From: Fibrobacteria bacterium
GTDB taxonomy: Bacteria > Fibrobacterota > Fibrobacteria > UBA11236 > JADFYW01
Reading direction: 5' to 3'
DNA length: 64,000 bases
Assembly: GCA_050294405.1 (NCBI GenBank)
Contig: JBNKOC010000012.1
Coordinates: forward strand, 552,091 to 616,090
Each line of letters opens with the position of its first letter. Positions within the stretch are counted from its first letter, which is position 1. Under the pieces are notes generated by a model that saw only the letters and a program-made list of their open reading frames with translations, was not told the origin of the DNA and ran no database searches. This document shows positions 1-64,000 of the stretch, in pieces. The translations under genes and the position numbers were made by a program.

Positions 1-935
1 GCCTGGAAAATTCCATTTCAGTTTCGGGAACCGCTCTTACAGACCAACATGTAAAACGCATTAGAAGTTTCGCCCAGCGGGTTTACCTTTGCCTGGATGG
101 CGATAATGCGGGCCAACGCGCGGCAGAAAAATCACTGCCCATGTTAATGTCGGCGGGTATCGAGGTTAAAATTCCCGATTTGCCCAGTGAACACGACCCC
201 GATTCTTATTGCCGCCAGTTCGGCGTGGAGGGTTTTAAAGAACTGCTGGAAAAGTCCAAAGGCCCGGTGGAATTTTTACTGCGCGAATATTTAAAAAAGC
301 CCGACTCCTTTAGTCCTGAGCAAAAGGATATGGTTTATAAACAGGCCACGGGGGTGATCTCGAACTCTCCTTCGGAAATCGTGCGCGCCGAATACCAACT
401 TCAAATTCGGAAATTATTAGGAATAAGCGCCAACCTGGAATCCAGGCCTCAAATTCAAAAAACTCAAACTCCTGTGAGCAAAAATTTTCCTGCGGCTAAT
501 TTGCAGAAAAGGGTGGCGGATAAGGTGAAGAGGGATATTGAATGGAAATTTTTACAGATTTTAATTTCCGAGCCCAAACTTTATCCCGAAATTTCGGATT
601 CCATTCATTTGGAATGGTTTCAAGACCAGTTTTTACAGGAATTGCTGGACAGGTTCTTTTTTTATCTCTCCAATCAGGAAAGTTATCATATCAAGGGGCT
701 TTTGGAAGTTCTGTTGGAAAACCAGAAATTGGCCGTAGAAAATATGGAAATTTTAGAAATTTCTAATTTTTCTACCACCTTGCAGGAAATAAAGGATATA
801 ATTTCAGAATTGGGAAGACGGTATTATCGTAGGTCTATGAGGGAAATCACCATTCAGATCCGTGAAAACAAAATGGACAAATCCGAAGGCCGTCAAGAGC
901 TATTACGTTTGCAAAAAGAAATGGAAAGCATTTAG
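1..935 (+). CDS. dnaG: DNA primase DnaG, C-terminal portion (5'-partial; the reading frame is open from position 3 and continues upstream of the window)
   Basis: Translating upstream of the ORF-track start at 141, in the same frame, gives ...VYLCLDGDNAGQRAAEKSLPML.... This is the TOPRIM DxD/DGDxAG motif of DnaG and there is no stop back to position 3. The gene sits immediately upstream of rpoD, the conserved dnaG-rpoD arrangement. Confidence 0.75.
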   Translation, partial: LENSISVSGTALTDQHVKRIRSFAQRVYLCLDGDNAGQRAAEKSLPMLMSAGIEVKIPDLPSEHDPDSYCRQFGVEGFKELLEKSKGPVEFLLREYLKKPDSFSPEQKDMVYKQATGVISNSPSEIVRAEYQLQIRKLLGISANLESRPQIQKTQTPVSKNFPAANLQKRVADKVKRDIEWKFLQILISEPKLYPEISDSIHLEWFQDQFLQELLDRFFFYLSNQESYHIKGLLEVLLENQKLAVENMEILEISNFSTTLQEIKDIISELGRRYYRRSMREITIQIRENKMDKSEGRQELLRLQKEMESI

Positions 936-1027
936 GCCTTTTCCATAAATTTTTGTGAACAAAATTGAACCATTGGGAATTCAATAATTTAGTTTATTGA
1001 CCCATTCACTTCTGAAGGATCTATTAC

Positions 1028-2545
1028 ATGAATGAGATAGATGCAAAAATAATCCGGCGTCTCCAAAAACAAAACAAGCTCCAGGGCTTTTTAGCTGAAA
1101 ATCAAATCCGGGAGTTGGCTAAATCCGAAGAACGCTTCCAGGAATTGAAGCAGTATTTTGAGGACAACGGCGTTCGCATCACTCAATTCAAAGTTAAAAC
1201 CAGAAAGACTCCCCAAAAATCAGATATAAAAAAGGTCAGTCGTTTTAACGATCCCACCTGGGTTTACTTAAACTCTGTGGGAAAAGTACCTCTGCTTTCC
1301 CGGGCCGAAGAAGTAAACATCGCCAAAAAAATCGAAGAAGTGCAAAAAAGAATTTGCGCCATCCTCTATTTGTCTCCGTCCATGATTGATGAAATTATCC
1401 ATTTGGGAAACCAGGTTTTGGATGAGGGTCTTAAAGTTGAAGAAATTATTCAAATTGATAACGAAGCCTGGACGGACTCCAAAGTTTATGAGTCTGAACA
1501 CAACCGCGCCGTTCGATTAATTAAGAAAATTAAAGATTTCCACCAAAGGCTCTCTGATTTAAAAGAACAGTTTAAGGCGTTAAAAGAAAAAAGCCACAAC
1601 GAAAACAACAAAGAGATTCAAAACATCGCTGTGGAAATAAAAACCATGGAAGATGAATTAGTGGAGTCGGGTATCAATTTAAAAATGAGCCATAAGCAAA
1701 TTGACCGCCTCATTGGAAAGTTCAAAACAGAACAAGGTGATGTTCCCTCTAACATTGAAAAAATCAAAAAGATTAAACAGTGGGAATATGTGAGGGAAAG
1801 AGCCAAAGAAGAACTTATTGAGGCCAATGTGCGCTTGGTGGTTTCCATAGCCAAACGCTATACATCAAAAGGTTTGGAGCTAATTGATTTGGTGCAGGAA
1901 GGCAACAGCGGCCTTATCCGGGCTGTGGAAAATTTCGATTATACCAAAGGCTATAAATTTTCCACTTACGCAACCTGGTGGATTAAGCAAAGCATCACCA
2001 GAGCTATAGCCGATAAAGCCAAAACCATTCGTATCCCTGCAAACATGCTGGACATAAGCCGCAAGGTGATGAAAACCTATAGGGAAATCCACCAAAGAAC
2101 AGGTAAACAACCCTCCGCAGAAGTAGTTGCAAAAAAAGTAGGCTGCTCAGTTAAAAAAGTGCAGTTGGCATTAGATGTTTCTCAGGACCCCATTTCCCTG
2201 GATGGATACATTACAGGGGATGAGTTTAATACCATTTCCGAATTTATTGAAGATAAATCTGTGGACAGGCCTTCCCAGGTGGCCAACATGCGCCGTCTCA
2301 GGGAACAAATTAATTCCGTGCTAAGCACTCTGGATTCCAAAGAAAAAGATATTGTGCGCATGCGCTTCGGATTGGACGATGGACAGGTGAAAACCTTGAA
2401 GGAAATTGGAGATCGTTTTAAAATTTCCCGAGAACGGGTTCGCCAAATCGAATCCAAGGCTTTGGCCAAACTCCAGCACCCCAGCCGTGTGAAGCAGCTT
2501 GAGGGTTGGAGCACAGATATGGAAGATGTTTATATAGGGTTTTAG
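1028..2545 (+). CDS. rpoD: RNA polymerase primary sigma factor (sigma-70 family, RpoD)
   Basis: Region 2 motif [47 protein letters not shown]. Regions 3-4 are present ([32 protein letters not shown]). It follows dnaG. Confidence 0.95.
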
Positions 2546-2550
2546 AATGG

Positions 2551-3951
2551 ATGGGCGCTAAGGACTTTGCATATCATTTAAGATTTCAGCTGGCAAAGAC
2601 CTTAAAAGACTGGAATATCTTTCTAGACACCTGGAAAAAAAACCGTGGCGTAGGCAAAATTTTCAGGGATACAGATCCCTATCCAGATTCAGCAAGCTTA
2701 GGACTTCCCAGTTTATCTGTCCCCTGGAGCCAGTCCGCCTATGTTGCCGATTGGCTTAAAGCCAGAAAAAAATTAATACTCGCCCTTTCTCTCGGACTCC
2801 CTGGAATAGCTCTGCTGGTTTGGTTCGCCGGAAATCTTCCCAATGAAATTAGCTTAAGCGCCTTAACCCCAGCTCCCCAGGTGGAGATGCCAAGTCCCGA
2901 ACCTGTTAACAAGCCGGAACCAATGCAGGATAGCGCCACAGCAACATCAGAAAGCAAGCCGCCTGAAAAGACTGCGGAAATAAAAATTCCCAATAACATT
3001 CCGCTTTTAGTGGCCTCTAAAAAACGGGGTGAAATGTTTCTATACCAGTTTAAAAACAAAGAATGGAAACTGGTGAAAAGCTGGCCCATGTTATATGGAG
3101 CCAATGAGGGAAATAAGCAAGTGGAAGGCGATAAAAAGACACCGGAAGGGAATTACTGGATAACCCAAATTTATCCAGGTCCCAGGGTAGGGGAGTTATA
3201 TGGCTCACTCATTTTTACTTTGAATTTTCCCAATGAAAAAGATTTGGCCGCGGGTAAAACCGGAGATGGTATCTGGATTCATGGAAATCCCTTCGGCAAA
3301 CCCATGGAGAGAACCAAAGGCTGTTTGAAACTGTCCAATGCGGATATGTTGGATCTTTTTCCCCATGTTAATAGGGCAACGCCTGTGGTGGTTCTTTCCA
3401 ATACGGATTCACGCACTCATCCATCCGAATTTGATTTGGCCTGGGTACCCAAGGACTACCCGGAAAGATTAAAAATAAAGGCGGAGCCCTATAACGAAAA
3501 TTCAAAACTTTTAAGTTTGGAGGAGATTCGGATTATTGCCAAGCGATTTGTGGAAAGCGAAGAAAAGCTTTTTGCCTTTAGGGAGAAAAATACTTTGCCT
3601 CCCGAAGAAGTGGATAAAATCATGGCCCGAATTGAAAAGTGGAGATCCAGTTGGGCCTCCAAAGATATGGCTGGATATCAGGAAAATTTTCACCCGGAAT
3701 TTAAAGGCAAAAATGGTCGGAACCTCAAAGAGTTTGTGGAAAGAAAGAAAATCATTGTAAATAATTTGGATTCACTGAACGTGGAAGTGAGCAACATTCA
3801 GATTATTCCACAAAATGATTCCTTTTTTGTTGTGGAATTTGATCAAAGCTACCGGGCCTATCGCGGAGGAGAAATAACTTTAGCTGCGGATTCTCAAAAG
3901 GAGCTTATATTAAATAAAAAGGACAATAAGTGGTTAATAGCCAAAGAGTAA
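2551..3951 (+). CDS. L,D-transpeptidase family protein (YkuD domain) with N-terminal TM segment and a C-terminal extension
   Basis: Catalytic motif GDGIWIHGNPFGKPMERTKGCLKLSNADMLDLF (H...G-C). A hydrophobic segment LILALSLGLPGIALLVWFAG is present. The ORF-track start at 2506 is a TTG overlapping rpoD, and the ATG at 2551 is the more plausible start. Confidence 0.65.
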   Translation: MGAKDFAYHLRFQLAKTLKDWNIFLDTWKKNRGVGKIFRDTDPYPDSASLGLPSLSVPWSQSAYVADWLKARKKLILALSLGLPGIALLVWFAGNLPNEISLSALTPAPQVEMPSPEPVNKPEPMQDSATATSESKPPEKTAEIKIPNNIPLLVASKKRGEMFLYQFKNKEWKLVKSWPMLYGANEGNKQVEGDKKTPEGNYWITQIYPGPRVGELYGSLIFTLNFPNEKDLAAGKTGDGIWIHGNPFGKPMERTKGCLKLSNADMLDLFPHVNRATPVVVLSNTDSRTHPSEFDLAWVPKDYPERLKIKAEPYNENSKLLSLEEIRIIAKRFVESEEKLFAFREKNTLPPEEVDKIMARIEKWRSSWASKDMAGYQENFHPEFKGKNGRNLKEFVERKKIIVNNLDSLNVEVSNIQIIPQNDSFFVVEFDQSYRAYRGGEITLAADSQKELILNKKDNKWLIAKE

Positions 3952-3987
3952 TTTTGGGGTTTTAATTTTTTTGATTTTGGAGTAAAA

Positions 3988-6177
3988 ATGGCACAGGAAC
4001 CAGAAGAAATAAAAAATCAATTAATTGCGGCTTCTGATGAGGAGCTTGCACCTTTGGCTCAAAAGGTTTTTGAGATGGTTCAGGCCAAGATGAAAACCGG
4101 CTCCTCTTCAAATTCTCCAGCGGAAAATTTATCAGCCTTTGAAGAAAAATTATCCAACTTGAGTTTAAACCTGGAGCAGCTAAGTGTCCAGGTTGGGGAT
4201 TATGAAAGCTCTCGCGCCAACTACGACCTGCTCAAAAAAAACCTGGACATGTTGGTGAAGAGAAAATCCGAGGTGGAAAAAAGAATCCATGCCTTAAGTA
4301 AACAAAGCCATTTGGTGGAAAGGGCTCACATTGAGGCTGGTCGTTTATCCTCCATTTTTTGGACAATGGAAACGCAAATCAAGGAATTAAAAAAGCGCCA
4401 TAAAGAAGTTAGCAAGTTGGACAAAGCCCTGGAGCAATTAGACGATAAATACCAGAATACCCATAAGTCCATTGAGAAGATAAATCAGTTTCAATCTCTT
4501 GTGAAAAAAAGCAGTGATAACATCGAGGAGATGGAAAAACTCAGCCGGGATTTGTCCAAAAAGCTCACGGACTTCAACGATTTTAACAGCATGGTGGATT
4601 CTGTCTCCCGCAAGGTGGATGAGGTCCATGCGGTGGCTGAGGCAAATGAAAATCAATTGCAAACTTTTTTAAAGCAAAGCAAGGGGCTTGCCTCCACCCG
4701 GGAAGCCATTGAATCTTACAACAATTTGCTTTTAAATGTCAGAACCAAAATCACCGAGGTTAAAGAAGACGAATATAAAATCGACGACCTCCATAGAAAA
4801 TTAGAGGGTTTAAACACTCAATTTGAAAAATTAAAAGGGAATCTCAATGATGCGGAATCCCAGCAAAAAGAATTTTCTGAATTGGAAGGAAAAATTAAAG
4901 GCCAAAATCTAAGCATTATTAAAATGGAAGAAAGGCTGGGGGCCATACAAGATATGGGGAATACCCTGGACGATTTGCAAAAGCGAGCGGAAACCTTAAA
5001 AGAAAAATCCGATGATATTACTGGCAAGATGTGGTTACTTACCCGTAAAGAAAATGAACTAAATAAAATGTCCAGTAAAATGGAACAAACCACCAAACAA
5101 GTCCACAACACTCTTTCCAAAATTGATGAAATTTCCCACAAAGGGCATAAAGTAAATGAACTGGAAAAACGCATAGATGAGCTGGAAAAATTATCACAGG
5201 ATGTTAATGGAAAAATTGTAAGCCAGTTGGAACGCCAGGCGGAACTGGAACAGTTTGAACGCAAATTAAGAGAACTTAACAGTTTAAGCGAGCAAGTTTC
5301 TCTCAAAATGGAAACCCTGAGCAAGCAGGAACAAAGGGTCGAAGAGTTGGAAAGCAACATATCTAACATGGAGGAACTGGAGGAAAGAGTCAAACAAGTT
5401 ACAGAGCAACTGGATTCCAGCCGGGAAAAAATTCTGGAAAAAGAAGATCAGGCCAAAGAAATCCATGTGGAAATGGAAAAGATCAATTCCGAGATGCACC
5501 AACAAATCGAACGTCTGCAGGAAGAACGGCAGGAGTTTAACGCCGAAATGGATAGACGCAGCACGGCTATCAGGGCTATGGATGCCGAGCTCAAAAATTC
5601 AATGGCTCAATTAAAAGACGACCAGGAAATGGTAAACCAAACGGAATCACGCTTGAGGGAAGCTGCAGCTTCCAGAGTGGATTTTGAAGAAGCCATGAAA
5701 TCCATGGAAGAAAAATCAAGGATTATTGAATCTGTGCAAAATAAACTCAAGGATGTGAGCGAAACCAAATCCACCATTGAAAAAGAAATGGAAACTCTGC
5801 AAAAAGACTTGTACGCCCTTAAAGATGTGGAATACAGCATTGATAAATTAAAGAATCTGAAGGAAAGCCTGGTTAAGGAAGTGGAGGCTGTAAATTCAGA
5901 AAGAAAATTTATTCGGGAAGTGCAGCAATCTGTACAGGGTATTAATCATTCCATGGAGCTTCTAGAAGCTAAAATGAAGTCCCTTGCCTTGGAAAGAAAA
6001 TATGTTAAAGATGCTGAAGCCCAAATCGAAAACTTCCACGCTTTGGTAAGTGATTTACAGTCAGAAATTGAATATATAAAAGGCGAAAAAGAAAGCATCC
6101 AGTCCTTAAGCGAAAAAATCGCGGAGCTTCAGTATTTGCTGAGCGAAGCGGACGCCAAAATAGACAGGCTCAAGTAG
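3988..6177 (+). CDS. Long coiled-coil protein (729 aa, E/K/L/Q-rich heptad-like sequence), function unknown
   Basis: Uninterrupted 2.2-kb ORF. The composition is dominated by E, K, L and Q with periodic hydrophobics (e.g. ...LEKRIDELEKLSQDVNGKIVSQLERQAELEQFERKLRELNSLSEQ...). There is no TM segment and no enzymatic motif. Confidence 0.5.
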   Translation: MAQEPEEIKNQLIAASDEELAPLAQKVFEMVQAKMKTGSSSNSPAENLSAFEEKLSNLSLNLEQLSVQVGDYESSRANYDLLKKNLDMLVKRKSEVEKRIHALSKQSHLVERAHIEAGRLSSIFWTMETQIKELKKRHKEVSKLDKALEQLDDKYQNTHKSIEKINQFQSLVKKSSDNIEEMEKLSRDLSKKLTDFNDFNSMVDSVSRKVDEVHAVAEANENQLQTFLKQSKGLASTREAIESYNNLLLNVRTKITEVKEDEYKIDDLHRKLEGLNTQFEKLKGNLNDAESQQKEFSELEGKIKGQNLSIIKMEERLGAIQDMGNTLDDLQKRAETLKEKSDDITGKMWLLTRKENELNKMSSKMEQTTKQVHNTLSKIDEISHKGHKVNELEKRIDELEKLSQDVNGKIVSQLERQAELEQFERKLRELNSLSEQVSLKMETLSKQEQRVEELESNISNMEELEERVKQVTEQLDSSREKILEKEDQAKEIHVEMEKINSEMHQQIERLQEERQEFNAEMDRRSTAIRAMDAELKNSMAQLKDDQEMVNQTESRLREAAASRVDFEEAMKSMEEKSRIIESVQNKLKDVSETKSTIEKEMETLQKDLYALKDVEYSIDKLKNLKESLVKEVEAVNSERKFIREVQQSVQGINHSMELLEAKMKSLALERKYVKDAEAQIENFHALVSDLQSEIEYIKGEKESIQSLSEKIAELQYLLSEADAKIDRLK

Positions 6178-6193
6178 TAAAAATCTAAAGAGA

Positions 6194-6237
6194 GTTCTAA
6201 AACTTGAAAATCGCAGCTTTTAGGCAAGTTTTAGAGC
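6194..6237 (+). other. Strong stem-loop (12/13-bp stem GTTCTAAAACTTG / CAAGTTTTAGAGC, 18-nt loop) in the intergenic region between the coiled-coil gene and rel; no U-tract follows
   Basis: Inverted repeat read directly from the sequence at 6194-6206 and 6225-6237. Confidence 0.4.
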
Positions 6238-6323
6238 TGCCATTATGATAAAAAACAGAGGCCGATTACCTGTACCCCTCCTTATAAATGTATAATGATC
6301 ATATAGGAGAAAGATAGGGTCAA

Positions 6324-8510
6324 ATGTCTACTTCAATGTACCCCAAGCAGGATGTATTAAGCCATATTGATAGGGCTAAGGTAAACCTTTTGGTTTACAT
6401 AGAATCCAAAGTCCCAGATATTGATAGGGAGCAAATTGGCCATGCGGTGGAATACACTATCCTGGCCCATAAAAACCAGTATCGCCGCTCCGGGCTTCCT
6501 TATGTGGACCACCCCTTTGAAGTGGCTAAATTATTGGCGGACTTTAACATGGACAGCACTACTATTATAGCAGGGCTGCTCCACGATGTGGTGGAAGACA
6601 CCAAAATACCCAGTTCTGAAATTGAAAAGGAATTTGGCAGCCAGGTATCTTTTTTGGTGGATGCTGTAACTAAAATATCCGCCATTCAGGCGAAGTCCCG
6701 CATTGAACAGCAAGCGGAAACCTTCCGCAAAATGTTGCTGTCCGTTGCCAAGGACTTCAGGGTTATCATGATAAAATTTGCAGATAGATTGCATAACATG
6801 CGCACCCTTGGATACATGAAAGATGAAAAGAAAAAGGCCATTGCCGCCGAGACCCTGGAAGTGTACGCGCCCCTGGCCCATCGCTTTGGCTTAGCCCGTA
6901 TCAAGTGGGAGCTGGAAGATTTATCCTTTAAACACCTGAACCCGGATGCTTATAAAAATCTGGTGCAAAAAATTGTGGAAAAAAGGGCCGAACGGGAAGG
7001 CTACATTAGAAGTTTAATTAAACCCGTCCAGCAGGCCTTGGAAGAACACGGAACCAAAGCCAGAGTGTATGGCAGGCCCAAGCATTTTTACAGCATTTGG
7101 AAAAAAATGCAAACCAGAAAATGCGCCTTTGAGGATGTATATGATTTGTTAGCATTACGGGTAATTGTGGACACTATTCCCCAATGTTACGAAGTACTTG
7201 GAATAGTTCATTCCCTATGGTCTCCTTTGCAGACCCGCTTTAAGGATTTTATCGCCACGCCTAAATCCAATATGTATCAATCGTTGCATACCACATTAGT
7301 GGGCCCCAAGGGAAAACCGGTGGAAATTCAAATCCGCACCGAAGATATGAACCGCACGGCTGAACATGGAATTGCGGCTCACTGGGCCTATAAAGAGAAA
7401 AAAGCCCCCAGAAAAGTGGAGCGGGAAAACCGCTGGCTCAACCAGTTTATGGATTGGCAGAAAGATTTAAAAGACTCTGCGGAATTTATGGAGTTTTTCC
7501 GAATTGATTTAAAATCTGATGAAATTTTTGTTTTTACTCCTAAAGGCGATCTAAAACAGCTCCCCAAGGGTTCCACGGCCCTGGATTATGCCTTTGAGGT
7601 ACATACCGAAGTGGGAATCCACTGTATTGGGGCCAAGGTGGACGGGAAAGTGGTTCCCCTGGACAAAGTTTTGAAAACTGGCTCAACTGTGGAAATTTTA
7701 AAATCCATGGCCCAGACCCCTTCAAGGGATTGGCTTCGAATTGTGACCACCTCTAAAGCAAAAAGTTCTATTCGCAGGTGGCTTAAAAAAGAAGAACAGG
7801 AAGAAAGCATCCAGTTGGGCAAAGAGCTGTTAAAGCGAGAATGGCAAAGCATGAAAATCTCCGAAAAACTGGAGGATTGCTTTACCAGGTTTAAAACCAA
7901 ATATTTAGTGGACAGTTGGGATTCCCTGTATCAGCGTATAGGAAATGGAGACATTAGCCTGGGTTCCCTGGAGGGGTTTTTACAACAGCATTTTGAACTT
8001 CCCAGCAAAAGCGTTTTTGATAAGGTTCGCATTAAAAAAAGCCAGCCCAAAATGGAGGCCGTATTGGTATCCGGGCTCGATCATATGCTCTTTAAATTTG
8101 CCAGTTGTTGCCAACCACTTCCCGGCGACGATATTTTAGGGTATATCACAAAAGGAAAAGGGGTTTCTATCCACAGGGCTAATTGCCCGGAAGGCATAAA
8201 GCTCTGCAAAGACCAGGAACGCACGGTTCCCGTACAGTGGAAATCCGAAGAACTCTCTCCCCAAAGTGTTTTTATTGAAGTGCACGCCAAAGACAAGCCT
8301 GGTCTCCTATATAATATTACAGATGTTTTTAAATCCTGCGATATTGATGTGGAAAGAGCCTCCATTATCACCGTCAAAAACAAAGTGCGGAACCGCTTTA
8401 AAATCAGGGTGAGTTCAGCCTTTCAGCTTTCCAAGGCGTTTAATGAATTGCGGAAAATCAAGGAAGTGCAGTCGGTTTTCAGAAAATCCACCTCCAATAT
8501 GGATTTTTAG
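6324..8510 (+). CDS. rel: Bifunctional (p)ppGpp synthetase/hydrolase, RelA/SpoT family (HD, synthetase, TGS and ACT domains)
   Basis: HD hydrolase motif HRRSGLPYVDHPFEVAKLLADFNMDSTTIIAGLLHDVVEDT. RelA/SpoT synthetase region (...YDLLALRVIV...SLHTTLVGPKGKPVEIQIRT). TGS-like and C-terminal ACT-like regions are present. Confidence 0.9.
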   Translation: MSTSMYPKQDVLSHIDRAKVNLLVYIESKVPDIDREQIGHAVEYTILAHKNQYRRSGLPYVDHPFEVAKLLADFNMDSTTIIAGLLHDVVEDTKIPSSEIEKEFGSQVSFLVDAVTKISAIQAKSRIEQQAETFRKMLLSVAKDFRVIMIKFADRLHNMRTLGYMKDEKKKAIAAETLEVYAPLAHRFGLARIKWELEDLSFKHLNPDAYKNLVQKIVEKRAEREGYIRSLIKPVQQALEEHGTKARVYGRPKHFYSIWKKMQTRKCAFEDVYDLLALRVIVDTIPQCYEVLGIVHSLWSPLQTRFKDFIATPKSNMYQSLHTTLVGPKGKPVEIQIRTEDMNRTAEHGIAAHWAYKEKKAPRKVERENRWLNQFMDWQKDLKDSAEFMEFFRIDLKSDEIFVFTPKGDLKQLPKGSTALDYAFEVHTEVGIHCIGAKVDGKVVPLDKVLKTGSTVEILKSMAQTPSRDWLRIVTTSKAKSSIRRWLKKEEQEESIQLGKELLKREWQSMKISEKLEDCFTRFKTKYLVDSWDSLYQRIGNGDISLGSLEGFLQQHFELPSKSVFDKVRIKKSQPKMEAVLVSGLDHMLFKFASCCQPLPGDDILGYITKGKGVSIHRANCPEGIKLCKDQERTVPVQWKSEELSPQSVFIEVHAKDKPGLLYNITDVFKSCDIDVERASIITVKNKVRNRFKIRVSSAFQLSKAFNELRKIKEVQSVFRKSTSNMDF

Positions 8511-8669
8511 AAAATGGGGTTTCCTTATTTTTGCCCAATAACCTTTGCCATTTTAAACTAAGTCTCCAGCTCCATTTGGCTTCAAATTGAGCCCACTTGA
8601 ATTAGCTCTTTCAAATTATTACGTTTGGCCCGATTTTGACAGGAATTTAACCTTAATTTTGAGCTAAAA

Positions 8670-10745
8670 ATGAGACCTTTAGAAAACTTGAGAAATATCG
8701 GTATCAGTGCCCATATCGATTCCGGTAAAACAACTCTTACCGAACGTATCCTATTTTACACAGGCATCATCCATGCCATTCACGAAGTGCGTGGTAAAGA
8801 TGGAGTGGGCGCCACCATGGACCATATGGAACTGGAAAGAGAACGTGGAATTACCATTACCTCCGCGGCCACACATTGCCAATGGAAAGACACTAAAATT
8901 AACATCATTGATACCCCGGGGCACGTTGATTTTACAATTGAGGTAGAAAGGTCTCTACGTGTGCTTGATGGCGCAATTCTTGTTCTTTGCGGTGCTTCTG
9001 GAGTTCAATCCCAGTCCTACACTGTAGACAGGCAAATGAAACGTTATAATGTGCCCAGAGTTGCCTTTGTTAATAAATGCGACCGCTCTGGCGCCAATCC
9101 TTTTAAAGTATGCGAACAGCTTCGCACTAAATTGGGCCACAACTCTGTAATGGTTCAAATACCTATTGGTTTAGAAGATAAGCACAAAGGTTTAGTGGAT
9201 TTGATTACCATGCGCGCCCATATTTTCACTGGCGATAACGGAGAAAATATTTCCGATGAAGATATTCCTGCAGATTTGAAAGATCAGGCAGAAGAATACA
9301 GAGCGAAAATGTTAGATGTTATTTCTGAATATTCAGATGAATTAACAGAACTTATTCTGGAAGAAAAAGAAATTCCCGTGGAGTTGATTTACGATACCAT
9401 CCGTAAAGCAACTATTGATTTAAGTTTAACTCCCGTATTTTGTGGCAGTGCTTATAAAAACGTAGGCGTTCAAAAATTACTGGACGGTGTTACCGCCTTT
9501 TTGCCTAACCCTTATGATGTTAAAAACAGAGCTTTGGATTTAAACGATTCTGAAAAAGAAATCGTATTGGAACCCGATGAAAATAAACCTCTTGTTTCTT
9601 ATATCTTTAAGCTGGAAGATGGCCGTTTTGGTCAGTTGAGCTATATGCGCATTTACCAGGGTAAAATTGTAAAAGGAACTCCTATTTACAATATGACCAC
9701 CAAGAAAAAACATTCTGTGGGCCGTTTGGTGCGTATGCACTCAAATGACATGCAAGACATCACCGAAGCAGGAGCTGGTGATATTGTAGCTTTGTTTGGC
9801 ATTGATTGCGCTTCCGGTACAACTTTTACCGATGGAAAAATGGAAGTAGCTATGACTTCCATGCATGTTCCTGAACCTGTAATTGACTTGGTAATTGAAG
9901 CCACCAACCGCGATCAGTTGGCTAACCTTTCTAAGGGAATCAACCGTTTCCTTAAGGAAGACCCTACTTTTAAAGTAAAATACGACGAAGAAAGCGGACA
10001 AACCATTATTTCCGGTATGGGTGAACTGCACCTTGATGTATACATCGAAAGATTAAAACGCGAATACGGTGTTAACTTAACTACTGGTCGTCCTCAGGTT
10101 GCCTATCGTGAAACCATTACAGCCCATGCGGACTTTAATTACACTCACAAAAAGCAAACTGGTGGTGCCGGTCAATTTGCCCGCGTTGGCGGATTCATTG
10201 AACCCACCGATAACGATGAACATTATGAATTTTTGGACAAAATTGTGGGCGGTGTTATTCCTAAAGAATTTGTGCCCAGTTGCGATAAAGGATTTAAAGC
10301 TGCAATGGATGCTGGCGATTTAATTGGCTTTCCCATTACAGGCGTGCGTTGTTGCATCAATGACGGCGCCACTCACCCAGTGGACTCCAGTGACATGGCT
10401 TTCCAGGTCGCATCTCGTTCGGCTTTCCGTGAAAGTTATAAAAAAGCAGGGCCAGTTATCCTTGAACCTTTGATGAAAGTGGTGGTGGAAGCCCCTGCCG
10501 AATTCCAGGGTACGGTTCTTGGCAACTTAAACCAACGTCGTGGAATGATTTTAGGTTCCAGCGAAGAAGATGGTTTCTGTAAAATTGATGCAGAAGTTCC
10601 ACTTTCTGAAATGTTTGGTTATGCGACTGACCTTCGCTCCTTAACTCAAGGAAAGGCCGAGTTTACCATGGAATTTTCCAAATACGCTCAAGTGCCCAAA
10701 AGCATTAGCGACGAATTGGTGAAAAAATACGGTAACAGCAGATAA
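8670..10745 (+). CDS. fusA: Elongation factor G (translational GTPase), encoded outside an str-operon context
   Basis: G-domain [24 protein letters not shown]...DTPGHVDF. Domains II-V are present (691 aa). Neither rpsL/rpsG nor tuf is adjacent. Confidence 0.9.
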
Positions 10746-10769
10746 CTGTTTGCAAAACTTGATTTAATG

Positions 10770-10800
10770 GCCATCTGGTTTTTCCGGGTGGCTTTTTTTA
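10770..10800 (+). terminator. Putative rho-independent terminator after fusA (GGCCATCTGG-ttttt-CCGGGTGGC stem with G.U pairs, then T-run)
   Basis: Hairpin followed by TTTTTTTA, read directly from the sequence. Confidence 0.45.
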
Positions 10801-10845
10801 TGTGCTGGTTTCCCGGGCAAGTTTTTATCTTCCTTTAAGAAAATT

Positions 10846-11733
10846 ATGATTAAGATTCAGGAAAATGTGAGTCTGGCTCCAATGGCCTCTTTTAAAGTGG
10901 GAGGAGCTGCACAGTTTTTTACAGCCCCAAGTAATAAAGAAGAATTTTTGGAAGCTGTTCGCTGGGCTAATGAAAAAAAGCTTCCCATATTTATGCTAGG
11001 CAAGGGATCTAACCTGGTGATTTCCGATAAAGGGGTTAAAGGCCTTACTATTTTTACCGCCCAGGGCTTTGATAGCATATATTGGGACAATAATCTGGCT
11101 CGCTGCGACGCAGGAGCCTTGGTGTACACAGCCATGCGTCAGTCGGTCCAACAGGGTTTAACCGGAATTCAAAAACTTGGAGGAATACCGGGCACCTTGG
11201 GCGGTGCCGCTTACATTAATGCCGGAGCTTACGGCCAGGAATTTTCAGATGTAATTGTAGAAGTGGAGTCCTGTGATAAAAATGGAGATGTAATCGTAAG
11301 AACCAAGCCTGAATGTAGGTTTAGCTATCGCAATTCTGTTTTTACTCAATTGGAAGAATACATTCTTTCCGTAAAACTTGAACTTAAGCAAGCAGCGGAT
11401 AAAGAGCAGTTGGAAAAAGAAATGCGCGAATCATTAGCGCATCGAAAGCAAACCCAGCCTTTGCATCTCCCTAATTCAGGCAGCATTTTCAAACGGCCCC
11501 AGGGCCGTTTTCCGGGACAAATTATTGAGGAGGCCGGGCTTAAAGGCATGAGAGAAGGGGGCGCAGAAGTTTCTCCCAAGCACGCCAATTTTATTGTAAA
11601 CATGGGGGGCGCCAGTGCTCAAAATATTTTTGATTTAAGCAAGCTGGTGCAGTCTAGAGTGAAAGAGAAAATGGATATGGACTTGGAACACGAAGTCCGA
11701 TTTATTGGCGAATTTTTGCCGTGGCCCAGATAG
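10846..11733 (+). CDS. murB: UDP-N-acetylenolpyruvoylglucosamine reductase MurB
   Basis: FAD-binding N-terminus (FKVGGAAQFF...GKGSNLVISDKG). The length (295 aa) and C-terminal MurB domain are typical of short-form MurB. Confidence 0.85.
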   Translation: MIKIQENVSLAPMASFKVGGAAQFFTAPSNKEEFLEAVRWANEKKLPIFMLGKGSNLVISDKGVKGLTIFTAQGFDSIYWDNNLARCDAGALVYTAMRQSVQQGLTGIQKLGGIPGTLGGAAYINAGAYGQEFSDVIVEVESCDKNGDVIVRTKPECRFSYRNSVFTQLEEYILSVKLELKQAADKEQLEKEMRESLAHRKQTQPLHLPNSGSIFKRPQGRFPGQIIEEAGLKGMREGGAEVSPKHANFIVNMGGASAQNIFDLSKLVQSRVKEKMDMDLEHEVRFIGEFLPWPR

Positions 11734-12548
11734 CAGTCATTCTTCCCGCTTACAATAGAGCTCATCTATTAGAACGGGCCATTGAGTCCGTGCTTATCCA
11801 GAGCTTTGCAGATTTTGTTTTATATGTAGTGGATGATGGGAGCACGGATTCCACAAAAAACCTGCTGCAAAAATGGGAACAACATCCCAAACTAAAATAT
11901 TTTTTTAAAAAACACGAAGGTGTGAGCGCTGCTAGAAATTTTGGGGTTTCGATGTCTACAGAACCCTATTTGTGTTTTTTAGATAGTGATGATGAGTGGC
12001 TGCCTCAAAAATTGGAACTTCAATATGGTTTTCACAAAAATAAAGGGTTCCATATTTCCCAAACCCGGGAACGCTGGATTCGCCGGGGAATGAGGGTAAA
12101 CCCTCCTAAACATTCCGTAAAAACAGGAGGCGATATATTTCTAAAATCTCTGGAGCGATGCATGGTGACCCCTTCTTCGGTTATGATAAACAGAGAGCTT
12201 TGGGAGGAGTACGGAGGTTTCGATGTGGATTTTCCAGCTTGTGAAGATTACGAGCTTTGGCTTCGAATCTGCGCCAAATATTCTGTGGGGCTTTTGGATA
12301 AAGAGCTTTTAATTCGTTATGGCGGGCATTCCGATCAATTGTCCGCCAAATACCCCGCTATGGATAAGTTCAGGATTCAGGCCTTGCACAAAACTTTTTT
12401 AAACACAAAGCTAAGCGATGTTCAAAAATCAAATTTATTAAAGGTTCTACGGAAAAAAATGGAGATATACCGGGGAGGCTGTTTGAAACGCAATAATGTT
12501 AGGGAATTAAATTGGTGCGACAGGCTCTTAGGAGCCTGTCGCACTTAA
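11721..12548 (+). CDS. Family 2 glycosyltransferase (GT-A fold)
   Basis: IAVILPAYNRAHLLERAIESVLIQSFADFVLYVVDDGSTDST...FLDSDDEW (DxD). GTG start overlapping the murB stop. Confidence 0.75.
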   Translation: MAQIAVILPAYNRAHLLERAIESVLIQSFADFVLYVVDDGSTDSTKNLLQKWEQHPKLKYFFKKHEGVSAARNFGVSMSTEPYLCFLDSDDEWLPQKLELQYGFHKNKGFHISQTRERWIRRGMRVNPPKHSVKTGGDIFLKSLERCMVTPSSVMINRELWEEYGGFDVDFPACEDYELWLRICAKYSVGLLDKELLIRYGGHSDQLSAKYPAMDKFRIQALHKTFLNTKLSDVQKSNLLKVLRKKMEIYRGGCLKRNNVRELNWCDRLLGACRT

Positions 12549-12606
12549 CATTCGCGCTGCGTCTGGCTGCAAAATCACCGTTCATCGTTGCACTTTTCGA
12601 CGTAAT

Positions 12607-12650
12607 TCCCCATTCTTTGAATGGGGCCCAACAGCATTTTACTTTTTTAC
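12607..12650 (+). terminator. Candidate terminator for the GT2 gene: 8-bp stem CCCCATTC/GAATGGGG with a 3-nt loop, then a T-rich tract
   Basis: The hairpin at 12607-12625 and the run ...CATTTTACTTTTTTAC are seen directly in the sequence. Confidence 0.35.
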
Positions 12651-12727
12651 GTCTGCAAAGACGCCTTGATCCGCGATTTTTCGCTCAGTCTCGCTATGCA
12701 AAGCTTAAATCCGACAGGCTCCTGGCC

Positions 12728-13822
12728 CTATGGAATAAATAAAAGCTGGGATTTTTTTTGAGCTTTCGTTTGGATGGAAAACACATGCAATCCCGGTTTT
12801 ATATCTGGGTTTAGTTTAAATGCAGAGTTTTGGTCCGGCTGTAAATAATAAAAATGAGAACTTTCTAACCTTCCTTCCATGTTGCATATGGAAATTTCTA
12901 ATACCGTATCATCAGAATCTAGACTGTTTATTATAACAAAGCGGTTTGAATAAAGTTGATTGAGGCTTATGGAAATGTCTGCGTGATTCCTTTTTTTATT
13001 TCTAAGAGAAATAATTTCGGGGTTGGCAAATACGGCAAACTCATGGGGTTCGCCCACAACGTAGATGTTATTGCTTTCAGGATTAAAAGAGACGCCTTCC
13101 GGTTTGCTGAGTCCAATCTCCAGGGAAGAAAGTAAAACCCCTTCGGGGCTATAGCCGTAAAGCCTGTTTTCTTCCTGATTGAGAAGTAAAAAATGCCCAT
13201 CTTCAAGGATATACATATCCGCCACATCTCCGGTAATATTAGCCAAAGAAAATGGAGTATTTTCTGTAAACGATTGCGGAACTCCTTCAGCATCAAGTTG
13301 TATCTGGTAAAGCATGGAAGGGCCAAGCTCTTTAGCAACATAAGCCAGGTTTTTTTCTGAGTCATAAGCCACGCTTTCCAAACCGGAATTACCCATGTTT
13401 TCACCAATATTCAGGCTTTTGCCTTCTTGTTTTGCAATGGGGCCACTGCCTTCATCAGGGATGGTGATTTGATGTATATTGGCCAGGCGTTCTTCCACAA
13501 TTAAATACTTTTCCCCTCCCTGATAGCTAATGGCTTCCGTATCTTCGAACCCAGACAATTCAATGCTTCTTATTATTTCTCCATTTAAGCTTAATTCGTA
13601 AAGGGCCACCCCATCATCAATCACAAACAGGCTTTGGGAGTTTGCGTTAAAAGTAACTCCGCTAAAACTTGTGGTCGTGGCCTCACTTACATCCAGGCTC
13701 AAATCTTTTTGGTAGTTATTTAGCTGGGAGGCAATGGACTGGGCTTTAGGGGAGAGGAGGCCAATGGCAAAAAAGACGCTAAGTAAAATTAAAGAAGGTT
13801 TTTTGCCAAAGCAACTTTCCAT
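12728..13822 (-). CDS. Secreted hypothetical protein (signal peptide; predicted beta-propeller, SdiA-regulated/phytase-like) with a T9SS-type C-terminal sorting-like tail
   Basis: N-terminal signal MESCFGKKPSLILLSVFFAIGLLSP. Repetitive beta-strand-rich sequence. The C-terminus ...GLHVFSIQTKAQKKSQLLFIP resembles Por-secretion CTDs. The fold assignment is tentative. Confidence 0.4.
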   Translation of the reverse strand: MESCFGKKPSLILLSVFFAIGLLSPKAQSIASQLNNYQKDLSLDVSEATTTSFSGVTFNANSQSLFVIDDGVALYELSLNGEIIRSIELSGFEDTEAISYQGGEKYLIVEERLANIHQITIPDEGSGPIAKQEGKSLNIGENMGNSGLESVAYDSEKNLAYVAKELGPSMLYQIQLDAEGVPQSFTENTPFSLANITGDVADMYILEDGHFLLLNQEENRLYGYSPEGVLLSSLEIGLSKPEGVSFNPESNNIYVVGEPHEFAVFANPEIISLRNKKRNHADISISLNQLYSNRFVIINSLDSDDTVLEISICNMEGRLESSHFYYLQPDQNSAFKLNPDIKPGLHVFSIQTKAQKKSQLLFIP

Positions 13823-15272
13823 TTTGCCTTATAGTGAGAATTTGAACCTTAGTACCCTCTTCTAAATCTATATAGAAAGTCTCATTATGTTTGGGTGAAA
13901 ATCGCTTCAGAGGTTTTCCCTGGGGAGTAAAAAGTTCCACTTCTAAACCAGCTGTTTTTTGGTAGGGCGTTATTTTTACAGTGTTCTTAAATTGTTGCCA
14001 GAAAAAGTTTGCGCTAATTTTGTCTTTTGGGGCTATTTCAATGGGTTCCTCACTAACCGTAATACTTGCGTTAAAATTACTTTTCCTATCGCCCCGGTAG
14101 TTTAAAGCCTCCCATAAATTTTGAGTATTCCGGCTTAATTTTCCGCTAAATACTTTATTCCCCAACCAATATATTTCCACATTTTCATCTAAATTCAGCA
14201 AAGAATCGTTTAGCCAAATTTTTAAACTTTCCAAATCACTTTGTAAGATATGTATGCTTTGGCCGGAAATTTCCGCAATAACATTTTGATTTTCACCGGC
14301 CTCTACATTTTCGGGAACCTCAAGCCAATAAAACCTCTGGTGGATTCTGTCGTCCTGATGCCATACAATTTTTTTAGGAAAAGGATTTCTGGTAAAGTCA
14401 TCCATCCAATCCAGGGCTACCGCATCTTCCAAATCCATCCAATGGGGTTTGTCCGGGTGGATTTGCACTTCATGTATGTATCCTCCCGGATCGGCCTCAG
14501 CCAATGAATCCAGCCATTCTCCCCATTCTCCAGCTATAATGTTTCTATCGTATCCGTCGTCCAGGCCTCCCACATGTATGGTAAACCCAATGTTGCGCAG
14601 GCTGTGGGGGGAGGATTCATTGGGGTGGCCGGCCATCATGGCTGCCGCGGCCCATCTATCAGCCATGCGTGGTCCTAATTGGTACACGCCATCTCCTCCA
14701 GCGGAATAGCCCATTACATAAACCCTGTCGGGGTTGATTCCCAAATAAACCACACAAGCTTCAATGACCCGGTCAAAAAAAGAATCTATATGGGGTTCAT
14801 GCCAAAGGTTCCATGTGTCGGTGGGAGCTCTGGGCGCCAAATATATTCCATTGGGTTGGTACAGGGTTATTTGGTTTTGCCATTGCTGATCATTTGTGGC
14901 CGCTCCTGCGTTCCCGCCGCCGTGCATAGATATGTATAAATCCCGTCCGGCTGCAGGTTCGGGACCGTAACTGCGGTATTCAAATTTTAAAATTTTTCCG
15001 CTGCTGTCCACAAAGGCTTTGTTGTCCCACTCTTCCTGCCAAGCCGCTTGGATTTGGTTAGTGCGATGCTCCAGCAATAAATCCCAAGCGCTATTCGCCT
15101 CTTCCGAGCTAAGGGCCGTTTTTCCAAAGGATGTTTGTGAAATGGGTTCCCGGCTGTTTTCAGGTTGGGACAACCAATTTTGCAATTCTTCAATTGCATT
15201 CTGGGAAAATCCCATGACAGGCAAAAATGCTATAAGAATGTGAAAGCAGTACAACCTGTAATTTTTAAACAA
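13779..15272 (-). CDS. Secreted alpha/beta-hydrolase (esterase/PHB-depolymerase-like)
   Basis: Signal peptide MFKNYRLYCFHILIAFLPVMGFSQ. Oxyanion/nucleophile region YISMHGGGNAG...VYVMGYSAGGDG (GxSxG). Confidence 0.6.
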   Translation of the reverse strand: MFKNYRLYCFHILIAFLPVMGFSQNAIEELQNWLSQPENSREPISQTSFGKTALSSEEANSAWDLLLEHRTNQIQAAWQEEWDNKAFVDSSGKILKFEYRSYGPEPAAGRDLYISMHGGGNAGAATNDQQWQNQITLYQPNGIYLAPRAPTDTWNLWHEPHIDSFFDRVIEACVVYLGINPDRVYVMGYSAGGDGVYQLGPRMADRWAAAAMMAGHPNESSPHSLRNIGFTIHVGGLDDGYDRNIIAGEWGEWLDSLAEADPGGYIHEVQIHPDKPHWMDLEDAVALDWMDDFTRNPFPKKIVWHQDDRIHQRFYWLEVPENVEAGENQNVIAEISGQSIHILQSDLESLKIWLNDSLLNLDENVEIYWLGNKVFSGKLSRNTQNLWEALNYRGDRKSNFNASITVSEEPIEIAPKDKISANFFWQQFKNTVKITPYQKTAGLEVELFTPQGKPLKRFSPKHNETFYIDLEEGTKVQILTIRQNGKLLWQKTFFNFT

Positions 15273-15292
15273 TAACTACCATCCCATAATAG

Positions 15293-16753
15293 CTACTTGA
15301 GGTTTTCGGCCAGGGAAACCATAGTCTTAACTCCCCAACCCGTTCCACCGGGAATAAAGTATTTCCATTGGCTGGTGGTAAAGGCGGGGCCTGCAATATC
15401 AATATGGCACCATTTTAAATGGGGCTCCACAAACTCTTTTAAAAATAGGGCCGCTGTAATAGCGCCGCCTTCTGCGCGTCCCAGGTTTTTGAAATCGGCA
15501 GTAATGTCATCAAGACTGGAACGATATTCCTCTTCCAGGGGCATTTCCCAAAACTTTTCGCCTTCCACCTGGCCCAACTGGTGGACTTGTTTTAACAACT
15601 TGGAATCGTTGCCCAAAATGCCAGCCCAGGCTGGTCCCAAAGCCCTAATCATGGCTCCTGTCAAAGTGGCCAGGTTCACAACATGGGTGCCTTTAATGGC
15701 CGCAGCCTCGGCAAGGCCATCCGAAAGAATCAGGCGGCCTTCTGCATCGGTGTTTTCCACCATTACGGTTTTTCCGTTTTTGGCCTTAAAAATATCTCCG
15801 GGCAGAACGGCCTGCTGTCCAGGTCTGTTTTCGGCGAGCACCATAACACTGCTAACATTCACCTTTAGTTTTAAAAGAGAGCATATGTATATACTGGCTA
15901 AAACTGTGGCGGCTCCTGCCATGTCGCATTTCATTTCCCACATTCCCGAGCCGGGTTTTAAACTGAGGCCTCCGGTGTCGAAGGTCACTCCTTTTCCCAC
16001 TAAAACTAAATGGGGGGCTTTTTTGGAAGCGCCAGTGTAGCTCAATGTGACCATGCGAGGAGGGTTTAGGGAGCCTCGTGAAACGGTAAGCAGTCCGTTA
16101 AACCCTTCTTTTTCCAATTCTTTTTCGCGGCGAATGCGGATGTCAAGGCCTGCTTCCTTGGCTATTTTTTGGGCTTCTTTGGCAAACATTTCCGGTGTTA
16201 AGTCGGAACCCGGGGTGTTGACCCAATCCCGGCAGGCGCCGATACCTTTAAATGTGTGGTTTAACCTGTCGTTGCTCTTTTTAATAAGGGTTATATCTTT
16301 TGGGTCGGCCACAACTTGAATACTTTTCAAAGTGATTTTTTTGGGAGAACTTTTGTATACCTGGTATTGGTATTGGCTCCAGTAGACAGCTTCCAGTATG
16401 GATTGGACTTCTGACTTGCTCGCGTTATTCAAGACCAAAATAATTGTTTCTGGATTTTTTTCTTTTAGGGCCTGGATTAAATTGAAAGCCCCAACTCGGA
16501 TAGAGTCGGAATTATCCAGTCCCGGTTTTAATGGGAGAGGGCTTAAAGCCATCAGACCGCTTTCGAAAGGCAGGTATTCTAAGGAGCTTCCCAATTCTTT
16601 TTTTTGAAACTGCTCGGACAATTCTTTTAGGCGGGATTCTGTCTGGGAGGAGTTTTTAAACTTCCCAAATATTTTTTTATTCTGACAGAAGGTTGCTATT
16701 TGGTGTTTTTTGCCAAGGCTTTCTGGGATACTTTTTGTGATTTCAATAGTCAT
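15293..16753 (-). CDS. pepA: Leucyl aminopeptidase (M17 family)
   Basis: M17 signature NTDAEGRLILSDGL and a metal-binding region (...VGKGVTFDTGG...). Confidence 0.9.
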   Translation of the reverse strand: MTIEITKSIPESLGKKHQIATFCQNKKIFGKFKNSSQTESRLKELSEQFQKKELGSSLEYLPFESGLMALSPLPLKPGLDNSDSIRVGAFNLIQALKEKNPETIILVLNNASKSEVQSILEAVYWSQYQYQVYKSSPKKITLKSIQVVADPKDITLIKKSNDRLNHTFKGIGACRDWVNTPGSDLTPEMFAKEAQKIAKEAGLDIRIRREKELEKEGFNGLLTVSRGSLNPPRMVTLSYTGASKKAPHLVLVGKGVTFDTGGLSLKPGSGMWEMKCDMAGAATVLASIYICSLLKLKVNVSSVMVLAENRPGQQAVLPGDIFKAKNGKTVMVENTDAEGRLILSDGLAEAAAIKGTHVVNLATLTGAMIRALGPAWAGILGNDSKLLKQVHQLGQVEGEKFWEMPLEEEYRSSLDDITADFKNLGRAEGGAITAALFLKEFVEPHLKWCHIDIAGPAFTTSQWKYFIPGGTGWGVKTMVSLAENLK

Positions 16754-17012
16754 TTCACCGCCATATTGTATAAAGTTCTCGAATTTTCATAAAATTAGGC
16801 TTTTTTCCAACTTTTGAGTAGGCTGTTATTTTTATAAAAAAGGAAATTTTATGTCGCTATTTTGTAATATTTAGTTGACAATTATATTTAAATCTTTATT
16901 TGTAACTTTATGTCATTAATTATAATTTGGATTTAAATTGGCAATATTTATCTTTAAAAGTAAAATAGAAATTAATGTAATAAATAGTCATATGTTGGAA
17001 TTAGGTTAAATT

Positions 17013-18602
17013 TTGAAAGATACTACAGTACATCAAACCCGAACTTTACAAGCGCTTATGGACATCAGCCGATACATTAGCGCTTCTCTTGATTATCTGG
17101 ACATAGCCAGAAAATGTTTGCTTTCTTTAAGTGAAAACTTGGATTTGGAGCATTGCGCCTTGTTGGTTCCCGATAAAGAAAAGCAACATTTAACTATTCA
17201 GCTTGGAGTGGGTTGGGATTCTGCGGAAAGTAATAATTTTAAGCGGCCTTTACGGGGAAGCCCTCTGGGCCAGGTTTATAATTCCGGGATGCCCATTGCT
17301 ACGCCTTCTGTGGAGGATATTCCCGGATTATTTGTGCCCTCCAAATTGAAAAACCAAGGGGAGTTGGTAGGGTTTTTGGCTGTTCCCTTGTTAGTGAATC
17401 ACATTCCCATTGCTGTTTTAATGGCTTATAGAGTATCTCACCGCACCATGCTGGATGAGGATATGAATGTGATGAAAATTGTGGCTTCAATTTTAAGTCA
17501 AACCATGAAATTGGCAGAATATGTGGAGGCTACCAACAAACGCCTTCAAACAGAAAATGATCAACTTCATGCCCAGTTAGAAGACAGGTTTCAGGTTGAC
17601 AATTTGGTAAGCAGCTCAGGAAATATGGCAAAAACCCTCGATCTGGTAAAAAGGGTTTCAACCACAGATGCCACTGTGCTATTGAGAGGAGAAAGCGGAA
17701 CGGGTAAAACATTAATTGCCCAGGGAATTCATTTTTCCAGTTTGCGTAAAAAAGGTCCTCTGGTCATTGTAAACTGCGCTGCCATACCTCAAAATCTCAT
17801 TGAAAGTGAACTTTTTGGCCATGAAAAAGGGGCTTTTACCAGTGCTATTTCAAGAAGAATCGGAAAATTTGAAGCTGCCGAAGGTGGCACTTTGTTTTTA
17901 GATGAAATTGGAGAGCTTTCGCTGGAAACCCAGGCTAAATTATTAAGGGTTATCCAGGATGGGGCTTATGAAAAAGTGGGTTCCAATAAAACACAGATTG
18001 CTAACGCCCGGATTATTTGCGCCACAAATATGAATCTGGAACAAGCTATTCACGAAAAGAAATTTCGCGAAGATCTTTATTATCGCCTTATGGTAGTGCC
18101 AATTTATATTCCTTCCCTTCGCAGTCGAAAAGAAGATATTTTGCCTTTGACTTCTCATTTTTTGAAGTATTACAACAGTAAATACAATAAAAATGTGGTT
18201 ATTAGCCGCGAAGGCCTGTCTTTTTTAGAAGGTTATGATTGGTCGGGTAATGTGCGGGAGTTGCAGCATACTCTGGAACGTACAGTGATTTTGTCCAATA
18301 GTGACGAGCCCATAACCGATATTCCCATCCTGAACCCCATGGGTTCCCCGGAGCGTCGGTTTATTACGGAAATTGTTCCAGAGCAAAACCCCGGATTGCC
18401 TTCTCCAGGTTCGGATGGTAAACCCATGAACGACAGGGCGCTTTACGAAAGAGTTCCTTTAAGAGAATCTCAGATTATCACTGCTTTGGAAGAATCTGTA
18501 GGGATTCAAACCGTTGCGGCAAAAAAATTGGGAATTTCCCTAAGGCAATTGCGATATGCTATCAAGAAGTACAATCTTAATGTGAAAGATTTTAAATACT
18601 AA
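17013..18602 (+). CDS. Sigma-54-dependent transcriptional activator with N-terminal GAF-like domain and C-terminal HTH (no receiver domain)
   Basis: AAA+ sigma-54 interaction domain [17 protein letters not shown]...GAFTSA...FLDEIGELS. The C-terminus [19 protein letters not shown] is a Fis-type HTH. The TTG start at 17013 is uncertain and the first in-frame ATG lies 45 nt downstream. Confidence 0.85.
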
Positions 18603-18740
18603 TTCCATATTTGTTGTTATTTTGTTAAATTATGTCTTTTATTGTTAAAATTAAGTCCATTTCTCTTGCTAATTTGCATAGGGACTGGCAATTTATTTAT
18701 AAAATCAACGATTTTTGTGAAAAAAAGGCTTTATAAAACT

Positions 18741-18756
18741 TGGCATGAACATTGAT
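18741..18756 (+). promoter_or_regulatory. Weak candidate sigma-54 promoter (TGGCAT-N5-TTGAT) about 115 nt upstream of glnB
   Basis: The -24 GG element is good and the -12 element lacks the conserved GC. Its position between a sigma-54 activator gene and glnB is suggestive only. Confidence 0.2.
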
Positions 18757-18821
18757 GTAATAAATACTATCAGTTTTTTTAACACAAAAAATTGAAATAT
18801 GAATAATTTTGTACCACTTAA

Positions 18822-19211
<390 letters not shown>

Positions 19212-19232
19212 TTTCCCCTGGTATTTTTTATA

Positions 19233-19263
19233 AAAAGGATCTTAACATAAGATCCTTTTTTTT
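19233..19263. terminator. Bidirectional rho-independent terminator between convergent glnB and the 185-aa gene (9-bp stem AAGGATCTT/AAGATCCTT, loop AACAT, flanked by A-run and T-run)
   Basis: Perfect hairpin followed by TTTTTTTTT on the + strand and preceded by AAAAA for the - strand. Confidence 0.7.
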
Positions 19264-19286
19264 CAGGTTCAGGTTGGCTTTTTCAA

Positions 19287-19844
19287 TTACCCTTGGGAAA
19301 GCCGCTCCCTGTAGAGGTAACCCGTTTTTAAATGAAAGGCCAAGCGGCTGCGCACTAACTTAAAAAATTCCAAATAAGGGGTGCTTTGATAATCCCGATA
19401 AGTCCAGTAAAAAGCTTTAAACTCACCGGCTTCATAATAAAGGGTTGGTTCTACAAATATTCCCTGCCCCAGGTAAACCCTGTGGCGCTGGTCCTTGGTG
19501 GTGGCCAAGAAAAATTGTCCCAGGGTCATGTATCCTGGATCAAGATTAAAATTTCTAAGGCCGCCTATGGAATCTTGAAGCTCCCATTCGTTGCAAAGCC
19601 TTTTTATTTCAACAATCTTTTCTCTATCCATTAAATTTTCAAATGCTAAAATGGCTCGAAATGGTTTTTCTCCCAGCTCTTTTTCATAGTAGTTGGTCCA
19701 CACAAAGGGAATGGGCAAAAGCTCTTCTTCAATGGCGCCGAATTCTTTTTCCAGCATGGTCCGAAGCGGGATATACTGGTTTTTATCTTTTAGTAAGATG
19801 GGAATCAGTAACTTAACTTTTTTTGGCTGTTTGTATTCGCCCAT
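19287..19844 (-). CDS. Conserved hypothetical protein (possibly DUF4416 family)
   Basis: 185-aa ORF with good coding character. The family call is from memory of the pattern ...NLDPGYMTLGQFFLATTKDQRHRVYLGQGIF... and is tentative. Confidence 0.4.
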   Translation of the reverse strand: MGEYKQPKKVKLLIPILLKDKNQYIPLRTMLEKEFGAIEEELLPIPFVWTNYYEKELGEKPFRAILAFENLMDREKIVEIKRLCNEWELQDSIGGLRNFNLDPGYMTLGQFFLATTKDQRHRVYLGQGIFVEPTLYYEAGEFKAFYWTYRDYQSTPYLEFFKLVRSRLAFHLKTGYLYRERLSQG

Positions 19845-19974
19845 ATGTATTCAAAAAACAAATTATATTCAGGAGAAATAGAATTTAATATTTTAAAAAT
19901 TTCCCCCTTTATTAAAAATCATGTATTATTAATAAATAATCTTTCCATTTGATTTATGAACAGGTAAAATATTT

Positions 19975-20319
19975 TTGGAAAATTTAAAAATCACATTTGA
20001 CGAAAAAGAAGACCATGTGGTTTGTACCATGTCTGGGGATATATCCTTTGATACCGTTGACGCATTACGTAAACAATTTTCAGAAATCCGCAGTTTAGGC
20101 CCTTCCACTCTTTATTTGAATTTGGGGCAGCTCAATGTATTGGGTAGTGCCGGGCTTGGAGAAATGGCTCGTCTTATTTTATGGTGCGAATCTAACGATT
20201 GTGAAGTACGTTTGGTATGCCAAAGCCGCCATATTCTGGAGGTGATTGAAATTGCCGGCCTCACAAAATACGCTCCTGCCTATCCTGACTTGGAAAGCGC
20301 CTACAAGGCCAAAAAATAA
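19975..20319 (+). CDS. STAS-domain protein (anti-sigma-factor antagonist, SpoIIAA-like)
   Basis: 114 aa; ...TLYLNLGQLNVLGSAGLGEMARLIL... is typical of the STAS fold. The putative phospho-Ser region is GSAG. Confidence 0.65.
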   Translation: MENLKITFDEKEDHVVCTMSGDISFDTVDALRKQFSEIRSLGPSTLYLNLGQLNVLGSAGLGEMARLILWCESNDCEVRLVCQSRHILEVIEIAGLTKYAPAYPDLESAYKAKK

Positions 20320-20327
20320 CCCTTTTT

Positions 20328-21089
20328 ATGCCTTCTCTTTCCCAATTAAGCCAATATTTGGATGATTTATACCAACCCCAGGATTTTGAGGATTATATTG
20401 AATCGGGCCTTTTAATAGAGGCCAACAGCCAAATATCAAAAGGAGGCACCGCTGTTAGTTTTACCTTGGAAACTGTAAAAAAAGCAGTGGAATCCAAGCT
20501 GGATTTTTTGGTGGTGCACCACGCCCACGGGTTTTGGAATAACGCTTCCCGAAGAATTAGCGGGGGGTTCGGAGAAAAGGTTTCTCTTTGCCTTTCCAAT
20601 GGAATAAATCTTTTCGGCTATCATTTGCCAATGGATGCTCAAATTGAAATTGGCAATAATATGGGCATTCTTAAGGCTTTAGAATTAGAAAAAAAGCAAG
20701 AATTTATTAAGGCCGGTAGACGCAGTATTGCCTATGTGGGACAACTAAAAGAGGCTATATCCTATGCCAAATTTTTGGAAAAAGTCCATTTGGCCATAGG
20801 TCCCAGCAATTTTGATTTTAAAGTTGGGGCAGATTTTATTAAATCTGTAGCCGTGTGTTCCGGGGGTGCGGCCAGCTCAATTCGAGAGGCAAAACAAACG
20901 GGTGCAGATTTATATCTCACCGGAGAAGCCAAGGAAGATACATACAATTTCTGCCAGGATGAAAAATTCAATTTCATTGCGGCAGGCCATTATCAAACCG
21001 AGGTTTTCGGGCCTAAATTATTAGCCGGAAAACTCGCTGGAGATTTTAAAATTCCCGTGGAATTTATCCACGATAAAAATCCGGTTTAA
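20328..21089 (+). CDS. Nif3-like dinuclear metal centre protein (YbgI/GTP cyclohydrolase 1 type 2 family)
   Basis: N-terminal LDDLYQPQDFEDY...GLL and C-terminal ...LYLTGEAKEDTY...AAGHYQTEVFG, characteristic of NIF3/DUF34. Confidence 0.7.
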   Translation: MPSLSQLSQYLDDLYQPQDFEDYIESGLLIEANSQISKGGTAVSFTLETVKKAVESKLDFLVVHHAHGFWNNASRRISGGFGEKVSLCLSNGINLFGYHLPMDAQIEIGNNMGILKALELEKKQEFIKAGRRSIAYVGQLKEAISYAKFLEKVHLAIGPSNFDFKVGADFIKSVAVCSGGAASSIREAKQTGADLYLTGEAKEDTYNFCQDEKFNFIAAGHYQTEVFGPKLLAGKLAGDFKIPVEFIHDKNPV

Positions 21090-21102
21090 GTAAATCGGGT
21101 AT

Positions 21103-22245
21103 TTGAAAAGGACTTGGTGGAGCTTGCATAACGAAGAAAAAATAAAGGCTAGAAAGGCTCTTTTGGACAATGCGAGTAATATTGCCAGCAAATCTATTTT
21201 GATTGGCTTTGATGGCTTTGTGGATGAAATTATCCATGTTGTGGATACCCGCGAATCCAAAGACAATTTTTCCCGGGTTCAAACTATTGAAAGCCTTGGC
21301 AAACGTCTTTTATCTGCTGCCGGAAAGTCTGCTAACATAGAGCTTTTTCCCAAGTCCCAAAAAGTGGGAGGTAACGGGCCCTTAATGTCCATGGCCGCTT
21401 CGGGCGCTGGTTGCAAGGTCACTACCATTGGCGTATTAGGTTATCCGCAAATACAACCCGTATTTCAACCTCTTGCGGATGTATGCGATGTGATTTCCAT
21501 TGGCGTGCCAGGCCATACAGACGCTCTGGAATTCGCCGACGGAAAAATAATGTTGGGTAAAGTGGTGAGCCTTAATGATGTATGTTGGGATAGAATTTGC
21601 GAAGTTGTGGGAGAAGAAAAATTTTTGGATTTATTATTCAAACAAAACATGGTGGCCATTACCAATTGGACAATGTTATTGAATTTGGGAGAAATAATCG
21701 AAAAAATTACCGAGAAAATCACTCAAAAAAATCCTCCTATATTTTTCTTTGATTTCGCAGATCCCGAAAAACGCCTTAAATCCGAAATTAAAATCGCCCT
21801 GTCTCAGTTGAAAAAAATGAATGAAAAGGCCCCGGTTATTTTGGGTGTGAATTTAAGAGAAGCCGAGCAAATGAGTGAGGTTTTAGGACTTAGGGATCCC
21901 ATTGTAGATGGAGTGGCTGGGCTTGAAAAGCTCTCTCAAAGACTAAAAGAAGCTATGGGAATTCACGGCGTGGTTGTGCATTCCGTCTCTTTTGCAGGCG
22001 CTTGCGTGGGCGATGAAAATACCGCAGTTGAAGGTCCTTTTTGCCAAAACCCCCTTATTACTACAGGTGCAGGAGATCATTTTAATGGAGGCTTTTGCGC
22101 TGCTCTTATTTCCGGCATCGACTTAAAATCTGTATTGTACACAGGGGTGGCCACCTCCGGATGGTACGTGCGCAATGGAGGGCCCAGTCCCAGTCTTGAA
22201 AATACCGCCGAACTGCTTTTGCAGTGGAGCGAGAACGCAATCTAA
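21103..22245 (+). CDS. PfkB/ribokinase-fold carbohydrate kinase-like protein
   Basis: C-terminal GAGD anion-hole motif (TTGAGDHFNGGFCAAL). The substrate is unknown. Confidence 0.5.
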   Translation: MKRTWWSLHNEEKIKARKALLDNASNIASKSILIGFDGFVDEIIHVVDTRESKDNFSRVQTIESLGKRLLSAAGKSANIELFPKSQKVGGNGPLMSMAASGAGCKVTTIGVLGYPQIQPVFQPLADVCDVISIGVPGHTDALEFADGKIMLGKVVSLNDVCWDRICEVVGEEKFLDLLFKQNMVAITNWTMLLNLGEIIEKITEKITQKNPPIFFFDFADPEKRLKSEIKIALSQLKKMNEKAPVILGVNLREAEQMSEVLGLRDPIVDGVAGLEKLSQRLKEAMGIHGVVVHSVSFAGACVGDENTAVEGPFCQNPLITTGAGDHFNGGFCAALISGIDLKSVLYTGVATSGWYVRNGGPSPSLENTAELLLQWSENAI

Positions 22246-22273
22246 TTTCCCAAAGGTCCAATTTTAGCCTAAA

Positions 22274-22290
22274 CTCTTGAAATTCAAGAG
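22274..22290. promoter_or_regulatory. Perfect 8-1-8 palindrome CTCTTGAA-A-TTCAAGAG upstream of the Na+/solute symporter gene (candidate operator)
   Basis: Read directly from the sequence, about 95 nt upstream of the ATG at 22383. Confidence 0.3.
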
Positions 22291-22382
22291 GTTAATGGGG
22301 TATTATCAAAATCCCTGATGGAATTACATGCCTTAAATTTTGGTTATGAAGCCAGCTTCCAATTGGCAATGGGGGTGAATAT

Positions 22383-23993
22383 ATGAACCCTTTAGATTGG
22401 TTAATAGTGATATGCTATTTGGCTGGTATGATAGCGCTAAGTTTTTATCTGGCCCGGGGACAAAAAAATATCAAGGACTATTACCTCGCGGGCAACACCA
22501 CAAAATGGTGGCAAATTTCACTATCCACCATGGCCACCCAATGCAGTACCAATAGTCTTTTAGGGGCACCGGCCTTTGTTGGCTTTGCGGCTCTGGGAGG
22601 GTTGGTTTGGCTCCAGTATGAGTTAGCTGTGCCCTTGGCCATGATTTTTATCATGATATTTTTATTTCCCTTTTACAGGAAGGCCGGGGTAGTCAGTATT
22701 TACGAGTACCTTGAGCTTCGCTTTGGACCTGCCACCAGAACAGTGCTTAGTTTATTGTTTCAATTCCTACGGGCTTTCTCTACTGGAATCACTGTGTATG
22801 GAATTTCCCTGGTTATTTCAGAGGTTATTTCCCAACCCATATGGATTAGTGTGGGCCTTATTTTTGTAGTGACCATTATTTACGATTCCATTGGGGGTAT
22901 GAAGGGTGTCATTATCTCAGATGTGATTCAGATGTTTGTATTGGTAATTGGAATAATCATTATTGGAGTTTACGCCATAATGGATGTGGGAGGCTTCGGG
23001 GAAATTTTAAAAAATGTGGATCCTTCCAGATTAAAAGCCATTGACTTTTCCAAACACGGTTTCGGAGATGGCGGAAAGTTTTCGTTTTGGCCCATGTTAT
23101 TGGGAGGGTTTTTTCTGTATGTATCCTATTACGGCTGCGATCAAACCCAGGTGCAAAGGGAACTTTCTTCCCGCAGCATAGATGATTCCAGGCGTTCGCT
23201 TTTTCTCAATGGAATTTTACGTTTTCCGCTGGTTTTGATGTATTGTTTTTTGGGGATTGGAATAGCTGCCTTTGCCGCTAAAAACCCTGAATTTATAGGC
23301 AGTATTCCCGTGGAAAATGGAGTGGCTAACCATAACATGGTGGTTCCTGCTTTTGTATTTCAATATTTGCCTCACGGGATAATCGGACTAATCGTTGTGG
23401 CTCTTTTTTCGGCAGCCATGTCCAGTTTGGATTCCACTATAAATTCTCTGAGCGCCACCACCATGAAGGATTTTTACCAAAGATTTATAAACCCCAACTT
23501 AAGCCCTGCCGAAGAATTAAAGTGGTCTAAATACACCACCTTTTTTTGGGGATTGTTTTGCACAGTATGTGTTTACTTCGTGAGTTCGGGAGAATCTATT
23601 ATTGCCCAGATAAACAAAATAGGTTCTCTTATCAATGGTCCCATATTGGGGACTTTTTTATTGGCCATATTTACCAAGCGGGCTGTGGATAAAGGGGTTG
23701 TACTGGGTATTCTGGCGGGTTTTTTGACCAACTTGTTATTGATGAACCTTGCTCCCGGAATTTCTTTTTTCTGGTGGAATCCAATTGGTTTTGCTATGAC
23801 CTTTGGTGTTGGGTATTTAACAAGCCTGATGTTTTCTGCTCCAGAGGAAGAAAAACTAAATGGCCTTACTTTGGATAAAAGCACTATTCACATAGCACTG
23901 GGGGATAGGCGTTGGTATAAAGTGTATTGGAGTCTAGGCGGGTATTTTGTTTTTATACTGGTAGTACTTCTATTTATAAATTCCCTCTCATAA
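22383..23993 (+). CDS. Sodium:solute symporter family (SSS) transporter
   Basis: 536 aa with about 13 hydrophobic helices. SSS-like regions are present (...GGMKGVIISDVIQMF..., ...YYGCDQTQVQR...). Confidence 0.75.
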   Translation: MNPLDWLIVICYLAGMIALSFYLARGQKNIKDYYLAGNTTKWWQISLSTMATQCSTNSLLGAPAFVGFAALGGLVWLQYELAVPLAMIFIMIFLFPFYRKAGVVSIYEYLELRFGPATRTVLSLLFQFLRAFSTGITVYGISLVISEVISQPIWISVGLIFVVTIIYDSIGGMKGVIISDVIQMFVLVIGIIIIGVYAIMDVGGFGEILKNVDPSRLKAIDFSKHGFGDGGKFSFWPMLLGGFFLYVSYYGCDQTQVQRELSSRSIDDSRRSLFLNGILRFPLVLMYCFLGIGIAAFAAKNPEFIGSIPVENGVANHNMVVPAFVFQYLPHGIIGLIVVALFSAAMSSLDSTINSLSATTMKDFYQRFINPNLSPAEELKWSKYTTFFWGLFCTVCVYFVSSGESIIAQINKIGSLINGPILGTFLLAIFTKRAVDKGVVLGILAGFLTNLLLMNLAPGISFFWWNPIGFAMTFGVGYLTSLMFSAPEEEKLNGLTLDKSTIHIALGDRRWYKVYWSLGGYFVFILVVLLFINSLS

Positions 23994-24014
23994 AGGCATT
24001 TTAAGGGCCAGTTT

Positions 24015-24839
24015 TTACCTTGTAGTTGCAGCTCTGTTCCCAAGTCCCAGTCTGCAGCGAATAATTGAGGCGCCGAACTCGCGCAATGGCCGTGTTCCAA
24101 GGAGTTTGATTCCTCGTATGGGAACGGCCTCCAGTTTCTCCAACGTAAACGGACTGTCCTCCACAATTTTTTCGAACTTGGCAATGGTCATCTGGTTAAG
24201 GCCGCCCTCCACTTCGGAAAACCTGGTAGCCTCATCTTTTTTAAAATCAGATCGCCAACGTATAAGGGCTTTTTCTGTGAAAATCAAATGGGCCCACGGG
24301 AAAATGGAAAATAAATGACCGCCCCGAGGATGGAGCCATGTGGGGCCAAAAGAGGCGAGAACTACGCCCCCCGGACGCAAAAGTTTACGCATTTTTCCCA
24401 GAACAGCTGCGGGATTGGAGAAATGTTCAAAAGCATCCTTACTGACAATGATTTCCGTAGCTTCATCCGTTTCTCTCACGAATTCGCAGCGATCTTCCAC
24501 ACCTGATTCCTTTGCTTGGTTTGTGGCGAATTCAAGCCTTTTCTCCTGAATATCAAGGCCTATCACTTTGGCCGCACCCATTTTCACCATTTCCAGGGCC
24601 TCACGCCCCTCTCCACATCCGAATTCGATTACGGATTTTCCCTGGATAATATCAAAAAAATCTTCTCCGAAAAAATGCAGTAACTCTTCGCTAACCCCAG
24701 CTTCGGGGACGCTATTATTTGAAGCTTCCCGGACAAGCCGCCCTTCTTTTGGGGCTATTTTCCGCAAGATCCGATAACCCAGTTTGCCACCCAAAAATCC
24801 CATAAAGATCAATGTAGCCAAGCCCATTGCAAAACCCAA
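24015..24839 (-). CDS. Class I SAM-dependent methyltransferase with N-terminal TM anchor (last gene of the rSAM operon)
   Basis: Motif I VIEFGCGEGREALEMVKMGAAKVIGLDI and motif II/post-I regions. N-terminal hydrophobic segment MGFAMGLATLIFMGFLGG. Confidence 0.7.
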   Translation of the reverse strand: MGFAMGLATLIFMGFLGGKLGYRILRKIAPKEGRLVREASNNSVPEAGVSEELLHFFGEDFFDIIQGKSVIEFGCGEGREALEMVKMGAAKVIGLDIQEKRLEFATNQAKESGVEDRCEFVRETDEATEIIVSKDAFEHFSNPAAVLGKMRKLLRPGGVVLASFGPTWLHPRGGHLFSIFPWAHLIFTEKALIRWRSDFKKDEATRFSEVEGGLNQMTIAKFEKIVEDSPFTLEKLEAVPIRGIKLLGTRPLREFGASIIRCRLGLGNRAATTR

Positions 24840-24876
24840 GCAAATGTATTTTCTTCAAAGATTTCAGCTTTAAAAG

Positions 24877-25977
24877 TTAGGCGCTATATTTCTTTAATTC
24901 TTCGAAAACTTCGTGCTGGATTTCCGAACGTTCACAAGCTTCGCTGGAAGCTCCATAAAAGTCGCCATCTACTTTTTCAGCCAGTGCTGGGCAGCGACCG
25001 CAATAACTTTGGTGCCCGCAAGAAGAGCATTCGCTTAAAGAGTCTAAGCTAACAGCTCTGGCTTTTAAAAATTCAGGAGAACTTTCCCAAATGTTCTTTA
25101 AACTGTTTTCCAGTAAGTTCCCCGCAGAATGTTTTTGCTGAATGCAGGAATACACTTCCCCATAAGGATTAATAGTTAAAAATAAAATTCCCGCATTACA
25201 TTGAAGTTGGTAATCGCAAAAATTTTCCCGAACCAATTTATTTTGCGCATCTAAATCGTTTAAAGGGTTTTCGCTAATATGGTAAACATCGGGATTTGAA
25301 TATACTTGCTTTAGTTGTTCTCTGCTTAGTTTTTCGTTAAGCACAGATGTGTCATTTCCATTGGCGGGCATTATGGTTGTGTCATAGTGACATACGGCTC
25401 CATAGCCTTCCACCAGGCTTTTTACTTTTTCGTAGTCTTTAAAATTTCTCTTCATGATTAAACATTTGACCCGGGTATGTAGCTGGGCATCATGGAGTAG
25501 GGCCAAGGCCTTTAAGGTGGCGGTATGGGAGCCTTTTTGTTTAGCGATTTCATCATGTACTTCAGGATGGATGGAAAATAAAGTCAGGCTTACTTCCAGA
25601 ACTCCCATTTTTTTTAAAAATTGCGCCCGTTCTGTAGTTAACATGGTTCCATTGGTAAATACATTAAGGGCAAAACCCAGGTTTTTGGCTTTTTCTAAAA
25701 TAAGTTCGAAATCCGGATGGCTATATACTTCTCCTCCAGTAAGAGTCAGGTGTAAAACTCCCAAGTTTGCCAATTGTTGCATGGCATTGATGATTTGCGC
25801 AGTGCTTAGTTCTTGTTTTTTCTGGTGATGGTTAAAACAGTGAAAACATTTTAAATTGCATTTGTAAGTCAATTCTATTAACGCGCTGTATGGTTTGTTT
25901 TGGGCCCTATATAACTGGCCCACTTCATCCATCAATGAAAATGATGCATCCATAGTTTTATTATACCAAGGAGCCAA
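24877..25977 (-). CDS. Radical SAM enzyme with C-terminal SPASM domain (peptide-modifying maturase-like), copy 2
   Basis: CNLKCFHCFN (CxxxCxxC) near the N-terminus. C-terminal Cys cluster ...CSSCGHQSYCGRCPALAE... (auxiliary Fe-S, SPASM). Confidence 0.85.
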   Translation of the reverse strand: MAPWYNKTMDASFSLMDEVGQLYRAQNKPYSALIELTYKCNLKCFHCFNHHQKKQELSTAQIINAMQQLANLGVLHLTLTGGEVYSHPDFELILEKAKNLGFALNVFTNGTMLTTERAQFLKKMGVLEVSLTLFSIHPEVHDEIAKQKGSHTATLKALALLHDAQLHTRVKCLIMKRNFKDYEKVKSLVEGYGAVCHYDTTIMPANGNDTSVLNEKLSREQLKQVYSNPDVYHISENPLNDLDAQNKLVRENFCDYQLQCNAGILFLTINPYGEVYSCIQQKHSAGNLLENSLKNIWESSPEFLKARAVSLDSLSECSSCGHQSYCGRCPALAEKVDGDFYGASSEACERSEIQHEVFEELKKYSA

Positions 25978-25985
25978 ATACGAAG

Positions 25986-26276
25986 CTAGCTGGCAGAAAC
26001 CTCAATTAATCCTTTTTCGGCAATTTCGCTAATAAAGCCCTGTATATCGTTGCTAGCGGTGTGGGCATCTGTGTCGTAAAGTTCGCAAATATCCTCGACA
26101 ATACTGGCCATAGTTTTTTTTCCGCCCTCAAGGCTTTTCCATATGGCAACGGCACTGTGGTTGAGACGATGTACCTGATTGGATTTTGGGGTGATGGCGA
26201 TTAGGTATTCTCCCAAATACCTCCAGGCAATGTCAGGGTTGCGGTGGATGTAAGATTTTAAGTTCATTTTTTCCAT
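25986..26276 (-). CDS. PqqD-family protein (RiPP recognition element / peptide chaperone)
   Basis: 96 aa; ...YLIAITPKSNQVHRLNHSAVAIWKSLEGGKKTMASIVEDICELYDTDAHTASNDIQGFISEIAEKGLI fits the PqqD/RRE pattern (v..LN.tA..IW.l.dG..t..eI...l...Y.v......D...F...L...gLi). Confidence 0.75.
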   Translation of the reverse strand: MEKMNLKSYIHRNPDIAWRYLGEYLIAITPKSNQVHRLNHSAVAIWKSLEGGKKTMASIVEDICELYDTDAHTASNDIQGFISEIAEKGLIEVSAS

Positions 26277-26288
26277 GTTATATCCAGG

Positions 26289-27380
26289 TTAGGATTTATT
26301 TCCCTTAATATATATTTCTTCCAATACCCCTGCTTCCATGCATGTCCAGGGCTCGGAGCCTGTATATTTTCCAGTGTTCGCATAGATAGAACCAGAGCTG
26401 CGCCTGCAATAGGCTTTCTGGGGACATTCCCGGCAGTCTTCAAAATCTTTAAGCTCAAGTCCCCGAATCTTATTTAGTACAGGAGAGTTGTGCCATATTT
26501 CTTTAAAACTTTTTTTGCGCAAATTTCCCGAGGGAATAGGCGCTCCTATACAGGGATAAACTTCTCCGAACGCAGATATGCCGCACATTCCCCTGGCGCA
26601 GCTGCATTGCACCGAGGCATCGGGGTCTTTATCTGGTTGCGGCAAATAAGAATGTAAACTGTTGCTATATAACTCCATAAGCTCTTCACGATTTAACCTA
26701 TTGTCCAAAGAGGAATCCGTGCCGTCATAGCGGGCGGTTATTTGGGGGTTTAAGTTAAAGCTTACAGAGAGCTCGTTGCACAATTCCATGAAAGCATCCA
26801 CTTCAGCGAAATTTCGATTGGTGATAACATAATTTATCCGGCAAAATAAACCCTGCTTTTTGCACTCCCCAATTCCAGCAATAATTTTTTCAAAAGAGCC
26901 TGGCACCCGGGTTAAATGATCATGGCTATTTGCCTGGGCTCCATATAAACTTATTTCCAACCCAAATATTCCCGCCTCTTTTAACCGTTTTACCATATTT
27001 GGATTAAGAAGCATGCCATTGGTTTTTAAATAAACAGCCATATTTTTTTGCCGTATATGCCTGACAATATCAAAAAAGCCGGGATGTACTAATGCTTCGC
27101 CACCTGTAAGGGTAATTTCCAGTGCGCCTTCCTCGTACAGCTCATCTATTATATTTGAAATTTCCAAAACGCTCAGCTGCGCTTGTGGAAAAACTTTTTC
27201 TTTGGGGAGGGCTCTGTCAAAGTTATAGCAATGTTGGCATTTAAAATTGCAATCTACGGTAATTTCAAAGGTAATGTGCAGAGGGATGTTATTTTCTTCC
27301 ACCCATTTTCTGGTGGCTATTGAAAGTTCCCCCTGAGGTGAAAAATTACTGTTGCCAATTCCTCCGTAGCTGTTAGCCAT
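26289..27380 (-). CDS. Radical SAM enzyme with C-terminal SPASM domain, copy 1 (first gene of the minus-strand operon)
   Basis: CNFKCQHCYN (CxxxCxxC). C-terminal ...CSCARGMCG...CRECPQKAYCRRSSG... Cys-rich SPASM-like region. Confidence 0.85.
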   Translation of the reverse strand: MANSYGGIGNSNFSPQGELSIATRKWVEENNIPLHITFEITVDCNFKCQHCYNFDRALPKEKVFPQAQLSVLEISNIIDELYEEGALEITLTGGEALVHPGFFDIVRHIRQKNMAVYLKTNGMLLNPNMVKRLKEAGIFGLEISLYGAQANSHDHLTRVPGSFEKIIAGIGECKKQGLFCRINYVITNRNFAEVDAFMELCNELSVSFNLNPQITARYDGTDSSLDNRLNREELMELYSNSLHSYLPQPDKDPDASVQCSCARGMCGISAFGEVYPCIGAPIPSGNLRKKSFKEIWHNSPVLNKIRGLELKDFEDCRECPQKAYCRRSSGSIYANTGKYTGSEPWTCMEAGVLEEIYIKGNKS

Positions 27381-27445
27381 AATGAAGTTTATAATACCTT
27401 TTTTTAAAATAGGGACAAAGCGAAAATTATTTTTAGTTTAAAGCC

Positions 27446-28264
27446 ATGGAAAATCAAAAGCCTAAGGGGTTCCTCCTTCTTTTAGAAATTGCAGGTTTAC
27501 GCTGTGTCTTGAGCTTAAAAAACAAGAAACTTTTAACTGCCATAGAACGCCGATATAAAGGTTATTTAAAAAGCCCCGCAAAATATAAGGCTCATTTTAG
27601 TTTGGAAATTTCCACCAGTGTGAGGCATTTTTCCAGAAGCATGAAGCCAAAAATTATTTCCCTGGATGGGGAAAACGACTCCCTGTTAAAAAGGAGAGAT
27701 TTTGAAGCTAATATTAAAAATAAGAGCGTAAAAGCATCTATACATCCCTCCATATTCTCACTGGATGCACTAATTAGAATTTTATGGGCAGGGTTTTTGC
27801 CAAAACATAACGGCCTTTTGTTGCATTCTTCGGCCATTGTGCAGCACAAAAAGGCTTATATATTTTCAGGTAAATCCGGTGCTGGAAAAACCACTATTTC
27901 CCGTTTGTCCGGGGGGCAAATTTTAAATGATGAAATTGTGGCTTTGTGTAAAAACAACACCGGAAAATGGAAAGTATGGGGAACCCCATTTTGGGGGGAA
28001 ATGGGAAGCGGCCCCCACTATCCCAAAGGATATCCATTGGGCCAACTATATTTTATAAACAAAAGCAAAAAAAACTTTGTGGAAGATTTAAGCCCAATGG
28101 AATCCCTGGCTCCCCTTATGAAAGTGATTTGCTTTTTTGAATCTGCCACAAATTCAACTCAGCAGCTTTTAAACTTGGCTTTGATTTTCTTGGGTAGCCA
28201 TCCTCCAAAGATGTTATTCTTTGATAAAAGTCCCGAATATTTAAAGCTGCTTAAAGGCAGATAA
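27446..28264 (+). CDS. HPr-kinase-related P-loop protein (HprK C-terminal-domain-like kinase, as seen in some RiPP/lasso-peptide clusters)
   Basis: Walker-A-like FSGKSGAGKTTIS in the position expected for the HprK/P C-terminal domain. It lies divergent from the rSAM operon. The family assignment comes from motif and context only. Confidence 0.5.
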   Translation: MENQKPKGFLLLLEIAGLRCVLSLKNKKLLTAIERRYKGYLKSPAKYKAHFSLEISTSVRHFSRSMKPKIISLDGENDSLLKRRDFEANIKNKSVKASIHPSIFSLDALIRILWAGFLPKHNGLLLHSSAIVQHKKAYIFSGKSGAGKTTISRLSGGQILNDEIVALCKNNTGKWKVWGTPFWGEMGSGPHYPKGYPLGQLYFINKSKKNFVEDLSPMESLAPLMKVICFFESATNSTQQLLNLALIFLGSHPPKMLFFDKSPEYLKLLKGR

Positions 28265-28280
28265 AAAAAACTAGCCCATT

Positions 28281-28703
28281 ATGGAACTCCGCCAAAAAAA
28301 AGCATTGGAACTGGCTCTCCAGGAATTTGGGGAGTCTTGGGTAAAGCTTGGAGGCTGGAGCATGTGGCCTTTTATTAGGAACGGGGATGAGGTCCTTTTA
28401 AAACCTTTGGCAAAAAAAAACATGTCGGGACGGATTGTAGGGTATTTTGCAGGGAATCAGCTAATTGTGCATCGGGTGCTGCGGGAAGAGTGGCGGGAAA
28501 ATGGCTTGTGTTTTATGGTGGAAGGGGATTTTAATCCAAATTCTGCTGTTTGGATAAATTCTTGCGATTGTCTCGGGCAAGTGGTGCGAATCCGTAGAAA
28601 TGGACAGCTTTTGCCTAAATTTTTTGCTGGGCGGCTTTTTGCCTTTCCCCGAATATTTAGCTATTTGGTGAAAGCTTTTAAAAAGACTCCAAAAGCCCAA
28701 TAG
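28281..28703 (+). CDS. S24/S26-like serine peptidase domain protein (candidate leader peptidase)
   Basis: 140 aa; ...LGGWSMWPFIRNGDEVLLKP... resembles the GDSM-P..-GD motif of signal-peptidase/LexA-type peptidases (Ser nucleophile; the general base is not confidently placed). Confidence 0.45.
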   Translation: MELRQKKALELALQEFGESWVKLGGWSMWPFIRNGDEVLLKPLAKKNMSGRIVGYFAGNQLIVHRVLREEWRENGLCFMVEGDFNPNSAVWINSCDCLGQVVRIRRNGQLLPKFFAGRLFAFPRIFSYLVKAFKKTPKAQ

Positions 28704-28719
28704 CCTCTTCGGCCACTCC

Positions 28720-28748
28720 TTGAAACCCGTTGCCGCCCGTGGTATAAT
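28720..28748 (+). promoter_or_regulatory. Near-consensus sigma-70-type promoter TTGAAA-N17-TATAAT, about 150 nt upstream of the PQQ-repeat gene
   Basis: TTGAAA at 28720-28725, a 17-nt spacer, and TATAAT at 28743-28748. Confidence 0.4.
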
Positions 28749-28898
28749 AAGTCAGTAGTTGAAATCCCGTTTTAATTTTAAGGCAGCATATAATCAAAAA
28801 ATATCGGGACTGAAAAGTTTTGTTTCAAAAGGAATGAATAACATAAGTACAGGACCAAAATGTCAGGAAAGTCACATTAGCCTATTAAATAACATCAG

Positions 28899-30629
28899 AT
28901 GAAAAGCTTTTTAACCATATGCATGCTCTTTAGCTCCTGGGCTTATTCCCCAATGGCTGCCGAATGGCCGGGCTTTCGGGGAAACCCTGAGCGTACCGGA
29001 TTTTATTCCCGCGCCGTGGGCGTTCCGGAAAAAAATGCGGAGCCTCAGTGGAAAATTAAACTTCCCGGAGCTGTTATTTCTTCCCCGGCTATTGAAAATG
29101 GATATGTATATATCGGAGCCAGAGATTCCAGTGTGTATTGCTTGGATGCCAAAACCGGCGAAGTGATTTGGAAAGTGAAAACCGGTGGCTGGGTGGATAG
29201 TTCGCCTACTATACATAAGGATATAGTATACGTGGGTTCCAGAGATGGTTATTTATATGCCCTGGATAAAAAATCAGGAGATGTAATCAACAAGTATCCC
29301 GCTGGATTGCAATTGTCCTCACCTGCGGTTTATAACGATGAAAGCGTAATAACAGGCCTGGGCCCTCCGGTGAACGGAGTTTCTTCCTTTCCTTTAAGGG
29401 CTAGAAGCACGAAAATTGTGGATACAGTTTGGAGCCAACCCCTTCCTCAAATGAGCTATTCATCACCAGCCTTATCCAGAAATATTATGGTTATTGGCGC
29501 TAGTAATGGCAAAATGTATGGAAAAGATGCTTCCACCGGGGAAAATTTGTGGGATATTCAAACCCAAGGGGGCGTTTATTTGTCTACCCCATCCATTGAT
29601 GACAGTGTGGTATATTTTTCTCCGGGGAACCTGGACCAAAACATATATGTAAATCGACTTGAAAACGGCGAGGAACTGCGCAAGGTTTCCATCGGAGGGC
29701 CCCAGGGTTCTGTGCCTTCGGGCTATTTGCGTAAAACGGGTGCAGGTCCTAAATATATCCATCCCCATGTATTTAAACAGCTGTTAAGGTTATCGCCTGA
29801 AGACAGGCAGATGTATATGGACCAACTTAACTCAGAGGGTTACAAGCTCAATAAACTGTCAGCCAAAGGTCCCGAAGAAGAAAGCTACAAATGGATTCCC
29901 ATAGGAGGAATGAAAACTTCTTCCGTGGCCGTTGGACCAAATAATGCCTATGTTATTCAAAAATATCTGGGATTTTTGGAAACCTCCCCCAATCAATTCG
30001 ATTATCGGCCTTATTTTATACTGACCTCAGTGGATAAATCCAAGGGAAAGCAATCCTGGCAATTCCATAAAGTATTGGATTCCGAAAGGCTGGGTTACGC
30101 CTCCTCACCTATAGTAAGTAACTATTTAAAAGGGGGCCAGGTGGTGTTTTTTGGCTGGGGTGAAGGACGGGTTTATGCCCTTCATGACGACAAGGGGAAA
30201 TCAGAGCCCCAAATCCTTTGGGAAGACAAATTGCAGGGCCATGTTATTTCTTCGCCAGCCCTTGCGGATGGCCAACTTTATTTTGCCACCACCGAAGGCT
30301 ATGTATATGCATATCCGGTGGCTGTGGCCGCTAATCCCGCAGCTTTGAAAGAAGGCGTGTACGCCTATCCAAATCCGGTGCGTAAACGGGCTACGGAAGT
30401 CAATATTAATTTTGATCTCTCCGGCTCTACTGCTGATGTTAGTCTTGTAGTGTACAATACCGCTGAAAGGCCGGTTTTCAGAGACAACTTCCGGGTAAAT
30501 ACGGTTATGTCCTACAGTTGGAAACTAAAAGGCGTGGCTAACGGCGTGTATTTTGCCAAAGTAGTTGTGGATTACGACAGCGGTGGTTCCGATTCCAAAT
30601 GGATAAAAATTGCGGTGCTCAGGGAATGA
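28899..30629 (+). CDS. Secreted PQQ-like (BamB-type) beta-propeller repeat protein with T9SS-type C-terminal sorting domain
   Basis: Signal peptide. Repeated ...NGYVYIGARDSSVYCLDAKTGEVIWK... / ...DIVYVGSRDGYLYALDKKSGD... blades. C-terminus YPNPV...GVYFAKVVVDY...KIAVLRE matches Por_Secre_tail-like CTDs. Confidence 0.7.
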   Translation: MKSFLTICMLFSSWAYSPMAAEWPGFRGNPERTGFYSRAVGVPEKNAEPQWKIKLPGAVISSPAIENGYVYIGARDSSVYCLDAKTGEVIWKVKTGGWVDSSPTIHKDIVYVGSRDGYLYALDKKSGDVINKYPAGLQLSSPAVYNDESVITGLGPPVNGVSSFPLRARSTKIVDTVWSQPLPQMSYSSPALSRNIMVIGASNGKMYGKDASTGENLWDIQTQGGVYLSTPSIDDSVVYFSPGNLDQNIYVNRLENGEELRKVSIGGPQGSVPSGYLRKTGAGPKYIHPHVFKQLLRLSPEDRQMYMDQLNSEGYKLNKLSAKGPEEESYKWIPIGGMKTSSVAVGPNNAYVIQKYLGFLETSPNQFDYRPYFILTSVDKSKGKQSWQFHKVLDSERLGYASSPIVSNYLKGGQVVFFGWGEGRVYALHDDKGKSEPQILWEDKLQGHVISSPALADGQLYFATTEGYVYAYPVAVAANPAALKEGVYAYPNPVRKRATEVNINFDLSGSTADVSLVVYNTAERPVFRDNFRVNTVMSYSWKLKGVANGVYFAKVVVDYDSGGSDSKWIKIAVLRE

Positions 30630-31597
30630 TTATGAAAAGATACATACTACATAGTTCCCTAATAAGCCTTGTGCTTTTATTTTCCTACGGGATAACCCCG
30701 GCATTTTCCCAGGATTTTGCCTCGCGTTCTTATGCGGAATTCGGCGCGGAATATTTAAAACTGCCACGCCATGCGGGGACAGCCAGTCTTGCCAACGCCA
30801 GCGCCGCCTGGGAAGAAAACCTGCTGGGCCTTCAATACAATCCGGGGCTTATTGGTTACAATAGCCAACATCATGTAAACCTAAGCTATACCTTTTTAAC
30901 CCTGGACAGGCTTCATTACAGTTTGGAATATGTAAGCCCTAAATATTACGGTCAGAATTTTGGGGTTTCTATTACCAGCTTTGGCGTAAAAGATATTGAG
31001 GAAAGAGACGATACCGGCCAATTAAACGGCCATTTTGATGATACGGAAATTGCGGCTGATTTTCTGGCTGGGGGACAGCTCAAAGGCTGGTTTAGTTATG
31101 GAATAGCTTTACGATATATACATCAGCAATTGGGCGAATTTAATGAGTCTGGAGCTAAAGGTTTTGGCATGGATATAGGTGTGCATTACAAGCCAATGGA
31201 AAAAATAGGAATAGGGGCGAGTTTGCAAAATTTAGGTTCTTATTTGTGGTGGGAAACCGGACGCGAGGATCAAGTGGTGCCCATATTCAGGCTTGGAGTA
31301 AATGGAAATATTGTGGACTCGGTGCTCAAGGCGGAAATAGACATTGTCAAACCCTATTCTCAACCCATTGAATCTAACATTGGAGTGGAGGGAAAAATAT
31401 TAAGGGTAATAGCCGTTCGCGTTGGAATTGTAAATGCGCTAACCTATGATGCGGATGGCGCTGTATATATGGATCCAGAATTTTTTCTGGGAGTGGGGTT
31501 GTCCCACAAATTCTTTGGGTTTGAATATGCGGCCATGAAACCGGGTTCGGAACTGGGAATGGGGCATAAATTTTCGTTGCAGGTCAATTTTAATTAA
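30626..31597 (+). CDS. Outer-membrane beta-barrel protein, possibly PorP/SprF-family T9SS-associated
   Basis: Signal peptide MIMKRYILHSSLISLVLLFSYGITPAFSQ. About 320 aa with alternating amphipathic strands, ending ...FSLQVNFN. Start ATG overlaps the upstream stop (ATGA). Family assignment rests on size, barrel character and position upstream of giant surface-protein genes. Confidence 0.35.
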   Translation: MIMKRYILHSSLISLVLLFSYGITPAFSQDFASRSYAEFGAEYLKLPRHAGTASLANASAAWEENLLGLQYNPGLIGYNSQHHVNLSYTFLTLDRLHYSLEYVSPKYYGQNFGVSITSFGVKDIEERDDTGQLNGHFDDTEIAADFLAGGQLKGWFSYGIALRYIHQQLGEFNESGAKGFGMDIGVHYKPMEKIGIGASLQNLGSYLWWETGREDQVVPIFRLGVNGNIVDSVLKAEIDIVKPYSQPIESNIGVEGKILRVIAVRVGIVNALTYDADGAVYMDPEFFLGVGLSHKFFGFEYAAMKPGSELGMGHKFSLQVNFN

Positions 31598-31632
31598 GGA
31601 CCCATTTCATTTGCGAAAATGGGACTTGTAAT

Positions 31633-33990
31633 ATGCTGTTAAATAAAATATCCACATTGTTTTTGACCGTCGTCTTTGGCGCAGTATGTTATGGGGATTG
31701 GACTCAAACTGCCAGAGTGGTGGGATATAATCCTACTAAGGCGGATGTGGACATCTCCTCGGCAATGGAATGGGCGAAAAGCTTGAATGCTTCCGTGGTG
31801 GTCATTAGGCAAACTGCAGTGAGTGAATTTGATTGGCTGGATAAGCGAAATAAGGGTGACTCTCTTGCCCTTGACTTATTAGATCGCGTCATTAAAACCT
31901 GCCACCGAAATGGCTTAAGGGCTGTGGTGGATTTAAGCGTTTTAGAATTGAGAAGTTCCAATGGAGATGCAGATGAGGATGGCAAATTGGATGTTGGCGC
32001 AACAACCCTCTTGTCCACCCATTCCAGCTGGATTCAGGAAGACCTTCAGGGTAACAAGGCCGTTTTTTATGGGAAAATAAACCCTGAATCCAAAAAAGGA
32101 GATGAAACAGTTTGGGCTAATATCCACAGTTCCAATTTTAAAACCAAATTGCTTGCTTTAGTTAAAGCCGTAAGCTCAATCAATCCAGATGGTATCTTAT
32201 TTTCCAATGTTAGTTATCCTGTGAGAGAGGGGTGGGAGAATAAGTGGGCTAGTTTTGACAGCTATTCTGTAACGAATTTTAATAGCACCCTTCCCACTCA
32301 ATCTCAATTAGGCGATGTTCATTCCGCTGCTTTTACAAAGTGGGCTTCCTGGCGCATGAACAAATTATCCCAATTTTCAACGGAATTGAATTCCGCTGTG
32401 AAAAATGAAAATCCAGATGTCAAAACATTTATGCTGATTAAAAACGCCATCTCTCACGAAACATTAGTCCGCGGTTATGACTTTGATAAGCTCACTAAAA
32501 TTTTTGACGGCTTTGTGTATGATATAGACTTTTTGGGTGATGCGGTTTCCCGAAACAGTTATGAATGGATGATGTATTTTGCCTCAATTAAAGGGGCAAA
32601 CGAACTGGATGGGGAAAAGCCAAGCTGGGTAATTGATAGAACTAATACCTCTTCCTCCCTTACTGTATCTAAGGATATGAACAAGTTTGGGGACGCAGTT
32701 GCCACAGGGATGTATACTTCTTTGCAAGCTGGCATGAATGTGTGGATAACAGGGGGCAACAGAAAATACAGTGCCGCCACAAATGTAACCAAAATGGCTG
32801 AAATTTTTTCCTGGGTTAAAGAAAACCAAAATTGGCTTTATGGAGAAAGAAAAGTAGCCCAGTCTGTGGGGGTATATTTTTCTCAATCCAGTTTGCTGTA
32901 TCGCACAGGAAATAAATGGCAGGGGCATTTAGCCTCCTTTTATGGAACCCTAATGATGTTACACGAATTGCATATTCCCACAACCATAATCAGCACTGGA
33001 AATTTGAGTTTAGTAGACAAAGAGGAAGTGGAAGGTATAATACTTCCGCAGGTGGACTGCGCCTCTACAGTGGAAATTGATTCTTTAAGGGAGTATTACG
33101 AAAAAAGCAATCTCATTGTGTATTTTAGCGGCAGCGATGATAACCATTGCACGGAAAAAGGTGTATCCGCAGATTTTAGCTGGGATGATCAGCTATTGGA
33201 GGTAATGCAGAGAGGCGGGATTAATAAAGGCGAGACCTTTTTTAATAATGTAATGATGGATGGTAATGGGAATTTATTAAACGAAAATTACCCCAATTCT
33301 GTAGCCGCTGATATAAAAACCCAATTTTCAACGGATTTAAATTTTGCAGCCCAAATTGGATACGCACCCTTTGAAATGCCCTCTACCACTGCGGTTCGAG
33401 CCGTGAAAACAGATGAAGCGTTCTTTTATCATCTGGTTAATTTTGGAGGGCTGGATAATGGTAATATTGCCCGCAGTATCGAAGAAGAAGTGAATATTTA
33501 TCGAAATGGGGAAGAGTTGGAATCGGGAGCCATCGAAATGAACGGCGGGAGTTTGGAAGTTATCAGTTATTACTCCGATTTGAATTCAGAACAAACTCTT
33601 AACTTGGTAGAAAACTCCATGGGTAGCTCTGCCATTATCAGAGCGGGTGCTTTACCTGATTTAGAGGAAGATGTTGTATCCAATAAATTTATGGCTGCAA
33701 ACAGGAAAAAGCCGTCTTTCAACCTTCCAAAAAAATTATTGGTTCAAACAAAACTTATAAAGATTCATTATCAAAATCCCGGCCAGGAAATTGAAACTAT
33801 GGATTTCCAGGTATATGATATACATGGAAGGAATATTAAACAAATTTCCCTGGAAAGAGGGCGAAATGGCTTTAGTGCTAATTGGGATTTGGAAAGCCAA
33901 CCTGGAAATTATTTTCAGCCTGGAATGTACGCTTACAGGCTAGTTGGAAATGGAAAAGCCATAAAAATTGGGCAAATGGTGGTGCGTTAA
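31633..33990 (+). CDS. Secreted 785-aa protein, N-terminal glycoside-hydrolase-like (TIM-barrel-like) region, T9SS-type C-terminal sorting domain
   Basis: Signal peptide MLLNKISTLFLTVVFGAVCYG. The C-terminus ...FQVYDIHGRNIKQISL...GMYAYRLVGNGKAIKIGQMVVR is CTD-like. The catalytic-domain call is weak. Confidence 0.4.
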   Translation: MLLNKISTLFLTVVFGAVCYGDWTQTARVVGYNPTKADVDISSAMEWAKSLNASVVVIRQTAVSEFDWLDKRNKGDSLALDLLDRVIKTCHRNGLRAVVDLSVLELRSSNGDADEDGKLDVGATTLLSTHSSWIQEDLQGNKAVFYGKINPESKKGDETVWANIHSSNFKTKLLALVKAVSSINPDGILFSNVSYPVREGWENKWASFDSYSVTNFNSTLPTQSQLGDVHSAAFTKWASWRMNKLSQFSTELNSAVKNENPDVKTFMLIKNAISHETLVRGYDFDKLTKIFDGFVYDIDFLGDAVSRNSYEWMMYFASIKGANELDGEKPSWVIDRTNTSSSLTVSKDMNKFGDAVATGMYTSLQAGMNVWITGGNRKYSAATNVTKMAEIFSWVKENQNWLYGERKVAQSVGVYFSQSSLLYRTGNKWQGHLASFYGTLMMLHELHIPTTIISTGNLSLVDKEEVEGIILPQVDCASTVEIDSLREYYEKSNLIVYFSGSDDNHCTEKGVSADFSWDDQLLEVMQRGGINKGETFFNNVMMDGNGNLLNENYPNSVAADIKTQFSTDLNFAAQIGYAPFEMPSTTAVRAVKTDEAFFYHLVNFGGLDNGNIARSIEEEVNIYRNGEELESGAIEMNGGSLEVISYYSDLNSEQTLNLVENSMGSSAIIRAGALPDLEEDVVSNKFMAANRKKPSFNLPKKLLVQTKLIKIHYQNPGQEIETMDFQVYDIHGRNIKQISLERGRNGFSANWDLESQPGNYFQPGMYAYRLVGNGKAIKIGQMVVR

Positions 33991-33991
33991 T

Positions 33992-36900
33992 ATGTTCAAA
34001 AAAATATTGTTAACATTGCTGCTAATTTCATTGTCACAAGTGGCAGCATATTTTGTGGAATTAAACAGTATTGAAGACGCTGAAATGAGGGATGGAAGTC
34101 CTACGCTAAATTTTGGCGGGGCTCAAAATGTCCATTTTGGCACTAACGGTGGAGTGATATACAGGGGGCTAATAAAAATTAACTATGAAGACAGTATTCC
34201 TGACGGGGCTGTGGTGGATAGCGCTAAGTTATATATGTATATACAGGCAATAAATAGTGCACCCCAAAATGTTAGTATTTATCAGGTGCTGGTGGATTGG
34301 AATGCTGGGTCAAAAAACGGAGCCTATTTGGCGGGAGCTGTGAGCTGGGACTCGGCCAAAACTGGAATTACAGCTTGGAATGCAGCAGGAGCAAGCGGGT
34401 CGGGTTCAGATTATGTGGCAACCCCCATTACAAGCTATGCCTTTGCCAACTCTGGAGCATATGATTCTGTTTCCATTGAGGATGCCTTTAATTCCTGGAT
34501 ACAAGGTTCCCCAAACTATGGCATATTATTAACAAATGACGATGAAACTTGCGGCGGAGGAGCAAATTGCCGGATTCGCACCAGAGCAGAGGAACACAGT
34601 GATTCCAGTTATGTACGTATTTGGTACCAAATCCCCCCTCAATTAACCGGGCTAAGCGGAGGCGCGGAAGCCGGGGCCACCCAAAGCGATTCCAGTACAG
34701 TGACTATTTCCTATGAAATATATGATCCAGATGACGCCACAAATACAGTATCGGCTCAATATTGCTTAACTTCCAATGACTGTTCTGCGGCAGGAGCTGG
34801 CTGGACGGCTATGGCCAATACCACCGGAGATTTAGGGACCGTGTCCTCCACATCATCCTCCAGCGACAGGTTTATATACTGGGATGTGGAAACCCAACTG
34901 GGGTCCAGCGTTGATGATACTTATCGCGTGAGACTTATTGCTGTGGATGACTCGAGCAGTGTGGATACTCTTGAATCTGCCGATTTTATCGTAGACACTC
35001 AGGCTCCCACGAGTTTGGCTGGATTTTCCATGGATTCTGTCTATGAATCTTCAGCTGATGTCAGTTGGAGCACCCCGGCTGCGGATAACCACTTTAGCCA
35101 TTATGAAATATGGTTTGCGGAGGTGAAAGCCAATGTAGAGGCCAGAAACGCCTCTGCCGTGGAATGGGACCATACCGACGATGCCAACTTAGCCAATGCG
35201 GCAACTACATCCACATTGGTTCAGCTATTATCTTTCAGCACTAAATACTTTTTTAAAATTTGGGCTATCGACTCCGCAGGAAATGAAATATCTCTTCCCA
35301 CAGATAGTGGTACTACTCAGGCCTCAGATGTTCCTCTTGTATCTGGTTACGATCCTGAAACCAATGTAAGCGGAGTTATGGTCAGTTCTGATTCCGTAAA
35401 AATTCAATACGAAGTTCTCGACTTAGATGACTCTGTGGTTACGGTAACAGTAGAGACCAAACTGGCAAGCCAGGGGAGTTACGATAATTGGGCTACAGTG
35501 GATAGTTATATGTCAGGAGATACGGGCACTGTGGTGCAGTCTACCACCACGGACAGGTTAATTATCTGGGACATTGCTGCCCAACATGGAACCTCAGTTA
35601 ACGAAACAGCAACGGTAAGAGTTATTGCGGTGGATAGCAATGGGAATGCGGATACCAGTACTTCAGCTAGCTTTACCGTAGATACCCAAGCTCCCACAGC
35701 TCCAAGCGCTTTAACATCAACAGCAACTACTTCTTCTTCCGTTTCCTTAAGTTGGACTGCGGGTTCGGATGCAAATTTCAATCATTATGAAATTTGGTAT
35801 GGTACAGACCAGACAGAAGTGGAAAATAGAAATATTGCGGCGGAATGGGATGACTCGCCCCAGGATGCGAATTTGGCCACGGCTTCAACCACCAGTACTA
35901 CTATAACAGGGCTTCAGGCAAGTGTCACCTACTATTTCCATATATGGGCAGTGGATGATTATGGGAATGAAGCGGATTATGGGACAACATATTCCGTGGC
36001 AACTGCTGCAACTACGGATTTACAAATAACAGATATTGAAGATAATGTAATGCGCAGTAACAATACATCGGCAAATTGCGGCTCTGAACCAATCCGGGGT
36101 GGCCCCACCGCTGGAAGAAATGGAGGTTGGGGAGGCACTAAAAGAAGCTTAGTGAAAATTAACATGTCAGAAGTGCCCGCAGGGGCTACTATCGTATCAG
36201 CAACCTTTACCGCCCGATGTAATGCAGTAGGCGATGTTTCCTCTGTCACTATTGAGGCCTTTCCCTTATTGCAGGCCTTTGTGGAAGGAACAGATGGTTG
36301 CGGGACACAAGCGGGTTCCAGTTGCTGGAATGACTATGGGGCCGGTTCCTGGAGCACACCGGGGTTAGCTTCAGGCGTAGATTATGAGGCTACAGCGGTT
36401 TCATCTCAATCCGTAGCCGATGTGGGCACATACTCTTGGGATTTGACCAGCGTGGTTCAGGAATGGGTAAATGGAACCAGAACAAACAATGGGTTGGTAT
36501 TTATTGAATCTACGGAATCCGGTACTACCGGAAAGTTTTTTGATGCGGCAGAGGGAGCTATCCCACCATTCCTGGATGTACAATATACCTTGGGTTATCC
36601 TGAAGTAACCGGTTTGTCGGATGCCGCCCTTATTGGGGCGACCATGACCGGGGATCCGGATTCGGCCACTATAAGTTTTGAAGTATCAGATCCAAATGAT
36701 GTTAATGTAACTATTACTCTGCAATATAAACTTGCAGTTGGGGGAAGTTGGGCTGATGCTACTGAGGTGCTGGGCTATAGCGGTTCACAATCTGCCGCGG
36801 ATGGCGATGCCGACAGGAGCATTCGTTGGGCGGCTCGTTCTGAGCTTGGTAATGTGGATAACAATTATATGGTTCGAATTATAGCAACTGATGGCACCCT

Positions 36901-39682
36901 AAGTGACACTACTGAAAGCGCCAGCTTTGCAATAGATACAAAAGCGCCTGTGGGTTTGGCCAATTTAAATGTGGGAGCTTATGGAGTTGTGCATGCTAAC
37001 CTAAGTTGGACTTCTGTTACTAGTGAAACCAATTTTAGCCACTACGAAATATGGTATGGTTCCGATTTAACAGATGTTCAAAACAGGACAGGAAGTGCGG
37101 ATGAATGGGATAACAATGATGATAATGGACTGCTAACCGTTGGAACCACAACTACCTCAATCACGGGGTTATCGGCATCCACTTTGTATTATTTTAAGAT
37201 ATGGGCTATTGATGACATAGGCAATGAGGCTACGGTTACTTTTGACAGCGTTACGACCCAGGCCAATGCCGCCCCTACAGTAACAGGCTTAAGCGCGGCA
37301 GCTAAAGTTGGGGCAACACAAAGCGATACAGATTTAGTTAGCATCAGTTTTGAAATTGATGATACGGATGGCGATACGGCCGATTGCTCTTTAGAATATT
37401 TTGAAGTGGGAACAGGTCCTTGGACCAGTGCCAGCAATGTAACTGGAAACACCGGGGGAGTTAAGTTTACCAATGGGCAGGATTTATCCATGAGTTGGGA
37501 TGTTTTGACTGCGCTTTCGGTTCCCACTAGCGATGCAACCTATAAAATTAGGGTTCTATGCACAGATACTACTAGCCTTTCGGATACCACTGAATCGGCT
37601 AACTTCACTATTGATTTAGTGGACCCCACTGGAATGTCTGGTATTTCGGTGGGAACCATAGGGGCCACAACGGCAGGACTTTCCTGGAATTCGGTATCCA
37701 CTGAAAATCACTTCTCTCATTATGAAATATGGTACGGGACGGTTCAGAACGATGTAAATAGTAGAAGTGGAACCGCTCTGGAATGGGATGGCGATAATGA
37801 TGCCAGCCTTAGAACCATGACTACCGATACGACAACCATAACAGCTCTTTCTCCTCTTTCCACTTATTACTTTAAAATATGGAGTCAGGATTCTGCTGGA
37901 AATGAACAAACATTAGGCGTCGTGAGCGGTTCCACAGGAGGAACTAACGCGCCTATAGTTACCGGCCCTTCAGATGTTCCCAATATTTCTGCCAGCCAGA
38001 GTTCCACAACTCAGGTTACCATGGTTTATGAAGTGGATGATGCTGATGATGCCAGTGTAACGGTTACCGCTCAATATTGCGTGAGTACGAATGATTGTTC
38101 TAAAGCATCCAGCGACTGGACTGCTATGACTAATACCAGTGGAGATATTGGAGCATCAATTGCCACACATGCGACGAATGACAAAACTATTACCTGGACT
38201 GCAGCCACTCAATTGGGAAGTGTAGAAGGCACATATTATGTAAGGGTGATTGTGGATGATTTGGATGGGGCCACAGATAATGATACGGCTTCCAGTGCTT
38301 CTTTTACACTGGACACTCAGGCGCCGAGCTCCCCCGCCTCCCTTGCCACAGTGGAGGCTTTGGGAAGTACGATGGAACTCAGCTGGACTGCTGTAAGCGA
38401 TGCAAATTTTAATCACTATGAGATATGGTATGGAACCACTTCCGGCCAGGCAAGTGGTCGCACCGGTACGGAATGGGATAATAGTGATGATGGAAATCTG
38501 GCAAATAGCGCTACCACCTCTACCATAATTACAGGATTGACTTCGGGAACAGATTATTGGTGGCATATATGGGCTGTGGACGATATTGGAAATGAGACTA
38601 GCGATGGAACTTTAAACCAGGCAACTCCAGCTATAAAAACCCCTCAATTTGCTCTTGATGCAGACGATAACATTGGCGATGTTAAGGGAGCGGTAATAGC
38701 CGGAAGCGGAATGTATGTTTCAACGGCTAACATTGGCGGTAGTGAAGATAATATTACCAAGCGCAATGCTTCAACAGGTGCTTTTATGTGGCAATTTTCC
38801 ACCTCCGCATATGGATCTCCAAAACCGAGCACTTTTACCTATAGCAGCAGCGCCGGGAAATACATAATACATTCTGCTGCCGGCACCCGTATTATTGGAA
38901 TCCAGGACAATGGATCCAGCAAAACAGATTTGTTTGTGGTGAATTTGGGGGGAACAGCGGGAACTCCATATGGGGACCCGGGAGATAACCAAATTGCAGT
39001 AGTGGCGGGAGGATCCTTATATCTTCGAAACTTCACTACTGGGGCAGCTATTTGGGGCCCTATGGGAAGTAACTTGAGTTCAGATGGAGAACTTATTTTT
39101 GACAACTGGACCAACAATGTTATTTATGCGCCTGGGTCCAATGGGACTGTTTATGCCTTTAATATTTCTGATGGAAGCTCTTTTGGAAGTTATTCCACAG
39201 GGGCTGGAAGTGTTAGCCTTGCACTTTGGCAAATGAATGGTTTCATATACGCGGCTCCAAGTGATAATAGCCTGCATAAGATTAATGATGCCACCATGAC
39301 TGGAGCGGGTGGAAACTGGCCAGTCAGCTTAAGTGGAAATAATACTGGCGGACTTTGGTATGATTGGAATACCGACGTGATTTATGTTACCACTACTGCC
39401 GGAATTCAGGCCTTTGACTCGGATGGGAATGCTTATGGTACAGCTCGTTCTTTGACTAATATTAATTCCGCACCTCTGGTGCATAACAATGTGGTGTATT
39501 TTGGCCGCGATGGCGGCGAATACTACGCTGTCGATCCATCCAATTTAAATACGGATAGAACAGATTGGCCTTATACTGCCGCGGATGGTAATGCCAGGTC
39601 GGCTCCAGCGGCGGATTGGAGTAATGGCAGGGTTATATTTGGGACAGATAATGAAAATATAGACTCTTTTACTCAAGAATAA
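33992..39682 (+). CDS. Giant cell-surface protein (about 1900 aa): DNRLRE-like domains, 5+ Ig-like/FN3-like modules, C-terminal PQQ-like beta-propeller
   Basis: Signal peptide MFKKILLTLLLISLSQVAA (ATG at 33992; the ORF track starts at 33968). Five repeats of ...F(T/A)(I/V)DTQAPT...(L/V)SW(T/S)...(H/N)FSHYEIWYG... modules. N-terminal and mid-protein MRDGSPTLNFGG / VMRSNNTSANCG segments resemble DNRLRE domains. The last about 350 aa are PQQ-like blades (...VYAFNISDGS..., ...VYFGRDGGEYYAVDPSN...). Confidence 0.7.
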   Translation: MFKKILLTLLLISLSQVAAYFVELNSIEDAEMRDGSPTLNFGGAQNVHFGTNGGVIYRGLIKINYEDSIPDGAVVDSAKLYMYIQAINSAPQNVSIYQVLVDWNAGSKNGAYLAGAVSWDSAKTGITAWNAAGASGSGSDYVATPITSYAFANSGAYDSVSIEDAFNSWIQGSPNYGILLTNDDETCGGGANCRIRTRAEEHSDSSYVRIWYQIPPQLTGLSGGAEAGATQSDSSTVTISYEIYDPDDATNTVSAQYCLTSNDCSAAGAGWTAMANTTGDLGTVSSTSSSSDRFIYWDVETQLGSSVDDTYRVRLIAVDDSSSVDTLESADFIVDTQAPTSLAGFSMDSVYESSADVSWSTPAADNHFSHYEIWFAEVKANVEARNASAVEWDHTDDANLANAATTSTLVQLLSFSTKYFFKIWAIDSAGNEISLPTDSGTTQASDVPLVSGYDPETNVSGVMVSSDSVKIQYEVLDLDDSVVTVTVETKLASQGSYDNWATVDSYMSGDTGTVVQSTTTDRLIIWDIAAQHGTSVNETATVRVIAVDSNGNADTSTSASFTVDTQAPTAPSALTSTATTSSSVSLSWTAGSDANFNHYEIWYGTDQTEVENRNIAAEWDDSPQDANLATASTTSTTITGLQASVTYYFHIWAVDDYGNEADYGTTYSVATAATTDLQITDIEDNVMRSNNTSANCGSEPIRGGPTAGRNGGWGGTKRSLVKINMSEVPAGATIVSATFTARCNAVGDVSSVTIEAFPLLQAFVEGTDGCGTQAGSSCWNDYGAGSWSTPGLASGVDYEATAVSSQSVADVGTYSWDLTSVVQEWVNGTRTNNGLVFIESTESGTTGKFFDAAEGAIPPFLDVQYTLGYPEVTGLSDAALIGATMTGDPDSATISFEVSDPNDVNVTITLQYKLAVGGSWADATEVLGYSGSQSAADGDADRSIRWAARSELGNVDNNYMVRIIATDGTLSDTTESASFAIDTKAPVGLANLNVGAYGVVHANLSWTSVTSETNFSHYEIWYGSDLTDVQNRTGSADEWDNNDDNGLLTVGTTTTSITGLSASTLYYFKIWAIDDIGNEATVTFDSVTTQANAAPTVTGLSAAAKVGATQSDTDLVSISFEIDDTDGDTADCSLEYFEVGTGPWTSASNVTGNTGGVKFTNGQDLSMSWDVLTALSVPTSDATYKIRVLCTDTTSLSDTTESANFTIDLVDPTGMSGISVGTIGATTAGLSWNSVSTENHFSHYEIWYGTVQNDVNSRSGTALEWDGDNDASLRTMTTDTTTITALSPLSTYYFKIWSQDSAGNEQTLGVVSGSTGGTNAPIVTGPSDVPNISASQSSTTQVTMVYEVDDADDASVTVTAQYCVSTNDCSKASSDWTAMTNTSGDIGASIATHATNDKTITWTAATQLGSVEGTYYVRVIVDDLDGATDNDTASSASFTLDTQAPSSPASLATVEALGSTMELSWTAVSDANFNHYEIWYGTTSGQASGRTGTEWDNSDDGNLANSATTSTIITGLTSGTDYWWHIWAVDDIGNETSDGTLNQATPAIKTPQFALDADDNIGDVKGAVIAGSGMYVSTANIGGSEDNITKRNASTGAFMWQFSTSAYGSPKPSTFTYSSSAGKYIIHSAAGTRIIGIQDNGSSKTDLFVVNLGGTAGTPYGDPGDNQIAVVAGGSLYLRNFTTGAAIWGPMGSNLSSDGELIFDNWTNNVIYAPGSNGTVYAFNISDGSSFGSYSTGAGSVSLALWQMNGFIYAAPSDNSLHKINDATMTGAGGNWPVSLSGNNTGGLWYDWNTDVIYVTTTAGIQAFDSDGNAYGTARSLTNINSAPLVHNNVVYFGRDGGEYYAVDPSNLNTDRTDWPYTAADGNARSAPAADWSNGRVIFGTDNENIDSFTQE

Positions 39683-39733
39683 GAGAAACAAAACTCTGTT
39701 TTGAAAGCATAAAAAATTATAAATTGAAGTAAT

Positions 39734-39889
39734 ATGAAAGATTTGGGTAAGCATAAAAAAAAGCTAAAATACGAAGCACCTAAGGTAGAATCCGAAGCTA
39801 TATACGAGCAAAGTGCCTTGGCTTGCGGTAAATGCTTGACCACCAATACCCATCAAGCAGCCTGCTCCAAATCTCCCACAACCTCTTAA
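39734..39889 (+). CDS. Unannotated 50-aa small ORF, Cys-containing and RiPP-precursor-like: MKDLGKHKKKLKYEAPKVESEAIYEQSALACGKCLTTNTHQAACSKSPTTS
   Basis: Read by hand from the intergenic region between the two giant genes. Lys-rich N-terminal half and a C-terminal half with CxxC...C and Thr/Ser, ending in Ser. There is no strong SD. Confidence 0.3.
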   Translation: MKDLGKHKKKLKYEAPKVESEAIYEQSALACGKCLTTNTHQAACSKSPTTS

Positions 39890-40014
39890 AAATTATTTTA
39901 TAGGACCGTTTTCTGCGTTGTCCTGGGAATTTCTGATTTCGCCTTGAACCGGGCTTTCCTTGTAATTCGCAATTTTTTAAGTTGAGAATAGCTTAGGCTG
40001 TTTGGGGGAAAATA

Positions 40015-41169
40015 TTGATTCGATTTATGCACATTATGGGAGTTATCGGGCTGCTAATGGGAGGCTGTTCTCTTTTTGAATCTGATTCTAAGGCAAAAAA
40101 AACTGAGCTAAAGTTTGAAATGCACTCCATTTTTGTGGATAGTATGGCAGGTTATGCCCGTGCAACTCTTGTGGATATGGACAAAGACGGAGACTTGGAT
40201 TTTGTAACTGGATCGGTAGTAAGAACATACTGGTTTGAATATGTATCTGATTCTGTCTGGAACCCACATTTAATTACTACTCAGTCCAATTCAGATGTGG
40301 GTGGAGTTTCTCTTGATATTGACGGCGATGGCTGGGTAGATCACACAGCAGGTTCTTTATGGTTTAAAAACCCGGGTACGAGCCCCATGGAAAATTTTGA
40401 AAGCTTCAATAGCGGGTGTTTATACCGTACCCATGATATGGAGCAGGGCGACATGGATGGGGATGGGATTGTAGATGTTATTTCTCTGTCTGATCAGGGA
40501 TTAGGGGTTAGTTGGTGTAAATTTTCCAATGGCCCAGAAGAGCCCTGGCAAGTTTATGAAATACTCCCCGTGGATAACAACCGGCAGGAGCACAGCGGCA
40601 TGAATGTGGGGGATATTGATGGTGATGGAGATTTGGATGTGAGCATGGTGACGCGCTGGGTGGAAAATGTGGATGGAAAAGGAGAAAGTTGGCAACCCCA
40701 CGATTTAGAAGGCATGGGAATCAAGGGTATATATGGCTACGGCGGGGAAACAGAAGTCGCGGATTTGGACGGGGACGGTGATAACGATATTGTGGTTACT
40801 GAAGCGGACATTTCAAATGCCAGGGTGGGAGTTTTTGAGAATTTAAATGGGAAGGGCACACAGTGGAACTTAACCATTTTAAAGGACAGCACGGATATTC
40901 AAAATTTTCACTCCTTAAAAATTAGGGATTTTAATAATGATGGCAGGCTTGATATTTTTACCTGCAATCAGAAGCCGGAATCCGGTTATCCCTATTATAT
41001 CTGGTTAAATCTGGGCGGACTAGAATGGGAAGAAAAAATAATTTTCTCAGGAGTAGAGTGCCATGATGCCGTTGCAGGGGACGTGGATGGTGATGGGGAC
41101 ATGGATATAGTATCTAACGGATATGGTTTTCCTGAACACATTTTTTTGGAAAACAAGCTAATTGACTAG
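40015..41169 (+). CDS. FG-GAP/VCBS-repeat lipoprotein (7-blade integrin-alpha-like beta-propeller)
   Basis: Lipobox-like LLMGGCS. Seven Ca-binding-like repeats D-x-D-x-D-G-x-x-D (DMDKDGDLDFV, DIDGDGWVDH, DMDGDGIVDV, DIDGDGDLDV, DLDGDGDNDIV, DFNNDGRLDIF, DVDGDGDMDIV). Confidence 0.65.
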   Translation: MIRFMHIMGVIGLLMGGCSLFESDSKAKKTELKFEMHSIFVDSMAGYARATLVDMDKDGDLDFVTGSVVRTYWFEYVSDSVWNPHLITTQSNSDVGGVSLDIDGDGWVDHTAGSLWFKNPGTSPMENFESFNSGCLYRTHDMEQGDMDGDGIVDVISLSDQGLGVSWCKFSNGPEEPWQVYEILPVDNNRQEHSGMNVGDIDGDGDLDVSMVTRWVENVDGKGESWQPHDLEGMGIKGIYGYGGETEVADLDGDGDNDIVVTEADISNARVGVFENLNGKGTQWNLTILKDSTDIQNFHSLKIRDFNNDGRLDIFTCNQKPESGYPYYIWLNLGGLEWEEKIIFSGVECHDAVAGDVDGDGDMDIVSNGYGFPEHIFLENKLID

Positions 41170-41443
41170 TTAAAATTAGCACTCTGTCTTTCCAAAGCTG
41201 CATTAGCTATCTCCTTGTAAAGGAAATTTAACTTCCCAAATATTTGGAAAAAAACCTGCATTAGCGCCTTTAGAATTCTTTAATGAAGGTTCTTTTGGGT
41301 GGTATAATTATTAAGGGCAAAAAATGGAGGATTAGCCAAAAATTAAGGAAAACTGCTACAGAATTTTGAATTAAACTGAAAGTGGTTTTATTTCAAAATT
41401 GGGGCAATTTTATCATTTTCCAATACTTATGATTTGACATTTG

Positions 41444-44400
41444 ATGCAAGGCTTGTATAAACATTGCAACAGACTTTTCAGCCTATGGATTATCCTGGGC
41501 TGTGGTTTAATGGCCTTGCCTGCGTTTGCCAAATACAAACAATTTATTCTTGGAGATGATTCTCATTTAAACTCGGCAAACTCCGGGGTCAATTATGGTT
41601 CCACCCAATGGCTTTATGTAGGTAAAATTGGTACCGGAGCTAATGCAGATAGAGGTCCCTATAGGCCGGCCATAAAATTCCCAATTGATGATTCGCTTCC
41701 AAGCAATGCCATTATTGACAGTGCGGATATCTATCTATACATGATAGCCCAAAATGGGGCCGCAGATAATATTGCTGTCTATGTGATTCTTCAAAGTTGG
41801 TTGGAAGGAAGTGCGGACGGAACAGCTCAGGACGGATCTGTAACATGGAATTCCAGGCAACACAATGTAAGTACCTGGAATTCAGGAGGGGCTAGCACTA
41901 CAGGAACAGACCGAAATGCCGCAGCAGAAGCTAGCGTTTCTGTAGGCACCATCAATAGTTGGTATACATGGAGAGTGACTTCTGCGGTGCAGGATTGGGT
42001 GGATGGAACCCAAGCTAATAACGGACTTTTGTTTATTGGAACAGAAAACTCCAATCTAAGAAAACAGTTTAATTCCCTTGAAAGCGGTAATGCGGAGCTT
42101 CCCTATTTTGATGTATGGTATCGAGTGTATCCTGTGATTACCGGATTAAGCGGCGCCGCTTCTGCATCTGCAAGCCAGGACGACTCCAGCTATGTATCTG
42201 TATATTACGAGGTGGGAGATAATGATGATTCCTGGGTGGTTGTCACTATGGAATATCAGGTAGGTGGTGCGGGAGGGTGGACCGCCTTAACCAATACCAC
42301 AGGAGACATAGATACTGTGGATGCTAATTCCCAAAATGCAGATAGAACAGTGTTGTGGGATGCCAAGACCCAATTAGGTTCCAGCATTGATGATACATAT
42401 GCCATTCGAATTGTGGCTTCCGATTCGGAAGGAAATGCGGACACAGTAGTAACCTCCTCTTTTTTAATTGATACGGAAGATCCAACTACTTTAGCGAACT
42501 TGGCAGTGGTTGATTCTGGCGTGGCCAGTGCGGATTTGCAGTGGACCGCTGCTGTGGAAAGCCATTTTAGCCATTACGAAATTTGGTATGGCACAGATAA
42601 GGATGCTGTGAATGACAGAAGTGTGAGCGCCTTTCGCTGGAGCACAGATGAAGACGCTACGATGTCCACTATTTCTACCACCAGTGCAACGGTGTTGTTA
42701 TTGGAATATTTGACCAAATATTATTTTAAAATGTGGGCCCTGGATAGCGCTGGCAATGAATACGCTTCAAACATTGACAGTATGACCACTCTTACAACTA
42801 CGGCGCCCCTTGTAACAGGCTGGGATCCTTCCTCCAAGCCTAATGTTTTGCAATATAATACAGATAGTGCGTATGTGGGCTATGAAATTTGGGATGCGGA
42901 CGATTCCACTTTGCAGGTGGAATTCGAAATGCGCTGGAAAGATGAAGCTAGTTGGCGTAACTGGACGACCATGTCAGCCTATGTAAATGGCGACACTGGG
43001 TATGTCGCGGTGGATATTGTTAAGGATCAAACAATATATTGGGATGTAAGGGGACAATTTGGCTCCATAGATTCCACAGCGTTTGTGAGAATTATTGTAA
43101 CGGACTCGGCAAACAATAAGGATACGGCAACATCGGTAGAGTTTATAATTGATACAGAGGCTCCGACGTTCTCACCAACTTTATCTTCCCCTTCTAAAAC
43201 GGCATCCACCGTGGATTTACAGTGGTCAGCTACAGCAAGCGATACTCATTTTAATCATTATGAAATATGGTATGGAACCAGCCAGGCTAATGTTCAAAGC
43301 CGAAGCAATGCCGCGGAGTGGGATGAGGATAATGACGCTGCGCTTACCACTGCGTCCACCACCAGCACCTCCATTTACGGTCTTCTAGCTAATACCACCT
43401 ATTATTTTAAAATTTGGGCTGTGGATGACTATGGGAACGAAACTACAGTTGTTGATATTAATGTAACTACGGACGCCACCGCCACCACCCAGCTAACAGA
43501 TGTATCTGACAACATGATGGAAGATGATAATCCGAATTTTAACTACGGAGGAGATGCCACCCACGGAGGAGCCACCGCAGGAAAAGTGGGCTCTGGCGGG
43601 GGCGGGTACTTGCAACGCACCCTTGTTAAAATAAATAATATTAGCGATGTTCCCGCCGGGGCAACCATAGTGTCAGCTACCTTTAATGCCTATGCGGCAA
43701 CTGTGGGATCCACAAATGGCTATAATATTGGCATGTACCGGGTGCTTCGGGATTGGAACGAAGGGACCGCAACCGGAGTGGATCAGGCAAATCAAAGCAA
43801 CTGGAATGACTATGCTGACGAAAATAACTGGACTACAGCCGGGGCAAGCAGTACTGGAAATGATATAACAACTGTAATCACCAGCACCACAGTTAGTACT
43901 GTAGGTTGGTATTCTTGGGATATAACTGCGGATTTTGCAGCCTGGCACAATGGCACTAACCCAAATTACGGGATGTTGTTTATGTCCGCTTCCGAGGGGA
44001 CAAATGATTCCTATAAAAATTTTAATTCCGCAGAGGGGGCGAATGTGCCCTATGTGGATGTTACCTATGTTATGGAACCCCCTCAGGTTTCCGGACTTAG
44101 CGATACCACTCTTATTACAGCCTATCAAAACAATGCAGATACTGCTATTGTTAAATATGAATTATCCGATCCAAATGATTTAACAGCCACCGTTAGCTTG
44201 CAGTACAAACTAAGCGGTGGAAGTTGGACCAGTACCTCCAATACATCTGGAGATATTGGTGCTGGAATTCCTGCTGACAATGAATTTGCTGACAGAACCA
44301 TTTACTGGGATGTCCGAACAAATTTGGGAATCGGAGTAGACGGAACCTATAAGTTGAGAGTCATTGCCAATGATGGAACATTGGCTGACACTACTGAAAG

Positions 44401-47116
44401 TAATTGGATAGGCCTTGACACAAAAGACCCGCTTGGGTTGGCTAATTTCGTAGTGGCGGATTCTTTTAGTTATTCCATGGATTTTAATTGGACGGCAGTT
44501 ACAACAGAAGGACATTTCAGCCATTATGAAATTTGGTATGGTTCCAATAAAACAGACGTGTCGAATCGTTCCGGAACAGCTCAGGAATGGGATGGTGATA
44601 ATAATAATGGAATGAACACAGCCTCTACCAATACTATGATTATTACGGGACTTAGCTCCTCCACTAAATACTATTTTAAAATTTGGGTAGTGGATTCCAT
44701 GACCAACGAAGCCACCACAGGGATGGATAGCGCTACAACTTTAGACGATCCTATTCCAACAGTTACCGGGTGGTCTCAGGCAAGTGTGGTGAATGCCAGT
44801 CAAATTAATCCTGATACAGTACAAGTGGGATATCAGGTGGTGGATATTGATGACTCTCTTGCGGTATGCGGATTGCAGTACACAGCTACATCTCCAATAT
44901 CCTGGGCGAATGCGACCACAGTTACAGGTGATGTGGATACGGTGGTTACAGGCGTTTCTTATAATGATACCATATATTGGAACGCATTAACGGATTTAGG
45001 CGCTGGAATTGATGCCAGCTACTATGTTCGCGTCCATTGCGTGGACGATACCAGTTTTGCGGATACCACCCAATCCGCCAGCTTTTCCATTGATTTTGTA
45101 TCTCCTGTGGGTTTAGCTTCTCTAACCGCAGGGACAACGGATGCAACAAGTTCAGGTTTGTCCTGGACATCGGTGTCTACGGAATCCCACTTTAGCCATT
45201 ATGAAATATGGTATGGGACCAACCAGTCGGATGTGCAAAATAGAACAGGCACGGCCCTGGAGTGGACTGTAACAGAGGACGCTACTCTGGCCGCTCAGGC
45301 AACAGATACTACTACTGTTACCTCTTTGGTGCCAAATTCCACTTACTATTTTAAAATTTGGGCTGTGGATTCTGCGGGAAATGAAACCACAGTAGCTGAT
45401 GTTAATGTAGCAACATCGGCAACCAATGATCCGGTTGTCACAGGTCCCTCCAATGCACCAAAAATTGCCGCTACCCAATACTCCACCAGCGATGTTAGGA
45501 TTCGCTACGAGGTGGATGATGCCGATGACGCCAGTGTGACGGTTTCTGCGGAATATTTTTTATATGCGGGATCGGGCTGGACTTCTTTAACAAATACATC
45601 GGGGGATATTGGCTCTGTAACAACATCTCCCACAAATCAAGACACCATAATATGGACCGCGGCCACTCAATTGGGAAGCATTGATTCGGTTTATCAAATA
45701 AGAGTGATAGCTACAGATGGAGGTGTTTTAGATACTTTGGCCAGCGATACCTTTGCCATTGATACCAAAGCCCCATCCGGTTTGGCTTCTTTTTCAGCCA
45801 CAGATACAACGGGGGTTAGTATTAGCTTGGGATGGACTGCAGCCACAGATAGAAACTTCAGCAACTATGAAATTTGGTACGGGACAAATCAAACTGATGT
45901 GCAAAACAGAACGGGAACTGCAACAGAATGGGATGGTGCTGATGATGGGAACCTAAATTCAGCCACTACCTCGGCTACTACAATAACAAGTCTTTCCATC
46001 GGAACTTCCTATTATTTTAAGATTTGGGCTTTGGATAACATTGGCAACGAGAGCACATTGGCCGATATTAATGTAAGTACCAAATCACAAGTGGCAGCAA
46101 ATTGGAGTAAAACTTCCATTGGAGAGGTTAAGGGAGGGGCGGTAGGTTTATCCAGGTTATATGTTACTGTGGGAAGTCCCAACTTTAGGCTAATTAGCTA
46201 TAATTTGTCCACAGGTGCCCAAAGTTGGTTTTTCTCAACGGTGGCCTATGGCGCGGCCAATCGACCTAGCTACATATATTCCGGTGGGGTGTACAAAATA
46301 TTGCTATCGGCTGGTAATTTTTTAATTGGGCGGCAGGATAACGTAACCTCATCTTCGGCGCTATTCACTACTATAGATTTTGGCACCACGGTGGGGGTTC
46401 CTTATGCGAGCCCGGATGATTCCACTTTTTATGTTACTTATACAAATGCCATTACCAGAAGAATGATTTCCGGGGGAAGCGTTGTGTCGGGATGGCCCCA
46501 GACGCTATCAAATGTGAGTACTAATGCCGACCCGGTGGTGGAGAATGATGCTATTTATGTGGCTACAACAAGTGGCATGGTGTATAGCTATGATGTAGAT
46601 GGAACACAAGGGCCTTCTTTCAATGCTGGGGCTAATGTATCTCAACCCATGGTGGCTGGAGATGGCATACTGTACATTGCCCCCAACAGCGCTAATTTAT
46701 ATGCGGTGAATGCCTCTACCATGAGTGCAGTGTGGACACCATCAGCGGTAAGCCTGGATGCTTCTAATACGGGAGCCCCCTACGTGGATAAAGATTTAGC
46801 GGCCATATATGTGGCCGTGGGAAATAAAGTTCAAAAAATTAACAATAATGGAGCCACCGCCAGTGTGGAGTGGACTTTTGATGCGGGTGACAATATCAGC
46901 TCAAGCCCGGTGGTCAAAAATGGAGTGGTATATTTTGGTAGGGACAATGGCAGATACTATGCCATAAATGATGCGGCTACACCCACAGCTGTAACCAATT
47001 GGCCCTATGCAGATATTAGCGGTGACGCGGATATGGGACCATGGATTGATGTCACCAACAACCAGGTGATTTTTGGCACAAGCGGCCAGAACCTCGATGC
47101 CTTTAATTTGGAATAG
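41444..47116 (+). CDS. Giant cell-surface protein, paralogue of 33992..39682 (DNRLRE-like + Ig/FN3-like modules + C-terminal PQQ-like propeller)
   Basis: Signal peptide ...LFSLWIILGCGLMALPAFA. Same module order and signature strings as the other giant (SHYEIWYGT..., YYFKIWA.D..GNE). The C-terminus ...NQVIFGTSGQNLDAFNLE parallels ...GRVIFGTDNENIDSFTQE. Confidence 0.7.
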   Translation: MQGLYKHCNRLFSLWIILGCGLMALPAFAKYKQFILGDDSHLNSANSGVNYGSTQWLYVGKIGTGANADRGPYRPAIKFPIDDSLPSNAIIDSADIYLYMIAQNGAADNIAVYVILQSWLEGSADGTAQDGSVTWNSRQHNVSTWNSGGASTTGTDRNAAAEASVSVGTINSWYTWRVTSAVQDWVDGTQANNGLLFIGTENSNLRKQFNSLESGNAELPYFDVWYRVYPVITGLSGAASASASQDDSSYVSVYYEVGDNDDSWVVVTMEYQVGGAGGWTALTNTTGDIDTVDANSQNADRTVLWDAKTQLGSSIDDTYAIRIVASDSEGNADTVVTSSFLIDTEDPTTLANLAVVDSGVASADLQWTAAVESHFSHYEIWYGTDKDAVNDRSVSAFRWSTDEDATMSTISTTSATVLLLEYLTKYYFKMWALDSAGNEYASNIDSMTTLTTTAPLVTGWDPSSKPNVLQYNTDSAYVGYEIWDADDSTLQVEFEMRWKDEASWRNWTTMSAYVNGDTGYVAVDIVKDQTIYWDVRGQFGSIDSTAFVRIIVTDSANNKDTATSVEFIIDTEAPTFSPTLSSPSKTASTVDLQWSATASDTHFNHYEIWYGTSQANVQSRSNAAEWDEDNDAALTTASTTSTSIYGLLANTTYYFKIWAVDDYGNETTVVDINVTTDATATTQLTDVSDNMMEDDNPNFNYGGDATHGGATAGKVGSGGGGYLQRTLVKINNISDVPAGATIVSATFNAYAATVGSTNGYNIGMYRVLRDWNEGTATGVDQANQSNWNDYADENNWTTAGASSTGNDITTVITSTTVSTVGWYSWDITADFAAWHNGTNPNYGMLFMSASEGTNDSYKNFNSAEGANVPYVDVTYVMEPPQVSGLSDTTLITAYQNNADTAIVKYELSDPNDLTATVSLQYKLSGGSWTSTSNTSGDIGAGIPADNEFADRTIYWDVRTNLGIGVDGTYKLRVIANDGTLADTTESNWIGLDTKDPLGLANFVVADSFSYSMDFNWTAVTTEGHFSHYEIWYGSNKTDVSNRSGTAQEWDGDNNNGMNTASTNTMIITGLSSSTKYYFKIWVVDSMTNEATTGMDSATTLDDPIPTVTGWSQASVVNASQINPDTVQVGYQVVDIDDSLAVCGLQYTATSPISWANATTVTGDVDTVVTGVSYNDTIYWNALTDLGAGIDASYYVRVHCVDDTSFADTTQSASFSIDFVSPVGLASLTAGTTDATSSGLSWTSVSTESHFSHYEIWYGTNQSDVQNRTGTALEWTVTEDATLAAQATDTTTVTSLVPNSTYYFKIWAVDSAGNETTVADVNVATSATNDPVVTGPSNAPKIAATQYSTSDVRIRYEVDDADDASVTVSAEYFLYAGSGWTSLTNTSGDIGSVTTSPTNQDTIIWTAATQLGSIDSVYQIRVIATDGGVLDTLASDTFAIDTKAPSGLASFSATDTTGVSISLGWTAATDRNFSNYEIWYGTNQTDVQNRTGTATEWDGADDGNLNSATTSATTITSLSIGTSYYFKIWALDNIGNESTLADINVSTKSQVAANWSKTSIGEVKGGAVGLSRLYVTVGSPNFRLISYNLSTGAQSWFFSTVAYGAANRPSYIYSGGVYKILLSAGNFLIGRQDNVTSSSALFTTIDFGTTVGVPYASPDDSTFYVTYTNAITRRMISGGSVVSGWPQTLSNVSTNADPVVENDAIYVATTSGMVYSYDVDGTQGPSFNAGANVSQPMVAGDGILYIAPNSANLYAVNASTMSAVWTPSAVSLDASNTGAPYVDKDLAAIYVAVGNKVQKINNNGATASVEWTFDAGDNISSSPVVKNGVVYFGRDNGRYYAINDAATPTAVTNWPYADISGDADMGPWIDVTNNQVIFGTSGQNLDAFNLE

Positions 47117-47317
47117 TCTTATCTCTAAAAATATTTGTAAATCCAGTTTTATGGGTTTTAAAAAAATTGGCCTTGAATACTAAAAGAGCCATTTATTAGC
47201 AATTTTCCGCTAAAAATTCTCATTAGGGGAAGAGTTCTTTATCCCTGCTTTGCTATTTTGTAAAAAATAAGCAAATTTTACTTTTAATCAGAAAATGGAA
47301 AAAGGCAGTAGGTTATA

Positions 47318-48514
47318 ATGAGCCCAGAAGAGCAGCTAGAGATTTTAAAACGCGGTGTGGTGGAAATCGTATCCGAAGAAGAACTTTTAAATAAACTTAA
47401 AAAAAATAAGCCCCTTAACATAAAACTGGGTGTGGACCCAACTGCCCCAGATGTACATTTGGGGTTTACAGTTGTCATGCGCAAGCTGCGGGCTTTTCAG
47501 GATTTGGGGCATCAGGTTATTTTGATTGTGGGGGATTATACCGCCACTGTTGGAGACCCTTCTGGTAAAAACAAAACCCGTCCCATGTTAACCCATCAGG
47601 AAGTTTTAGATCATGCCAAAACCTATCAGGAACAATTTTTTAAAATTGTGGATAGAGCTAAAACCAAGGTGGTTTATAATGGGGAGTGGTTTGGTAAACT
47701 GAGTTTTGCAGAAACCACTAAATTAATGTCCCAAATTACTGTGGCCCAAATGCTGGAGCGAGAGGATTTCCAAAACAGGTATAAGGGAGGTCAACCCATA
47801 AGCCTCCATGAATTTTTGTATCCCATGATGCAGGGTTACGATTCTGTGATGATTGAAGCCGATGTGGAACTGGGCGGCACTGACCAAAAATTTAATGTGC
47901 TTCGCGGACGTGAGCTCCAAAAAAATGCAGGCCAAGAGGCGCAAGTAGGTTTGTTTATGCCAATTCTTTTAGGCACCGATGGCCAGGAAAAAATGAGTAA
48001 AAGCCTGGGGAATTATATAGGTATCAACGAGCCTGCACAAACCATGTATCACAAGCTTTACAATTTGCCAGATTCGCTGGTCACCGAGTATTTCACTCTT
48101 CTAACCGATGTATCTATTGCAGAAATAAACGATTATAAAACAGGATTGGAAAATGGAAGTCTAAATCCCATAGAGCTAAAAACAAAACTAGCATTAAATA
48201 TTGTTTCGCAATATCACGGAGAAAAGGCAGCGCAAGAAGCTGCCGAAGCAGAAAAGAAAATTCACAGCGGTGAAATTTTGCCCGATGATATTCCGGTACT
48301 AAAAATTGCCTCTGGAGAGCACTGGATACCTGCTCTAATGACGGAAGGGAAACTGTTCAGCTCAAATGGAGAAGGGCGTCGCATGATTCAAAACGGAGGC
48401 GTGGTTGTGGATGGGGAGAAAATATCAGATCCCAAAGCACAACTCAGGGTTAGTTCTGAGCATGTTATTAAAGTTGGAAAGAGAAAATTTTTAAAAGTAG
48501 TGGCCAGCAATTAA
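47318..48514 (+). CDS. tyrS: Tyrosyl-tRNA synthetase
   Basis: HIGH-region equivalent (...[15 protein letters not shown]...), KMSKS motif (EKMSKSLGN), C-terminal S4-like domain. Confidence 0.9.
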
Positions 48515-48522
48515 CCCTAAAT

Positions 48523-48963
48523 ATGACCACTGGCGCTAAAAAATCGGATATGAATTGGACTATATTGTTTATTTGCTGGCTTTTCGCCAGCGTCTCTGTA
48601 GCAGGCTCTGTTTTTTTTAGCGAAGTCCTAAAATTTCCGCCCTGTAAACTATGTTGGTATCAAAGGATTTGCTTATTTCCTCTGGTGCCTATTTTGTTAG
48701 CGGCTTTATTTCCATTTAACAAAAGCGTAGTTAAATTTTCTTTGCCGTTGGCCATAATAGGGTGGCTTATCGCTGTGTATCATAATTTGCTATACATTGG
48801 CATTATTCCCAAATCCTTACAGCCCTGCGGTAAAGATTTATCTTGTACGGATGTTCAATTAAATGTTTTTGGTTTTATTACCATACCTTTACTTTCGCTA
48901 CTTGCTTTCAGCCTGATTGTAGGGCTTTTGGTTTGGCTTCAAAGGAGACTTAAAAATGAATAA
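48523..48963 (+). CDS. Disulfide bond formation protein B family (DsbB/BdbC-like)
   Basis: Four TM segments; CKLCWYQR (CxxC) in the first periplasmic loop and a second Cys pair LQPCGKDLSC. Confidence 0.6.
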   Translation: MTTGAKKSDMNWTILFICWLFASVSVAGSVFFSEVLKFPPCKLCWYQRICLFPLVPILLAALFPFNKSVVKFSLPLAIIGWLIAVYHNLLYIGIIPKSLQPCGKDLSCTDVQLNVFGFITIPLLSLLAFSLIVGLLVWLQRRLKNE

Positions 48964-49609
48964 GTTGATAATTGTGGTGGGTTCAATTCTGGTTATTGTA
49001 CTTGCTTTTTTAATAGGGGGTTTTTTCTATAAAAAAAGTGTGGTGGAAAGCGTTTCCAATTTAGGGGAGGCGAATGCAGCTCCTTTTGTAAGGGAATATT
49101 CTCAAACCTTAGGAGATCCTAATGCCAAAGTAATTTTAGTGGAGTTTTTTGATCCTGCCTGCGAAACCTGTGCGGCCTTTTATCCCTTTGTAAAAAAAAT
49201 GATGTCTCAGAATCCAGGCAAAATCAGGCTTGTTGTTCGCTATGCCCCTTTTCATAAAGGAGCTGATTATTTCGTTAAGATTCTGGAAGCAGCCCGCAAA
49301 CAAAATTTGTATTGGGAAACATTGGAGACCATGTATAAAACCCAGCAGTTCTGGGCTAGTCACCACAATCCAAGGCCAGAATTGATTTGGCAATTCCTTC
49401 AGGCCACCAAATTAGATTTGGACCAGATTAAAACAGATATGGAGGATCCGGGTATCGCAAAAATTCTGGAGACGGACCTTGGAGATGCGGACTCCCTTAA
49501 TGTTACTAAAACTCCGGGATTTTTTGTAAATGGGAAACCCCTTGTTGAATTTGGTTACGGAAATTTGCGAAATCTAATAGAATCAGAAGTCGCAGCCCAA
49601 TACCCCTAA
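48956..49609 (+). CDS. DsbA-like thioredoxin-fold thiol:disulfide oxidoreductase (membrane-anchored)
   Basis: N-terminal TM segment; FFDPACETCAAFYP (CxxC active site). Overlaps the dsbB-like gene by 8 nt (operon). Confidence 0.65.
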   Translation: MNKLIIVVGSILVIVLAFLIGGFFYKKSVVESVSNLGEANAAPFVREYSQTLGDPNAKVILVEFFDPACETCAAFYPFVKKMMSQNPGKIRLVVRYAPFHKGADYFVKILEAARKQNLYWETLETMYKTQQFWASHHNPRPELIWQFLQATKLDLDQIKTDMEDPGIAKILETDLGDADSLNVTKTPGFFVNGKPLVEFGYGNLRNLIESEVAAQYP

Positions 49610-49618
49610 GGGGAAATA

Positions 49619-50659
49619 TTAATTCCCAAGTATTTGAATAGTTCCGCTTTCAACTGATTTGTTGGAAAGGGCAACCTTGTATACATATTTTCCTGGTGCG
49701 GGCTTTGGGGTTAGTTTCAAGATACCATAGTTATCTGTTTCACCGGAGAAAATATTTTTACCCTGGGTATCATAAAGACGAACTAAAGTATTAGCCATTC
49801 CCAAATACCAATTCATTTCTGCCTTGGATTTAAAAATTAATTTTTTAGAGAGTTGGGAAGGGTTGCGCTTTTGAATACTGGTACTGGTATCCTCGGGCAC
49901 CGTATCTGTTTCTAAAGGGTGTAGCCAACGCATGGCCTGGATGAGTTGTTTTTGAAATTCCGGAGTGCTTATAGAACCCAAATCGTGCCCACCAGCTGTA
50001 TAATAAATTCGCCCTTCCCCCTGTGTTCTAACCCAGGTCCAGGGCACCAAGAGGGTTTCTTCCAGAGCCCACATCAATGTATCTAAATCGTCTTTTAAAA
50101 AATCATGTAACCTTCCCTCGTCATCAAAGGGATAGGGCTCAAGGCCTTCTACAGCGGGGTGCTCCGATTCAATAGGCTGGACATCCGCTAGGCCAGGTCC
50201 GTGTTCGGTCCAGGTGGCTCCAATTAGATTAATATAGCCCTCATTTTGAATCCAGGCACTGGAAGCTGCATGTATGGCAAGAAAGGCGTTTCCAGCTTCA
50301 ACCCATTCCACTAAATCATCATCTTGCTGCTGAGTTAAATTGGGAAGGCCAGCCTGGGCTCCTTTGAGTCCGGTCCAAACCATAAGGATGTCGTAATTAT
50401 CTAAAGTATCTTTCACAAAAACTTCATTAATATCCTCTCTATAAGTGACAGAAAAGCCGGAATCTGTAAGTACAGGAACAAACTCATCCCGTTGAGCCGA
50501 AACATTGTGGCTGGAGTTGTCCCCTCCCATCCAAAGGATTTTTACAGACGCTGAATTTTCCTGGGAAAGAATAGGAACAACCAACAAGGCGCTAAACAAA
50601 AAAAGAAATGTTTTTATAAACATAATATGGAAATTATTTAAGCTTTTAAAATAGGACAT
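49619..50659 (-). CDS. ThuA-like (class I glutamine amidotransferase-like fold) secreted protein with T9SS-type CTD
   Basis: ThuA-like core (...ILWMGGDNSSH...YDILMVWTG...FLAIHAASSAW...). C-terminus ...GKYVYKVALSNKSVESGTIQILGN is CTD-like. A likely alternative start is the internal Met giving signal peptide MFIKTFLFLFSALLVVPILSQE (about nt 50623). Confidence 0.55.
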   Translation of the reverse strand: MSYFKSLNNFHIMFIKTFLFLFSALLVVPILSQENSASVKILWMGGDNSSHNVSAQRDEFVPVLTDSGFSVTYREDINEVFVKDTLDNYDILMVWTGLKGAQAGLPNLTQQQDDDLVEWVEAGNAFLAIHAASSAWIQNEGYINLIGATWTEHGPGLADVQPIESEHPAVEGLEPYPFDDEGRLHDFLKDDLDTLMWALEETLLVPWTWVRTQGEGRIYYTAGGHDLGSISTPEFQKQLIQAMRWLHPLETDTVPEDTSTSIQKRNPSQLSKKLIFKSKAEMNWYLGMANTLVRLYDTQGKNIFSGETDNYGILKLTPKPAPGKYVYKVALSNKSVESGTIQILGN

Positions 50660-50673
50660 TGCAAGAAACTCCC

Positions 50674-52758
50674 TTATTGGATGACAGTTACCTTTCCAGA
50701 TTGCTCTCTTATATTCGGAAAACGAAGCTGGTACAGGTAAATACCTGGCAAAAGTGTATTTGAACGGTGAATTTGGCCTTTTATTATGGGTAGTGTTTGT
50801 AAGGATTTGCCGTTAACATTCATTAGCAAAAGGCTTCCAGATGGCCCCGGATTATTTCCAATTAATTTAAGCTGTCCGTTCCAAACAAGTTGAAAATTCT
50901 GGGTGCGTGGCTCTGGAAAAATATCTACAGCTTTATCCAACCCAGGTATTGTAGGCAACTCATTTACTTTTTCCAAAACAGCAAGTTCATTAAACAGCTT
51001 AGTGGAGTATTGGTCCAAATCTGCAAAATCCGAATACATGGGGCTCGCCGTAACAGCGGGGAGTTTTGTTAACTTATACATGGCCCGTATTCTCACCAAG
51101 GCATCTGGGTCATTAATTCTACCCATTTCCAAAATTGCAGAGGTAGACAGATTATGTATAGGCAAGGCATCAATCACATTCCAGCGAACATGGGAACTGG
51201 GATGGGTTATCAATTCCCTGAGTATCGGAACCCAGGTTTCGGGCTCTTCTTCGAACAATCCCCAGCCTTCAAGTGTGCGCAGGGCGTGTACAACTTTGGG
51301 AGACTGGCCGATGGAATTGACTTGCTTTGACTCCAGCATAGTGGAAAGTTCAGCAATTACATTTTCACTGGGGCCAAAGGATAATAAAATTCTTTGGGCA
51401 TGAAGCCGCCAAAGCAAATTTGGGTTGTTAAATGCATTTAGTAATTCGCTGGTTGTGGCATTTTTAAGGTCCAGTATTGGCTCCAGGGGTGAACTGTCGT
51501 AAGTTACCCGGTATACCCGGCTATGTTGGTTGTCTCTTAAAGGAGAAATTTCGGCATTGCCTAATTGGGTTCTGGGGTTATTATAACTATGAGACACATA
51601 ATAGTTGTACCAATCTAAAACCCACAAGGCCCCGTCTGGTCCTGTTAGCGCCTGAATAGGGGCTGTCCAGGCATCAGAACTGACGAAAATATTATAAGCA
51701 TTTACATCTTCTGTGGCTTCAAAGCTACTTGCTTTTTCAATTAGAAAATCCTGGTGGCATAAATGGGAAGTGGGGTCACATACAAAAGCGCTTTTATTCC
51801 AATATTTTTCCGGAAAATGCCTGGCAGTGTATAGGGAATGGTTGGCGGCTGCCGCATAACCTGGGTTATTTCGATTGATTTGATCGGTGACCGGATGTGT
51901 TTCCAAAGATGTATGGTCCGGGGTCAAGGCCAATTCTCCTGGATAAACCTGATGGAAAGAATGGGCCTGATTTGCTGTGGACACAAAAATTTGACCGGCT
52001 TCAGATAATCCAAATCCCCAGGTATTATTGCTGGTGTGTGAAAGCACCTCAAAATTGTCCGAATCGGTTCTAAAACGAATAATGGACTGACTAACATTCT
52101 GGCCTTTAACATTGCCCCCGCTGTATCCCACTAACCCGTAAATCCAGTTGTCCAACCCATAATGGAGGTTGGAAATGGTGGCATGTGTGTCGTCCCGATT
52201 AAAACCAGTATATAAAATATTTCCTTTTGGGTTGTCAGCTACATCATCTCCGTCTTCATCCTTAAACAAAAGAAGGTGGGGGGCCATGGCTACGACCAAT
52301 CCCTGAGCGCTATGTACAAGACCCGTTACCAGATTTAATCCTTCCGCAAATATTTTTAGATTATCGGCTGTTCCGTCTTTATCGCTGTCTTCCACAATTA
52401 CAATTCTATCGGAACCCGAAAAGGGGTCTGTTAAAACCGTATGGGGGTAATCAAAAGTTTCTGCGGCCCAGAGCCGGCCTTGTTCATCAAAGTTTAGGGC
52501 CACCAAAGATCGAATCGCGCCCATGGAACTGTCCTCGCTGGCCCATAAAGAAGCTGAAAAGCCAGGGGGTGTTTGAATACAGGCCTTGGATTCTTCAGCA
52601 GAAAGCATTAGCTGAACTCTATCCATAAAATGGGCTGGCCAATCCTCGGGGGGAGGTTCATAGGCAAAATCAGGACAGTTTTGGGAAAAAGAAGAAACAG
52701 CGAGCATTGTAAATGCGCTTATTAATAATCGCAATGGCGTACCTTTAGCTAAAAACAT
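50674..52758 (-). CDS. Membrane-bound-dehydrogenase-domain-like (sorbosone/glucose dehydrogenase-type beta-propeller) protein with HEAT-like repeats and T9SS-type CTD
   Basis: Signal peptide. ...DSDKDGTADNLKIFAEGLNLVTGLVHSAQGLVVA...DEDGDDVADNP... is typical of the PVC-type putative membrane-bound dehydrogenase domain. Alpha-helical HEAT-like region (...LWRLHAQRILLSFGPS...). C-terminus ...GIYLYQLRFPNIREQSGKVTVIQ. Confidence 0.5.
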   Translation of the reverse strand: MFLAKGTPLRLLISAFTMLAVSSFSQNCPDFAYEPPPEDWPAHFMDRVQLMLSAEESKACIQTPPGFSASLWASEDSSMGAIRSLVALNFDEQGRLWAAETFDYPHTVLTDPFSGSDRIVIVEDSDKDGTADNLKIFAEGLNLVTGLVHSAQGLVVAMAPHLLLFKDEDGDDVADNPKGNILYTGFNRDDTHATISNLHYGLDNWIYGLVGYSGGNVKGQNVSQSIIRFRTDSDNFEVLSHTSNNTWGFGLSEAGQIFVSTANQAHSFHQVYPGELALTPDHTSLETHPVTDQINRNNPGYAAAANHSLYTARHFPEKYWNKSAFVCDPTSHLCHQDFLIEKASSFEATEDVNAYNIFVSSDAWTAPIQALTGPDGALWVLDWYNYYVSHSYNNPRTQLGNAEISPLRDNQHSRVYRVTYDSSPLEPILDLKNATTSELLNAFNNPNLLWRLHAQRILLSFGPSENVIAELSTMLESKQVNSIGQSPKVVHALRTLEGWGLFEEEPETWVPILRELITHPSSHVRWNVIDALPIHNLSTSAILEMGRINDPDALVRIRAMYKLTKLPAVTASPMYSDFADLDQYSTKLFNELAVLEKVNELPTIPGLDKAVDIFPEPRTQNFQLVWNGQLKLIGNNPGPSGSLLLMNVNGKSLQTLPIIKGQIHRSNTLLPGIYLYQLRFPNIREQSGKVTVIQ

Positions 52759-52916
52759 TGGACCGGCCAGATTGCCGGATGTTTTAAATCCTTTCCCCGG
52801 TATAGCTTAACATATTGGAGTTTGGCTTTGGTGTCAATAAAAACTTTGCCAAATATCCTGTGAGAAGTGAAAAAATGCTGAAATGCGCTATTAAGGAGAT
52901 TTTTATCTTAAAAATA

Positions 52917-53981
52917 TCAATCAAATACATCATTGATATCTTTGCTGAAGATATCCATCCAATCGCATTCCTTAACAAATTTCCCAATAACCTGGGGGTC
53001 ATATAAAATCAAACTTCTCTGGTAGGTGCTGTTTTTTGTTTTTGTTGCTACAGCATCCATTTTTACTAAATCCAGTTTTTTTAATTCGTCCAGTTTTTCT
53101 TCATTTATATTGGTATCTTCACCCAGTTGTTCCAGATGAAGCTGTATTTGCTTAATATCTAAAACCGTAAGGTCGTTACGCCGGGTGCCACGGGTTTTTC
53201 CTGCTTCCAGGATGTAATTGGCCAGTAGTTTAGCTTCATCGGAAGATTCTTCACTTACCGGGGTTAGGCCTTTCCATTTTTTCCTTAAGAAATCATAATA
53301 TATTTGAATTAGTTCAATGTCTGTTATCTTAATATAGGACTTGCCTTGTTTGTTTTTTTGGCGGGTTAAAAGAGATAACAACTCCAGACCCTTTAACAGT
53401 TTTTGAACGTCAGCGCTGGAAAGCCCAAATATGGAATAACATATTTCCCTTACCTTTTCCTCAGGGACAAATGTTCCGTTGGCATCGCTAACGGCTCCAT
53501 TTTTATGAACCTCAAGCAATGCTTTTAAAAGAGCGACTAAGCCACTTTGTAAAATATCCCGGTAATTTCTGCTGGTGGTGTCCCGAAGGCGTTGCACCAC
53601 GATTTTAATTACATTGTTAAGCCAGCTTGGCACCTTAGCCAGGGTAGCGTTTAAGTGATTCTGATCTATGGCAGTAACATATAATGGCTCTACGGCCTGT
53701 GCAGAGGCCGAGCGAGGGGCGTTGTCCAAAAGACTCATTTCGCCCAATACCGAGCCAGGGCCAAGAGTTACCAGCTCTACCATCTTAGAGCCTTCTTCTT
53801 TGAGGATTTTAACTTTACCCTTTTTAATGATAAACATCTCCGTTCCGCTGTCGCCTTCTAAAAATAAAAAGTCACCTTGCTTGACATGGCGTTCAAATTT
53901 GGATTTGGCCAACGCAGCCTGACGGCCCTGGGCTATGGGGGTTTTGGAACCGGCTTGTGGCTGTGGTGCGGAACTGGGCAT
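52917..53981 (-). CDS. Cyclic-nucleotide-binding domain protein with uncharacterised about 200-aa C-terminal domain (paralogue B)
   Basis: cNMP-binding beta-roll FLFLEGDSGTEMFIIKKGKVKI...LGPGSVLGEMSLLDNAPRSASAQAV. Confidence 0.6.
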   Translation of the reverse strand: MPSSAPQPQAGSKTPIAQGRQAALAKSKFERHVKQGDFLFLEGDSGTEMFIIKKGKVKILKEEGSKMVELVTLGPGSVLGEMSLLDNAPRSASAQAVEPLYVTAIDQNHLNATLAKVPSWLNNVIKIVVQRLRDTTSRNYRDILQSGLVALLKALLEVHKNGAVSDANGTFVPEEKVREICYSIFGLSSADVQKLLKGLELLSLLTRQKNKQGKSYIKITDIELIQIYYDFLRKKWKGLTPVSEESSDEAKLLANYILEAGKTRGTRRNDLTVLDIKQIQLHLEQLGEDTNINEEKLDELKKLDLVKMDAVATKTKNSTYQRSLILYDPQVIGKFVKECDWMDIFSKDINDVFD

Positions 53982-53989
53982 ATTAATAA

Positions 53990-55006
53990 TCAGCTGTTAA
54001 AAGATTCCACCCAAGGAAGAGAATCCAGGGAGTCCGTCACATTTGCAGGGTTCAATACATAGTAACCCTTTTTGGAGCTTTCGTTAGGAGGCTGGTATTT
54101 TAAAAAACCATTATTACCCAGCGGTTTTAACATTCCTAAGGAAAATCCCTTTACTTTTTGGCTTAAAATTCTTTCCAGTTCTTCCCGGAGTAAATAGCTG
54201 TTGGCTGCTTTGTTTGTCCCCTTTTCTTTAAAAATAGCGAGGCATTGTTCCAATACCTGGACGCCTTCTTTCCCAATAGCAATTATGGGCAGCTGGGCGG
54301 ATTGGTCTTTGGCAGAAAGAAATTCCACATAATATTTAAGGGCTCTAAAATTTTTAGCCACAATATGTTTAGTTCCCGTGGCCGGAACAATACGGATTAA
54401 CTTTTTGTCTTCCAACCCCTTTAAATTTTGCGCCACATCACCGGATTTTAATTTAGTGATAAATTGAACTTCGGAAACAAAATTGTAATAGTCCAGGGTC
54501 CGCTCATTGCCCTGTTTTTCTTCGGCCAGTTCATCGCCTAACATGTATAGCAAATGGCAAACGGCCTTCTCACGGTTTTTTAAAATGGAAGTGCCAATGC
54601 TTTTGTTTGTATCTCTTAAGCGGGATGTGACAATGCGGATAATGGACGTTAGCCAAATAGGAAGTAAGCTGGCCACGGCATTAAAAGTGGCTTCATTAAT
54701 GATGACAGCTTTTGTTTCTTTAATGGTGGTGGCGCTGGCCGAGCGAGGCTGTTTGTCTAAAAGGGACATCTCTCCCAAAATGGCACCTGGGCCCAACACA
54801 GCCAATTGAACTTCATCATCCTTAGTGCCTTTGGTGATTTTAATTTCACCTTCGGATATAATAAAAAGTTCGCGACCCACTTCCCCCTCTAAAAAAAGCG
54901 GGGAGCCCGGGGGAAAAATCTTAACATTTTTGGGAGGTGGCCTGCGCCCTGTCTTCAATTCGGTCCGCGTAAAGGTGGAGCCCGTCAGAGCGCGGTTGAT
55001 TCCCAT
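53990..55006 (-). CDS. Cyclic-nucleotide-binding domain protein with uncharacterised C-terminal domain (paralogue A)
   Basis: FLEGEVGRELFIISEGEIKI...LGPGAILGEMSLLDKQPRSASATTI. Shares a post-domain segment with its neighbour (IIRIVTSRLRDTNKS vs VIKIVVQRLRDTTSRN). Confidence 0.6.
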   Translation of the reverse strand: MGINRALTGSTFTRTELKTGRRPPPKNVKIFPPGSPLFLEGEVGRELFIISEGEIKITKGTKDDEVQLAVLGPGAILGEMSLLDKQPRSASATTIKETKAVIINEATFNAVASLLPIWLTSIIRIVTSRLRDTNKSIGTSILKNREKAVCHLLYMLGDELAEEKQGNERTLDYYNFVSEVQFITKLKSGDVAQNLKGLEDKKLIRIVPATGTKHIVAKNFRALKYYVEFLSAKDQSAQLPIIAIGKEGVQVLEQCLAIFKEKGTNKAANSYLLREELERILSQKVKGFSLGMLKPLGNNGFLKYQPPNESSKKGYYVLNPANVTDSLDSLPWVESFNS

Positions 55007-55012
55007 GTATGT

Positions 55013-55375
55013 TTAGCCTTTGGTGTTGTCGATCACCCTCTTTTTAATACGGGCTGCTTTACCTTGCAATCCGCGCAAATAGAAAATACGGGCGCGACGA
55101 ACCTTGCCCATTCTATCAAGGGAGATTTTGGTGATGTTGGGGGAATGTATAGGGAAAATTCTTTCAACGGGAATTTGCCCTGAAATTTTACGAACAGTAA
55201 AAGTTTCGCGAATGCCATCGCCACGACGTTGGATAACAACACCTGTATAAATCTGGGTTCGCACTTTGTTACCTTCTACTACTTTTACATGAACGCTTAC
55301 GGTGTCGCCGGCTTTGAAATCCGGAATATCTGTCTTTAACGCGTCTTTTTCGATTTCCGTAATAATGCTGGACAT
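55013..55375 (-). CDS. rplS: 50S ribosomal protein L19
   Basis: ...[57 protein letters not shown]... Confidence 0.9.
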
Positions 55376-55425
55376 GTGTCTACCTTCCTTTTGATTGTAT
55401 TATAGTTATGGAAATTTTTCCGTAT

Positions 55426-56130
55426 TTATTGTTTTTTCTCCAGAATTTGGGGATTTTCGGCAGCCCATAACTCGGGACGGCGCATTTTCGTTAATTCTGC
55501 GCTTGCCTTTTCCCTCCATTCTTCAATTTTTTTGTGGTGACCTGAAATGAGCGCCTCTGGCACTTTTTTTCCCTCAAATTCAAAGGGACGGGTATAAACA
55601 GGCCACCCAAGTCGATCGCCGGTATAAAAAGAATCTGTTTCCAGAGATTTAAAATCCCCGGCCACTCCGGGCAATAGCCGTGCAACGCTGTCAATAAGCA
55701 TCATTGCGGGTATTTCCCCTCCAGTTAACACAAAATCTCCAATACTAATTTCTTCGTCAACGTACTGTTCACGAATCCTTTGATCGATTCCTTTATAATG
55801 ACCGCAAATGATAAGAATATTTTGTCGATTAGCCAATTCGGCGGCCTTTTTTTGTGTATAGGGGTTGCCTTGAGGGGTGAGAAAAATCCGGTGTACCTCC
55901 CGGTCCTGGCAAATTTGCGAAATAGCATTTTTTAAGGGCTCGGGTTTTAAAACCATGCCTGGCTCCCCTCCAAAGGGCACATCGTCCACGGTTTTGTGTT
56001 TATCCAAGGCGTATTCCCGTAAATAATGAGGATAAAGCTCCAATTTGCCCAATTTTTGGGCTTTTCCAGTGATGGAGGCATTAAGGGCCGAAAACATTTG
56101 AGGAAAAAGAGTCAGCACATCAATTCTCAT
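55426..56130 (-). CDS. trmD: tRNA (guanine37-N1)-methyltransferase
   Basis: MRIDVLTLFPQMF... and the SPOUT knot region (...ILICGHYKGIDQRI...GDFVLTGGEIPAMMLIDSVARLLPGV...). Confidence 0.9.
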   Translation of the reverse strand: MRIDVLTLFPQMFSALNASITGKAQKLGKLELYPHYLREYALDKHKTVDDVPFGGEPGMVLKPEPLKNAISQICQDREVHRIFLTPQGNPYTQKKAAELANRQNILIICGHYKGIDQRIREQYVDEEISIGDFVLTGGEIPAMMLIDSVARLLPGVAGDFKSLETDSFYTGDRLGWPVYTRPFEFEGKKVPEALISGHHKKIEEWREKASAELTKMRRPELWAAENPQILEKKQ

Positions 56131-56683
56131 AAAGGCCCTCTAACAGGTCGAATTGAATGTGCATCTGTTGGTTTTCTTCATCTACTTTTTTTACAAAGGC
56201 CTCCACCCAGGGCACCAAATATTCCTTGTGATCCGGGTTCACCGGGTGGATTTTAATTAAATCTTGGTTGGGATACTCAAGAATCTCTACAATTTCCCCC
56301 AAATCTTTGCCCTCCATATCCACGGCCCGAAAGCCAATCACATCAGAGGTGTAAATCATATCTTCGGGAAGCTCCAGGCGGTTTTCATCTTCCACAAACA
56401 AAAGGCCCCCGCTAAATTCTTTCACGGCTTCGGGGGTTAAATAATTTTCAAATTTCAAATGCCAAAAGTTTCCCTGCAATCTTGAGGCAGCTACTTTTAA
56501 ATTTATGGGCTTGGCTTTGGGATGCTTTTTAAAAACCACTTCGCTTAACTGGTTGTGGCGGTGTATATCAAAACTCTCGGGGCGAACCTTAATTTCGCCC
56601 GTTAATCCAAATGGTTTTATAGTGGTTCCAATTAGCGTGAGTTCGGCTTGGGGCCCCTTTGGATGAGTGGAGGAAGAACTCAT
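56120..56683 (-). CDS. rimM: 16S rRNA processing protein RimM
   Basis: ...LIGTTIKPFGLTGEIKV... N-terminal barrel and PRC-barrel C-terminus. Lies between rpsP and trmD. Confidence 0.8.
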   Translation of the reverse strand: MSSSSTHPKGPQAELTLIGTTIKPFGLTGEIKVRPESFDIHRHNQLSEVVFKKHPKAKPINLKVAASRLQGNFWHLKFENYLTPEAVKEFSGGLLFVEDENRLELPEDMIYTSDVIGFRAVDMEGKDLGEIVEILEYPNQDLIKIHPVNPDHKEYLVPWVEAFVKKVDEENQQMHIQFDLLEGLYEN

Positions 56684-56712
56684 GGCAAGGAAGGCCCTTA
56701 ATCGAGAAGGGA

Positions 56713-57180
56713 TTAACCTTCTTTTGGAGCTTCGGCAGCTTCTTCAGGAGCTGCGGCAGCAGCGGCTTCTGCTTCGGCTTTTGCCTTGGCTTCCGCTTCT
56801 GCAGCGGCTTTGGCTTCTGCTTCAGCAGCAGTTCTGGCCTGGGCTTTTTTGTTGGGTTTTGCTTTGCGCACTTTCCATTCTTTGGATTTAGGATCGTCTT
56901 CTAAAGTGGCTTTGCCAGCTTTGATTTGAGAAAACTTTTCCATAATTCCTTTAGTGTGGAACAAGGAACGTACGCTGTCAGAAACTTGTGCACCCTTTAA
57001 CATCCAATCCAAAGCGGAAGCTTCGTTAACAACCAATTCAGGGGGATTGATGTTAGGGTTATAGTGGCCCACATGCTCCAAAAAACGGCCAGTGGGCTTG
57101 TAGCGGCTATCCGCCACAGTAATTTTGTATTTGGCCTCGTGTGTGCGGCCTCTTCTAGCTAGTCGAATAACAGTAGCCAA
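56713..57180 (-). CDS. rpsP: 30S ribosomal protein S16 with Ala/Glu/Lys-rich C-terminal extension
   Basis: MATVIRLARRGRTHEAKYKITVADSRYKPTGRFLEHVGHYNP... followed by (AEAKA)n-like low-complexity tail. Confidence 0.9.
   Translation of the reverse strand: MATVIRLARRGRTHEAKYKITVADSRYKPTGRFLEHVGHYNPNINPPELVVNEASALDWMLKGAQVSDSVRSLFHTKGIMEKFSQIKAGKATLEDDPKSKEWKVRKAKPNKKAQARTAAEAEAKAAAEAEAKAKAEAEAAAAAAPEEAAEAPKEG
56716..56830 (-). repeat. Low-complexity GC-rich imperfect tandem repeat (GCTTCGGC/GCAGCGGC units) encoding the A/E/K-rich tail of S16
   Basis: Seen directly in the sequence: ...gcttcggcagcttcttcaggagctgcggcagcagcggcttctgcttcggc... Confidence 0.5.
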
Positions 57181-57635
57181 TGGTTTTCCTCCGTAAATTT
57201 TGAAGCGTAATTTTAATAAAAAGCCTATGAAATCTAAAGGAGAAGGACAAAAAAATATTTTTTTATGGCTACTTTCCCTAAAAATCCCCTGTTTTTGCCT
57301 GTATTGGGAGGGTTTGGGGCTCCTGAATCTGGCTGAGAATGGGCTGGCATTAGGGGTTTTTAGGTTAAAAAACTTGGATTGGTTGCTTAGAACCTAAAAA
57401 ATTAGTTGATGCAATAACTGATATTTTGAATTCAACCCATTGAAAACAGCTTTGGAATTGCCGTTCCTCCACTGTTTCTGGGAAAACCAGTCTAGAGACA
57501 TGTATAGAGGCTTTTTCGGAGCCTATTCTTCCCGCTAACCCCGAGTTGGAAAAAAGCCTGTTCTACTCATCCGCAAAGTATAATAACATGCGAAAGGGTG
57601 GGTTTTACAAATCAAATGAGTTGATTTTCCCGGGA

Positions 57636-58706
<1,071 letters not shown>

Positions 58707-59010
58707 CTAAATTTTACATGGTTTTAATGAAAACTTCCTCTCATTCAATTATACTTGATTGAACAACCCCCATCTTAATTAAATAAAATTTGAGGAATTC
58801 AACCCGTAAATCATATCGTATAATATATGGACCCCTGGGAAAAAGTCAACTCAGATTACTTCGGGATATAGACTAAGATAGAGATTTTGATTCCTGAATC
58901 ACAGTGTAGCTAATTTATTCACAATGCTGGAGGAAGAAAGAGAAAGCACACTTAATGTTCTAAATTTCACATTTTTCGCACTTAATGGGGCGATTGTCGT
59001 TCATGGAAAT

Positions 59011-59958
59011 TTAAGAAGCCGGCAGCAATTTTATCACTCCTTTTTTAAAGGCCTTGGGGCTGACCCCCAGCGCTTTTTTGAATTGCTTGCTAAAATGAAA
59101 TTCATCGTAAAAACCCAAAAGCAGGGAAATTTCTTTAATGGAATAATTTTCCAGGGATAAAAATTGCTGGGCTTTTTTCATTTTGACGTTTTGAACATAC
59201 TCCATTGGCGCAATTCCCATAATATCTTTGAACACGGTATGAAATTGCGGCTCGGACAAGGCGATAATTCCCGCGAGCTCGGCCCTATCGATTCTTTTTT
59301 GCAAATTGTTATAAACATAATTCAAGACGGGCATTAACCTTTTTGTTTTGTATAGGAATCCCGCATAACCTTCTGATTTTTTACCTGCTAACAACAATGC
59401 TTTTAATAGATTGAAGTGGCCGATGTTTCTGTCTACTAACAAATGGATGTGGTCTTTGGAATCCGATGTGTTCACACGGTCAATTTCTTCGATAGCGGCG
59501 CCTAATGTTTGCGATATTTTCCCTTTTACTATTAGTCCGAAATGATATAAGGTACTTAGTTCAATGGAACCCAAAATTGAAGCGCGCACATGAGCCCAGC
59601 GCAATACGCCTCCGGTTTTATCCATTCCCACTAAATGGTTAAGGCCAGGTGGCAGCAGCAATGTATGCCCTTTAGGGACAGTTATTCGTTTCCCTCTTTC
59701 CAAATAGCAGTAAAAATCCCCTCCAACTACATTGATTATTACAAAGTAGGGTAAAGTTCTCCAACCGGTGTTGTTGTTGGGCTTACAATGCTGGACTTTG
59801 CCAGAGTGAAAGTCGAATTCAATGGAACCTTCCATTAAATGGTTAAAATCGACATTTTGTGGAGCTTTTTTCATGATTGTGGACTGTTTAATATAGAATT
59901 TAAGTTTCTTCGGTTCCCATAGTTTAAATAATAACTGAATGAGAGTCCAGTTAGCCAT
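59011..59958 (-). CDS. AraC-family transcriptional regulator (cupin-like sensor + C-terminal HTH)
   Basis: C-terminal AraC HTH ...LAGIIALSEPQFHTVFKDIMGIAPMEYVQNVKMKKAQQFL...FHFSKQFKKALGVSPKAFKK. Divergent from hppD. Confidence 0.75.
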   Translation of the reverse strand: MANWTLIQLLFKLWEPKKLKFYIKQSTIMKKAPQNVDFNHLMEGSIEFDFHSGKVQHCKPNNNTGWRTLPYFVIINVVGGDFYCYLERGKRITVPKGHTLLLPPGLNHLVGMDKTGGVLRWAHVRASILGSIELSTLYHFGLIVKGKISQTLGAAIEEIDRVNTSDSKDHIHLLVDRNIGHFNLLKALLLAGKKSEGYAGFLYKTKRLMPVLNYVYNNLQKRIDRAELAGIIALSEPQFHTVFKDIMGIAPMEYVQNVKMKKAQQFLSLENYSIKEISLLLGFYDEFHFSKQFKKALGVSPKAFKKGVIKLLPAS

Positions 59959-60048
59959 ACAATTTTACATGTTTCTGATTTAACTTTCCATTTGTTAGTC
60001 CTGTTAAAATGGTACATTATGAATTGTATTTAAAATCAAGAAATCAAT

Positions 60049-61176
60049 ATGATGGATATTAGAGGATATGATTATATAGAGTACTATGTGGGCTCGTCCA
60101 AAATGGTTGCGTATTGGTTTGCAAGAGCTTTGGGCATGCAACTAACTGGGTATTCAGGTCCTGAAACCGGCCACAAAGACAGGGCCTCCTATTATCTTAC
60201 TAAAAATGAAATAAAATTTGTAGTAACATCTCCCTTAACACCAAACAATCAGGAGTTATATGGTTTTTTAAACAAACATGGTGACGGTATTAAGCGTTGG
60301 GCCATAGAGGTGGACAATGTAAAGAAATGTATTAAAACTGCCATTCAAAATGGCGGGATACCCGTGCGAGACTACCGCCGCCTTCAGGATGATTACGGCT
60401 ACGTGGAAGAAGCCGCCATTAAACTATACGATGATTCCGAAATTGTATTCATAAACCGCGATCATTATAATTCCCTTTTTATGCCGGGTTTTTCGAAACC
60501 ATTGCAATCCCTGAATATCGAATGTGCCGAGACAGGAATACAAAAGGTAGACCATATTGTTGGCAATGTGCGTGTTAATGAAATGGATAGATGGGCCGAA
60601 TATTTCAATCAAACCCTGGGTTTTGAAACATTTGTTGATTTTAAACCGGGTGATATTGGTACAAAATATTCCGCGCTTCTTTCTAAAGTGGTTCGCAGTC
60701 GGGGCGATAAAATTAAAAACCCCATAAACGAACCTTATGAAGGGTTAAAAAAATCACAAATTGAAGAATACATCGAACACTACCATGGTTCGGGAGTTCA
60801 GCATGTGGCTATTAGTTGCAACAACATTATGGAATCTATTCCCGCCCTCAGAAAAAATGGGATAGAATTTTTAACAGTCCCTGATGCTTATTACGAAAAA
60901 TTGCGTGAAAAGAATTATCCCTTTATTACAGAAAATATTTCCGATTTGCAAAGACAGGGCATTTTGTGTGATGTGGAAGGGGAGGGATACTTACTACAGC
61001 TGTTCACCAAACCCATTGGGGATAGGCCCACCTTTTTTTTTGAATTTATTCAGAGAAAAAACGGAAGTCAGGGCTTTGGCAAAGGCAATTTTCAAGCTCT
61101 GTTTGAATCTATTGAATACGACCAGGCCCTACGGGGCAATTTGGAAAAAGAACCCTCGGGCCAGGCAATAATCTAA
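60049..61176 (+). CDS. hppD: 4-hydroxyphenylpyruvate dioxygenase
   Basis: C-terminal HPPD signature FFFEFIQRKNGSQGFGKGNFQALFESIEYDQALRGNL and a two-barrel VOC fold of matching length (375 aa). Confidence 0.85.
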   Translation: MMDIRGYDYIEYYVGSSKMVAYWFARALGMQLTGYSGPETGHKDRASYYLTKNEIKFVVTSPLTPNNQELYGFLNKHGDGIKRWAIEVDNVKKCIKTAIQNGGIPVRDYRRLQDDYGYVEEAAIKLYDDSEIVFINRDHYNSLFMPGFSKPLQSLNIECAETGIQKVDHIVGNVRVNEMDRWAEYFNQTLGFETFVDFKPGDIGTKYSALLSKVVRSRGDKIKNPINEPYEGLKKSQIEEYIEHYHGSGVQHVAISCNNIMESIPALRKNGIEFLTVPDAYYEKLREKNYPFITENISDLQRQGILCDVEGEGYLLQLFTKPIGDRPTFFFEFIQRKNGSQGFGKGNFQALFESIEYDQALRGNLEKEPSGQAII

Positions 61177-61178
61177 AC

Positions 61179-62342
61179 ATGTGCTATTACCACAAATGCG
61201 GCCTTTTGCCTGATGTTAAACACACTGCTTTTTACCAAAACGGGAATTCCTCCCTTTATCGAGAAGAGTTGTTTTCCAGCAAAGGATTTTCCGGAGCATA
61301 TACCCTAAAATACCACATTAACATGCCACCCGCTATGACAGGGCTCGTAGAAGAGCCTACCCCGGAATTTAAGCCATGGAAGGAATTTGCCTTGGAGCCC
61401 TATCATTTTTTCACAGAAAAAATGCCCTCTCATGGTGATTTTATAAAAAGCCGTATTCCGTTATTGGAAAATGAACATGTTCGGCTTTCCATAGCGAAAA
61501 TCTCAGAAGAGAGCTCTGCTTTTTATAAAAACAGCAGGTCTTGGGAATACTTGTATATACATAAGGGCGAGGGAGAGCTGCTTTGTGATTTAGGGCGATT
61601 GCCATTAAAACCGGGAGACCATGTTGTTATACCCAAAAATGTTATTTACCAACTTAATTTTGAAAATTATGAACAAATCAGAGTATTTATTGTGGAATCC
61701 TTGGATGCATTGGAATTTCCTTCCCATTACCTGAATAAAAATGGGCAACTTATGGAACAGGCTCCTTTCTGCGAACGGGATATTCAAGTTCCAGATTTTG
61801 TGCCGCCTAAATCAGAGGCAGGGGATTATAAAATTTATATCAAAAGGTCAGGCAAACTTTACTGTCAAACTGTTCCCCACCACCCCTTTGATGTGGTGGG
61901 TTGGGACGGCTATTTATATCCATACAGCCTTAATATCCACAGTTTTAACCCTGTGGTGGGCCGTATACACCTTCCACCTCCCGTCCATGCCATTTTGCAG
62001 ACTCCTCACATGGTGATTTGCAATTTTGTTCCCCGTTTGTTTGATTTTCATCCCGAAGCTATTCCCGCTCCTTATTTTCATTCTAACATCGACAGCGATG
62101 AAGTTTTATATTATGCAGGGGGAAATTTTATGTCCCGAAGTGGCATTGAAGAGGGTTCCCTTACTTTACATCCGGCCGGGCTCATACACGGTCCCCAACC
62201 GGGAAAAACGGAAGAATCTATGGGAAAAACAACAACTGATGAACTGGCTGTCATGGTGGATACATTTGAGCCTCTAAGGCCGACCCTCCATTCCAAAGAT
62301 ATAATGGATGTTAATTACAAACTTTCGTGGGTGGAAAAATAA
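61179..62342 (+). CDS. hmgA: Homogentisate 1,2-dioxygenase (cupin)
   Basis: Position directly after hppD; cupin-type sequence with ...HPAGLIHGPQPG... near the C-terminus. At 387 aa it is short for HmgA, so the assignment rests partly on context. Confidence 0.7.
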   Translation: MCYYHKCGLLPDVKHTAFYQNGNSSLYREELFSSKGFSGAYTLKYHINMPPAMTGLVEEPTPEFKPWKEFALEPYHFFTEKMPSHGDFIKSRIPLLENEHVRLSIAKISEESSAFYKNSRSWEYLYIHKGEGELLCDLGRLPLKPGDHVVIPKNVIYQLNFENYEQIRVFIVESLDALEFPSHYLNKNGQLMEQAPFCERDIQVPDFVPPKSEAGDYKIYIKRSGKLYCQTVPHHPFDVVGWDGYLYPYSLNIHSFNPVVGRIHLPPPVHAILQTPHMVICNFVPRLFDFHPEAIPAPYFHSNIDSDEVLYYAGGNFMSRSGIEEGSLTLHPAGLIHGPQPGKTEESMGKTTTDELAVMVDTFEPLRPTLHSKDIMDVNYKLSWVEK

Positions 62343-63443
62343 ATGTTACATATTCCATCTTTTGTGAAAAATTTACAAACTTATGTTCCTGGAAAACCTC
62401 TGAATGAATTGAGTAATTCAATTCCCTTGGACAAGTACATTCGCTTTGCTTCCAATGAAAATCCAAGAGGGCCATCACCACTAGCGCAAAAAGCCATCCG
62501 CTTAGCAATAAAAGAGCTCAACCGCTACTCAGATCCAGCTTCAAGGGATTTGGTAAGCACCATCTCGGAAATATATAACATTCCCAAAAATCAAATTATT
62601 TGCGGCCATGGAACAGATTCTATTTTAGCCTCTATTGTATCAGCCTTTACCCATGAAAATGATGAAATACTCACCAGTGAAGGTACCTTTATCGGCATCT
62701 ATGTAAATGTCCAGAAATTAGGGCGGAAAATAATTAAAACCCCCCTAAAAAATTATGCTTATGATTTACAAGCTATCCTTAAGGCGGTTAGTAAAAAGAC
62801 AAAAATGGTATACATTTCCAATCCTAATAACCCCACGGGATCCCTTGTAGGGAAAAAAGAATTGGAATCCTTTATGAAAAAACTGCCCAAAAATATTCTG
62901 GTAGTTTTGGATGAGGCTTATACCCAATATGCCGAGCACCTGGAGGAATATCCAAATGGATTACATTGCAAGTATGAAAATATGGTGGTTACCCGCAGCC
63001 TTTCCAAGGCATATGGTTTGGCAGGCCTTAGAATTGGTTTTGCAGTGGGCTCAGGTCAAGTTATAGAAACTTTGTACAAAGTAAAGCTCCCCTTTGACCC
63101 TGGTTTACTGCCGCAAAGAGCTGCGGTGGCTGCCCTTAAAGATACTGACTTTTTAAAGAAGACGGTTCAATTGAACCGGGCCTCTCTTGATATTTTGCTG
63201 ACTTGCCTTAAAACTCTTGGTATAAAACATAAAGGCACGGCGGCCAATTTTGTTATGGCGATTTTTGGAAGTGCGAATGAGGCCCGTGAATTTAATGATA
63301 ATTGCCTGGCGCGGGGTTTGGTTTTAAGACCCTTAACGACTTTTGGAATTCCTGAAGCTATTCGGATTTCCTCTGGGACCCTGGCGGAGTCCAAAAGGGC
63401 TGCTCAAATTATAAAATCCGTTTATGAAAAATTAAAAAATTAA
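62343..63443 (+). CDS. PLP-dependent aminotransferase, HisC-like class II (probable aromatic/tyrosine aminotransferase in this context)
   Basis: PLP-Lys region TRSLSKAYGLAGLRIGFAV. The ATG overlaps the hmgA stop (TAAATG). Confidence 0.75.
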   Translation: MLHIPSFVKNLQTYVPGKPLNELSNSIPLDKYIRFASNENPRGPSPLAQKAIRLAIKELNRYSDPASRDLVSTISEIYNIPKNQIICGHGTDSILASIVSAFTHENDEILTSEGTFIGIYVNVQKLGRKIIKTPLKNYAYDLQAILKAVSKKTKMVYISNPNNPTGSLVGKKELESFMKKLPKNILVVLDEAYTQYAEHLEEYPNGLHCKYENMVVTRSLSKAYGLAGLRIGFAVGSGQVIETLYKVKLPFDPGLLPQRAAVAALKDTDFLKKTVQLNRASLDILLTCLKTLGIKHKGTAANFVMAIFGSANEAREFNDNCLARGLVLRPLTTFGIPEAIRISSGTLAESKRAAQIIKSVYEKLKN

Positions 63444-63453
63444 AGATATATCT

Positions 63454-64000
63454 ATGAAATTGTTCAGTTACATAAAAAATAATTCTAAGCCGCTCTTAGG
63501 CTTGGCAAATGAGAATATGTACTATGATATTTCTTCTCAATATACAGCATCGGGCGAAAAATTGCCTGCTTCTATGCTGGAGTACTTGCAGTCTTCGGAT
63601 GAAACAAAAATGGGCCTTAAAGAATTTGCAAATAACACTAAGACAAAAGGTTTAGAACCTATAGATCCCGGCGGCATTCGGATTGTAGCCCCCCTGCCTA
63701 ACCCAACCAGTTGCCGGGACGCTTACGCCTTCCGTCAACATGTGCAAACAGCCCGCAGAAACAGGGGGCTTGATATGATTGAAGAATTTGATCAGTTTCC
63801 CGTATTTTATTTTACCAATCACAATGCTGTTTGTGGTCCTGGTGATGTGATATTGGAAAAAGATCATTTTGAAAAACTGGATTTTGAGTTGGAACTCGCG
63901 ATTATTATTGGCAAAAAGGGCCGCAACATTCCTGCTGAAAAAGCAGATGAATACATTGCCGGTTTTACTATTATGAATGACTTGTCAGCTCGAGTGCTGC
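63454..64000 (+). CDS. Fumarylacetoacetate hydrolase (FAH) family protein, 3'-partial (runs off the window)
   Basis: Hand-translated open frame from the ATG at 63454 to the window end: ...FELELAIIIGKKGRNIPAEKADEYIAGFTIMNDLSARVL (FAH-fold metal-binding region). Confidence 0.7.
   Translation, partial: MKLFSYIKNNSKPLLGLANENMYYDISSQYTASGEKLPASMLEYLQSSDETKMGLKEFANNTKTKGLEPIDPGGIRIVAPLPNPTSCRDAYAFRQHVQTARRNRGLDMIEEFDQFPVFYFTNHNAVCGPGDVILEKDHFEKLDFELELAIIIGKKGRNIPAEKADEYIAGFTIMNDLSARVL

Follow-up and report, generated by a model that had tools for sequence, protein, structure and literature searches.

A radical-SAM gene cluster for a predicted chemically modified small peptide in a Fibrobacteria genome, with relatives in other bacterial phyla

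The locus described here, part of a 64,000-nucleotide stretch of Fibrobacteria DNA (the window), is a genuine gene cluster for the production of a chemically modified small peptide, and sequence comparison assigns it to a large family, as yet without a name, whose members are spread over several bacterial phyla. The cluster is probably a leader-dependent RiPP-type pathway, with a 51-residue peptide encoded ∼11 kb downstream as its substrate (Table 1) and the maturation steps proposed below. Comparison of related loci shows a conserved module comprising the precursor, a PqqD-type RRE, one or more radical-SAM (rSAM)/SPASM enzymes, a ScmC-family P-loop protein and a Sec11-like peptidase. Generic features of RiPP loci are present, namely a gene-encoded precursor whose leader is conserved and whose core varies and, in the same neighbourhood, genes for an RRE, for modifying enzymes and for a leader peptidase. 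The initial annotation had described six ORFs, whose coordinates, strands and domains were borne out by ORF and Pfam checks, as a RiPP-type maturation cluster outside the named classes; that view has become firmer with the discovery of a precursor family and the co-conservation of the cluster genes. No publication on this system was found in the literature, and no curated NCBIfam model reaches its cutoff for the cluster proteins.

Table 1. Features of the cluster and its surroundings in the window
Feature	Position	Strand	Basis
Methyltransferase	24015-24839	(-)	ORF list
rSAM/SPASM enzyme, B type (rSAM-B)	24877-25977	(-)	Motif CNLKCFHC; Pfam Radical_SAM + SPASM
PqqD-family RRE, 96 aa	25986-26276	(-)	Pfam PqqD
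rSAM/SPASM enzyme, A type (rSAM-A)	26289-27380	(-)	Motif CNFKCQHC; Pfam Radical_SAM + SPASM
Divergent intergenic region between two operons, 65 bp, AT-rich; presumed promoters	27381-27445		Sequence reading
P-loop protein (ScmC family)	27446-28264	(+)	Motif GKSGAGKT
Sec11-like S26B-type serine peptidase, 140 aa	28281-28703	(+)	Homologue profile
PQQ_2/BamB-like beta-propeller, secreted	28899-30629	(+)	Pfam; synteny
DUF5723/PorV-like outer-membrane protein	30599-31597	(+)	Pfam; synteny
Precursor peptide, 51 aa	39734-39889	(+)	HMM from acidobacterial homologues

Composition and conservation of the cluster

The same divergent layout recurs at three other loci (L001, L009 and L169), and 69 of the 80 genome loci centred on ScmC also carry PqqD plus rSAM genes, which together argue that the arrangement is not due to chance. 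Within these 69 loci, the peptide gene accompanies the module in 56 and the peptidase gene in 62; the peptide gene, where present, usually starts 0-28 nt past the rSAM stop codon, while none was found within 10 kb in the remaining 13.

Both rSAM enzymes match Pfam Radical_SAM and SPASM, with scores of 83-88 and 40-42 bits, respectively. rSAM-A has a CX3CX2C motif and a SPASM motif without the fourth Cys (CRECPQKAYCRRSS); its orthologues at L001, L009 and L169 are 47-49% identical, and the sole rSAM of soil-metagenome loci is an A-like enzyme. rSAM-B has the full SPASM cysteine set (CSSCGHQSYCGRC) and is slightly closer than rSAM-A to the single rSAM of acidobacterial loci. The 96-residue protein between them exceeds the Pfam PqqD cutoff (56.7 versus 23.4 bits), and its best NCBIfam matches are ScmD, the GeoRSP PqqD and the lasso PqqD, each below cutoff.

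The P-loop protein is assigned to Pfam PF27840 (ScmC) in precomputed matches, flagged as weak, and the same family is on record for at least 30 of its homologues. It has a PEPCK/HprK fold, a weak match to HprK-related kinase A and a catalytic motif spaced like that of experimentally tested lasso kinases, and is predicted to be a peptide kinase.

The 140-residue protein itself has no Pfam match; a profile of this protein and 14 homologues matches human SEC11A/C at 5e-11, and acidobacterial homologues exceed the cutoff of Pfam Peptidase_S24. G-x-S27-M-x-P, H64-R65 and G82-D83 are invariant across the 15 homologues, giving the Ser/His dyad and the SM-P, HR and GD boxes by which S26B peptidases are recognised; the score against TIGR02228 is below cutoff (33.4 versus 51.85 bits). 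Of the S24/S26-like assignment made originally, the S26 part is thus retained and narrowed to a Sec11-like (S26B, Ser/His) enzyme, which is not LexA-like. The Ser/His/Asp catalytic motif (SM-P, HR, GD) is shared with SEC11A/C and archaeal SPase I, and the precursor junction obeys the -3/-1 small-residue rule of S26B signal peptidases. In contrast to those enzymes, there is no N-terminal hydrophobic segment or membrane anchor (hydropathy scan) and no signal peptide substrate, the presumed substrate being a cytoplasmic RiPP leader, and some homologues are fused to the kinase. Indeed, the peptidase gene either adjoins the ScmC gene or is fused to it, as in the ScmC-S26 proteins of L095 and L131/L132. 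The protein is a predicted leader peptidase.

The methyltransferase is a class-I enzyme (Pfam Methyltransf_31/11/23/25) in which a hydropathy scan found no strong transmembrane segment. The gene is probably co-transcribed with the cluster. Its absence from three syntenic loci (L001 and L009, where rSAM-B and the SSF gene have no such gene between them, and L169) indicates that it is not a core component, and the tailoring role first given to it was dropped; it is at most a lineage-specific addition, and its membership in the system is doubtful.

The cluster had also been described as lying beside a T9SS surface-protein locus. The first two genes of that locus, which encode the propeller and the DUF5723 protein, accompany the cluster in related genomes and are probably part of it. 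The propeller, which probably bears a T9SS C-terminal domain, has syntenic counterparts in L001, L009, L010 and L169. Synteny of the DUF5723 gene (Pfam DUF5723, 28.6 bits; PorV, 19.8 bits and below cutoff) with the cluster is confined to Fibrobacterota.

The precursor peptide and its family

The gaps within positions 24015-28898 hold no convincing small gene, in keeping with the initial annotation, which had placed the substrate elsewhere, perhaps at the small ORF at 39734. The latter proposal proved well founded, the ORF being a member of a precursor family that dozens of genomes encode beside homologous kinase, PqqD and rSAM genes. When 7,534 ORFs were searched with an HMM derived solely from 55 acidobacterial peptides, and hence independent of the seed sequences, this ORF was its sole match in the window (E=7.3e-10). 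Homologous peptides are encoded at the corresponding operon position in L001, L169 and L010, and the distance from the kinase gene downstream to the peptide is 3-4 kb in three related Fibrobacterota-type loci. Alignment of 42 codons with the L006 homologue gave 11 identical, 24 synonymous and 7 non-synonymous positions, a distribution that points to purifying selection on the gene.

The precursor consists of a leader, MKDLGKHKKKLKYEAPKVESEAIYEQSALA, carrying Y13-x-x-P16, and a 21-residue core, CGKCLTTNTHQAACSKSPTTS, with three Cys residues and a C-terminal Ser; the predicted cut site follows A28-L-A30. Searching 1.84 billion representative proteins with a profile yielded 65 further peptide clusters of 45-88 residues. 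The full set comprises 144 distinct homologues (143 with a recognisable core), among them 66 cluster representatives and 61 genome-derived peptides. A lasso-like aromatic-x-x-P leader motif is found in all 66 representatives, and in 64 of them it precedes the first core Cys by exactly 18 residues. The junction reads A-x-A followed by C-G-K in 40 of the 66 representatives, and A-x-A followed by Cys in 60 of the 61 peptides from genome loci; in L005, GGG precedes the Cys instead, and the peptidase gene is absent from the same locus. A C-x3-P-x2-S tail, with the last Cys exactly seven residues from the end, is present in 124 of 143 peptides, and 139 of 143 terminate in Ser. Leader Tyr24 of the window peptide is replaced by Phe in homologues.

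Proposed maturation and alternative readings

In the proposed pathway, the PqqD protein would bind the Y-x-x-P-x-V leader and hand the peptide to the enzymes. The ScmC-family kinase would phosphorylate the side chain of C-terminal Ser51. HPr-kinase homologues are known to phosphorylate the C-terminal Ser of lasso-peptide precursors, the tested kinases acting on linear precursors with acceleration by the RRE (PMC8498205, PMC10368454), and the analogy to these enzymes drawn at the outset fits the C-terminal Ser of the family. Each rSAM/SPASM enzyme may make one intramolecular cross-link via a core Cys, most likely a thioether. This stoichiometry is suggested by the pairing of two rSAMs with three-Cys peptides (the window, L001 and L169) and of one rSAM with two-Cys peptides (all single-rSAM loci examined), a correlation with only three two-rSAM genomes behind it. 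Finally, a cytoplasmic, possibly tail-anchored Sec11-like peptidase would cut after Ala28-Leu-Ala30 to release a 21-residue product; the cut perhaps falls one residue earlier, since the lasso motif is positioned at -17/-14/-12 as opposed to -18/-15/-13 here. Phosphorylation, cross-link type and cut site are features that we infer from sequence.

The secreted beta-propeller, recurring across loci, is a co-conserved partner of the cluster, and the mature peptide probably acts together with it. A stronger version of this relationship, in which the peptide is not a free natural product but serves the propeller as cofactor precursor or as a small cross-linked subunit, is unlikely. In its favour, the propeller gene follows the peptidase gene in four Fibrobacterota-type loci, 37 loci, mostly acidobacterial, have a propeller gene situated between those for peptide and peptidase, and in L073 and L080 an entire unit of peptide, propeller and 162-residue lipoprotein has been duplicated. 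Parallels exist in PQQ, where PqqA/D/E feed propeller quinoproteins, and in quinohemoprotein amine dehydrogenase (QHNDH), where the rSAM/SPASM enzyme QhpD cross-links the QhpC gamma-subunit before assembly with a beta-propeller subunit; were this reading true, a 'peptide plus propeller' system akin to those of PQQ or QHNDH would be newly recognised across Fibrobacterota and Acidobacteriota. Its chemistry would be unprecedented, joining rSAM cross-links to a phosphoserine at the C-terminus on which, in many relatives, a nucleotidyltransferase would build. Conversely, ∼18 acidobacterial loci with peptide and peptidase lack the propeller, RNase R following there, and the soil clade is mostly without one nearby. 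In addition, the propeller has generic Pfam PQQ_2/BamB repeats only and scores far below quinoprotein model cutoffs, and the core lacks Trp or the conserved Tyr/Glu pair used in CTQ or PQQ. Nor is there an evident export route for the peptide, no exporter gene being present although the propeller is extracytoplasmic.

It is similarly unlikely that phosphorylation of the C-terminal Ser leads to dehydroalanine, to which the Cys seven residues upstream adds to form a C-terminal lanthionine-type ring, with the rSAM enzymes acting elsewhere, for instance at C-G-K. The fixed C-x3-P-x2-S spacing does suggest a ring of fixed size, and class III/IV lanthipeptide synthetases are known to work by phosphorylation followed by elimination. 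However, the cluster contains no lyase or cyclase homologue, and lasso kinases of the same fold leave a stable phosphoserine, on which the often co-located NTP_transf_5 enzyme builds (PMC8498205). It is barely conceivable that the rSAM enzymes are instead involved in heme or other cofactor synthesis (AhbD/NirJ-like) or in protein maturation of the anaerobic sulfatase-maturase kind, in a coincidental neighbourhood. Such a role is favoured by AhbD and NirJ2 among the top NCBIfam hits, with AhbD the best for rSAM-A (170 bits; cutoff 500), and by the IMG label 'AdoMet-dependent heme synthase' for homologues. All of these hits fall 3-5 fold under curated cutoffs, however. A PqqD RRE separates the two rSAM genes, in 56 of 69 loci the rSAM gene is followed by a conserved peptide containing Cys, and no heme-pathway genes or sulfatase lie nearby within the window.

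Comparison with known systems

As judged by profile comparison, the nearest curated relatives of the cluster are the SynChlorMet (SCM) models (NCBIfam TIGR04248-04251 for ScmC, ScmD, ScmE and ScmF). The architecture is that of an SCM cassette, with two rSAM/SPASM paralogues, a PqqD homologue and a ScmC-family protein at one locus; among NCBIfam models the PqqD protein matches ScmD best, and the P-loop protein falls in the Pfam ScmC family. Equivalog membership is not supported, the scores being far below cutoff for all four models (ScmC 14.1/125, ScmD 36.1/100, ScmE 104.3/400 and ScmF 110.1/400 bits), and relatives in other phyla likewise fall short. The present system differs also in having a Sec11-like peptidase and a known precursor family, and in often including NTP_transf_5; to our knowledge, and according to the curated description, no SCM precursor has ever been identified.

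The resemblance to GeoRSP systems proposed initially was not borne out by the curated models (PqqD TIGR04302, 33.6 versus 100 bits; rSAM TIGR04303, 99 and 105 versus 400 bits). The HPr-rel-A system (TIGR04352, 19.9 versus 200 bits; PqqD_rel_X TIGR04353, 24.1 versus 35 bits) was rejected, as were PQQ biosynthesis (PqqE, 95-115 versus 381 bits; PqqD, 26.4 versus 46 bits; PqqA-like E-x3-Y motif absent from the peptide) and mycofactocin (MftC, 112-130 versus 265 bits; peptides ending in Ser, not Val-Tyr).

In common with sactipeptides and ranthipeptides (subtilosin/AlbA, SCIFF/CteB, PapB), the cluster has an rSAM/SPASM maturase, an RRE and a short Cys-containing core, the prerequisites for a Cys-to-carbon thioether. 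Partial matches to the AlbA, StsB and PapB models are 5-8 fold under cutoff and, unlike in those thioether systems, the RRE stands as a protein of its own; neither the precursor family nor the kinase and peptidase are related to theirs.

Phosphorylated or phosphoglycosylated lasso peptides (paeninodin, pseudomycoidin, Bsf) share with the present system the Y-x-x-P leader, a discrete PqqD-type RRE, a C-terminal Ser and an HPr-kinase-fold kinase with H...GxxGxGK[ST]...D[DE] (motif definitions from PMC10368454 and PMC8498205). The PqqD protein nonetheless scores below cutoff against the lasso PqqD NCBIfam models (30/70 bits), and a lasso peptide was rejected as the product: neither an Asn-synthetase-like cyclase nor a B2 transglutaminase-type protease is encoded among the ORFs of 24015-31597 or beside the peptide, rSAM/SPASM enzymes and a Sec11-like peptidase taking their place. 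A further shared feature, an NTP_transf_5 nucleotidyltransferase, occurs in many relatives, the window itself being without one. At Chitinivibrionales loci, ScmC, peptidase and NTP_transf_5 genes are found inside polysaccharide clusters with no rSAM or peptide gene nearby, so that kinase and peptidase may, as a pair, also serve different substrates.

Precursor peptide and its relatives

Retrieval of the neighbourhoods of ScmC homologues, i.e. relatives of the P-loop protein of the cluster, yielded loci from Fibrobacterota (L001, fully syntenic), Planctomycetota (L003) and Fischerbacteria (L005), and a small-ORF scan of these revealed similar peptides of 46–54 amino acids adjoining the cluster genes. 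A motif search then singled out the ORF at 39734 in the window and one at 14548-14712 in L001. The initial annotation had found no precursor gene next to the cluster and had pointed to the 39734 ORF as a substrate possibly encoded elsewhere. Both views held: no conserved small ORFs were found in the gaps of 24015-28898, and three tests establish that the 39734 peptide is real. Firstly, an HMM built from 55 acidobacterial homologues only returned it as the sole match in the window (E=7.3e-10 among 7,534 ORFs). Secondly, comparison with the homologue at locus L006 showed 11 identical, 24 synonymous and 7 non-synonymous positions among 42 aligned codons, with unalignable flanks. Thirdly, the gene order at L169, a third independent locus, is rSAM-PqqD-rSAM and, divergently, ScmC, peptidase, propeller, DUF5723, peptide and TyrRS. 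The L005 peptide scored E=0.77 with the acidobacterial HMM, and its assignment to the family is tentative.

A profile run against 1.84 billion representative proteins returned 66 matches, all 45–88-amino-acid peptides except one repetitive false positive (P0071, 1,783 amino acids), which was rejected. At 50% identity, the peptides of this large, uncurated family form 66 clusters or more, from Fibrobacterota, Acidobacteriota, Planctomycetota, Verrucomicrobiota and others. Four of the peptides, when scanned against NCBIfam and Pfam, fell into no family, and in public sources these peptides are named 'hypothetical protein'.

The peptides obey strict positional rules, which provide handles for enzymology and genome mining. 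An aromatic-x-x-P motif is present in all 66 cluster representatives, and in 64 its aromatic residue lies exactly 18 positions ahead of the first core Cys. Forty of the 66 have an A-x-A|C junction, the others being mostly small-x-small, and the core starts with C-G-K in 54/66. When 144 distinct peptides were pooled, the core could be delimited in 143, of which 139 end in Ser and 124 place the last Cys exactly seven residues away from the C-terminus. Of these 124, 96 have Pro at position +4, so that the tail reads C-x3-P-x2-S-COOH. Two-Cys cores accompany single-rSAM loci. Both rSAMs can be seen together with the peptide in three genomes (the window, L001 and L169), and there the core has three Cys (CGKC...C).

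DUF5723 is immediately followed by the peptide in both L001 and L169, and the latter has TyrRS after the peptide. In the window, where TyrRS lies at 47318, two large surface-protein genes separate DUF5723 from the peptide and two more separate the peptide from TyrRS. These four genes look like insertions that have split the locus, which would account for a precursor located 11 kb from its enzymes. Upstream, window 17013-22245 and L001 677-5432 share a sigma-54 activator with GAF, P-II, DUF4416, NIF3, a PfkB-family kinase and an SSF transporter, and the position of the cluster on the chromosome is therefore stable in this lineage. A DsbB and DsbA-like thioredoxin gene pair (48523-49609), directly after TyrRS and 8.6 kb from the Cys-containing peptide gene, is probably unrelated housekeeping.

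Predicted maturation enzymes

The six ORFs initially proposed as a cluster were recovered with unchanged coordinates and strands (table), the closest relatives of the window's genes being in Fibrobacterota MAGs. The two rSAM enzymes, the PqqD-like RRE, the P-loop protein and the peptidase stood as cluster members; the methyltransferase, missing from L001, L009 and L169, was on synteny not counted as a core component.

Features of the cluster and precursor region of the window
Feature	Coordinates	Strand	Matches or sequence
Methyltransferase	24015-24839	-	Pfam class-I methyltransferase domains
rSAM-B	24877-25977	-	Pfam Radical_SAM and SPASM
PqqD-type RRE, 96 aa	25986-26276	-	Pfam PqqD, 56.7 bits (cutoff 23.4)
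rSAM-A	26289-27380	-	Pfam Radical_SAM and SPASM
P-loop protein	27446-28264	+	Local Pfam: PEPCK ATP-binding region only; precomputed matches: PF27840 'ScmC'
Peptidase, 140 aa	28281-28703	+	S24/S26-like
Beta-propeller	28899-30629	+	PQQ_2/BamB-like
DUF5723 protein	30599-31597	+	DUF5723
Four surface-type proteins	31633-39682 and 40015-47116		785 aa; 1904 aa (fn3, Disaggr_repeat); 384 aa (FG-GAP); 1891 aa (fn3, beta-propeller)
Precursor peptide	39734-39889	+	MKDLGKHKKKLKYEAPKVESEAIYEQSALACGKCLTTNTHQAACSKSPTTS

The 'ScmC' family is also assigned to homologues of the P-loop protein among precomputed matches, and the RRE clears its Pfam cutoff. None of the six proteins reached a curated NCBIfam cutoff, the nearest models being ScmD and GeoRSP-PqqD for the RRE and AhbD, MftC, ScmE/F and GeoRSP for the rSAM enzymes, all 2–5 fold under cutoff. 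Heme-synthase and sulfatase-maturase identities of the rSAM enzymes were rejected in view of scores and context. The label 'AdoMet-dependent heme synthase' that IMG applies to several rSAM homologues (L049 10783-11961 and cluster members) is probably a mis-annotation, as scores are 145–170 bits where the cutoff is 500 and the genes lie in a peptide context.

The rSAM-A and rSAM-B proteins share only 27% identity and fall in two separate clades. In every A-type member examined the CX2CX5CX2-3C SPASM box is without its fourth Cys, a residue present in the B type and in the acidobacterial-type rSAM. At that place the A-type clade always has CX2CX5C-R-R-S-S (or C-S-R-D-R), at about residues 316–330 of the window rSAM-A, and the clade carries additional Cys upstream (VQCSCARGMCG). 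The missing and the extra Cys together suggest that the auxiliary-cluster ligand set of the A type is altered.

The 140-amino-acid protein has G-x-S-M-x-P, H-R and G-D boxes that are invariant among 14 homologues; among its profile matches human SEC11A/SEC11C (5e-11) rank above bacterial SPase I and LexA, and acidobacterial homologues score above the Pfam Peptidase_S24 cutoff, bearing out its earlier description as an S24/S26-like peptidase. An N-terminal anchor is absent, and in some homologues the C-terminal tail is hydrophobic. A word-indexed homologue search returned the query alone, and a single-sequence AlphaFold model (pLDDT 34) was discarded as unusable. ScmC and S26-like peptidase domains occur in single ORFs in soil metagenome loci L095 (7-1125), L131 (8118-9938) and L132 (3291-5111), with a weaker signal in L123, L130 and L103; these ORFs represent a natural gene fusion tying both functions together. 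The L005 locus has no peptidase, and its junction is GGG|C in place of A-x-A|C.

Proposed pathway and relation to known systems

Sequence comparison establishes the parts and their joint conservation; for the chemistry, homology and the positional invariants of the peptides point to a pathway guided by the PqqD-type RRE, in which each rSAM enzyme would make one Cys-based cross-link, the ScmC-family kinase would phosphorylate the C-terminal Ser and the Sec11-like peptidase would remove the leader after Ala-Leu-Ala30. No exporter gene is present.

PQQ and QHNDH suggest by analogy an unlikely alternative, in which the propeller protein would receive the peptide as its cofactor or small subunit. 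It would fit the recurrence of a secreted PQQ_2/BamB-like beta-propeller, which follows the peptidase in Fibrobacterota-type loci and in 37 loci, mostly acidobacterial, lies between peptide and peptidase with a 162-amino-acid lipoprotein gene next in nearly all; in L073 (12092-18746) and L080 (11849-18491) the peptide, a ~750-amino-acid PQQ_2 propeller and a ~162-amino-acid lipoprotein are even tandemly duplicated as a block ahead of a single peptidase gene. However, the propeller is missing in ~18 acidobacterial loci. The recurring link hints at a role other than that of an antibiotic alone. Formation of a C-terminal lanthionine-type ring, through Ser phosphorylation, elimination and Cys addition, would suit the fixed C-x6-S spacing but is quite improbable, the cluster having no lyase or cyclase.

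Functionally, the system looks like a hybrid in which lasso-type leader/RRE/kinase logic is joined to rSAM/SPASM cross-linking, with a Sec11-type serine peptidase for the leader; this combination fits no described RiPP class known to us. Its parts list is the same as that of SynChlorMet (Haft), although every SCM equivalog cutoff was missed widely; window proteins also fell short of the models for GeoRSP, HPr-rel-A, PQQ, mycofactocin and lasso peptides, in agreement with the earlier view that the set of tailoring functions could not be assigned to a named RiPP class. These genes do not appear in RRE-Finder (PMC7470986). Searches of openly available full texts found no published account, though subscription-only papers may hold one, and the system is rated a new RiPP family. 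A former orphan cluster is turned into a testable system whose parts are all named, from the precursor and the RRE to the two rSAM enzymes, the kinase and the leader peptidase, and which offers a candidate answer to what ScmC-type cassettes act on, a question open since their curation.

Distribution and variant loci

Scanning with a ScmC alignment, taking one genome per species, gave 80 loci, mainly from Acidobacteriota but also from Fibrobacterota/Chitinivibrionales, Planctomycetota, Verrucomicrobiia, Dormibacterota, Sumerlaeota, Armatimonadota and more. ScmC, PqqD and rSAM occur together in 69 of them, so that the genes are co-conserved in relatives. Among these full loci, 56 have a peptide match, typically starting 0–28 nt past the rSAM stop, 62 an S24/S26-like peptidase and 28 an NTP_transf_5 nucleotidyltransferase. 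A metagenome scan with the A-type rSAM added another clade, from soil, in which the genes are ordered peptide-ScmC-PqqD-rSAM.

A regex search found no precursor in about nine Acidiferrales loci with the peptidase directly after the rSAM. An 83-amino-acid ORF in a Fermentibacteria locus (L042 11788-12039, minus strand, opposite to ScmC) has a matching leader end (FETSALSCAK), a C-terminal Ser and a much longer core, and may be a divergent family member. The Chitinivibrionales loci L002, L004, L007 and L011-L014 carry HD_5, NTP_transf_5, ScmC and an S26-like peptidase (around 8000-11300 each) within polysaccharide export/glycosyltransferase clusters, with no rSAM or peptide within 10 kb; L004 and L013 have a PqqD gene ~10 kb downstream. 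The FGE-sulfatase domain has the formylglycine-generating enzyme/EgtB-like fold. On an 8.4-kb Fibrobacteria contig (L010) with no rSAM gene, where NTP_transf_5 lies just 3' of a three-Cys peptide, a gene with this domain (4286-5164) is directly upstream of ScmC and could be an oxygen-dependent stand-in for the Cys chemistry, or a coincidence.

Follow-up and report, generated by a model that had tools for sequence, protein, structure and literature searches.

[quoted passage not shown] To our knowledge, nearly all that is known of T9SS biology comes from Bacteroidota, in which all surface cargo bears a CTD. An ORF check of the window recovered the predicted set of six plus-strand genes at their predicted positions, and all six products, the giants included, begin with signal-peptide-like segments read from the sequence. 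The view of the locus as one encoding secreted, T9SS-flavored surface proteins is supported. A passage in the literature reports T9SS for the Fibrobacteres-Chlorobi-Bacteroidetes group (PMC11205867). We found the locus to be one instance of a conserved, previously undescribed gene cluster that is specific to the Fibrobacterota lineage.

A PorV/PorQ-family barrel and its propeller partner

Judging from its orthologs, Met12 is the most likely start of the barrel, giving a 321-aa protein (30632..31597, plus strand; the ORF opens at 30599 and spans 332 aa). By both its sequence and its predicted structure, it is a member of the PorV/PorQ family with a FadL-like, 14-strand-type outer-membrane β-barrel fold. 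The NCBIfam PorV family model (NF033709) matches it at 98.1 bits (cut-off 90) and likewise matches 10 of the 10 members of the barrel family, in line with the expectation of a T9SS-family outer-membrane protein. A single-sequence search of the PDB with the barrel gave no matches. Its AF2 model (pLDDT 71.5, pTM 0.71; built from a shallow alignment of six sequences, with the N-terminal 50 residues at low confidence) recovers PorV (8gl6_F, E = 6.7e-10, TM 0.65) as the top Foldseek match in the PDB, with a second PorV chain (6h3i_F) ranking third and FadL and TodX after it; both PorV chains come from the F. johnsoniae translocon. The PorP/SprF models PF11751 and TIGR03519 of Pfam and NCBIfam do not match it at E≤0.01. 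Taken with the PorV/PorQ matches in sequence and fold, this rules out the proposed PorP/SprF-like identity; a barrel scoring as something other than PorP/SprF is, in spirit, the outcome that the original prediction had named as speaking against it. The scores against the equivalog models, namely 57.1 bits for PorQ (NF033711, cut-off 220) and 47.0 bits for PorV (NF033710, cut-off 250), indicate a distinct subfamily orthologous to neither, with PorQ being the best equivalog match for all 10 barrels.

Immediately upstream lies the gene for a 576-aa protein (28899..30629, plus strand) combining a signal peptide, a BamB/PQQ-like β-propeller (PQQ_2, 102 bits; Beta-prop_ACSF4, 133.3 bits in profile searches), and a T9SS type-A CTD, hereafter the propeller-CTD protein. 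The assignment of the tail is borderline, with scores just under both curated cut-offs (TIGR04183, 21.9 bits against 23; Por_Secre_tail, PF18962, 22.1 bits against 27). Nine of 10 orthologs match TIGR04183 at E≤1e-3 (best 2.8e-7), the ortholog in the related locus L006 scores above the threshold for a type-A CTD (28.7 against 27), the CTD of the T9SSA_dep_M6i model aligns with the protein (E = 8e-10), and the tail contains the motifs YPNP, GVYFA, and KIAVL. In a PDB search, the only CTD-bearing solved structure recovered was PorZ of Porphyromonas gingivalis (5m11_A), matched by the C-terminal 150 aa (E = 2.8e-5). The PorZ model NF052228 reaches just 19.9 bits against a cut-off of 260, in an alignment confined to the last blade and the CTD, and it weakly matches three of the 10 propeller-CTD proteins.

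In the P. gingivalis attachment complex, PorQ anchors the CTD protein PorZ, whose CTD is implicated in the contact with PorQ, and PorV anchors PorU (PMC5562754). Our pair resembles these complexes in coupling a PorV/PorQ-family barrel to a CTD-bearing β-propeller surface protein whose C-terminal region is PorZ-like. It differs in that its genes adjoin each other, with apparent translational coupling, in that the length of the propeller-CTD protein permits one propeller, interrupted by an insertion of ~70 aa, whereas PorZ has two, and in that neither protein comes near its equivalog cut-off (57 against 220 for PorQ and 20 against 260 for PorZ), so that the two are not an orthologous attachment complex. 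It differs further in its linkage to CTD-less giants and a radical SAM (rSAM) peptide cassette, neither of which is known to us for PorQ or PorZ. Elsewhere, distant matches to the propeller without the pair were seen in one Bacteroidota (L008) and one Syntrophales (L009) locus and were set aside.

Giant proteins without a T9SS tail and their variable neighbors

Giant 1 (33992..39682, plus strand; 1896 aa from Met9, as in the NCBI gene model, within an ORF of 1904 aa opening at 33968) and giant 2 (41444..47116, plus strand; 1890 aa, within an ORF of 1891 aa opening at 41441) are collinear paralogs with 826 of 1928 positions identical (43%), and share the predicted common architecture: a signal peptide, a DNRLRE domain, two X-FN3 units, a second DNRLRE domain, three further X-FN3 units, and an eight-bladed propeller with no CTD after it. 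The anticipated two DNRLRE stretches per giant are recovered by NF033679 (105.4 and 141.4 bits; cut-off 34 bits), lying at residues 31-218 and 686-871 of giant 1, and the forecast of at least five Ig/FN3-like modules agrees with five Pfam fn3 domains in each, every one preceded by a β-sandwich-like domain of ~115 aa, here termed X. The string SHYEIWYG, said to be invariant in these modules, is indeed recurrent, occurring exactly in five of the 10, but the invariant form is the degenerate [SN][HN]YEIW[YF][GA]. Pfam places a propeller at the C-terminus of each giant, and the AlphaFold model of the last 346 aa of giant 2 (pLDDT 82) comprises one complete eight-bladed propeller (TM 0.81 to an eight-bladed designed propeller and 0.78 to BamB), as expected of the predicted PQQ-like domain.

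Neither giant matches the type-A (TIGR04183) or type-B (TIGR04131) CTD models in Pfam and NCBIfam searches, and an HMM built from the CTDs of the family scores ≤3 bits on them; together with the structure model, this rules out a hidden CTD at their C-termini. The absence of both CTD types means that the giants are not conventional T9SS cargo, and the SprB-SprF paradigm is therefore inapplicable to them. The likeness to SprB-SprF lies in the placement of a gene for a giant repetitive surface protein beside one for a T9SS-family outer-membrane protein; it ends at the family of the barrel and the lack of either CTD type on the giants.

The tandem duplication proposed for the giants does not hold in a recent form. 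Giant 2 is orthologous to the giants of loci L004 and L005, to which it is closer (55% and 47% identity) than to giant 1 (43%), indicating that the paralogs are old, and positionally equivalent domains of the giants are more alike than the repeats inside one protein. The propeller is among their less conserved domains (36% identity between giants 1 and 2), and we rejected homology between the giant propeller and that of the propeller-CTD protein, there being no BLAST similarity at E = 1e-5. All versions of the giant family nonetheless retain the C-terminal propeller, across lengths of 970 to 2331 aa and differing N-terminal domains.

Two further genes accompany the giants in the window. The 785-aa protein encoded ahead of giant 1 (31633..33990, plus strand) was predicted to be enzyme-like, and the family-level evidence concurs: Pfam GHL6 matches the protein itself at 19 bits, its family of 120 relatives matches GHL10, Glyco_hydro_42M, and GHL6, and its profile retrieves GH42 β-galactosidases from the PDB (E = 3e-9), which a single-sequence search with the protein did not. 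It probably bears a type-A CTD, to judge by its match to TIGR04183 (17.2 bits against 23, E = 0.0037), the Por_Secre_tail matches of two of 26 family members (E down to 4.8e-11), and the typical CTD at the end of its homolog P0060. None of the related loci examined carries the gene. A 506-aa gene upstream of the L004 giant, considered as a possible homolog, instead codes for an LRR protein whose CTD is weak. What is encoded ahead of the giant varies among LRR, CarboxypepD_reg, and GH-like proteins. The 384-aa protein encoded between the giants (40015..41169, plus strand) has five FG-GAP_3 (FG-GAP/VCBS) repeats (100.8 bits) and a lipobox-like LLMGGC signal, consistent with the putative lipoprotein that had been proposed. 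It matches no T9SS tail model of Pfam or NCBIfam, and no homolog occurs in any related locus examined. The count of three Por-type tails in the locus accordingly falls to two, on the 576- and 785-aa proteins, both borderline, with none on the giants or the FG-GAP protein.

A radical SAM cassette and a three-cysteine peptide in the same cluster

Between giant 1 and the FG-GAP gene we detected a small ORF, missed in the first reading of the locus, coding for a 51-aa peptide (39734..39889, plus strand) with three invariant cysteines and an invariant C-terminal serine. Its homologs occur in L006, L007, L010/L025, L017, L019, L021, L023, L024, L026, and L027, and it belongs with 38 unnamed database clusters from Fibrobacterota lineages; no NCBIfam model matches it. 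The peptide gene adjoins giant-like, barrel, or propeller genes in 10 loci, seven of which have an rSAM/SPASM gene, with or without PqqD, nearby. We consider it a putative precursor of a ribosomally synthesized and modified peptide (RiPP) and a putative rSAM/SPASM substrate on the basis of this co-location.

The candidate maturation enzymes are encoded upstream of the propeller-CTD gene (24015-28703). Two rSAM/SPASM enzymes (24877..25977 and 26289..27380, minus strand; Pfam Radical_SAM and SPASM) flank a 96-aa PqqD-like (RRE) protein (25986..26276, minus strand), which was found by ORF search and is 34-35% identical to the PF05402 PqqD-bearing proteins of L017 and L025. The first enzyme is 49% identical to its L025 ortholog and matches many NCBIfam families of peptide-maturase rSAM/SPASM proteins, all below their cut-offs; the second is 48% identical to its L025 ortholog and has relatives adjoining the peptide gene in L006, L017, L019, L021, and L026. 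They are followed by a 272-aa ScmC/HprK-like P-loop protein (27446..28264, plus strand), with weak PEPCK_ATP and HprK_rel_A matches and a 42% identical L025 ortholog that matches ScmC (PF27840), and by a 140-aa S26 signal-peptidase-like protein (28281..28703, plus strand; NCBIfam sigpep_I_arch at 33.4 bits, below the cut-off of 51.85), an ortholog of which occupies the equivalent position in L011/L025. The outer edge of the cassette is formed by a SAM-dependent methyltransferase (24015..24839, minus strand; Pfam Methyltransf_31/11/23), which may belong to the system by its position and was not seen in the related loci.

This gene set resembles the SynChlorMet (SCM) cassettes in its two rSAM/SPASM enzymes, PqqD-like protein, ScmC-like HprK-related protein, and small cysteine-containing peptide, but the ScmE/ScmF models, with cut-offs of 400, score only 104-110 bits, and for the peptide there is no model match. 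We know of no SCM cassette that includes T9SS-type barrels, propellers, or giant proteins, and literature searches on SynChlorMet/ScmC with radical SAM and on SPASM with type IX secretion returned nothing relevant. A parallel in logic alone is offered by quinohemoprotein amine dehydrogenase, in which the rSAM/SPASM enzyme QhpD cross-links the QhpC peptide, which is then assembled with a β-propeller subunit: here too, a small multi-cysteine peptide, presumptively matured by rSAM/SPASM enzymes, could join an extracytoplasmic propeller complex. The present peptide differs in having no tryptophan for a CTQ cofactor, and the cluster differs in having no heme subunit, ABC exporter, or subtilisin-like protease.

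The cluster might be primarily a RiPP system, in which the rSAM/SPASM enzymes, PqqD, ScmC-like kinase, and S26-like peptidase carry out maturation of the peptide. The barrel and propellers would then act in peptide export, reception, or immunity, and the giants would be unrelated insertions in this genome. Such a system would fit the gene order in the window and in L025, which has no giants, where the genes for the propeller-CTD protein and the barrel separate the maturation genes from that for the peptide. It would also fit the rSAM and PqqD genes directly upstream of the peptide gene in L017, L019, L021, and L026, and the invariant C-terminal serine and the HprK-like protein, which together recall the lasso-peptide C-terminal serine kinases (PMC6993621). 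Against this, a giant-like gene directly follows the peptide gene in six loci (L006, L007, L017, L024, L026, and L027), which makes the giants more than incidental; the clusters examined contain no transporter gene; and the peptide, matching no family, is only putatively modified. We therefore regard a primarily RiPP-directed cluster as distinctly improbable.

Conserved linkage and a proposed mode of surface docking

Wherever the contig permits the test, in 10 of 10 related loci, the barrel gene is accompanied by the propeller-CTD gene, either next to it or elsewhere in its cluster (the window, L002, L003, L005, L006, L014, L016, L019, L025, and L027). Most related Fibrobacterota/Chitinivibrionales loci also carry a giant-family gene in the cluster (the window, L004, L005, L006, L007, L014, L019, L021, L024, L026, and L027), and all of these except L026 show linkage of the barrel to the giant family. 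The orders vary, with at least four represented: pair-giant, giant-propeller-barrel, barrel-giant-propeller, and barrel-216-aa protein-giant-propeller. The pair also occurs without any giant, in L002 and L025. An upstream gene fragment in L002, considered as a giant C-terminus, instead has an FGE-sulfatase-like end. L025 retains the flanking genes of the window on both sides, in the order rSAM, PqqD, rSAM, ScmC, S26-like, propeller-CTD, barrel, peptide, TyrRS, and lacks the two blocks that flank the peptide gene in the window, namely the GH-like-CTD gene with giant 1 and the FG-GAP gene with giant 2. As all the relatives come from one phylum, some of this synteny may reflect common inheritance and not selection.

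The predicted genetic linkage of barrel and giants is thus borne out in ten loci, the window among them, while the notion that the barrel is dedicated to the giants is not, its constant neighbor being the propeller-CTD gene. Secretion and anchoring of the giants by a PorP/SprF-like adaptor can draw on that linkage in several genomes and on the membership of the barrel among T9SS-family outer-membrane proteins; set against the PorV/PorQ identity of the barrel, the giants that end in a full propeller with neither CTD type, and the giant-free pairs, it becomes extremely unlikely.

Nearly as implausible is that the giants are independent secreted or periplasmic adhesins or S-layer-like proteins exported by another route and adjacent to the pair through shared ancestry only. 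They have no recognizable outer-membrane targeting signal, and the lysine-rich tails that follow the propeller in some orthologs (L004, L005, and L024) hint at another anchoring mode, but the linkage has been kept through the varied gene orders across deeply diverged loci.

Alternatively, the pair could be the phylum's general PorZ/PorQ-type subunits of an attachment complex delivering a surface glycan or LPS to a sortase, with the giants and the peptide cassette as neighbors lacking any specific functional connection. This proposal, which we consider doubtful, is favored by the PorQ and PorZ affinities described above and by glycan/O-antigen-type genes, which fit surface-glycan handling: Wzy_C, three GT4, WbqC, DegT, and STAS genes immediately precede the cluster in L019, L021, and L026, and Wzy_C adjoins the barrel gene of L006. 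It is weakened by the far-sub-threshold equivalog scores and the single, insertion-bearing propeller, by a linkage to giant and peptide genes that has outlasted repeated changes in gene order at protein identities of 35-45%, by the presence of two such loci (L005 and L017) in one MAG (GCA_964543525.1), and by housekeeping T9SS genes not usually residing inside a peptide-maturation cassette.

The reading that we prefer, with a probability of roughly 0.5, is that the barrel and the propeller-CTD protein form a pair for docking at the surface, similar to PorZ/PorQ and coupled in function to both the giants and the peptide. The propeller-CTD protein would be exported via Sec and T9SS, and its type-A CTD, probably not removed, would hold the propeller on the dedicated PorV/PorQ-family barrel encoded alongside. 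The giants, which have a Sec signal, a stalk that varies in its lectin-like DNRLRE and β-sandwich domains, and a shared C-terminal X-FN3-propeller, would be partners of the pair rather than tail-recognized cargo; their C-terminal propeller would most likely be the attachment end, and the N-terminal DNRLRE domains the distal, probably glycan-binding, end. We know of no route across the outer membrane for a CTD-less protein of 200 kDa, and hence we infer, rather than assert, the surface exposure of the giants. The neighboring rSAM/SPASM-PqqD-ScmC-like cassette would mature the three-cysteine peptide as a member of the same system, and the mature peptide could be a cross-linked small subunit, a ligand, or an adaptor.

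In a bolder version, which we offer as a speculation with the odds clearly against it, an rSAM-cross-linked and possibly serine-phosphorylated peptide would be built into a T9SS-anchored propeller complex as a subunit, cofactor, or adaptor, and the CTD-less giants would be lectin-like fibers mounted by propeller-propeller or propeller-peptide contacts on the barrel-docked propeller-CTD protein, a CTD-independent, 'piggy-back' form of T9SS display.

The cluster presents, in the deep-branching Fibrobacterota, a module in which a PorQ-like barrel with a private propeller-CTD partner travels with CTD-less giants through several gene orders. Were the giants displayed via the pair, T9SS-linked surface display would have a second mode that needs no tail, and the many unassigned PorV/PorQ paralogs would gain a function. 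The conserved three-cysteine peptide and its rSAM/SPASM-PqqD-ScmC cassette likewise provide a concrete biological context for 'orphan' radical-SAM peptide cassettes.

As for non-coding features, tRNA and Rfam scans of the window gave no matches, and a promoter/terminator scan of the window found 40 candidates against 43.9 expected from shuffled sequence, that is, no excess. One 11/12 match from the latter scan, at 28720-28748, precedes the propeller-CTD gene.

The propeller-CTD protein and its adjacent barrel

The first gene of the locus (28899-30629, + strand) codes for a 576-aa BamB/PQQ-like β-propeller (PQQ_2, 102 bits; Beta-prop_ACSF4, 133.3 bits) with a predicted type-A T9SS C-terminal sorting domain (CTD) that scores just below both cut-offs (TIGR04183, 21.9 vs 23; PF18962, 22.1 vs 27). 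Nine of its 10 orthologues match TIGR04183 (best E 2.8e-7), the one from the related locus L006 lies above the Pfam threshold (28.7 vs 27), and the 576-aa protein itself aligns with the CTD part of a curated model for a T9SS-dependent protein (E 8e-10); as judged from these profiles, the CTD is secure at the family level. The sole CTD-bearing solved chain matched is Porphyromonas gingivalis PorZ (5m11_A; E 2.8e-5, family profile E 2.3e-5), with the resemblance confined to the last blade and the CTD. Upstream of this gene, in intergenic DNA, lies the region's strongest sigma-70-like match (28720-28748, + strand; 11/12, extended -10 TG), from a scan that as a whole does not exceed shuffled expectation.

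The next ORF opens at 30599 and most likely starts at Met12 (30632), matching the orthologue starts and lying 3 nt past the upstream stop, to give a 321-aa barrel. The original prediction took this to be a PorP/SprF-like protein; however, neither PF11751 nor TIGR03519 is matched at E≤0.01, and the barrel instead scores above the cut-off of the curated model for the PorV/PorQ subfamily (98 bits vs 90). Its equivalog scores are higher for PorQ (57 bits) than for PorV (47 bits) and far below both cut-offs. All 10 orthologues show this pattern on the subfamily and equivalog models alike. The barrel is of the same family as PorQ and PorV, yet an orthologue of neither. The AlphaFold model (pLDDT 71.5, pTM 0.71, shallow alignment) is closest to PorV chains of Flavobacterium johnsoniae translocon complexes (8gl6_F, E 6.7e-10; 6h3i_F), followed by FadL and TodX.

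In Porphyromonas, the CTD proteins PorU and PorZ are kept on the surface, held by PorV and PorQ (PMC5562754). By analogy, the adjacent and apparently coupled genes for a propeller-CTD protein and a PorQ-like barrel fit this PorU-PorV/PorZ-PorQ logic, and we consider the two products a probable T9SS docking pair: the T9SS would export the propeller-CTD protein and then park its propeller on a private barrel.

The giant proteins and the genes beside them

All six + strand ORFs predicted earlier between 28899 and 47116 were recovered in place, with giant 1 starting at Met9 (33992), 1 nt beyond the stop of the 785-aa gene (NCBI model, 1896 aa), and giant 2 at 41444 (NCBI model, 1890 aa). All six products have putative Sec signals (basic, hydrophobic, and small-residue segments in succession), and the FG-GAP protein shows a lipobox-like LLMGGC. 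Both giants share one architecture, namely a signal peptide, DNRLRE, two X-FN3 units, DNRLRE, three X-FN3 units, and a propeller, where X is a domain of ~115 aa with no family match and a weak resemblance to FN3. The supposedly invariant SHYEIWYG occurs literally in only five of the 10 FN3 modules, and the motif is better written [SN][HN]YEIW[YF][GA]. In giant 2, the C-terminal 346 aa are confidently modeled as one complete 8-bladed propeller (pLDDT 82, pTM 0.81; TM 0.81 to Cake8 and 0.78 to BamB), and the giants' propeller shows modest conservation. Giant 2 is closer to the giants of the related loci L004 (55% identity) and L005 (47%) than to giant 1 (43%), which argues for old paralogues rather than a recent tandem duplication.

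The giants match no CTD model and score ≤3 bits with an HMM built from the CTDs of this family. Por-type tails terminate two proteins of the locus and not three, as had been claimed. The giants cannot be ordinary T9SS cargo, and we know of no export route for them. The SprB/SprF paradigm invoked at the outset breaks down, as the locus has neither of its two defining features. In some giant orthologues, a short Lys-rich tail (e.g., ...KLKPKVKPNLKRKIK) extends past the propeller (L004 8801-8900, L005 9699-9818, L024 ~11600-11753); it is absent from both giants of the window, and may relate to anchoring.

The 785-aa protein has 120 relatives, with matches among 26 family members to GHL10 (12), Glyco_hydro_42M (10), and GHL6 (7), and its family profile matches GH42 β-galactosidases (E 3e-9). 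These matches make the earlier label 'enzyme-like' a fair one for what is, by sequence, a GH42/GHL-type glycoside-hydrolase-like protein. Its tail is sub-threshold for TIGR04183 (17.2 bits) with the usual CTD motifs present, and a typical CTD is seen at the end of a homologue with 29% identity. Counterparts of the 785-aa and FG-GAP genes were found in none of the related loci. The gene just 5' of the giant, which reaches or runs into its start, differs from genome to genome (L004 1774-3294, L005 1963-4110, window 31633-33990): it encodes an LRR protein whose CTD is weak, a protein of CarboxypepD_reg repeats, or the GH42-like protein with its probable CTD. The position has the look of a variable 'accessory' slot.

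Conserved linkage within Fibrobacterota

Relatives were gathered by searching for barrel and small-peptide homologues and by scanning genomes with the propeller-CTD family and metagenomes with the barrel family. They come from MAGs assigned to Fibrobacterota, Chitinivibrionales, Chitinispirillia, and Fibrobacteria, which places the window's own organism almost certainly in Fibrobacterota. All the evidence derives from a single phylum. The barrel and propeller-CTD genes occur together wherever the contig permits a test (window, L002, L003, L005, L006, L014, L016, L019, L025, and L027). At L017 (12472-13713), a second locus in the L005 MAG, the barrel is fused to ~100 N-terminal residues similar to the beginning of the propeller-CTD protein, an N-terminal remnant of that gene, and the giant-like gene is split (443 + 284 aa); this copy of the cluster appears to be in decay or remodelled.

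Clusters that include a giant-family gene are those of the window, L004, L005, L006, L007, L014, L019, L021, L024, L026, and L027. These proteins (970-2331 aa) have diverse N-termini (DNRLRE/X-FN3 arrays, DUF2341/Laminin_G_3 arrays, or shorter forms) and, in every case, the same C-terminal propeller. The gene order varies: the pair precedes the giant in the window, with giant-propeller-barrel in L005, L006, and L027, barrel-giant-propeller in L014, and barrel-216aa-giant-propeller in L019 and L021. As the linkage survives such rearrangement at 35-50% protein identity, we favor, with some reserve, a functional tie linking the giants to the pair. Two loci, L002 and L025, have the pair and no giant. 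Especially informative is L025 (order rSAM, PqqD, rSAM, ScmC, S26-like, propeller-CTD, barrel, small peptide, TyrRS), which shares the window's flanking genes (38-67% identity) and lacks, as compared over its positions 8935-10872, the two blocks that straddle the peptide gene in the window, 785-aa/giant 1 (31633-39682) and FG-GAP/giant 2 (40015-47116); these are either insertions in the window's lineage or losses in that of L025. AAA_14/DUF4143 ATPase genes and a Y1 transposase inside or beside clusters (L006 4519-5886, L004 253-1464, L026 7836-8564) are consistent with local rearrangement between loci.

A candidate modified peptide and the proposed display module

Overlooked in the original prediction were a 51-aa peptide ORF (39734-39889, + strand; MKDLGKHKKKLKYEAPKVESEAIYEQSALACGKCLTTNTHQAACSKSPTTS) between giant 1 and the FG-GAP gene, and a putative maturation cassette. 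The peptide has three cysteines and a terminal serine, with about 50% identity within its family; residues invariant in an alignment of four sequences (A4) include Y13, P16, E19-S20-E21, I23, E25, ALACGKC, Q41, A43-C44, P48, and the C-terminal Ser, a pattern from which a few members of the wider family deviate. Homologues occur in L006, L007, L017, L019, L021, L023, L024, L025, L026, and L027. The family forms 38 clusters in the protein database, all unnamed, and every named source is a Fibrobacterota lineage; as none matches the window's peptide at 100%, its gene apparently went uncalled in the source annotation.

Directly 3' of the peptide gene there is usually a giant-like gene or the barrel, and 5' of it a radical SAM (rSAM)/SPASM gene, often with PqqD (L006, L017, L019, L021, L026). 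The putative maturation genes of the window and L025 are arranged as a divergent cassette, in the window directly upstream of the propeller-CTD cluster (24015-28703), with a methyltransferase, rSAM/SPASM, PqqD (25986-26276), and rSAM/SPASM on the - strand, and a ScmC/HprK-like P-loop protein followed by an S26 signal-peptidase-like protein on the + strand. This arrangement is that of L025, save for the methyltransferase, and its make-up is that of SynChlorMet (SCM)-type peptide-modification cassettes, with no curated cut-off passed. Certain lasso peptides are phosphorylated at their C-terminal Ser by HprK-type kinases (PMC6993621), an analogy that makes the invariant terminal Ser notable. Full-text literature searches returned no paper joining SPASM or SCM cassettes with T9SS components.

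Given that the pair fits the docking logic and that the giants combine a constant C-terminus with a variable N-terminus, we favor a surface-display module, at a probability of about one half, in which the docked propeller would have the giants as its partners and the matured peptide would form a further component. The C-terminal X-FN3-propeller being the sole constant feature beside a variable N-terminal 'payload', the C-terminus would be the attachment end and the lectin-like DNRLRE domains the business end; that the giants are anchored via their propeller in particular is nevertheless doubtful. What is new here is the conserved composite context of a PorQ/PorZ-type pair, and a truly new display mechanism employing an rSAM-matured peptide seems improbable.

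In several relatives, glycan/O-antigen-type genes (Wzy_C, STAS, three GT4, WbqC, and a DegT aminotransferase) adjoin the rSAM-peptide-barrel-giant-propeller cluster, in several loci immediately upstream (L019 1-8030, L021 1-7853, L026 1-5970, L006 12619-14049), which may point to a connection with the attachment of surface glycans. The window's own flanks are chromosomal housekeeping genes, with RpoD, RelA/SpoT, EF-G, and MurB upstream and TyrRS, DsbB, and DsbA downstream. Further genes in the window code for a YkuD L,D-transpeptidase with a Cds6_C NTF2-like domain (2506-3951, + strand) adjoining a 729-aa protein with only weak, coiled-coil-type matches (3988-6177, + strand), a ThuA-like protein adjoining a 694-aa DUF7133 and HEAT-repeat protein (49619-52758, - strand; 309 bits), and a tandem paralogue pair of cNMP-binding-domain proteins of 354 and 338 aa (52917-55006, - strand).

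Follow-up and report, generated by a model that had tools for sequence, protein, structure and literature searches.

A small gene overlooked between surface-protein genes of a Fibrobacteria bacterium encodes a probable precursor peptide for an RRE-dependent radical SAM cassette

The window analyzed here is a stretch of 64,000 nucleotides from a Fibrobacteria bacterium, and all coordinates refer to it. Within a 332-bp spacer running from the end of a giant surface-protein gene at 39682 to the next ORF start at 40015, it contains a short plus-strand ORF that opens with an ATG at 39734 and closes with a TAA at 39887-39889. The translated product, MKDLGKHKKKLKYEAPKVESEAIYEQSALACGKCLTTNTHQAACSKSPTTS, is 51 aa long, plus the stop. 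The first-pass annotation that drew attention to this ORF had given the spacer its correct length and had correctly described the CxxC...C arrangement, the Thr/Ser richness and the terminal Ser of the peptide, but it reported 50 aa although its own string has 51 letters. Its placement of the ORF between two giant genes holds upstream, whereas the immediate downstream neighbor is a 384-aa FG-GAP lipoprotein gene starting at 40015, with the second giant gene following at 41441-47116. The approximately 11 kb it had estimated to a cluster of radical SAM (rSAM) and PqqD genes is also accurate, since the ORF lies 11.0 kb from the stop of the peptidase gene of this cassette (28703) and 12.4 kb from the nearer rSAM gene. 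The relevant features are the following.

24015-24839, minus strand: class I methyltransferase, adjoining rSAM enzyme A (domain match)
24877-25977, minus strand: radical SAM/SPASM enzyme A, 366 aa, without fused RRE (domain matches)
25986-26276, minus strand: discrete RRE of the PqqD family, 96 aa (Pfam PqqD, 3e-15)
26289-27380, minus strand: radical SAM/SPASM enzyme B, 363 aa, without fused RRE (domain matches)
27446-28264, plus strand: HprK/PEPCK-fold P-loop kinase, 272 aa (weak match to Pfam PF27840 'ScmC')
28281-28703, plus strand: soluble ER/archaeal-type signal-peptidase-like protein, 140 aa (TIGR02228 sigpep_I_arch, 3.6e-8)
28899-30629, plus strand: BamB/PQQ-like beta-propeller protein with T9SS C-terminal domain, conserved in Fibrobacterota-type gene strings
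30599-31597, plus strand: PorV/PorQ-family outer-membrane protein (the peptide gene lies directly 3' of it in loci L004, L006, L013 and L087)
31633-39682, plus strand: two surface-protein genes, one of 785 aa with a T9SS tail and one of 1904 aa with fn3 domains and a C-terminal propeller
39711-39725, plus strand: A/T-rich block AAAAAATTATAAATT, 9-23 nt 5' of the ATG
39734-39889, plus strand: probable precursor peptide gene (ORF call, homologs, purifying selection, family architecture)
39734-39811, plus strand: predicted leader, residues 1-26 (family column frequencies and LPP leader motif)
39812-39886, plus strand: predicted core SALACGKCLTTNTHQAACSKSPTTS (family alignment)
40015-47116, plus strand: FG-GAP lipoprotein gene and second giant paralog (43% identical to the first)
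47318-48514, plus strand: tyrosyl-tRNA synthetase, synteny anchor (directly 3' of the peptide gene in L087, 66% identity)

The length of the ORF alone is not beyond chance, as the same 800 bp contain 19 ORFs with a minimum of 20 aa, and on the other strand several reach 44-69 aa. The exact sequence of the peptide is not on record, the gene calls of the source assembly include no gene with this product, in agreement with its reported absence from the ORF track, and scans of the peptide and 65 family members against Pfam and NCBIfam gave no meaningful match. Within the window, tblastn detected no paralogs and an HMM of the family matched no ORF besides 39734-39889. Over the last 41 codons, however, comparison of the three closest sequences with one another yields 16-23 synonymous versus 5-7 non-synonymous codon differences, distributed over codon positions 1/2/3 as 4/3/20, 6/5/29 and 3/4/26, with pS of 0.69-1.0, pN of 0.07-0.12 and a dN/dS of 0.04 for the sole unsaturated pair. 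Because the frame is conserved, with saturated synonymous sites but a low pN, the ORF is a real gene under purifying selection; loss of the frame in relatives had been named beforehand as grounds for rejecting it, and the frame is kept. Although chance alone yields ORFs of similar length on the region's other strand and the gene was left uncalled in the source assembly, a chance ORF in an intergenic spacer is a vanishingly improbable explanation given a dN/dS of about 0.04 at saturated synonymous sites and 430 homologous clusters from several phyla, and we regard it as refuted by the selection on the frame and the size of the family.

Grouping at 90% identity divides this family into at least 430 clusters, every one of which is named "hypothetical" and has no Pfam or NCBIfam model; at 50% identity there are 65 genuine representatives. 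It is a large peptide family hitherto undescribed in databases. Its hosts belong to the Fibrobacterota, Elusimicrobia, Armatimonadota, Planctomycetota and 'Deltaproteobacteria' MAGs. One further candidate, the 1783-aa P0003 with 26 'core' matches, was discarded as spurious, the matches falling in a low-complexity repeat. The family consensus is YxxPxVxSExIFE[TQ]xALACGKC-x9-12-C-x6-S, with YxxP present in 70/70 sequences, a spacing of 18 residues from the Tyr to the first Cys in 68/70, the last Cys located 7 residues from the end in 220/242 unique sequences, and Ser as the terminal residue in 237 of these 242 (98%).

In the window peptide, the leader has a Lys-rich, hydrophilic N-terminus and lacks a signal peptide. 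It carries a candidate RRE-binding motif, Y13-E-A-P16 (39770-39781), at the head of the family leader columns YxxPx[IV]x[ST]Ex[IV]FE[TQR], and its Y24-E25-Q26 occupies the alignment columns of the residues F-3/E-2/T-1 that determine cleavage in LPP leaders (PMC13381572). From this alignment we infer a leader/core boundary after residue 26, an alternative being a boundary after A28-L29-A30 (39823) according to the AxA rule. The predicted core contains Cys31 (39824-39826) and Cys44 (39863-39865; the last Cys, 7 residues from the end), both at positions invariant across the family, together with Cys34 (39833-39835) and the C-terminal Ser51 (39884-39886), a candidate phosphorylation site. Asp, Glu and Trp are all absent from this core, which departs from the family consensus in having Thr-Asn in place of the usual Gly-Pro and Ser in place of the usual Leu, a point against the pathway proposed below. 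Across the family, the core is far better conserved than typical antibiotic RiPP cores.

Searched against the PDB, the RRE family profile retrieved TbiB1 (3.7e-14), TfuB1 (1.3e-10) and LppB (9x8z; 4e-10), and PqqD at just 9e-5. The invariant Asn39 and near-invariant Asp77 of the RRE align with N33 and D70 of LppB, where PbaB1 has Gly and Gln, and the RRE is predicted to bind the YxxP leader. For the signal-peptidase-like protein, the candidate catalytic triad consists of Ser27 (GWSMWP), His64 (VHRV) and Asp83; G25, M28, P30, H64 and D83 are invariant in the family alignment and S27 is present in about 90% of sequences. The peptidase profile matches SEC11C/SEC11A in the PDB at 8e-8, and since the peptidase HMM grew from 5 to 49 matches in its second round, the expansion was checked independently by BLAST clustering (36 loci), by the catalytic motif and by the SEC11 match. 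This protein is predicted to be the leader peptidase. Both rSAM enzymes possess generic Radical_SAM and SPASM domains; their top model matches are of the NirJ/AhbD/mycofactocin type, and no curated peptide-maturase cutoff is reached by either, which likewise counts against the pathway. The HMM of the neighboring methyltransferase gave a single match, the gene occurring in no other locus, L004 and L087 included; we set it aside for this reason as lineage-specific and of doubtful membership in the system.

The loci compared were picked by the peptide pattern only. The metagenome scan was queried with the ALACGKC subset of the alignment, and the co-occurrence sample covers that subset of the family. 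Counting the discrete lasso-type RRE, the HprK/PEPCK-fold kinase, the ER/archaeal-type signal peptidase and the rSAM/SPASM enzymes as cassette genes, 23 of the 27 well-flanked loci (at least 3 kb on both sides) have one within 10 kb of the peptide gene (85%), and 22 of the 27 within 2 kb. Unbiased clustering of neighboring genes returned the same four types as top partners, with the rSAM enzymes in 42 loci, the signal-peptidase-like protein in 36, the PqqD-type RRE in 28 and the kinase in 25 (25-28 loci were found to harbor the kinase). All 166 cassette genes within 4 kb lie on the same strand as the peptide gene, with 0 on the opposite strand, and the peptide gene is usually located inside the cassette, in the typical order kinase, RRE, peptide, peptidase, rSAM. 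The peptide family is therefore genomically coupled to RRE, kinase, peptidase and rSAM genes, and similar Cys-containing peptides do occur beside homologous rSAM/PqqD clusters. The first-pass annotation had named their absence there as a further reason for rejection, and none of its reasons applies. The content of individual loci varies. L062 and L068 combine the peptide with only an RRE and a peptidase, the surrounding 10 kb being free of rSAM genes; L005 and L088 lack the kinase, and there an rSAM gene is the direct neighbor of the peptide gene. In a sub-clade of loci (L013, L019, L047, L077, L089), cassette genes are missing from the surrounding 8-10 kb. This sub-clade, the reduced sets of L062 and L068 and the 11 kb that separate peptide and cassette in the window run against the pathway proposed below.

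Comparison with two related loci bears on that distance. In L087 and L004 the gene order is rSAM, PqqD, rSAM, then kinase, peptidase, BamB-like, PorV-like and peptide, with the ortholog of the peptide gene ending the same co-directional gene string, which lends support to the earlier assignment of the peptide as cassette substrate. L087 continues past the peptide with the tyrosyl-tRNA synthetase, so that it presents nine genes of the window in the same order, and the genes of both loci are 38-66% identical to those of the window. Because L087 and L004 lack both genes at 31633-39682, these are an insertion between the PorV-like and peptide genes, and the genes at 40015-47116, both absent from L087, were likewise inserted between the peptide gene and the tyrosyl-tRNA synthetase gene. 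Surface-protein genes are also recurrent neighbors in other loci. In 9 loci, the window among them, no more than 400 nt separate the peptide gene from a BamB/PQQ-like propeller gene, and at distances of up to 10 kb such a gene is present in 16/83. Giant proteins with a propeller end are encoded just before the peptide gene in the window and in L001, L002 and L003.

The closest known system, which the first-pass annotation had missed, is that of the linear polyphosphorylated peptides (LPP) of Bacillota, encoded by lppA/K/B/S/D/N (Popov et al., Nat Commun 2026;17:6633; PMC13381572). Both systems combine a discrete lasso-type RRE bearing the YxxP-recognizing Asn/Asp pair, a soluble archaeal/ER-type (SipW/SEC11-like) Ser-His-Asp signal peptidase as predicted leader peptidase and an HprK-like kinase, and both are genomically associated with cell-surface loci. 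The SpI-type peptidase gene sits beside the discrete RRE in LPP, and the peptidase lies beside the peptide in 36 loci here. The LPP leader consensus is YxxPxVLxHQxIxFETxxS, cleaved after FET (PMC13381572); compared with the YxxPxV...IFE[TQ] of the present family, YxxPxV and FET are common to both, whereas in this family P and FET stand two residues closer together and HQ is absent. A search of PDB chains with the peptide profile gave no match and did not retrieve the LppA leader chain, probably because this chain is shorter than 20 residues. The systems differ further in several respects. LPP lacks rSAM/SPASM enzymes, of which the present system conserves one or two, and neither an NTP transferase (LppN) nor an MsbA-like exporter (LppD) was found among the conserved neighbor clusters or the annotated window genes (12.7-52.8 kb). 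LPP cores are variable, within precursors of 35-200 aa, and have phosphorylation on Ser3 as their primary modification (PMC13381572), while the core here is approximately 21-25 aa long and conserved, with 2-3 Cys and a near-invariant C-terminal Ser, and its position 3, given LPP-type cleavage, is Leu in 136/139 sequences rather than Ser. LPP have been stated to be restricted to Bacillota (PMC13381572); the hosts of this family belong to other phyla.

The C-terminal Ser has a precedent in the paeninodin-type lasso peptides (PadeK, ThcoK, PsmK), in which HPr-kinase-like enzymes phosphorylate the C-terminal Ser of linear precursors (PMC9266682), as the first-pass annotation had correctly stated, and the 98% terminal Ser of the family fits this activity. 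Beyond the kinase and the highly conserved precursor Ser, these systems share with the present one a YxxP/WxxP leader bound by a discrete PqqD-like B1 protein; the difference lies in the signal-peptidase-type leader peptidase and rSAM enzymes found here, and a lasso macrolactam synthetase (C) and B2 cysteine protease were found neither among the conserved neighbors nor as Pfam/NCBIfam matches in the window cassette. Sactipeptide and ranthipeptide systems (AlbA, SkfB, StsB, CteB, PapB) likewise place an rSAM/SPASM enzyme beside a short Cys-containing precursor recognized in an RRE-dependent manner. In the present cassette, however, the RRE is a discrete protein of the lasso type and no part of the rSAM enzyme, and those classes lack the added kinase and signal-peptidase-type protease. 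No sacti- or ranthipeptide model was reached by the rSAM enzymes (bits versus cutoff: AlbA 88-101/850, StsB 87-104/625, SkfB 84/300, PapB 46-89/340); of the earlier label, the RiPP precursor part is supported and the 'sacti/ranthi-type' part stays hypothetical. Cassettes of the SynChlorMet (ScmC/D/E/F), GeoRSP and HPr-rel-A kinds are similar in containing an HprK-related P-loop protein, a PqqD homolog and one or two PqqE-like rSAM/SPASM enzymes. Membership in any of them was rejected, since in the window, L031, L053, L058, L007 and L005 all components score far below the curated equivalog cutoffs (ScmC/D/E/F, GeoRSP_rSAM/geo_PqqD_fam, HprK_rel_A/B), for instance ScmC 14-30/125, ScmD 26-36/100 and ScmE 90-112/400 bits; the one model matched is the broader Pfam PF27840 'ScmC', weakly so by the window kinase. 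To our knowledge, no precursor is identified for the Scm cassette in the TIGRFAM descriptions, a literature search on SynChlorMet, GeoRSP, ScmC and HprK with radical SAM and RiPP found nothing relevant, and two RRE-mining papers do not mention such clusters. The peptide family might be the long-missing precursor type for ScmC-family (SynChlorMet-like) cassettes.

Taken together, the product of the ORF is very probably the precursor (A) peptide in an RRE-dependent RiPP pathway whose enzymes are those of the cassette at 24.9-28.7 kb, as the first-pass annotation had proposed for the rSAM/PqqD/HprK cluster, and homologous cassettes contain or adjoin the family in most loci. In this pathway, the discrete PqqD-type RRE (25986-26276) would grip the leader through Y13xxP16; in LppB, the corresponding Asn/Asp pair fixes the Pro kink and hydrogen-bonds the Tyr (PMC13381572). 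The two rSAM/SPASM enzymes would then modify the Cys core of the RRE-held peptide, most likely yielding Cys-derived thioether crosslinks from Cys31 and Cys44, and possibly Cys34, a chemistry suggested by the enzyme class and the conservation of the Cys residues. The HprK/PEPCK-fold kinase may phosphorylate the hydroxyl of the C-terminal Ser51, as the 98% invariance of the terminal Ser and the PadeK/ThcoK/PsmK precedent suggest; in the only characterized LPP, the kinase acts on core Ser3, which argues against Ser51 as the target. Finally, the soluble SipW/SEC11-type peptidase would cut off the leader while the RRE presents it, in the manner of LppS/LppB, most likely after Y24-E25-Q26 and alternatively after A28-L29-A30. 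The pathway would end in a phosphopeptide of 21-25 residues that bears crosslinks. Its unusually well conserved core and recurrent linkage to genes for beta-propeller, PorV-like and other surface proteins point to a role at the cell surface and away from a hypervariable antibiotic.

Alternative readings differ mainly in how much of the cassette they require. The alternative in the first-pass annotation was a small secreted or regulatory peptide tied to the adhesin locus, taken here to stand alone and to have no relation to the cassette, as might be suspected from the position of the gene in the window, with surface-protein genes on either side and the cassette 11 kb away, and from the variation of the downstream gene among relatives. 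We consider this highly improbable: the Lys-rich, hydrophilic N-terminus has no signal peptide, the leader is homologous to RRE-bound leaders, cassette genes are near in 85% of the well-flanked loci, and L087 and L004 indicate that the surface-protein genes were inserted into an ancestral cassette-peptide string. What survives of that proposal is the recurrent link to beta-propeller surface proteins, which accompanies the link to the cassette and does not replace it. It is very unlikely, too, that the RRE, kinase and protease alone produce an LPP-type linear phosphopeptide, with the rSAM enzymes acting elsewhere and the Cys residues engaged in disulfides or metal binding. The match of the RRE/signal peptidase/kinase triad and leader motif to LPP, the RRE and peptidase found without a nearby rSAM gene in L062 and L068, and a DsbB/DsbA pair 9 kb downstream in the window would fit such a product, but rSAM/SPASM enzymes are the most frequent neighbors (42 loci), an rSAM gene directly abuts the peptide gene in the kinase-less L005 and L088, RRE-less rSAM enzymes beside a discrete RRE are the usual peptide-maturase arrangement, and Cys31 and the last Cys are invariant.

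A third reading leaves the processing by the cassette intact and makes the matured peptide a dedicated partner (a small subunit, ligand or cofactor-bearing piece) of the adjoining beta-propeller surface proteins, by analogy with the gamma subunit of quinohemoprotein amine dehydrogenase (QHNDH), an enzyme whose beta subunit is a propeller. In the maturation of that subunit (QhpC/QhpD/QhpE), an rSAM/SPASM enzyme installs Cys thioether crosslinks ahead of assembly with the other subunits, and a serine protease removes the leader once the crosslinks are in place (PMC7876137). The two cases have in common a small leader-bearing polypeptide, an rSAM/SPASM enzyme and the grouping of the genes with those of protein partners (PMC7876137), the partnership with propeller proteins being hypothetical here. 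Besides the QhpD/QhpC precedent (PMC7876137), the propeller genes counted above (9 loci within 400 nt, 16/83 within 10 kb, and the four giant proteins with a propeller end) favor such a partnership, as do a core conservation far above the antibiotic RiPP norm and the cassette-less 'orphan' loci L047, L077 and L089 (Armatimonadota), which keep a propeller neighbor. Against it, the largest clade (Elusimicrobia-type, e.g. L028-L048) has a full cassette mostly without a propeller neighbor, and, as these phyla commonly encode BamB-like repeat proteins, some of the adjacency may be incidental. The chemistry also differs from that of QHNDH: the lack of a core Trp precludes a CTQ-type cofactor, the lack of Asp/Glu acceptors in the window core makes QhpD-type Cys-Asp/Glu links impossible, the protease is of another class and a kinase is present. 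On balance, a dedicated propeller partner seems rather unlikely.

Returning to the preferred reading of a precursor matured by the cassette, we tentatively suggest that the family may represent a new, widespread RiPP class outside Bacillota, joining an LPP/lasso-type recruitment module (YxxP leader, discrete RRE, signal-peptidase-type leader peptidase) to rSAM Cys crosslinking and C-terminal Ser phosphorylation, although our confidence in this class assignment stays somewhat below even. Its product would serve the cell envelope as a component, ligand or cofactor instead of acting as an antibiotic, a role proposed on account of the conserved core and of the linkage to beta-propeller, PorV-like, T9SS, prepilin-like and giant surface proteins; such a function apart from antibiosis would be unusual for a RiPP. 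The analysis assigns a probable substrate to an orphan cassette, given that rSAM/PqqD/HprK-like cassettes of this type had no recognized precursor, and extends the RRE/signal peptidase/HprK-kinase logic, published in 2026 as confined to Bacillota, to other phyla and to a hybrid with rSAM enzymes. The small genes recognized by the profile YxxP-x14-CGKC...C-x6-S number more than 400; they are unannotated or labeled 'hypothetical' and come from Elusimicrobia, Fibrobacterota, Armatimonadota and further phyla that have been little studied. The absence of the peptide gene from the source-assembly calls illustrates that gene callers miss it.

As for the expression of the peptide gene, no Shine-Dalgarno sequence was found upstream of its ATG, and a promoter/terminator scan together with RNA folding of the downstream spacer gave nothing above background and no consensus promoter or terminator, which weighs against the preferred reading. 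Blocks similar to the A/T-rich block at 39711-39725 are present in the two closest homologous loci, a weak comparison of three upstream sequences only, and this block may be a promoter or translation signal.

The small ORF proposed in the first-pass annotation runs on the forward strand from an ATG at 39734 to a stop codon at 39887-39889, and encodes MKDLGKHKKKLKYEAPKVESEAIYEQSALACGKCLTTNTHQAACSKSPTTS, a product of 51 aa rather than the 50 aa originally counted. It had been placed between two giant surface-protein genes; the first of these does border the 332-bp gap holding the ORF, but on the other side a lipoprotein gene precedes the second:

33968-39682, giant protein 1 gene (1904-aa surface protein), upstream side of the gap
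39734-39889, forward strand, peptide ORF
40015-41169, FG-GAP lipoprotein gene (384 aa), downstream side of the gap
41441-47116, giant protein 2 gene, after the lipoprotein gene

Size alone does not make the ORF significant, since 19 ORFs reach 20 aa or more in the surrounding 800 bp, among them some of 44-69 aa on the antisense strand. The records for the source assembly (GCA_050293925.1, contig JBNKNQ010000001.1) hold no gene with this product, in agreement with its reported absence from the ORF track. The peptide matched no Pfam or NCBIfam model, and no second copy was found in the window.

A homolog search against 5.8 billion proteins identified two close homologs of the peptide, P0001 and P0002, whose contigs are L002 and L001. 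In the final 41 codons, which align without gaps, the three sequences show synonymous differences at 16-23 codons and non-synonymous ones at only 5-7, and the differences at codon positions 1/2/3 amount to 4/3/20, 6/5/29 and 3/4/26 for the three sequence pairs. Synonymous sites are saturated (pS 0.69-1.0, versus pN 0.07-0.12), and the single pair with a computable dS yields a dN/dS of 0.04. The ORF is therefore a real gene, and the purifying selection on it is strong. In all three loci it starts 38-52 nt past a giant gene ending in ...GTDNENxDxFTQE*; the gene downstream of it varies. On the opposite strand, several loci have an ORF of 57-79 aa that overlaps this gene (window 39673-39846, L001 1626-1865 and L003 2684-2866, all on the reverse strand). 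It is a by-product, because the codon-position pattern places selection on the forward frame.

An exhaustive HMMER search with a profile of the three sequences against 1.84 billion cluster representatives returned 66 matches at E ≤ 1e-3, of which 65 are peptides of 45-88 aa; the 66th, P0003, was rejected as a low-complexity artefact. A profile built from the 65 members retrieved 430 clusters at 90% identity, called 'hypothetical protein' wherever the source supplies a name. None of the 430 has a Pfam domain, and the 65 members had no meaningful match among all Pfam and NCBIfam models. Named sources are MAGs of Elusimicrobia, Fibrobacteria, Chitinivibrionales/Chitinispirillia and Armatimonadota. 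The peptide belongs to this large, uncurated family with a rigid architecture, whose consensus is (Lys-rich N-terminus)-YxxPx[IV]x[ST]Ex[IV]FE[TQ]xALACGKC-x[TS]GPxxQxAC-xxL[PK]xx-S. The [YFW]xxP motif is present in 70/70 sequences, with a spacing of 18 residues from the Tyr to the first Cys in 68/70. The Tyr (137/139) and Pro (139/139) of YxxP, the first Cys (137/139), the Gly right after it (127/139) and the Lys following that Gly in CGK (133/139) are highly conserved. Three Cys in total are counted in 220/242 sequences, the distance from the last Cys to the end is exactly 7 residues in 220/242, and the sequence terminates in Ser in 237/242. The window peptide has every one of these anchors, and its differences from the consensus fall at variable core positions, where Thr-Asn replaces Gly-Pro and, at +3 from the last Cys, Ser replaces Leu; the core of this peptide and its two closest relatives, LTTNTHQAACSKSPTTS (39812-39886), is off the consensus x[TS]GPxxQxACxxL[PK]xxS at Gly-Pro and Leu. 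The lineage of these three peptides has two rSAM genes, most others one.

The first-pass annotation proposed the peptide as a plausible substrate of a maturase cassette in the window:

24877-25977, reverse strand, rSAM/SPASM A
25986-26276, reverse strand, PqqD/RRE
26289-27380, reverse strand, rSAM/SPASM B
27446-28264, forward strand, HprK-related kinase, divergent from the rSAM/RRE genes
28281-28703, forward strand, S24/S26-like peptidase

Genomic coupling was assessed in loci fetched by peptide sequence alone, comprising 3 from species-representative genomes and 80 of 166 confirmed metagenome matches. Of the 27 loci in which both flanks of the peptide reach 3 kb or more, 23 carry one or more cassette genes within 10 kb (22 within 2 kb), with PqqD in 22, rSAM in 19, peptidase in 17 and kinase in 14; similar Cys-containing peptides do lie beside homologous clusters. 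Unbiased BLAST clustering of all neighbours recovered the same four as the top conserved partners (rSAM 42 loci, peptidase 36, PqqD 28, kinase 25). Within 4 kb there are 166 cassette genes, and every one is on the strand of the peptide; the commonest order is kinase, RRE, peptide, peptidase, rSAM, with genes that abut or overlap. Database gene calls and Pfam annotations for L087 and L088 agree with this coupling, and in L005 an rSAM/SPASM gene overlaps at its 3' end with the gene of a family member that has the same leader but another core. Two Armatimonadota-type loci (L062, L068; peptide at about 9944-10144) have a signal-peptidase-like gene, RRE, peptide and then CheB, with neither a kinase nor an rSAM gene up to 10 kb away; the minimal module may consist of RRE, peptidase and precursor, the other enzymes being accessory or encoded elsewhere. 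In the window, rSAM A directly adjoins a gene (24015-24839, reverse strand) for a class I methyltransferase whose N-terminus is hydrophobic. No other locus examined has this gene, not even L004 and L087 with their matching synteny; the enzyme may carry out tailoring specific to this lineage, or have nothing to do with the system. Genes for a P-II protein and a GAF-domain sigma-54 activator (17013-19211) lie upstream of the cassette, with no evident link to the peptide.

The noted distance of about 11 kb between peptide and cassette is explained by insertion of surface-protein blocks. L087 and the Fibrobacterota SAG locus L004 encode rSAM, PqqD, rSAM / kinase, peptidase, BamB-like T9SS protein, PorV-like protein and peptide, followed in L087 by TyrRS. 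All nine L087 genes are best matches of window genes (38-66% identity) in unchanged order, and the window consists of this co-directional string plus two blocks: a T9SS-tail protein and giant protein 1 (31633-39682) between the PorV-like gene and the peptide, and the FG-GAP lipoprotein and giant protein 2 (40015-47116) between the peptide and TyrRS (47318-48514). Synteny hence points to the peptide gene as the ancestral last gene of the kinase-side string. The giant proteins are paralogs (43% identical) with fn3 repeats and a C-terminal beta-propeller; set against L087 and L004, they and their companions (31633-33990, 40015-41169) resemble two separate insertions flanking the peptide gene. DsbB-like and DsbA/thioredoxin-like genes (48523-49609) adjoin TyrRS, about 9 kb downstream of the three-Cys peptide. 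Contig L003 (CAZRWX010000314.1) is filed as 'uncultured Bifidobacteriales'. Its giant fn3/propeller protein is nevertheless of Fibrobacterota type, its peptide is almost the same as the L004 one, and the contig is probably mis-binned.

Against the PDB, a 15-member RRE profile matched the lasso B1 proteins TbiB1 (3.7e-14) and TfuB1 (1.3e-10), LppB (9x8z, 4e-10) and PbaB1 (9x90, 2e-8), and PqqD itself only at 9e-5. Its invariant Asn39 and near-invariant Asp77 align with N33 and D70 of LppB, the residues that hold the Pro kink in place and form hydrogen bonds to the YxxP Tyr (PMC13381572); the WxxP-binding PbaB1 has Gly and Gln there. The peptidase matches sigpep_I_arch (3.6e-8), its family alignment shows invariant G25, M28, P30, H64 and D83 with Ser27 in about 90%, and its best PDB matches are SEC11C and SEC11A (about 1e-7), features that mark it at the sequence level as a small, soluble ER/archaeal-type Ser-His-Asp signal peptidase. 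Both rSAM proteins have Radical_SAM and SPASM domains starting near residue 35, and hence no fused RRE; they scored far under the cutoffs of every curated maturase model.

The closest parallel is the linear polyphosphorylated peptides (LPP) of Popov et al. (Nat Commun 2026; PMC13381572), a family which that paper confines to Bacillota. Their precursor leader is YxxPxVLxHQxIxFETxxS, LppS cuts after F-3/E-2/T-1 only on precursor presented by LppB, and LppK polyphosphorylates core Ser3 (PMC13381572). Both systems share the RRE, peptidase and kinase triad. Their leaders have YxxPxV and FET elements in common, but the spacing is two residues shorter in the present family and HQ is absent from it. 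The present family, however, adds rSAM/SPASM enzymes, lacks a conserved NTP transferase and exporter among its neighbours, has a short, conserved core and occurs in other phyla; given an LPP-type cleavage site, its core position 3 would be Leu, and its conserved Ser is instead the C-terminal residue, where the paeninodin-type lasso kinases PadeK, ThcoK and PsmK act on linear precursors (PMC9266682). The searchable literature contains no description of an RRE/HprK/signal-peptidase/rSAM system. Conservation, family membership and coupling make it very probable that the ORF encodes the RiPP precursor of the cassette, as first suggested. In the scheme we infer, including its chemical steps, their order and the cleavage site, the RRE would capture the YxxP leader, the rSAM enzymes would crosslink the core via Cys, the kinase would phosphorylate Ser51 and the RRE would present the leader to the SipW-like protease; this specific chemistry is an evenly balanced call. 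The window core lacks Asp, Glu and Trp; QhpD-type Cys-Asp/Glu links and a tryptophylquinone cofactor are thereby excluded. LPP-like recruitment logic is known; its proposed fusion to radical-SAM chemistry, in new phyla, is new, and the family might supply hitherto unrecognised precursor peptides for ScmC-type cassettes.

The surface-protein and propeller neighbours, together with the conserved core, suggest a cell-envelope function for the mature peptide. In 9 loci a BamB/PQQ-like beta-propeller gene is no more than 400 nt away from the peptide gene, and such a gene is the only recognisable partner in three orphan Armatimonadota loci (L047, L077, L089); PorV-like genes accompany it in Fibrobacterota-type loci. 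In the largest clade (L028-L031, L045, L057 and related loci) the cassette repeatedly lies beside prepilin-like proteins (N_methyl and CarboxypepD_reg), an Rrf2-family regulator and a GT2 glycosyltransferase. A loose precedent for action with protein partners is the QHNDH gamma subunit, a small rSAM-crosslinked polypeptide (PMC7876137). A 465-aa protein without a Pfam match is conserved in 13 loci of the main clade (representative L078:5481-6878). On the Elusimicrobia contig L088 (8650-16231), PqqD, rSAM, peptide and a peptidase-like gene are directly followed by the gene of a 4459-aa protein, a further instance of a giant protein adjoining the system.
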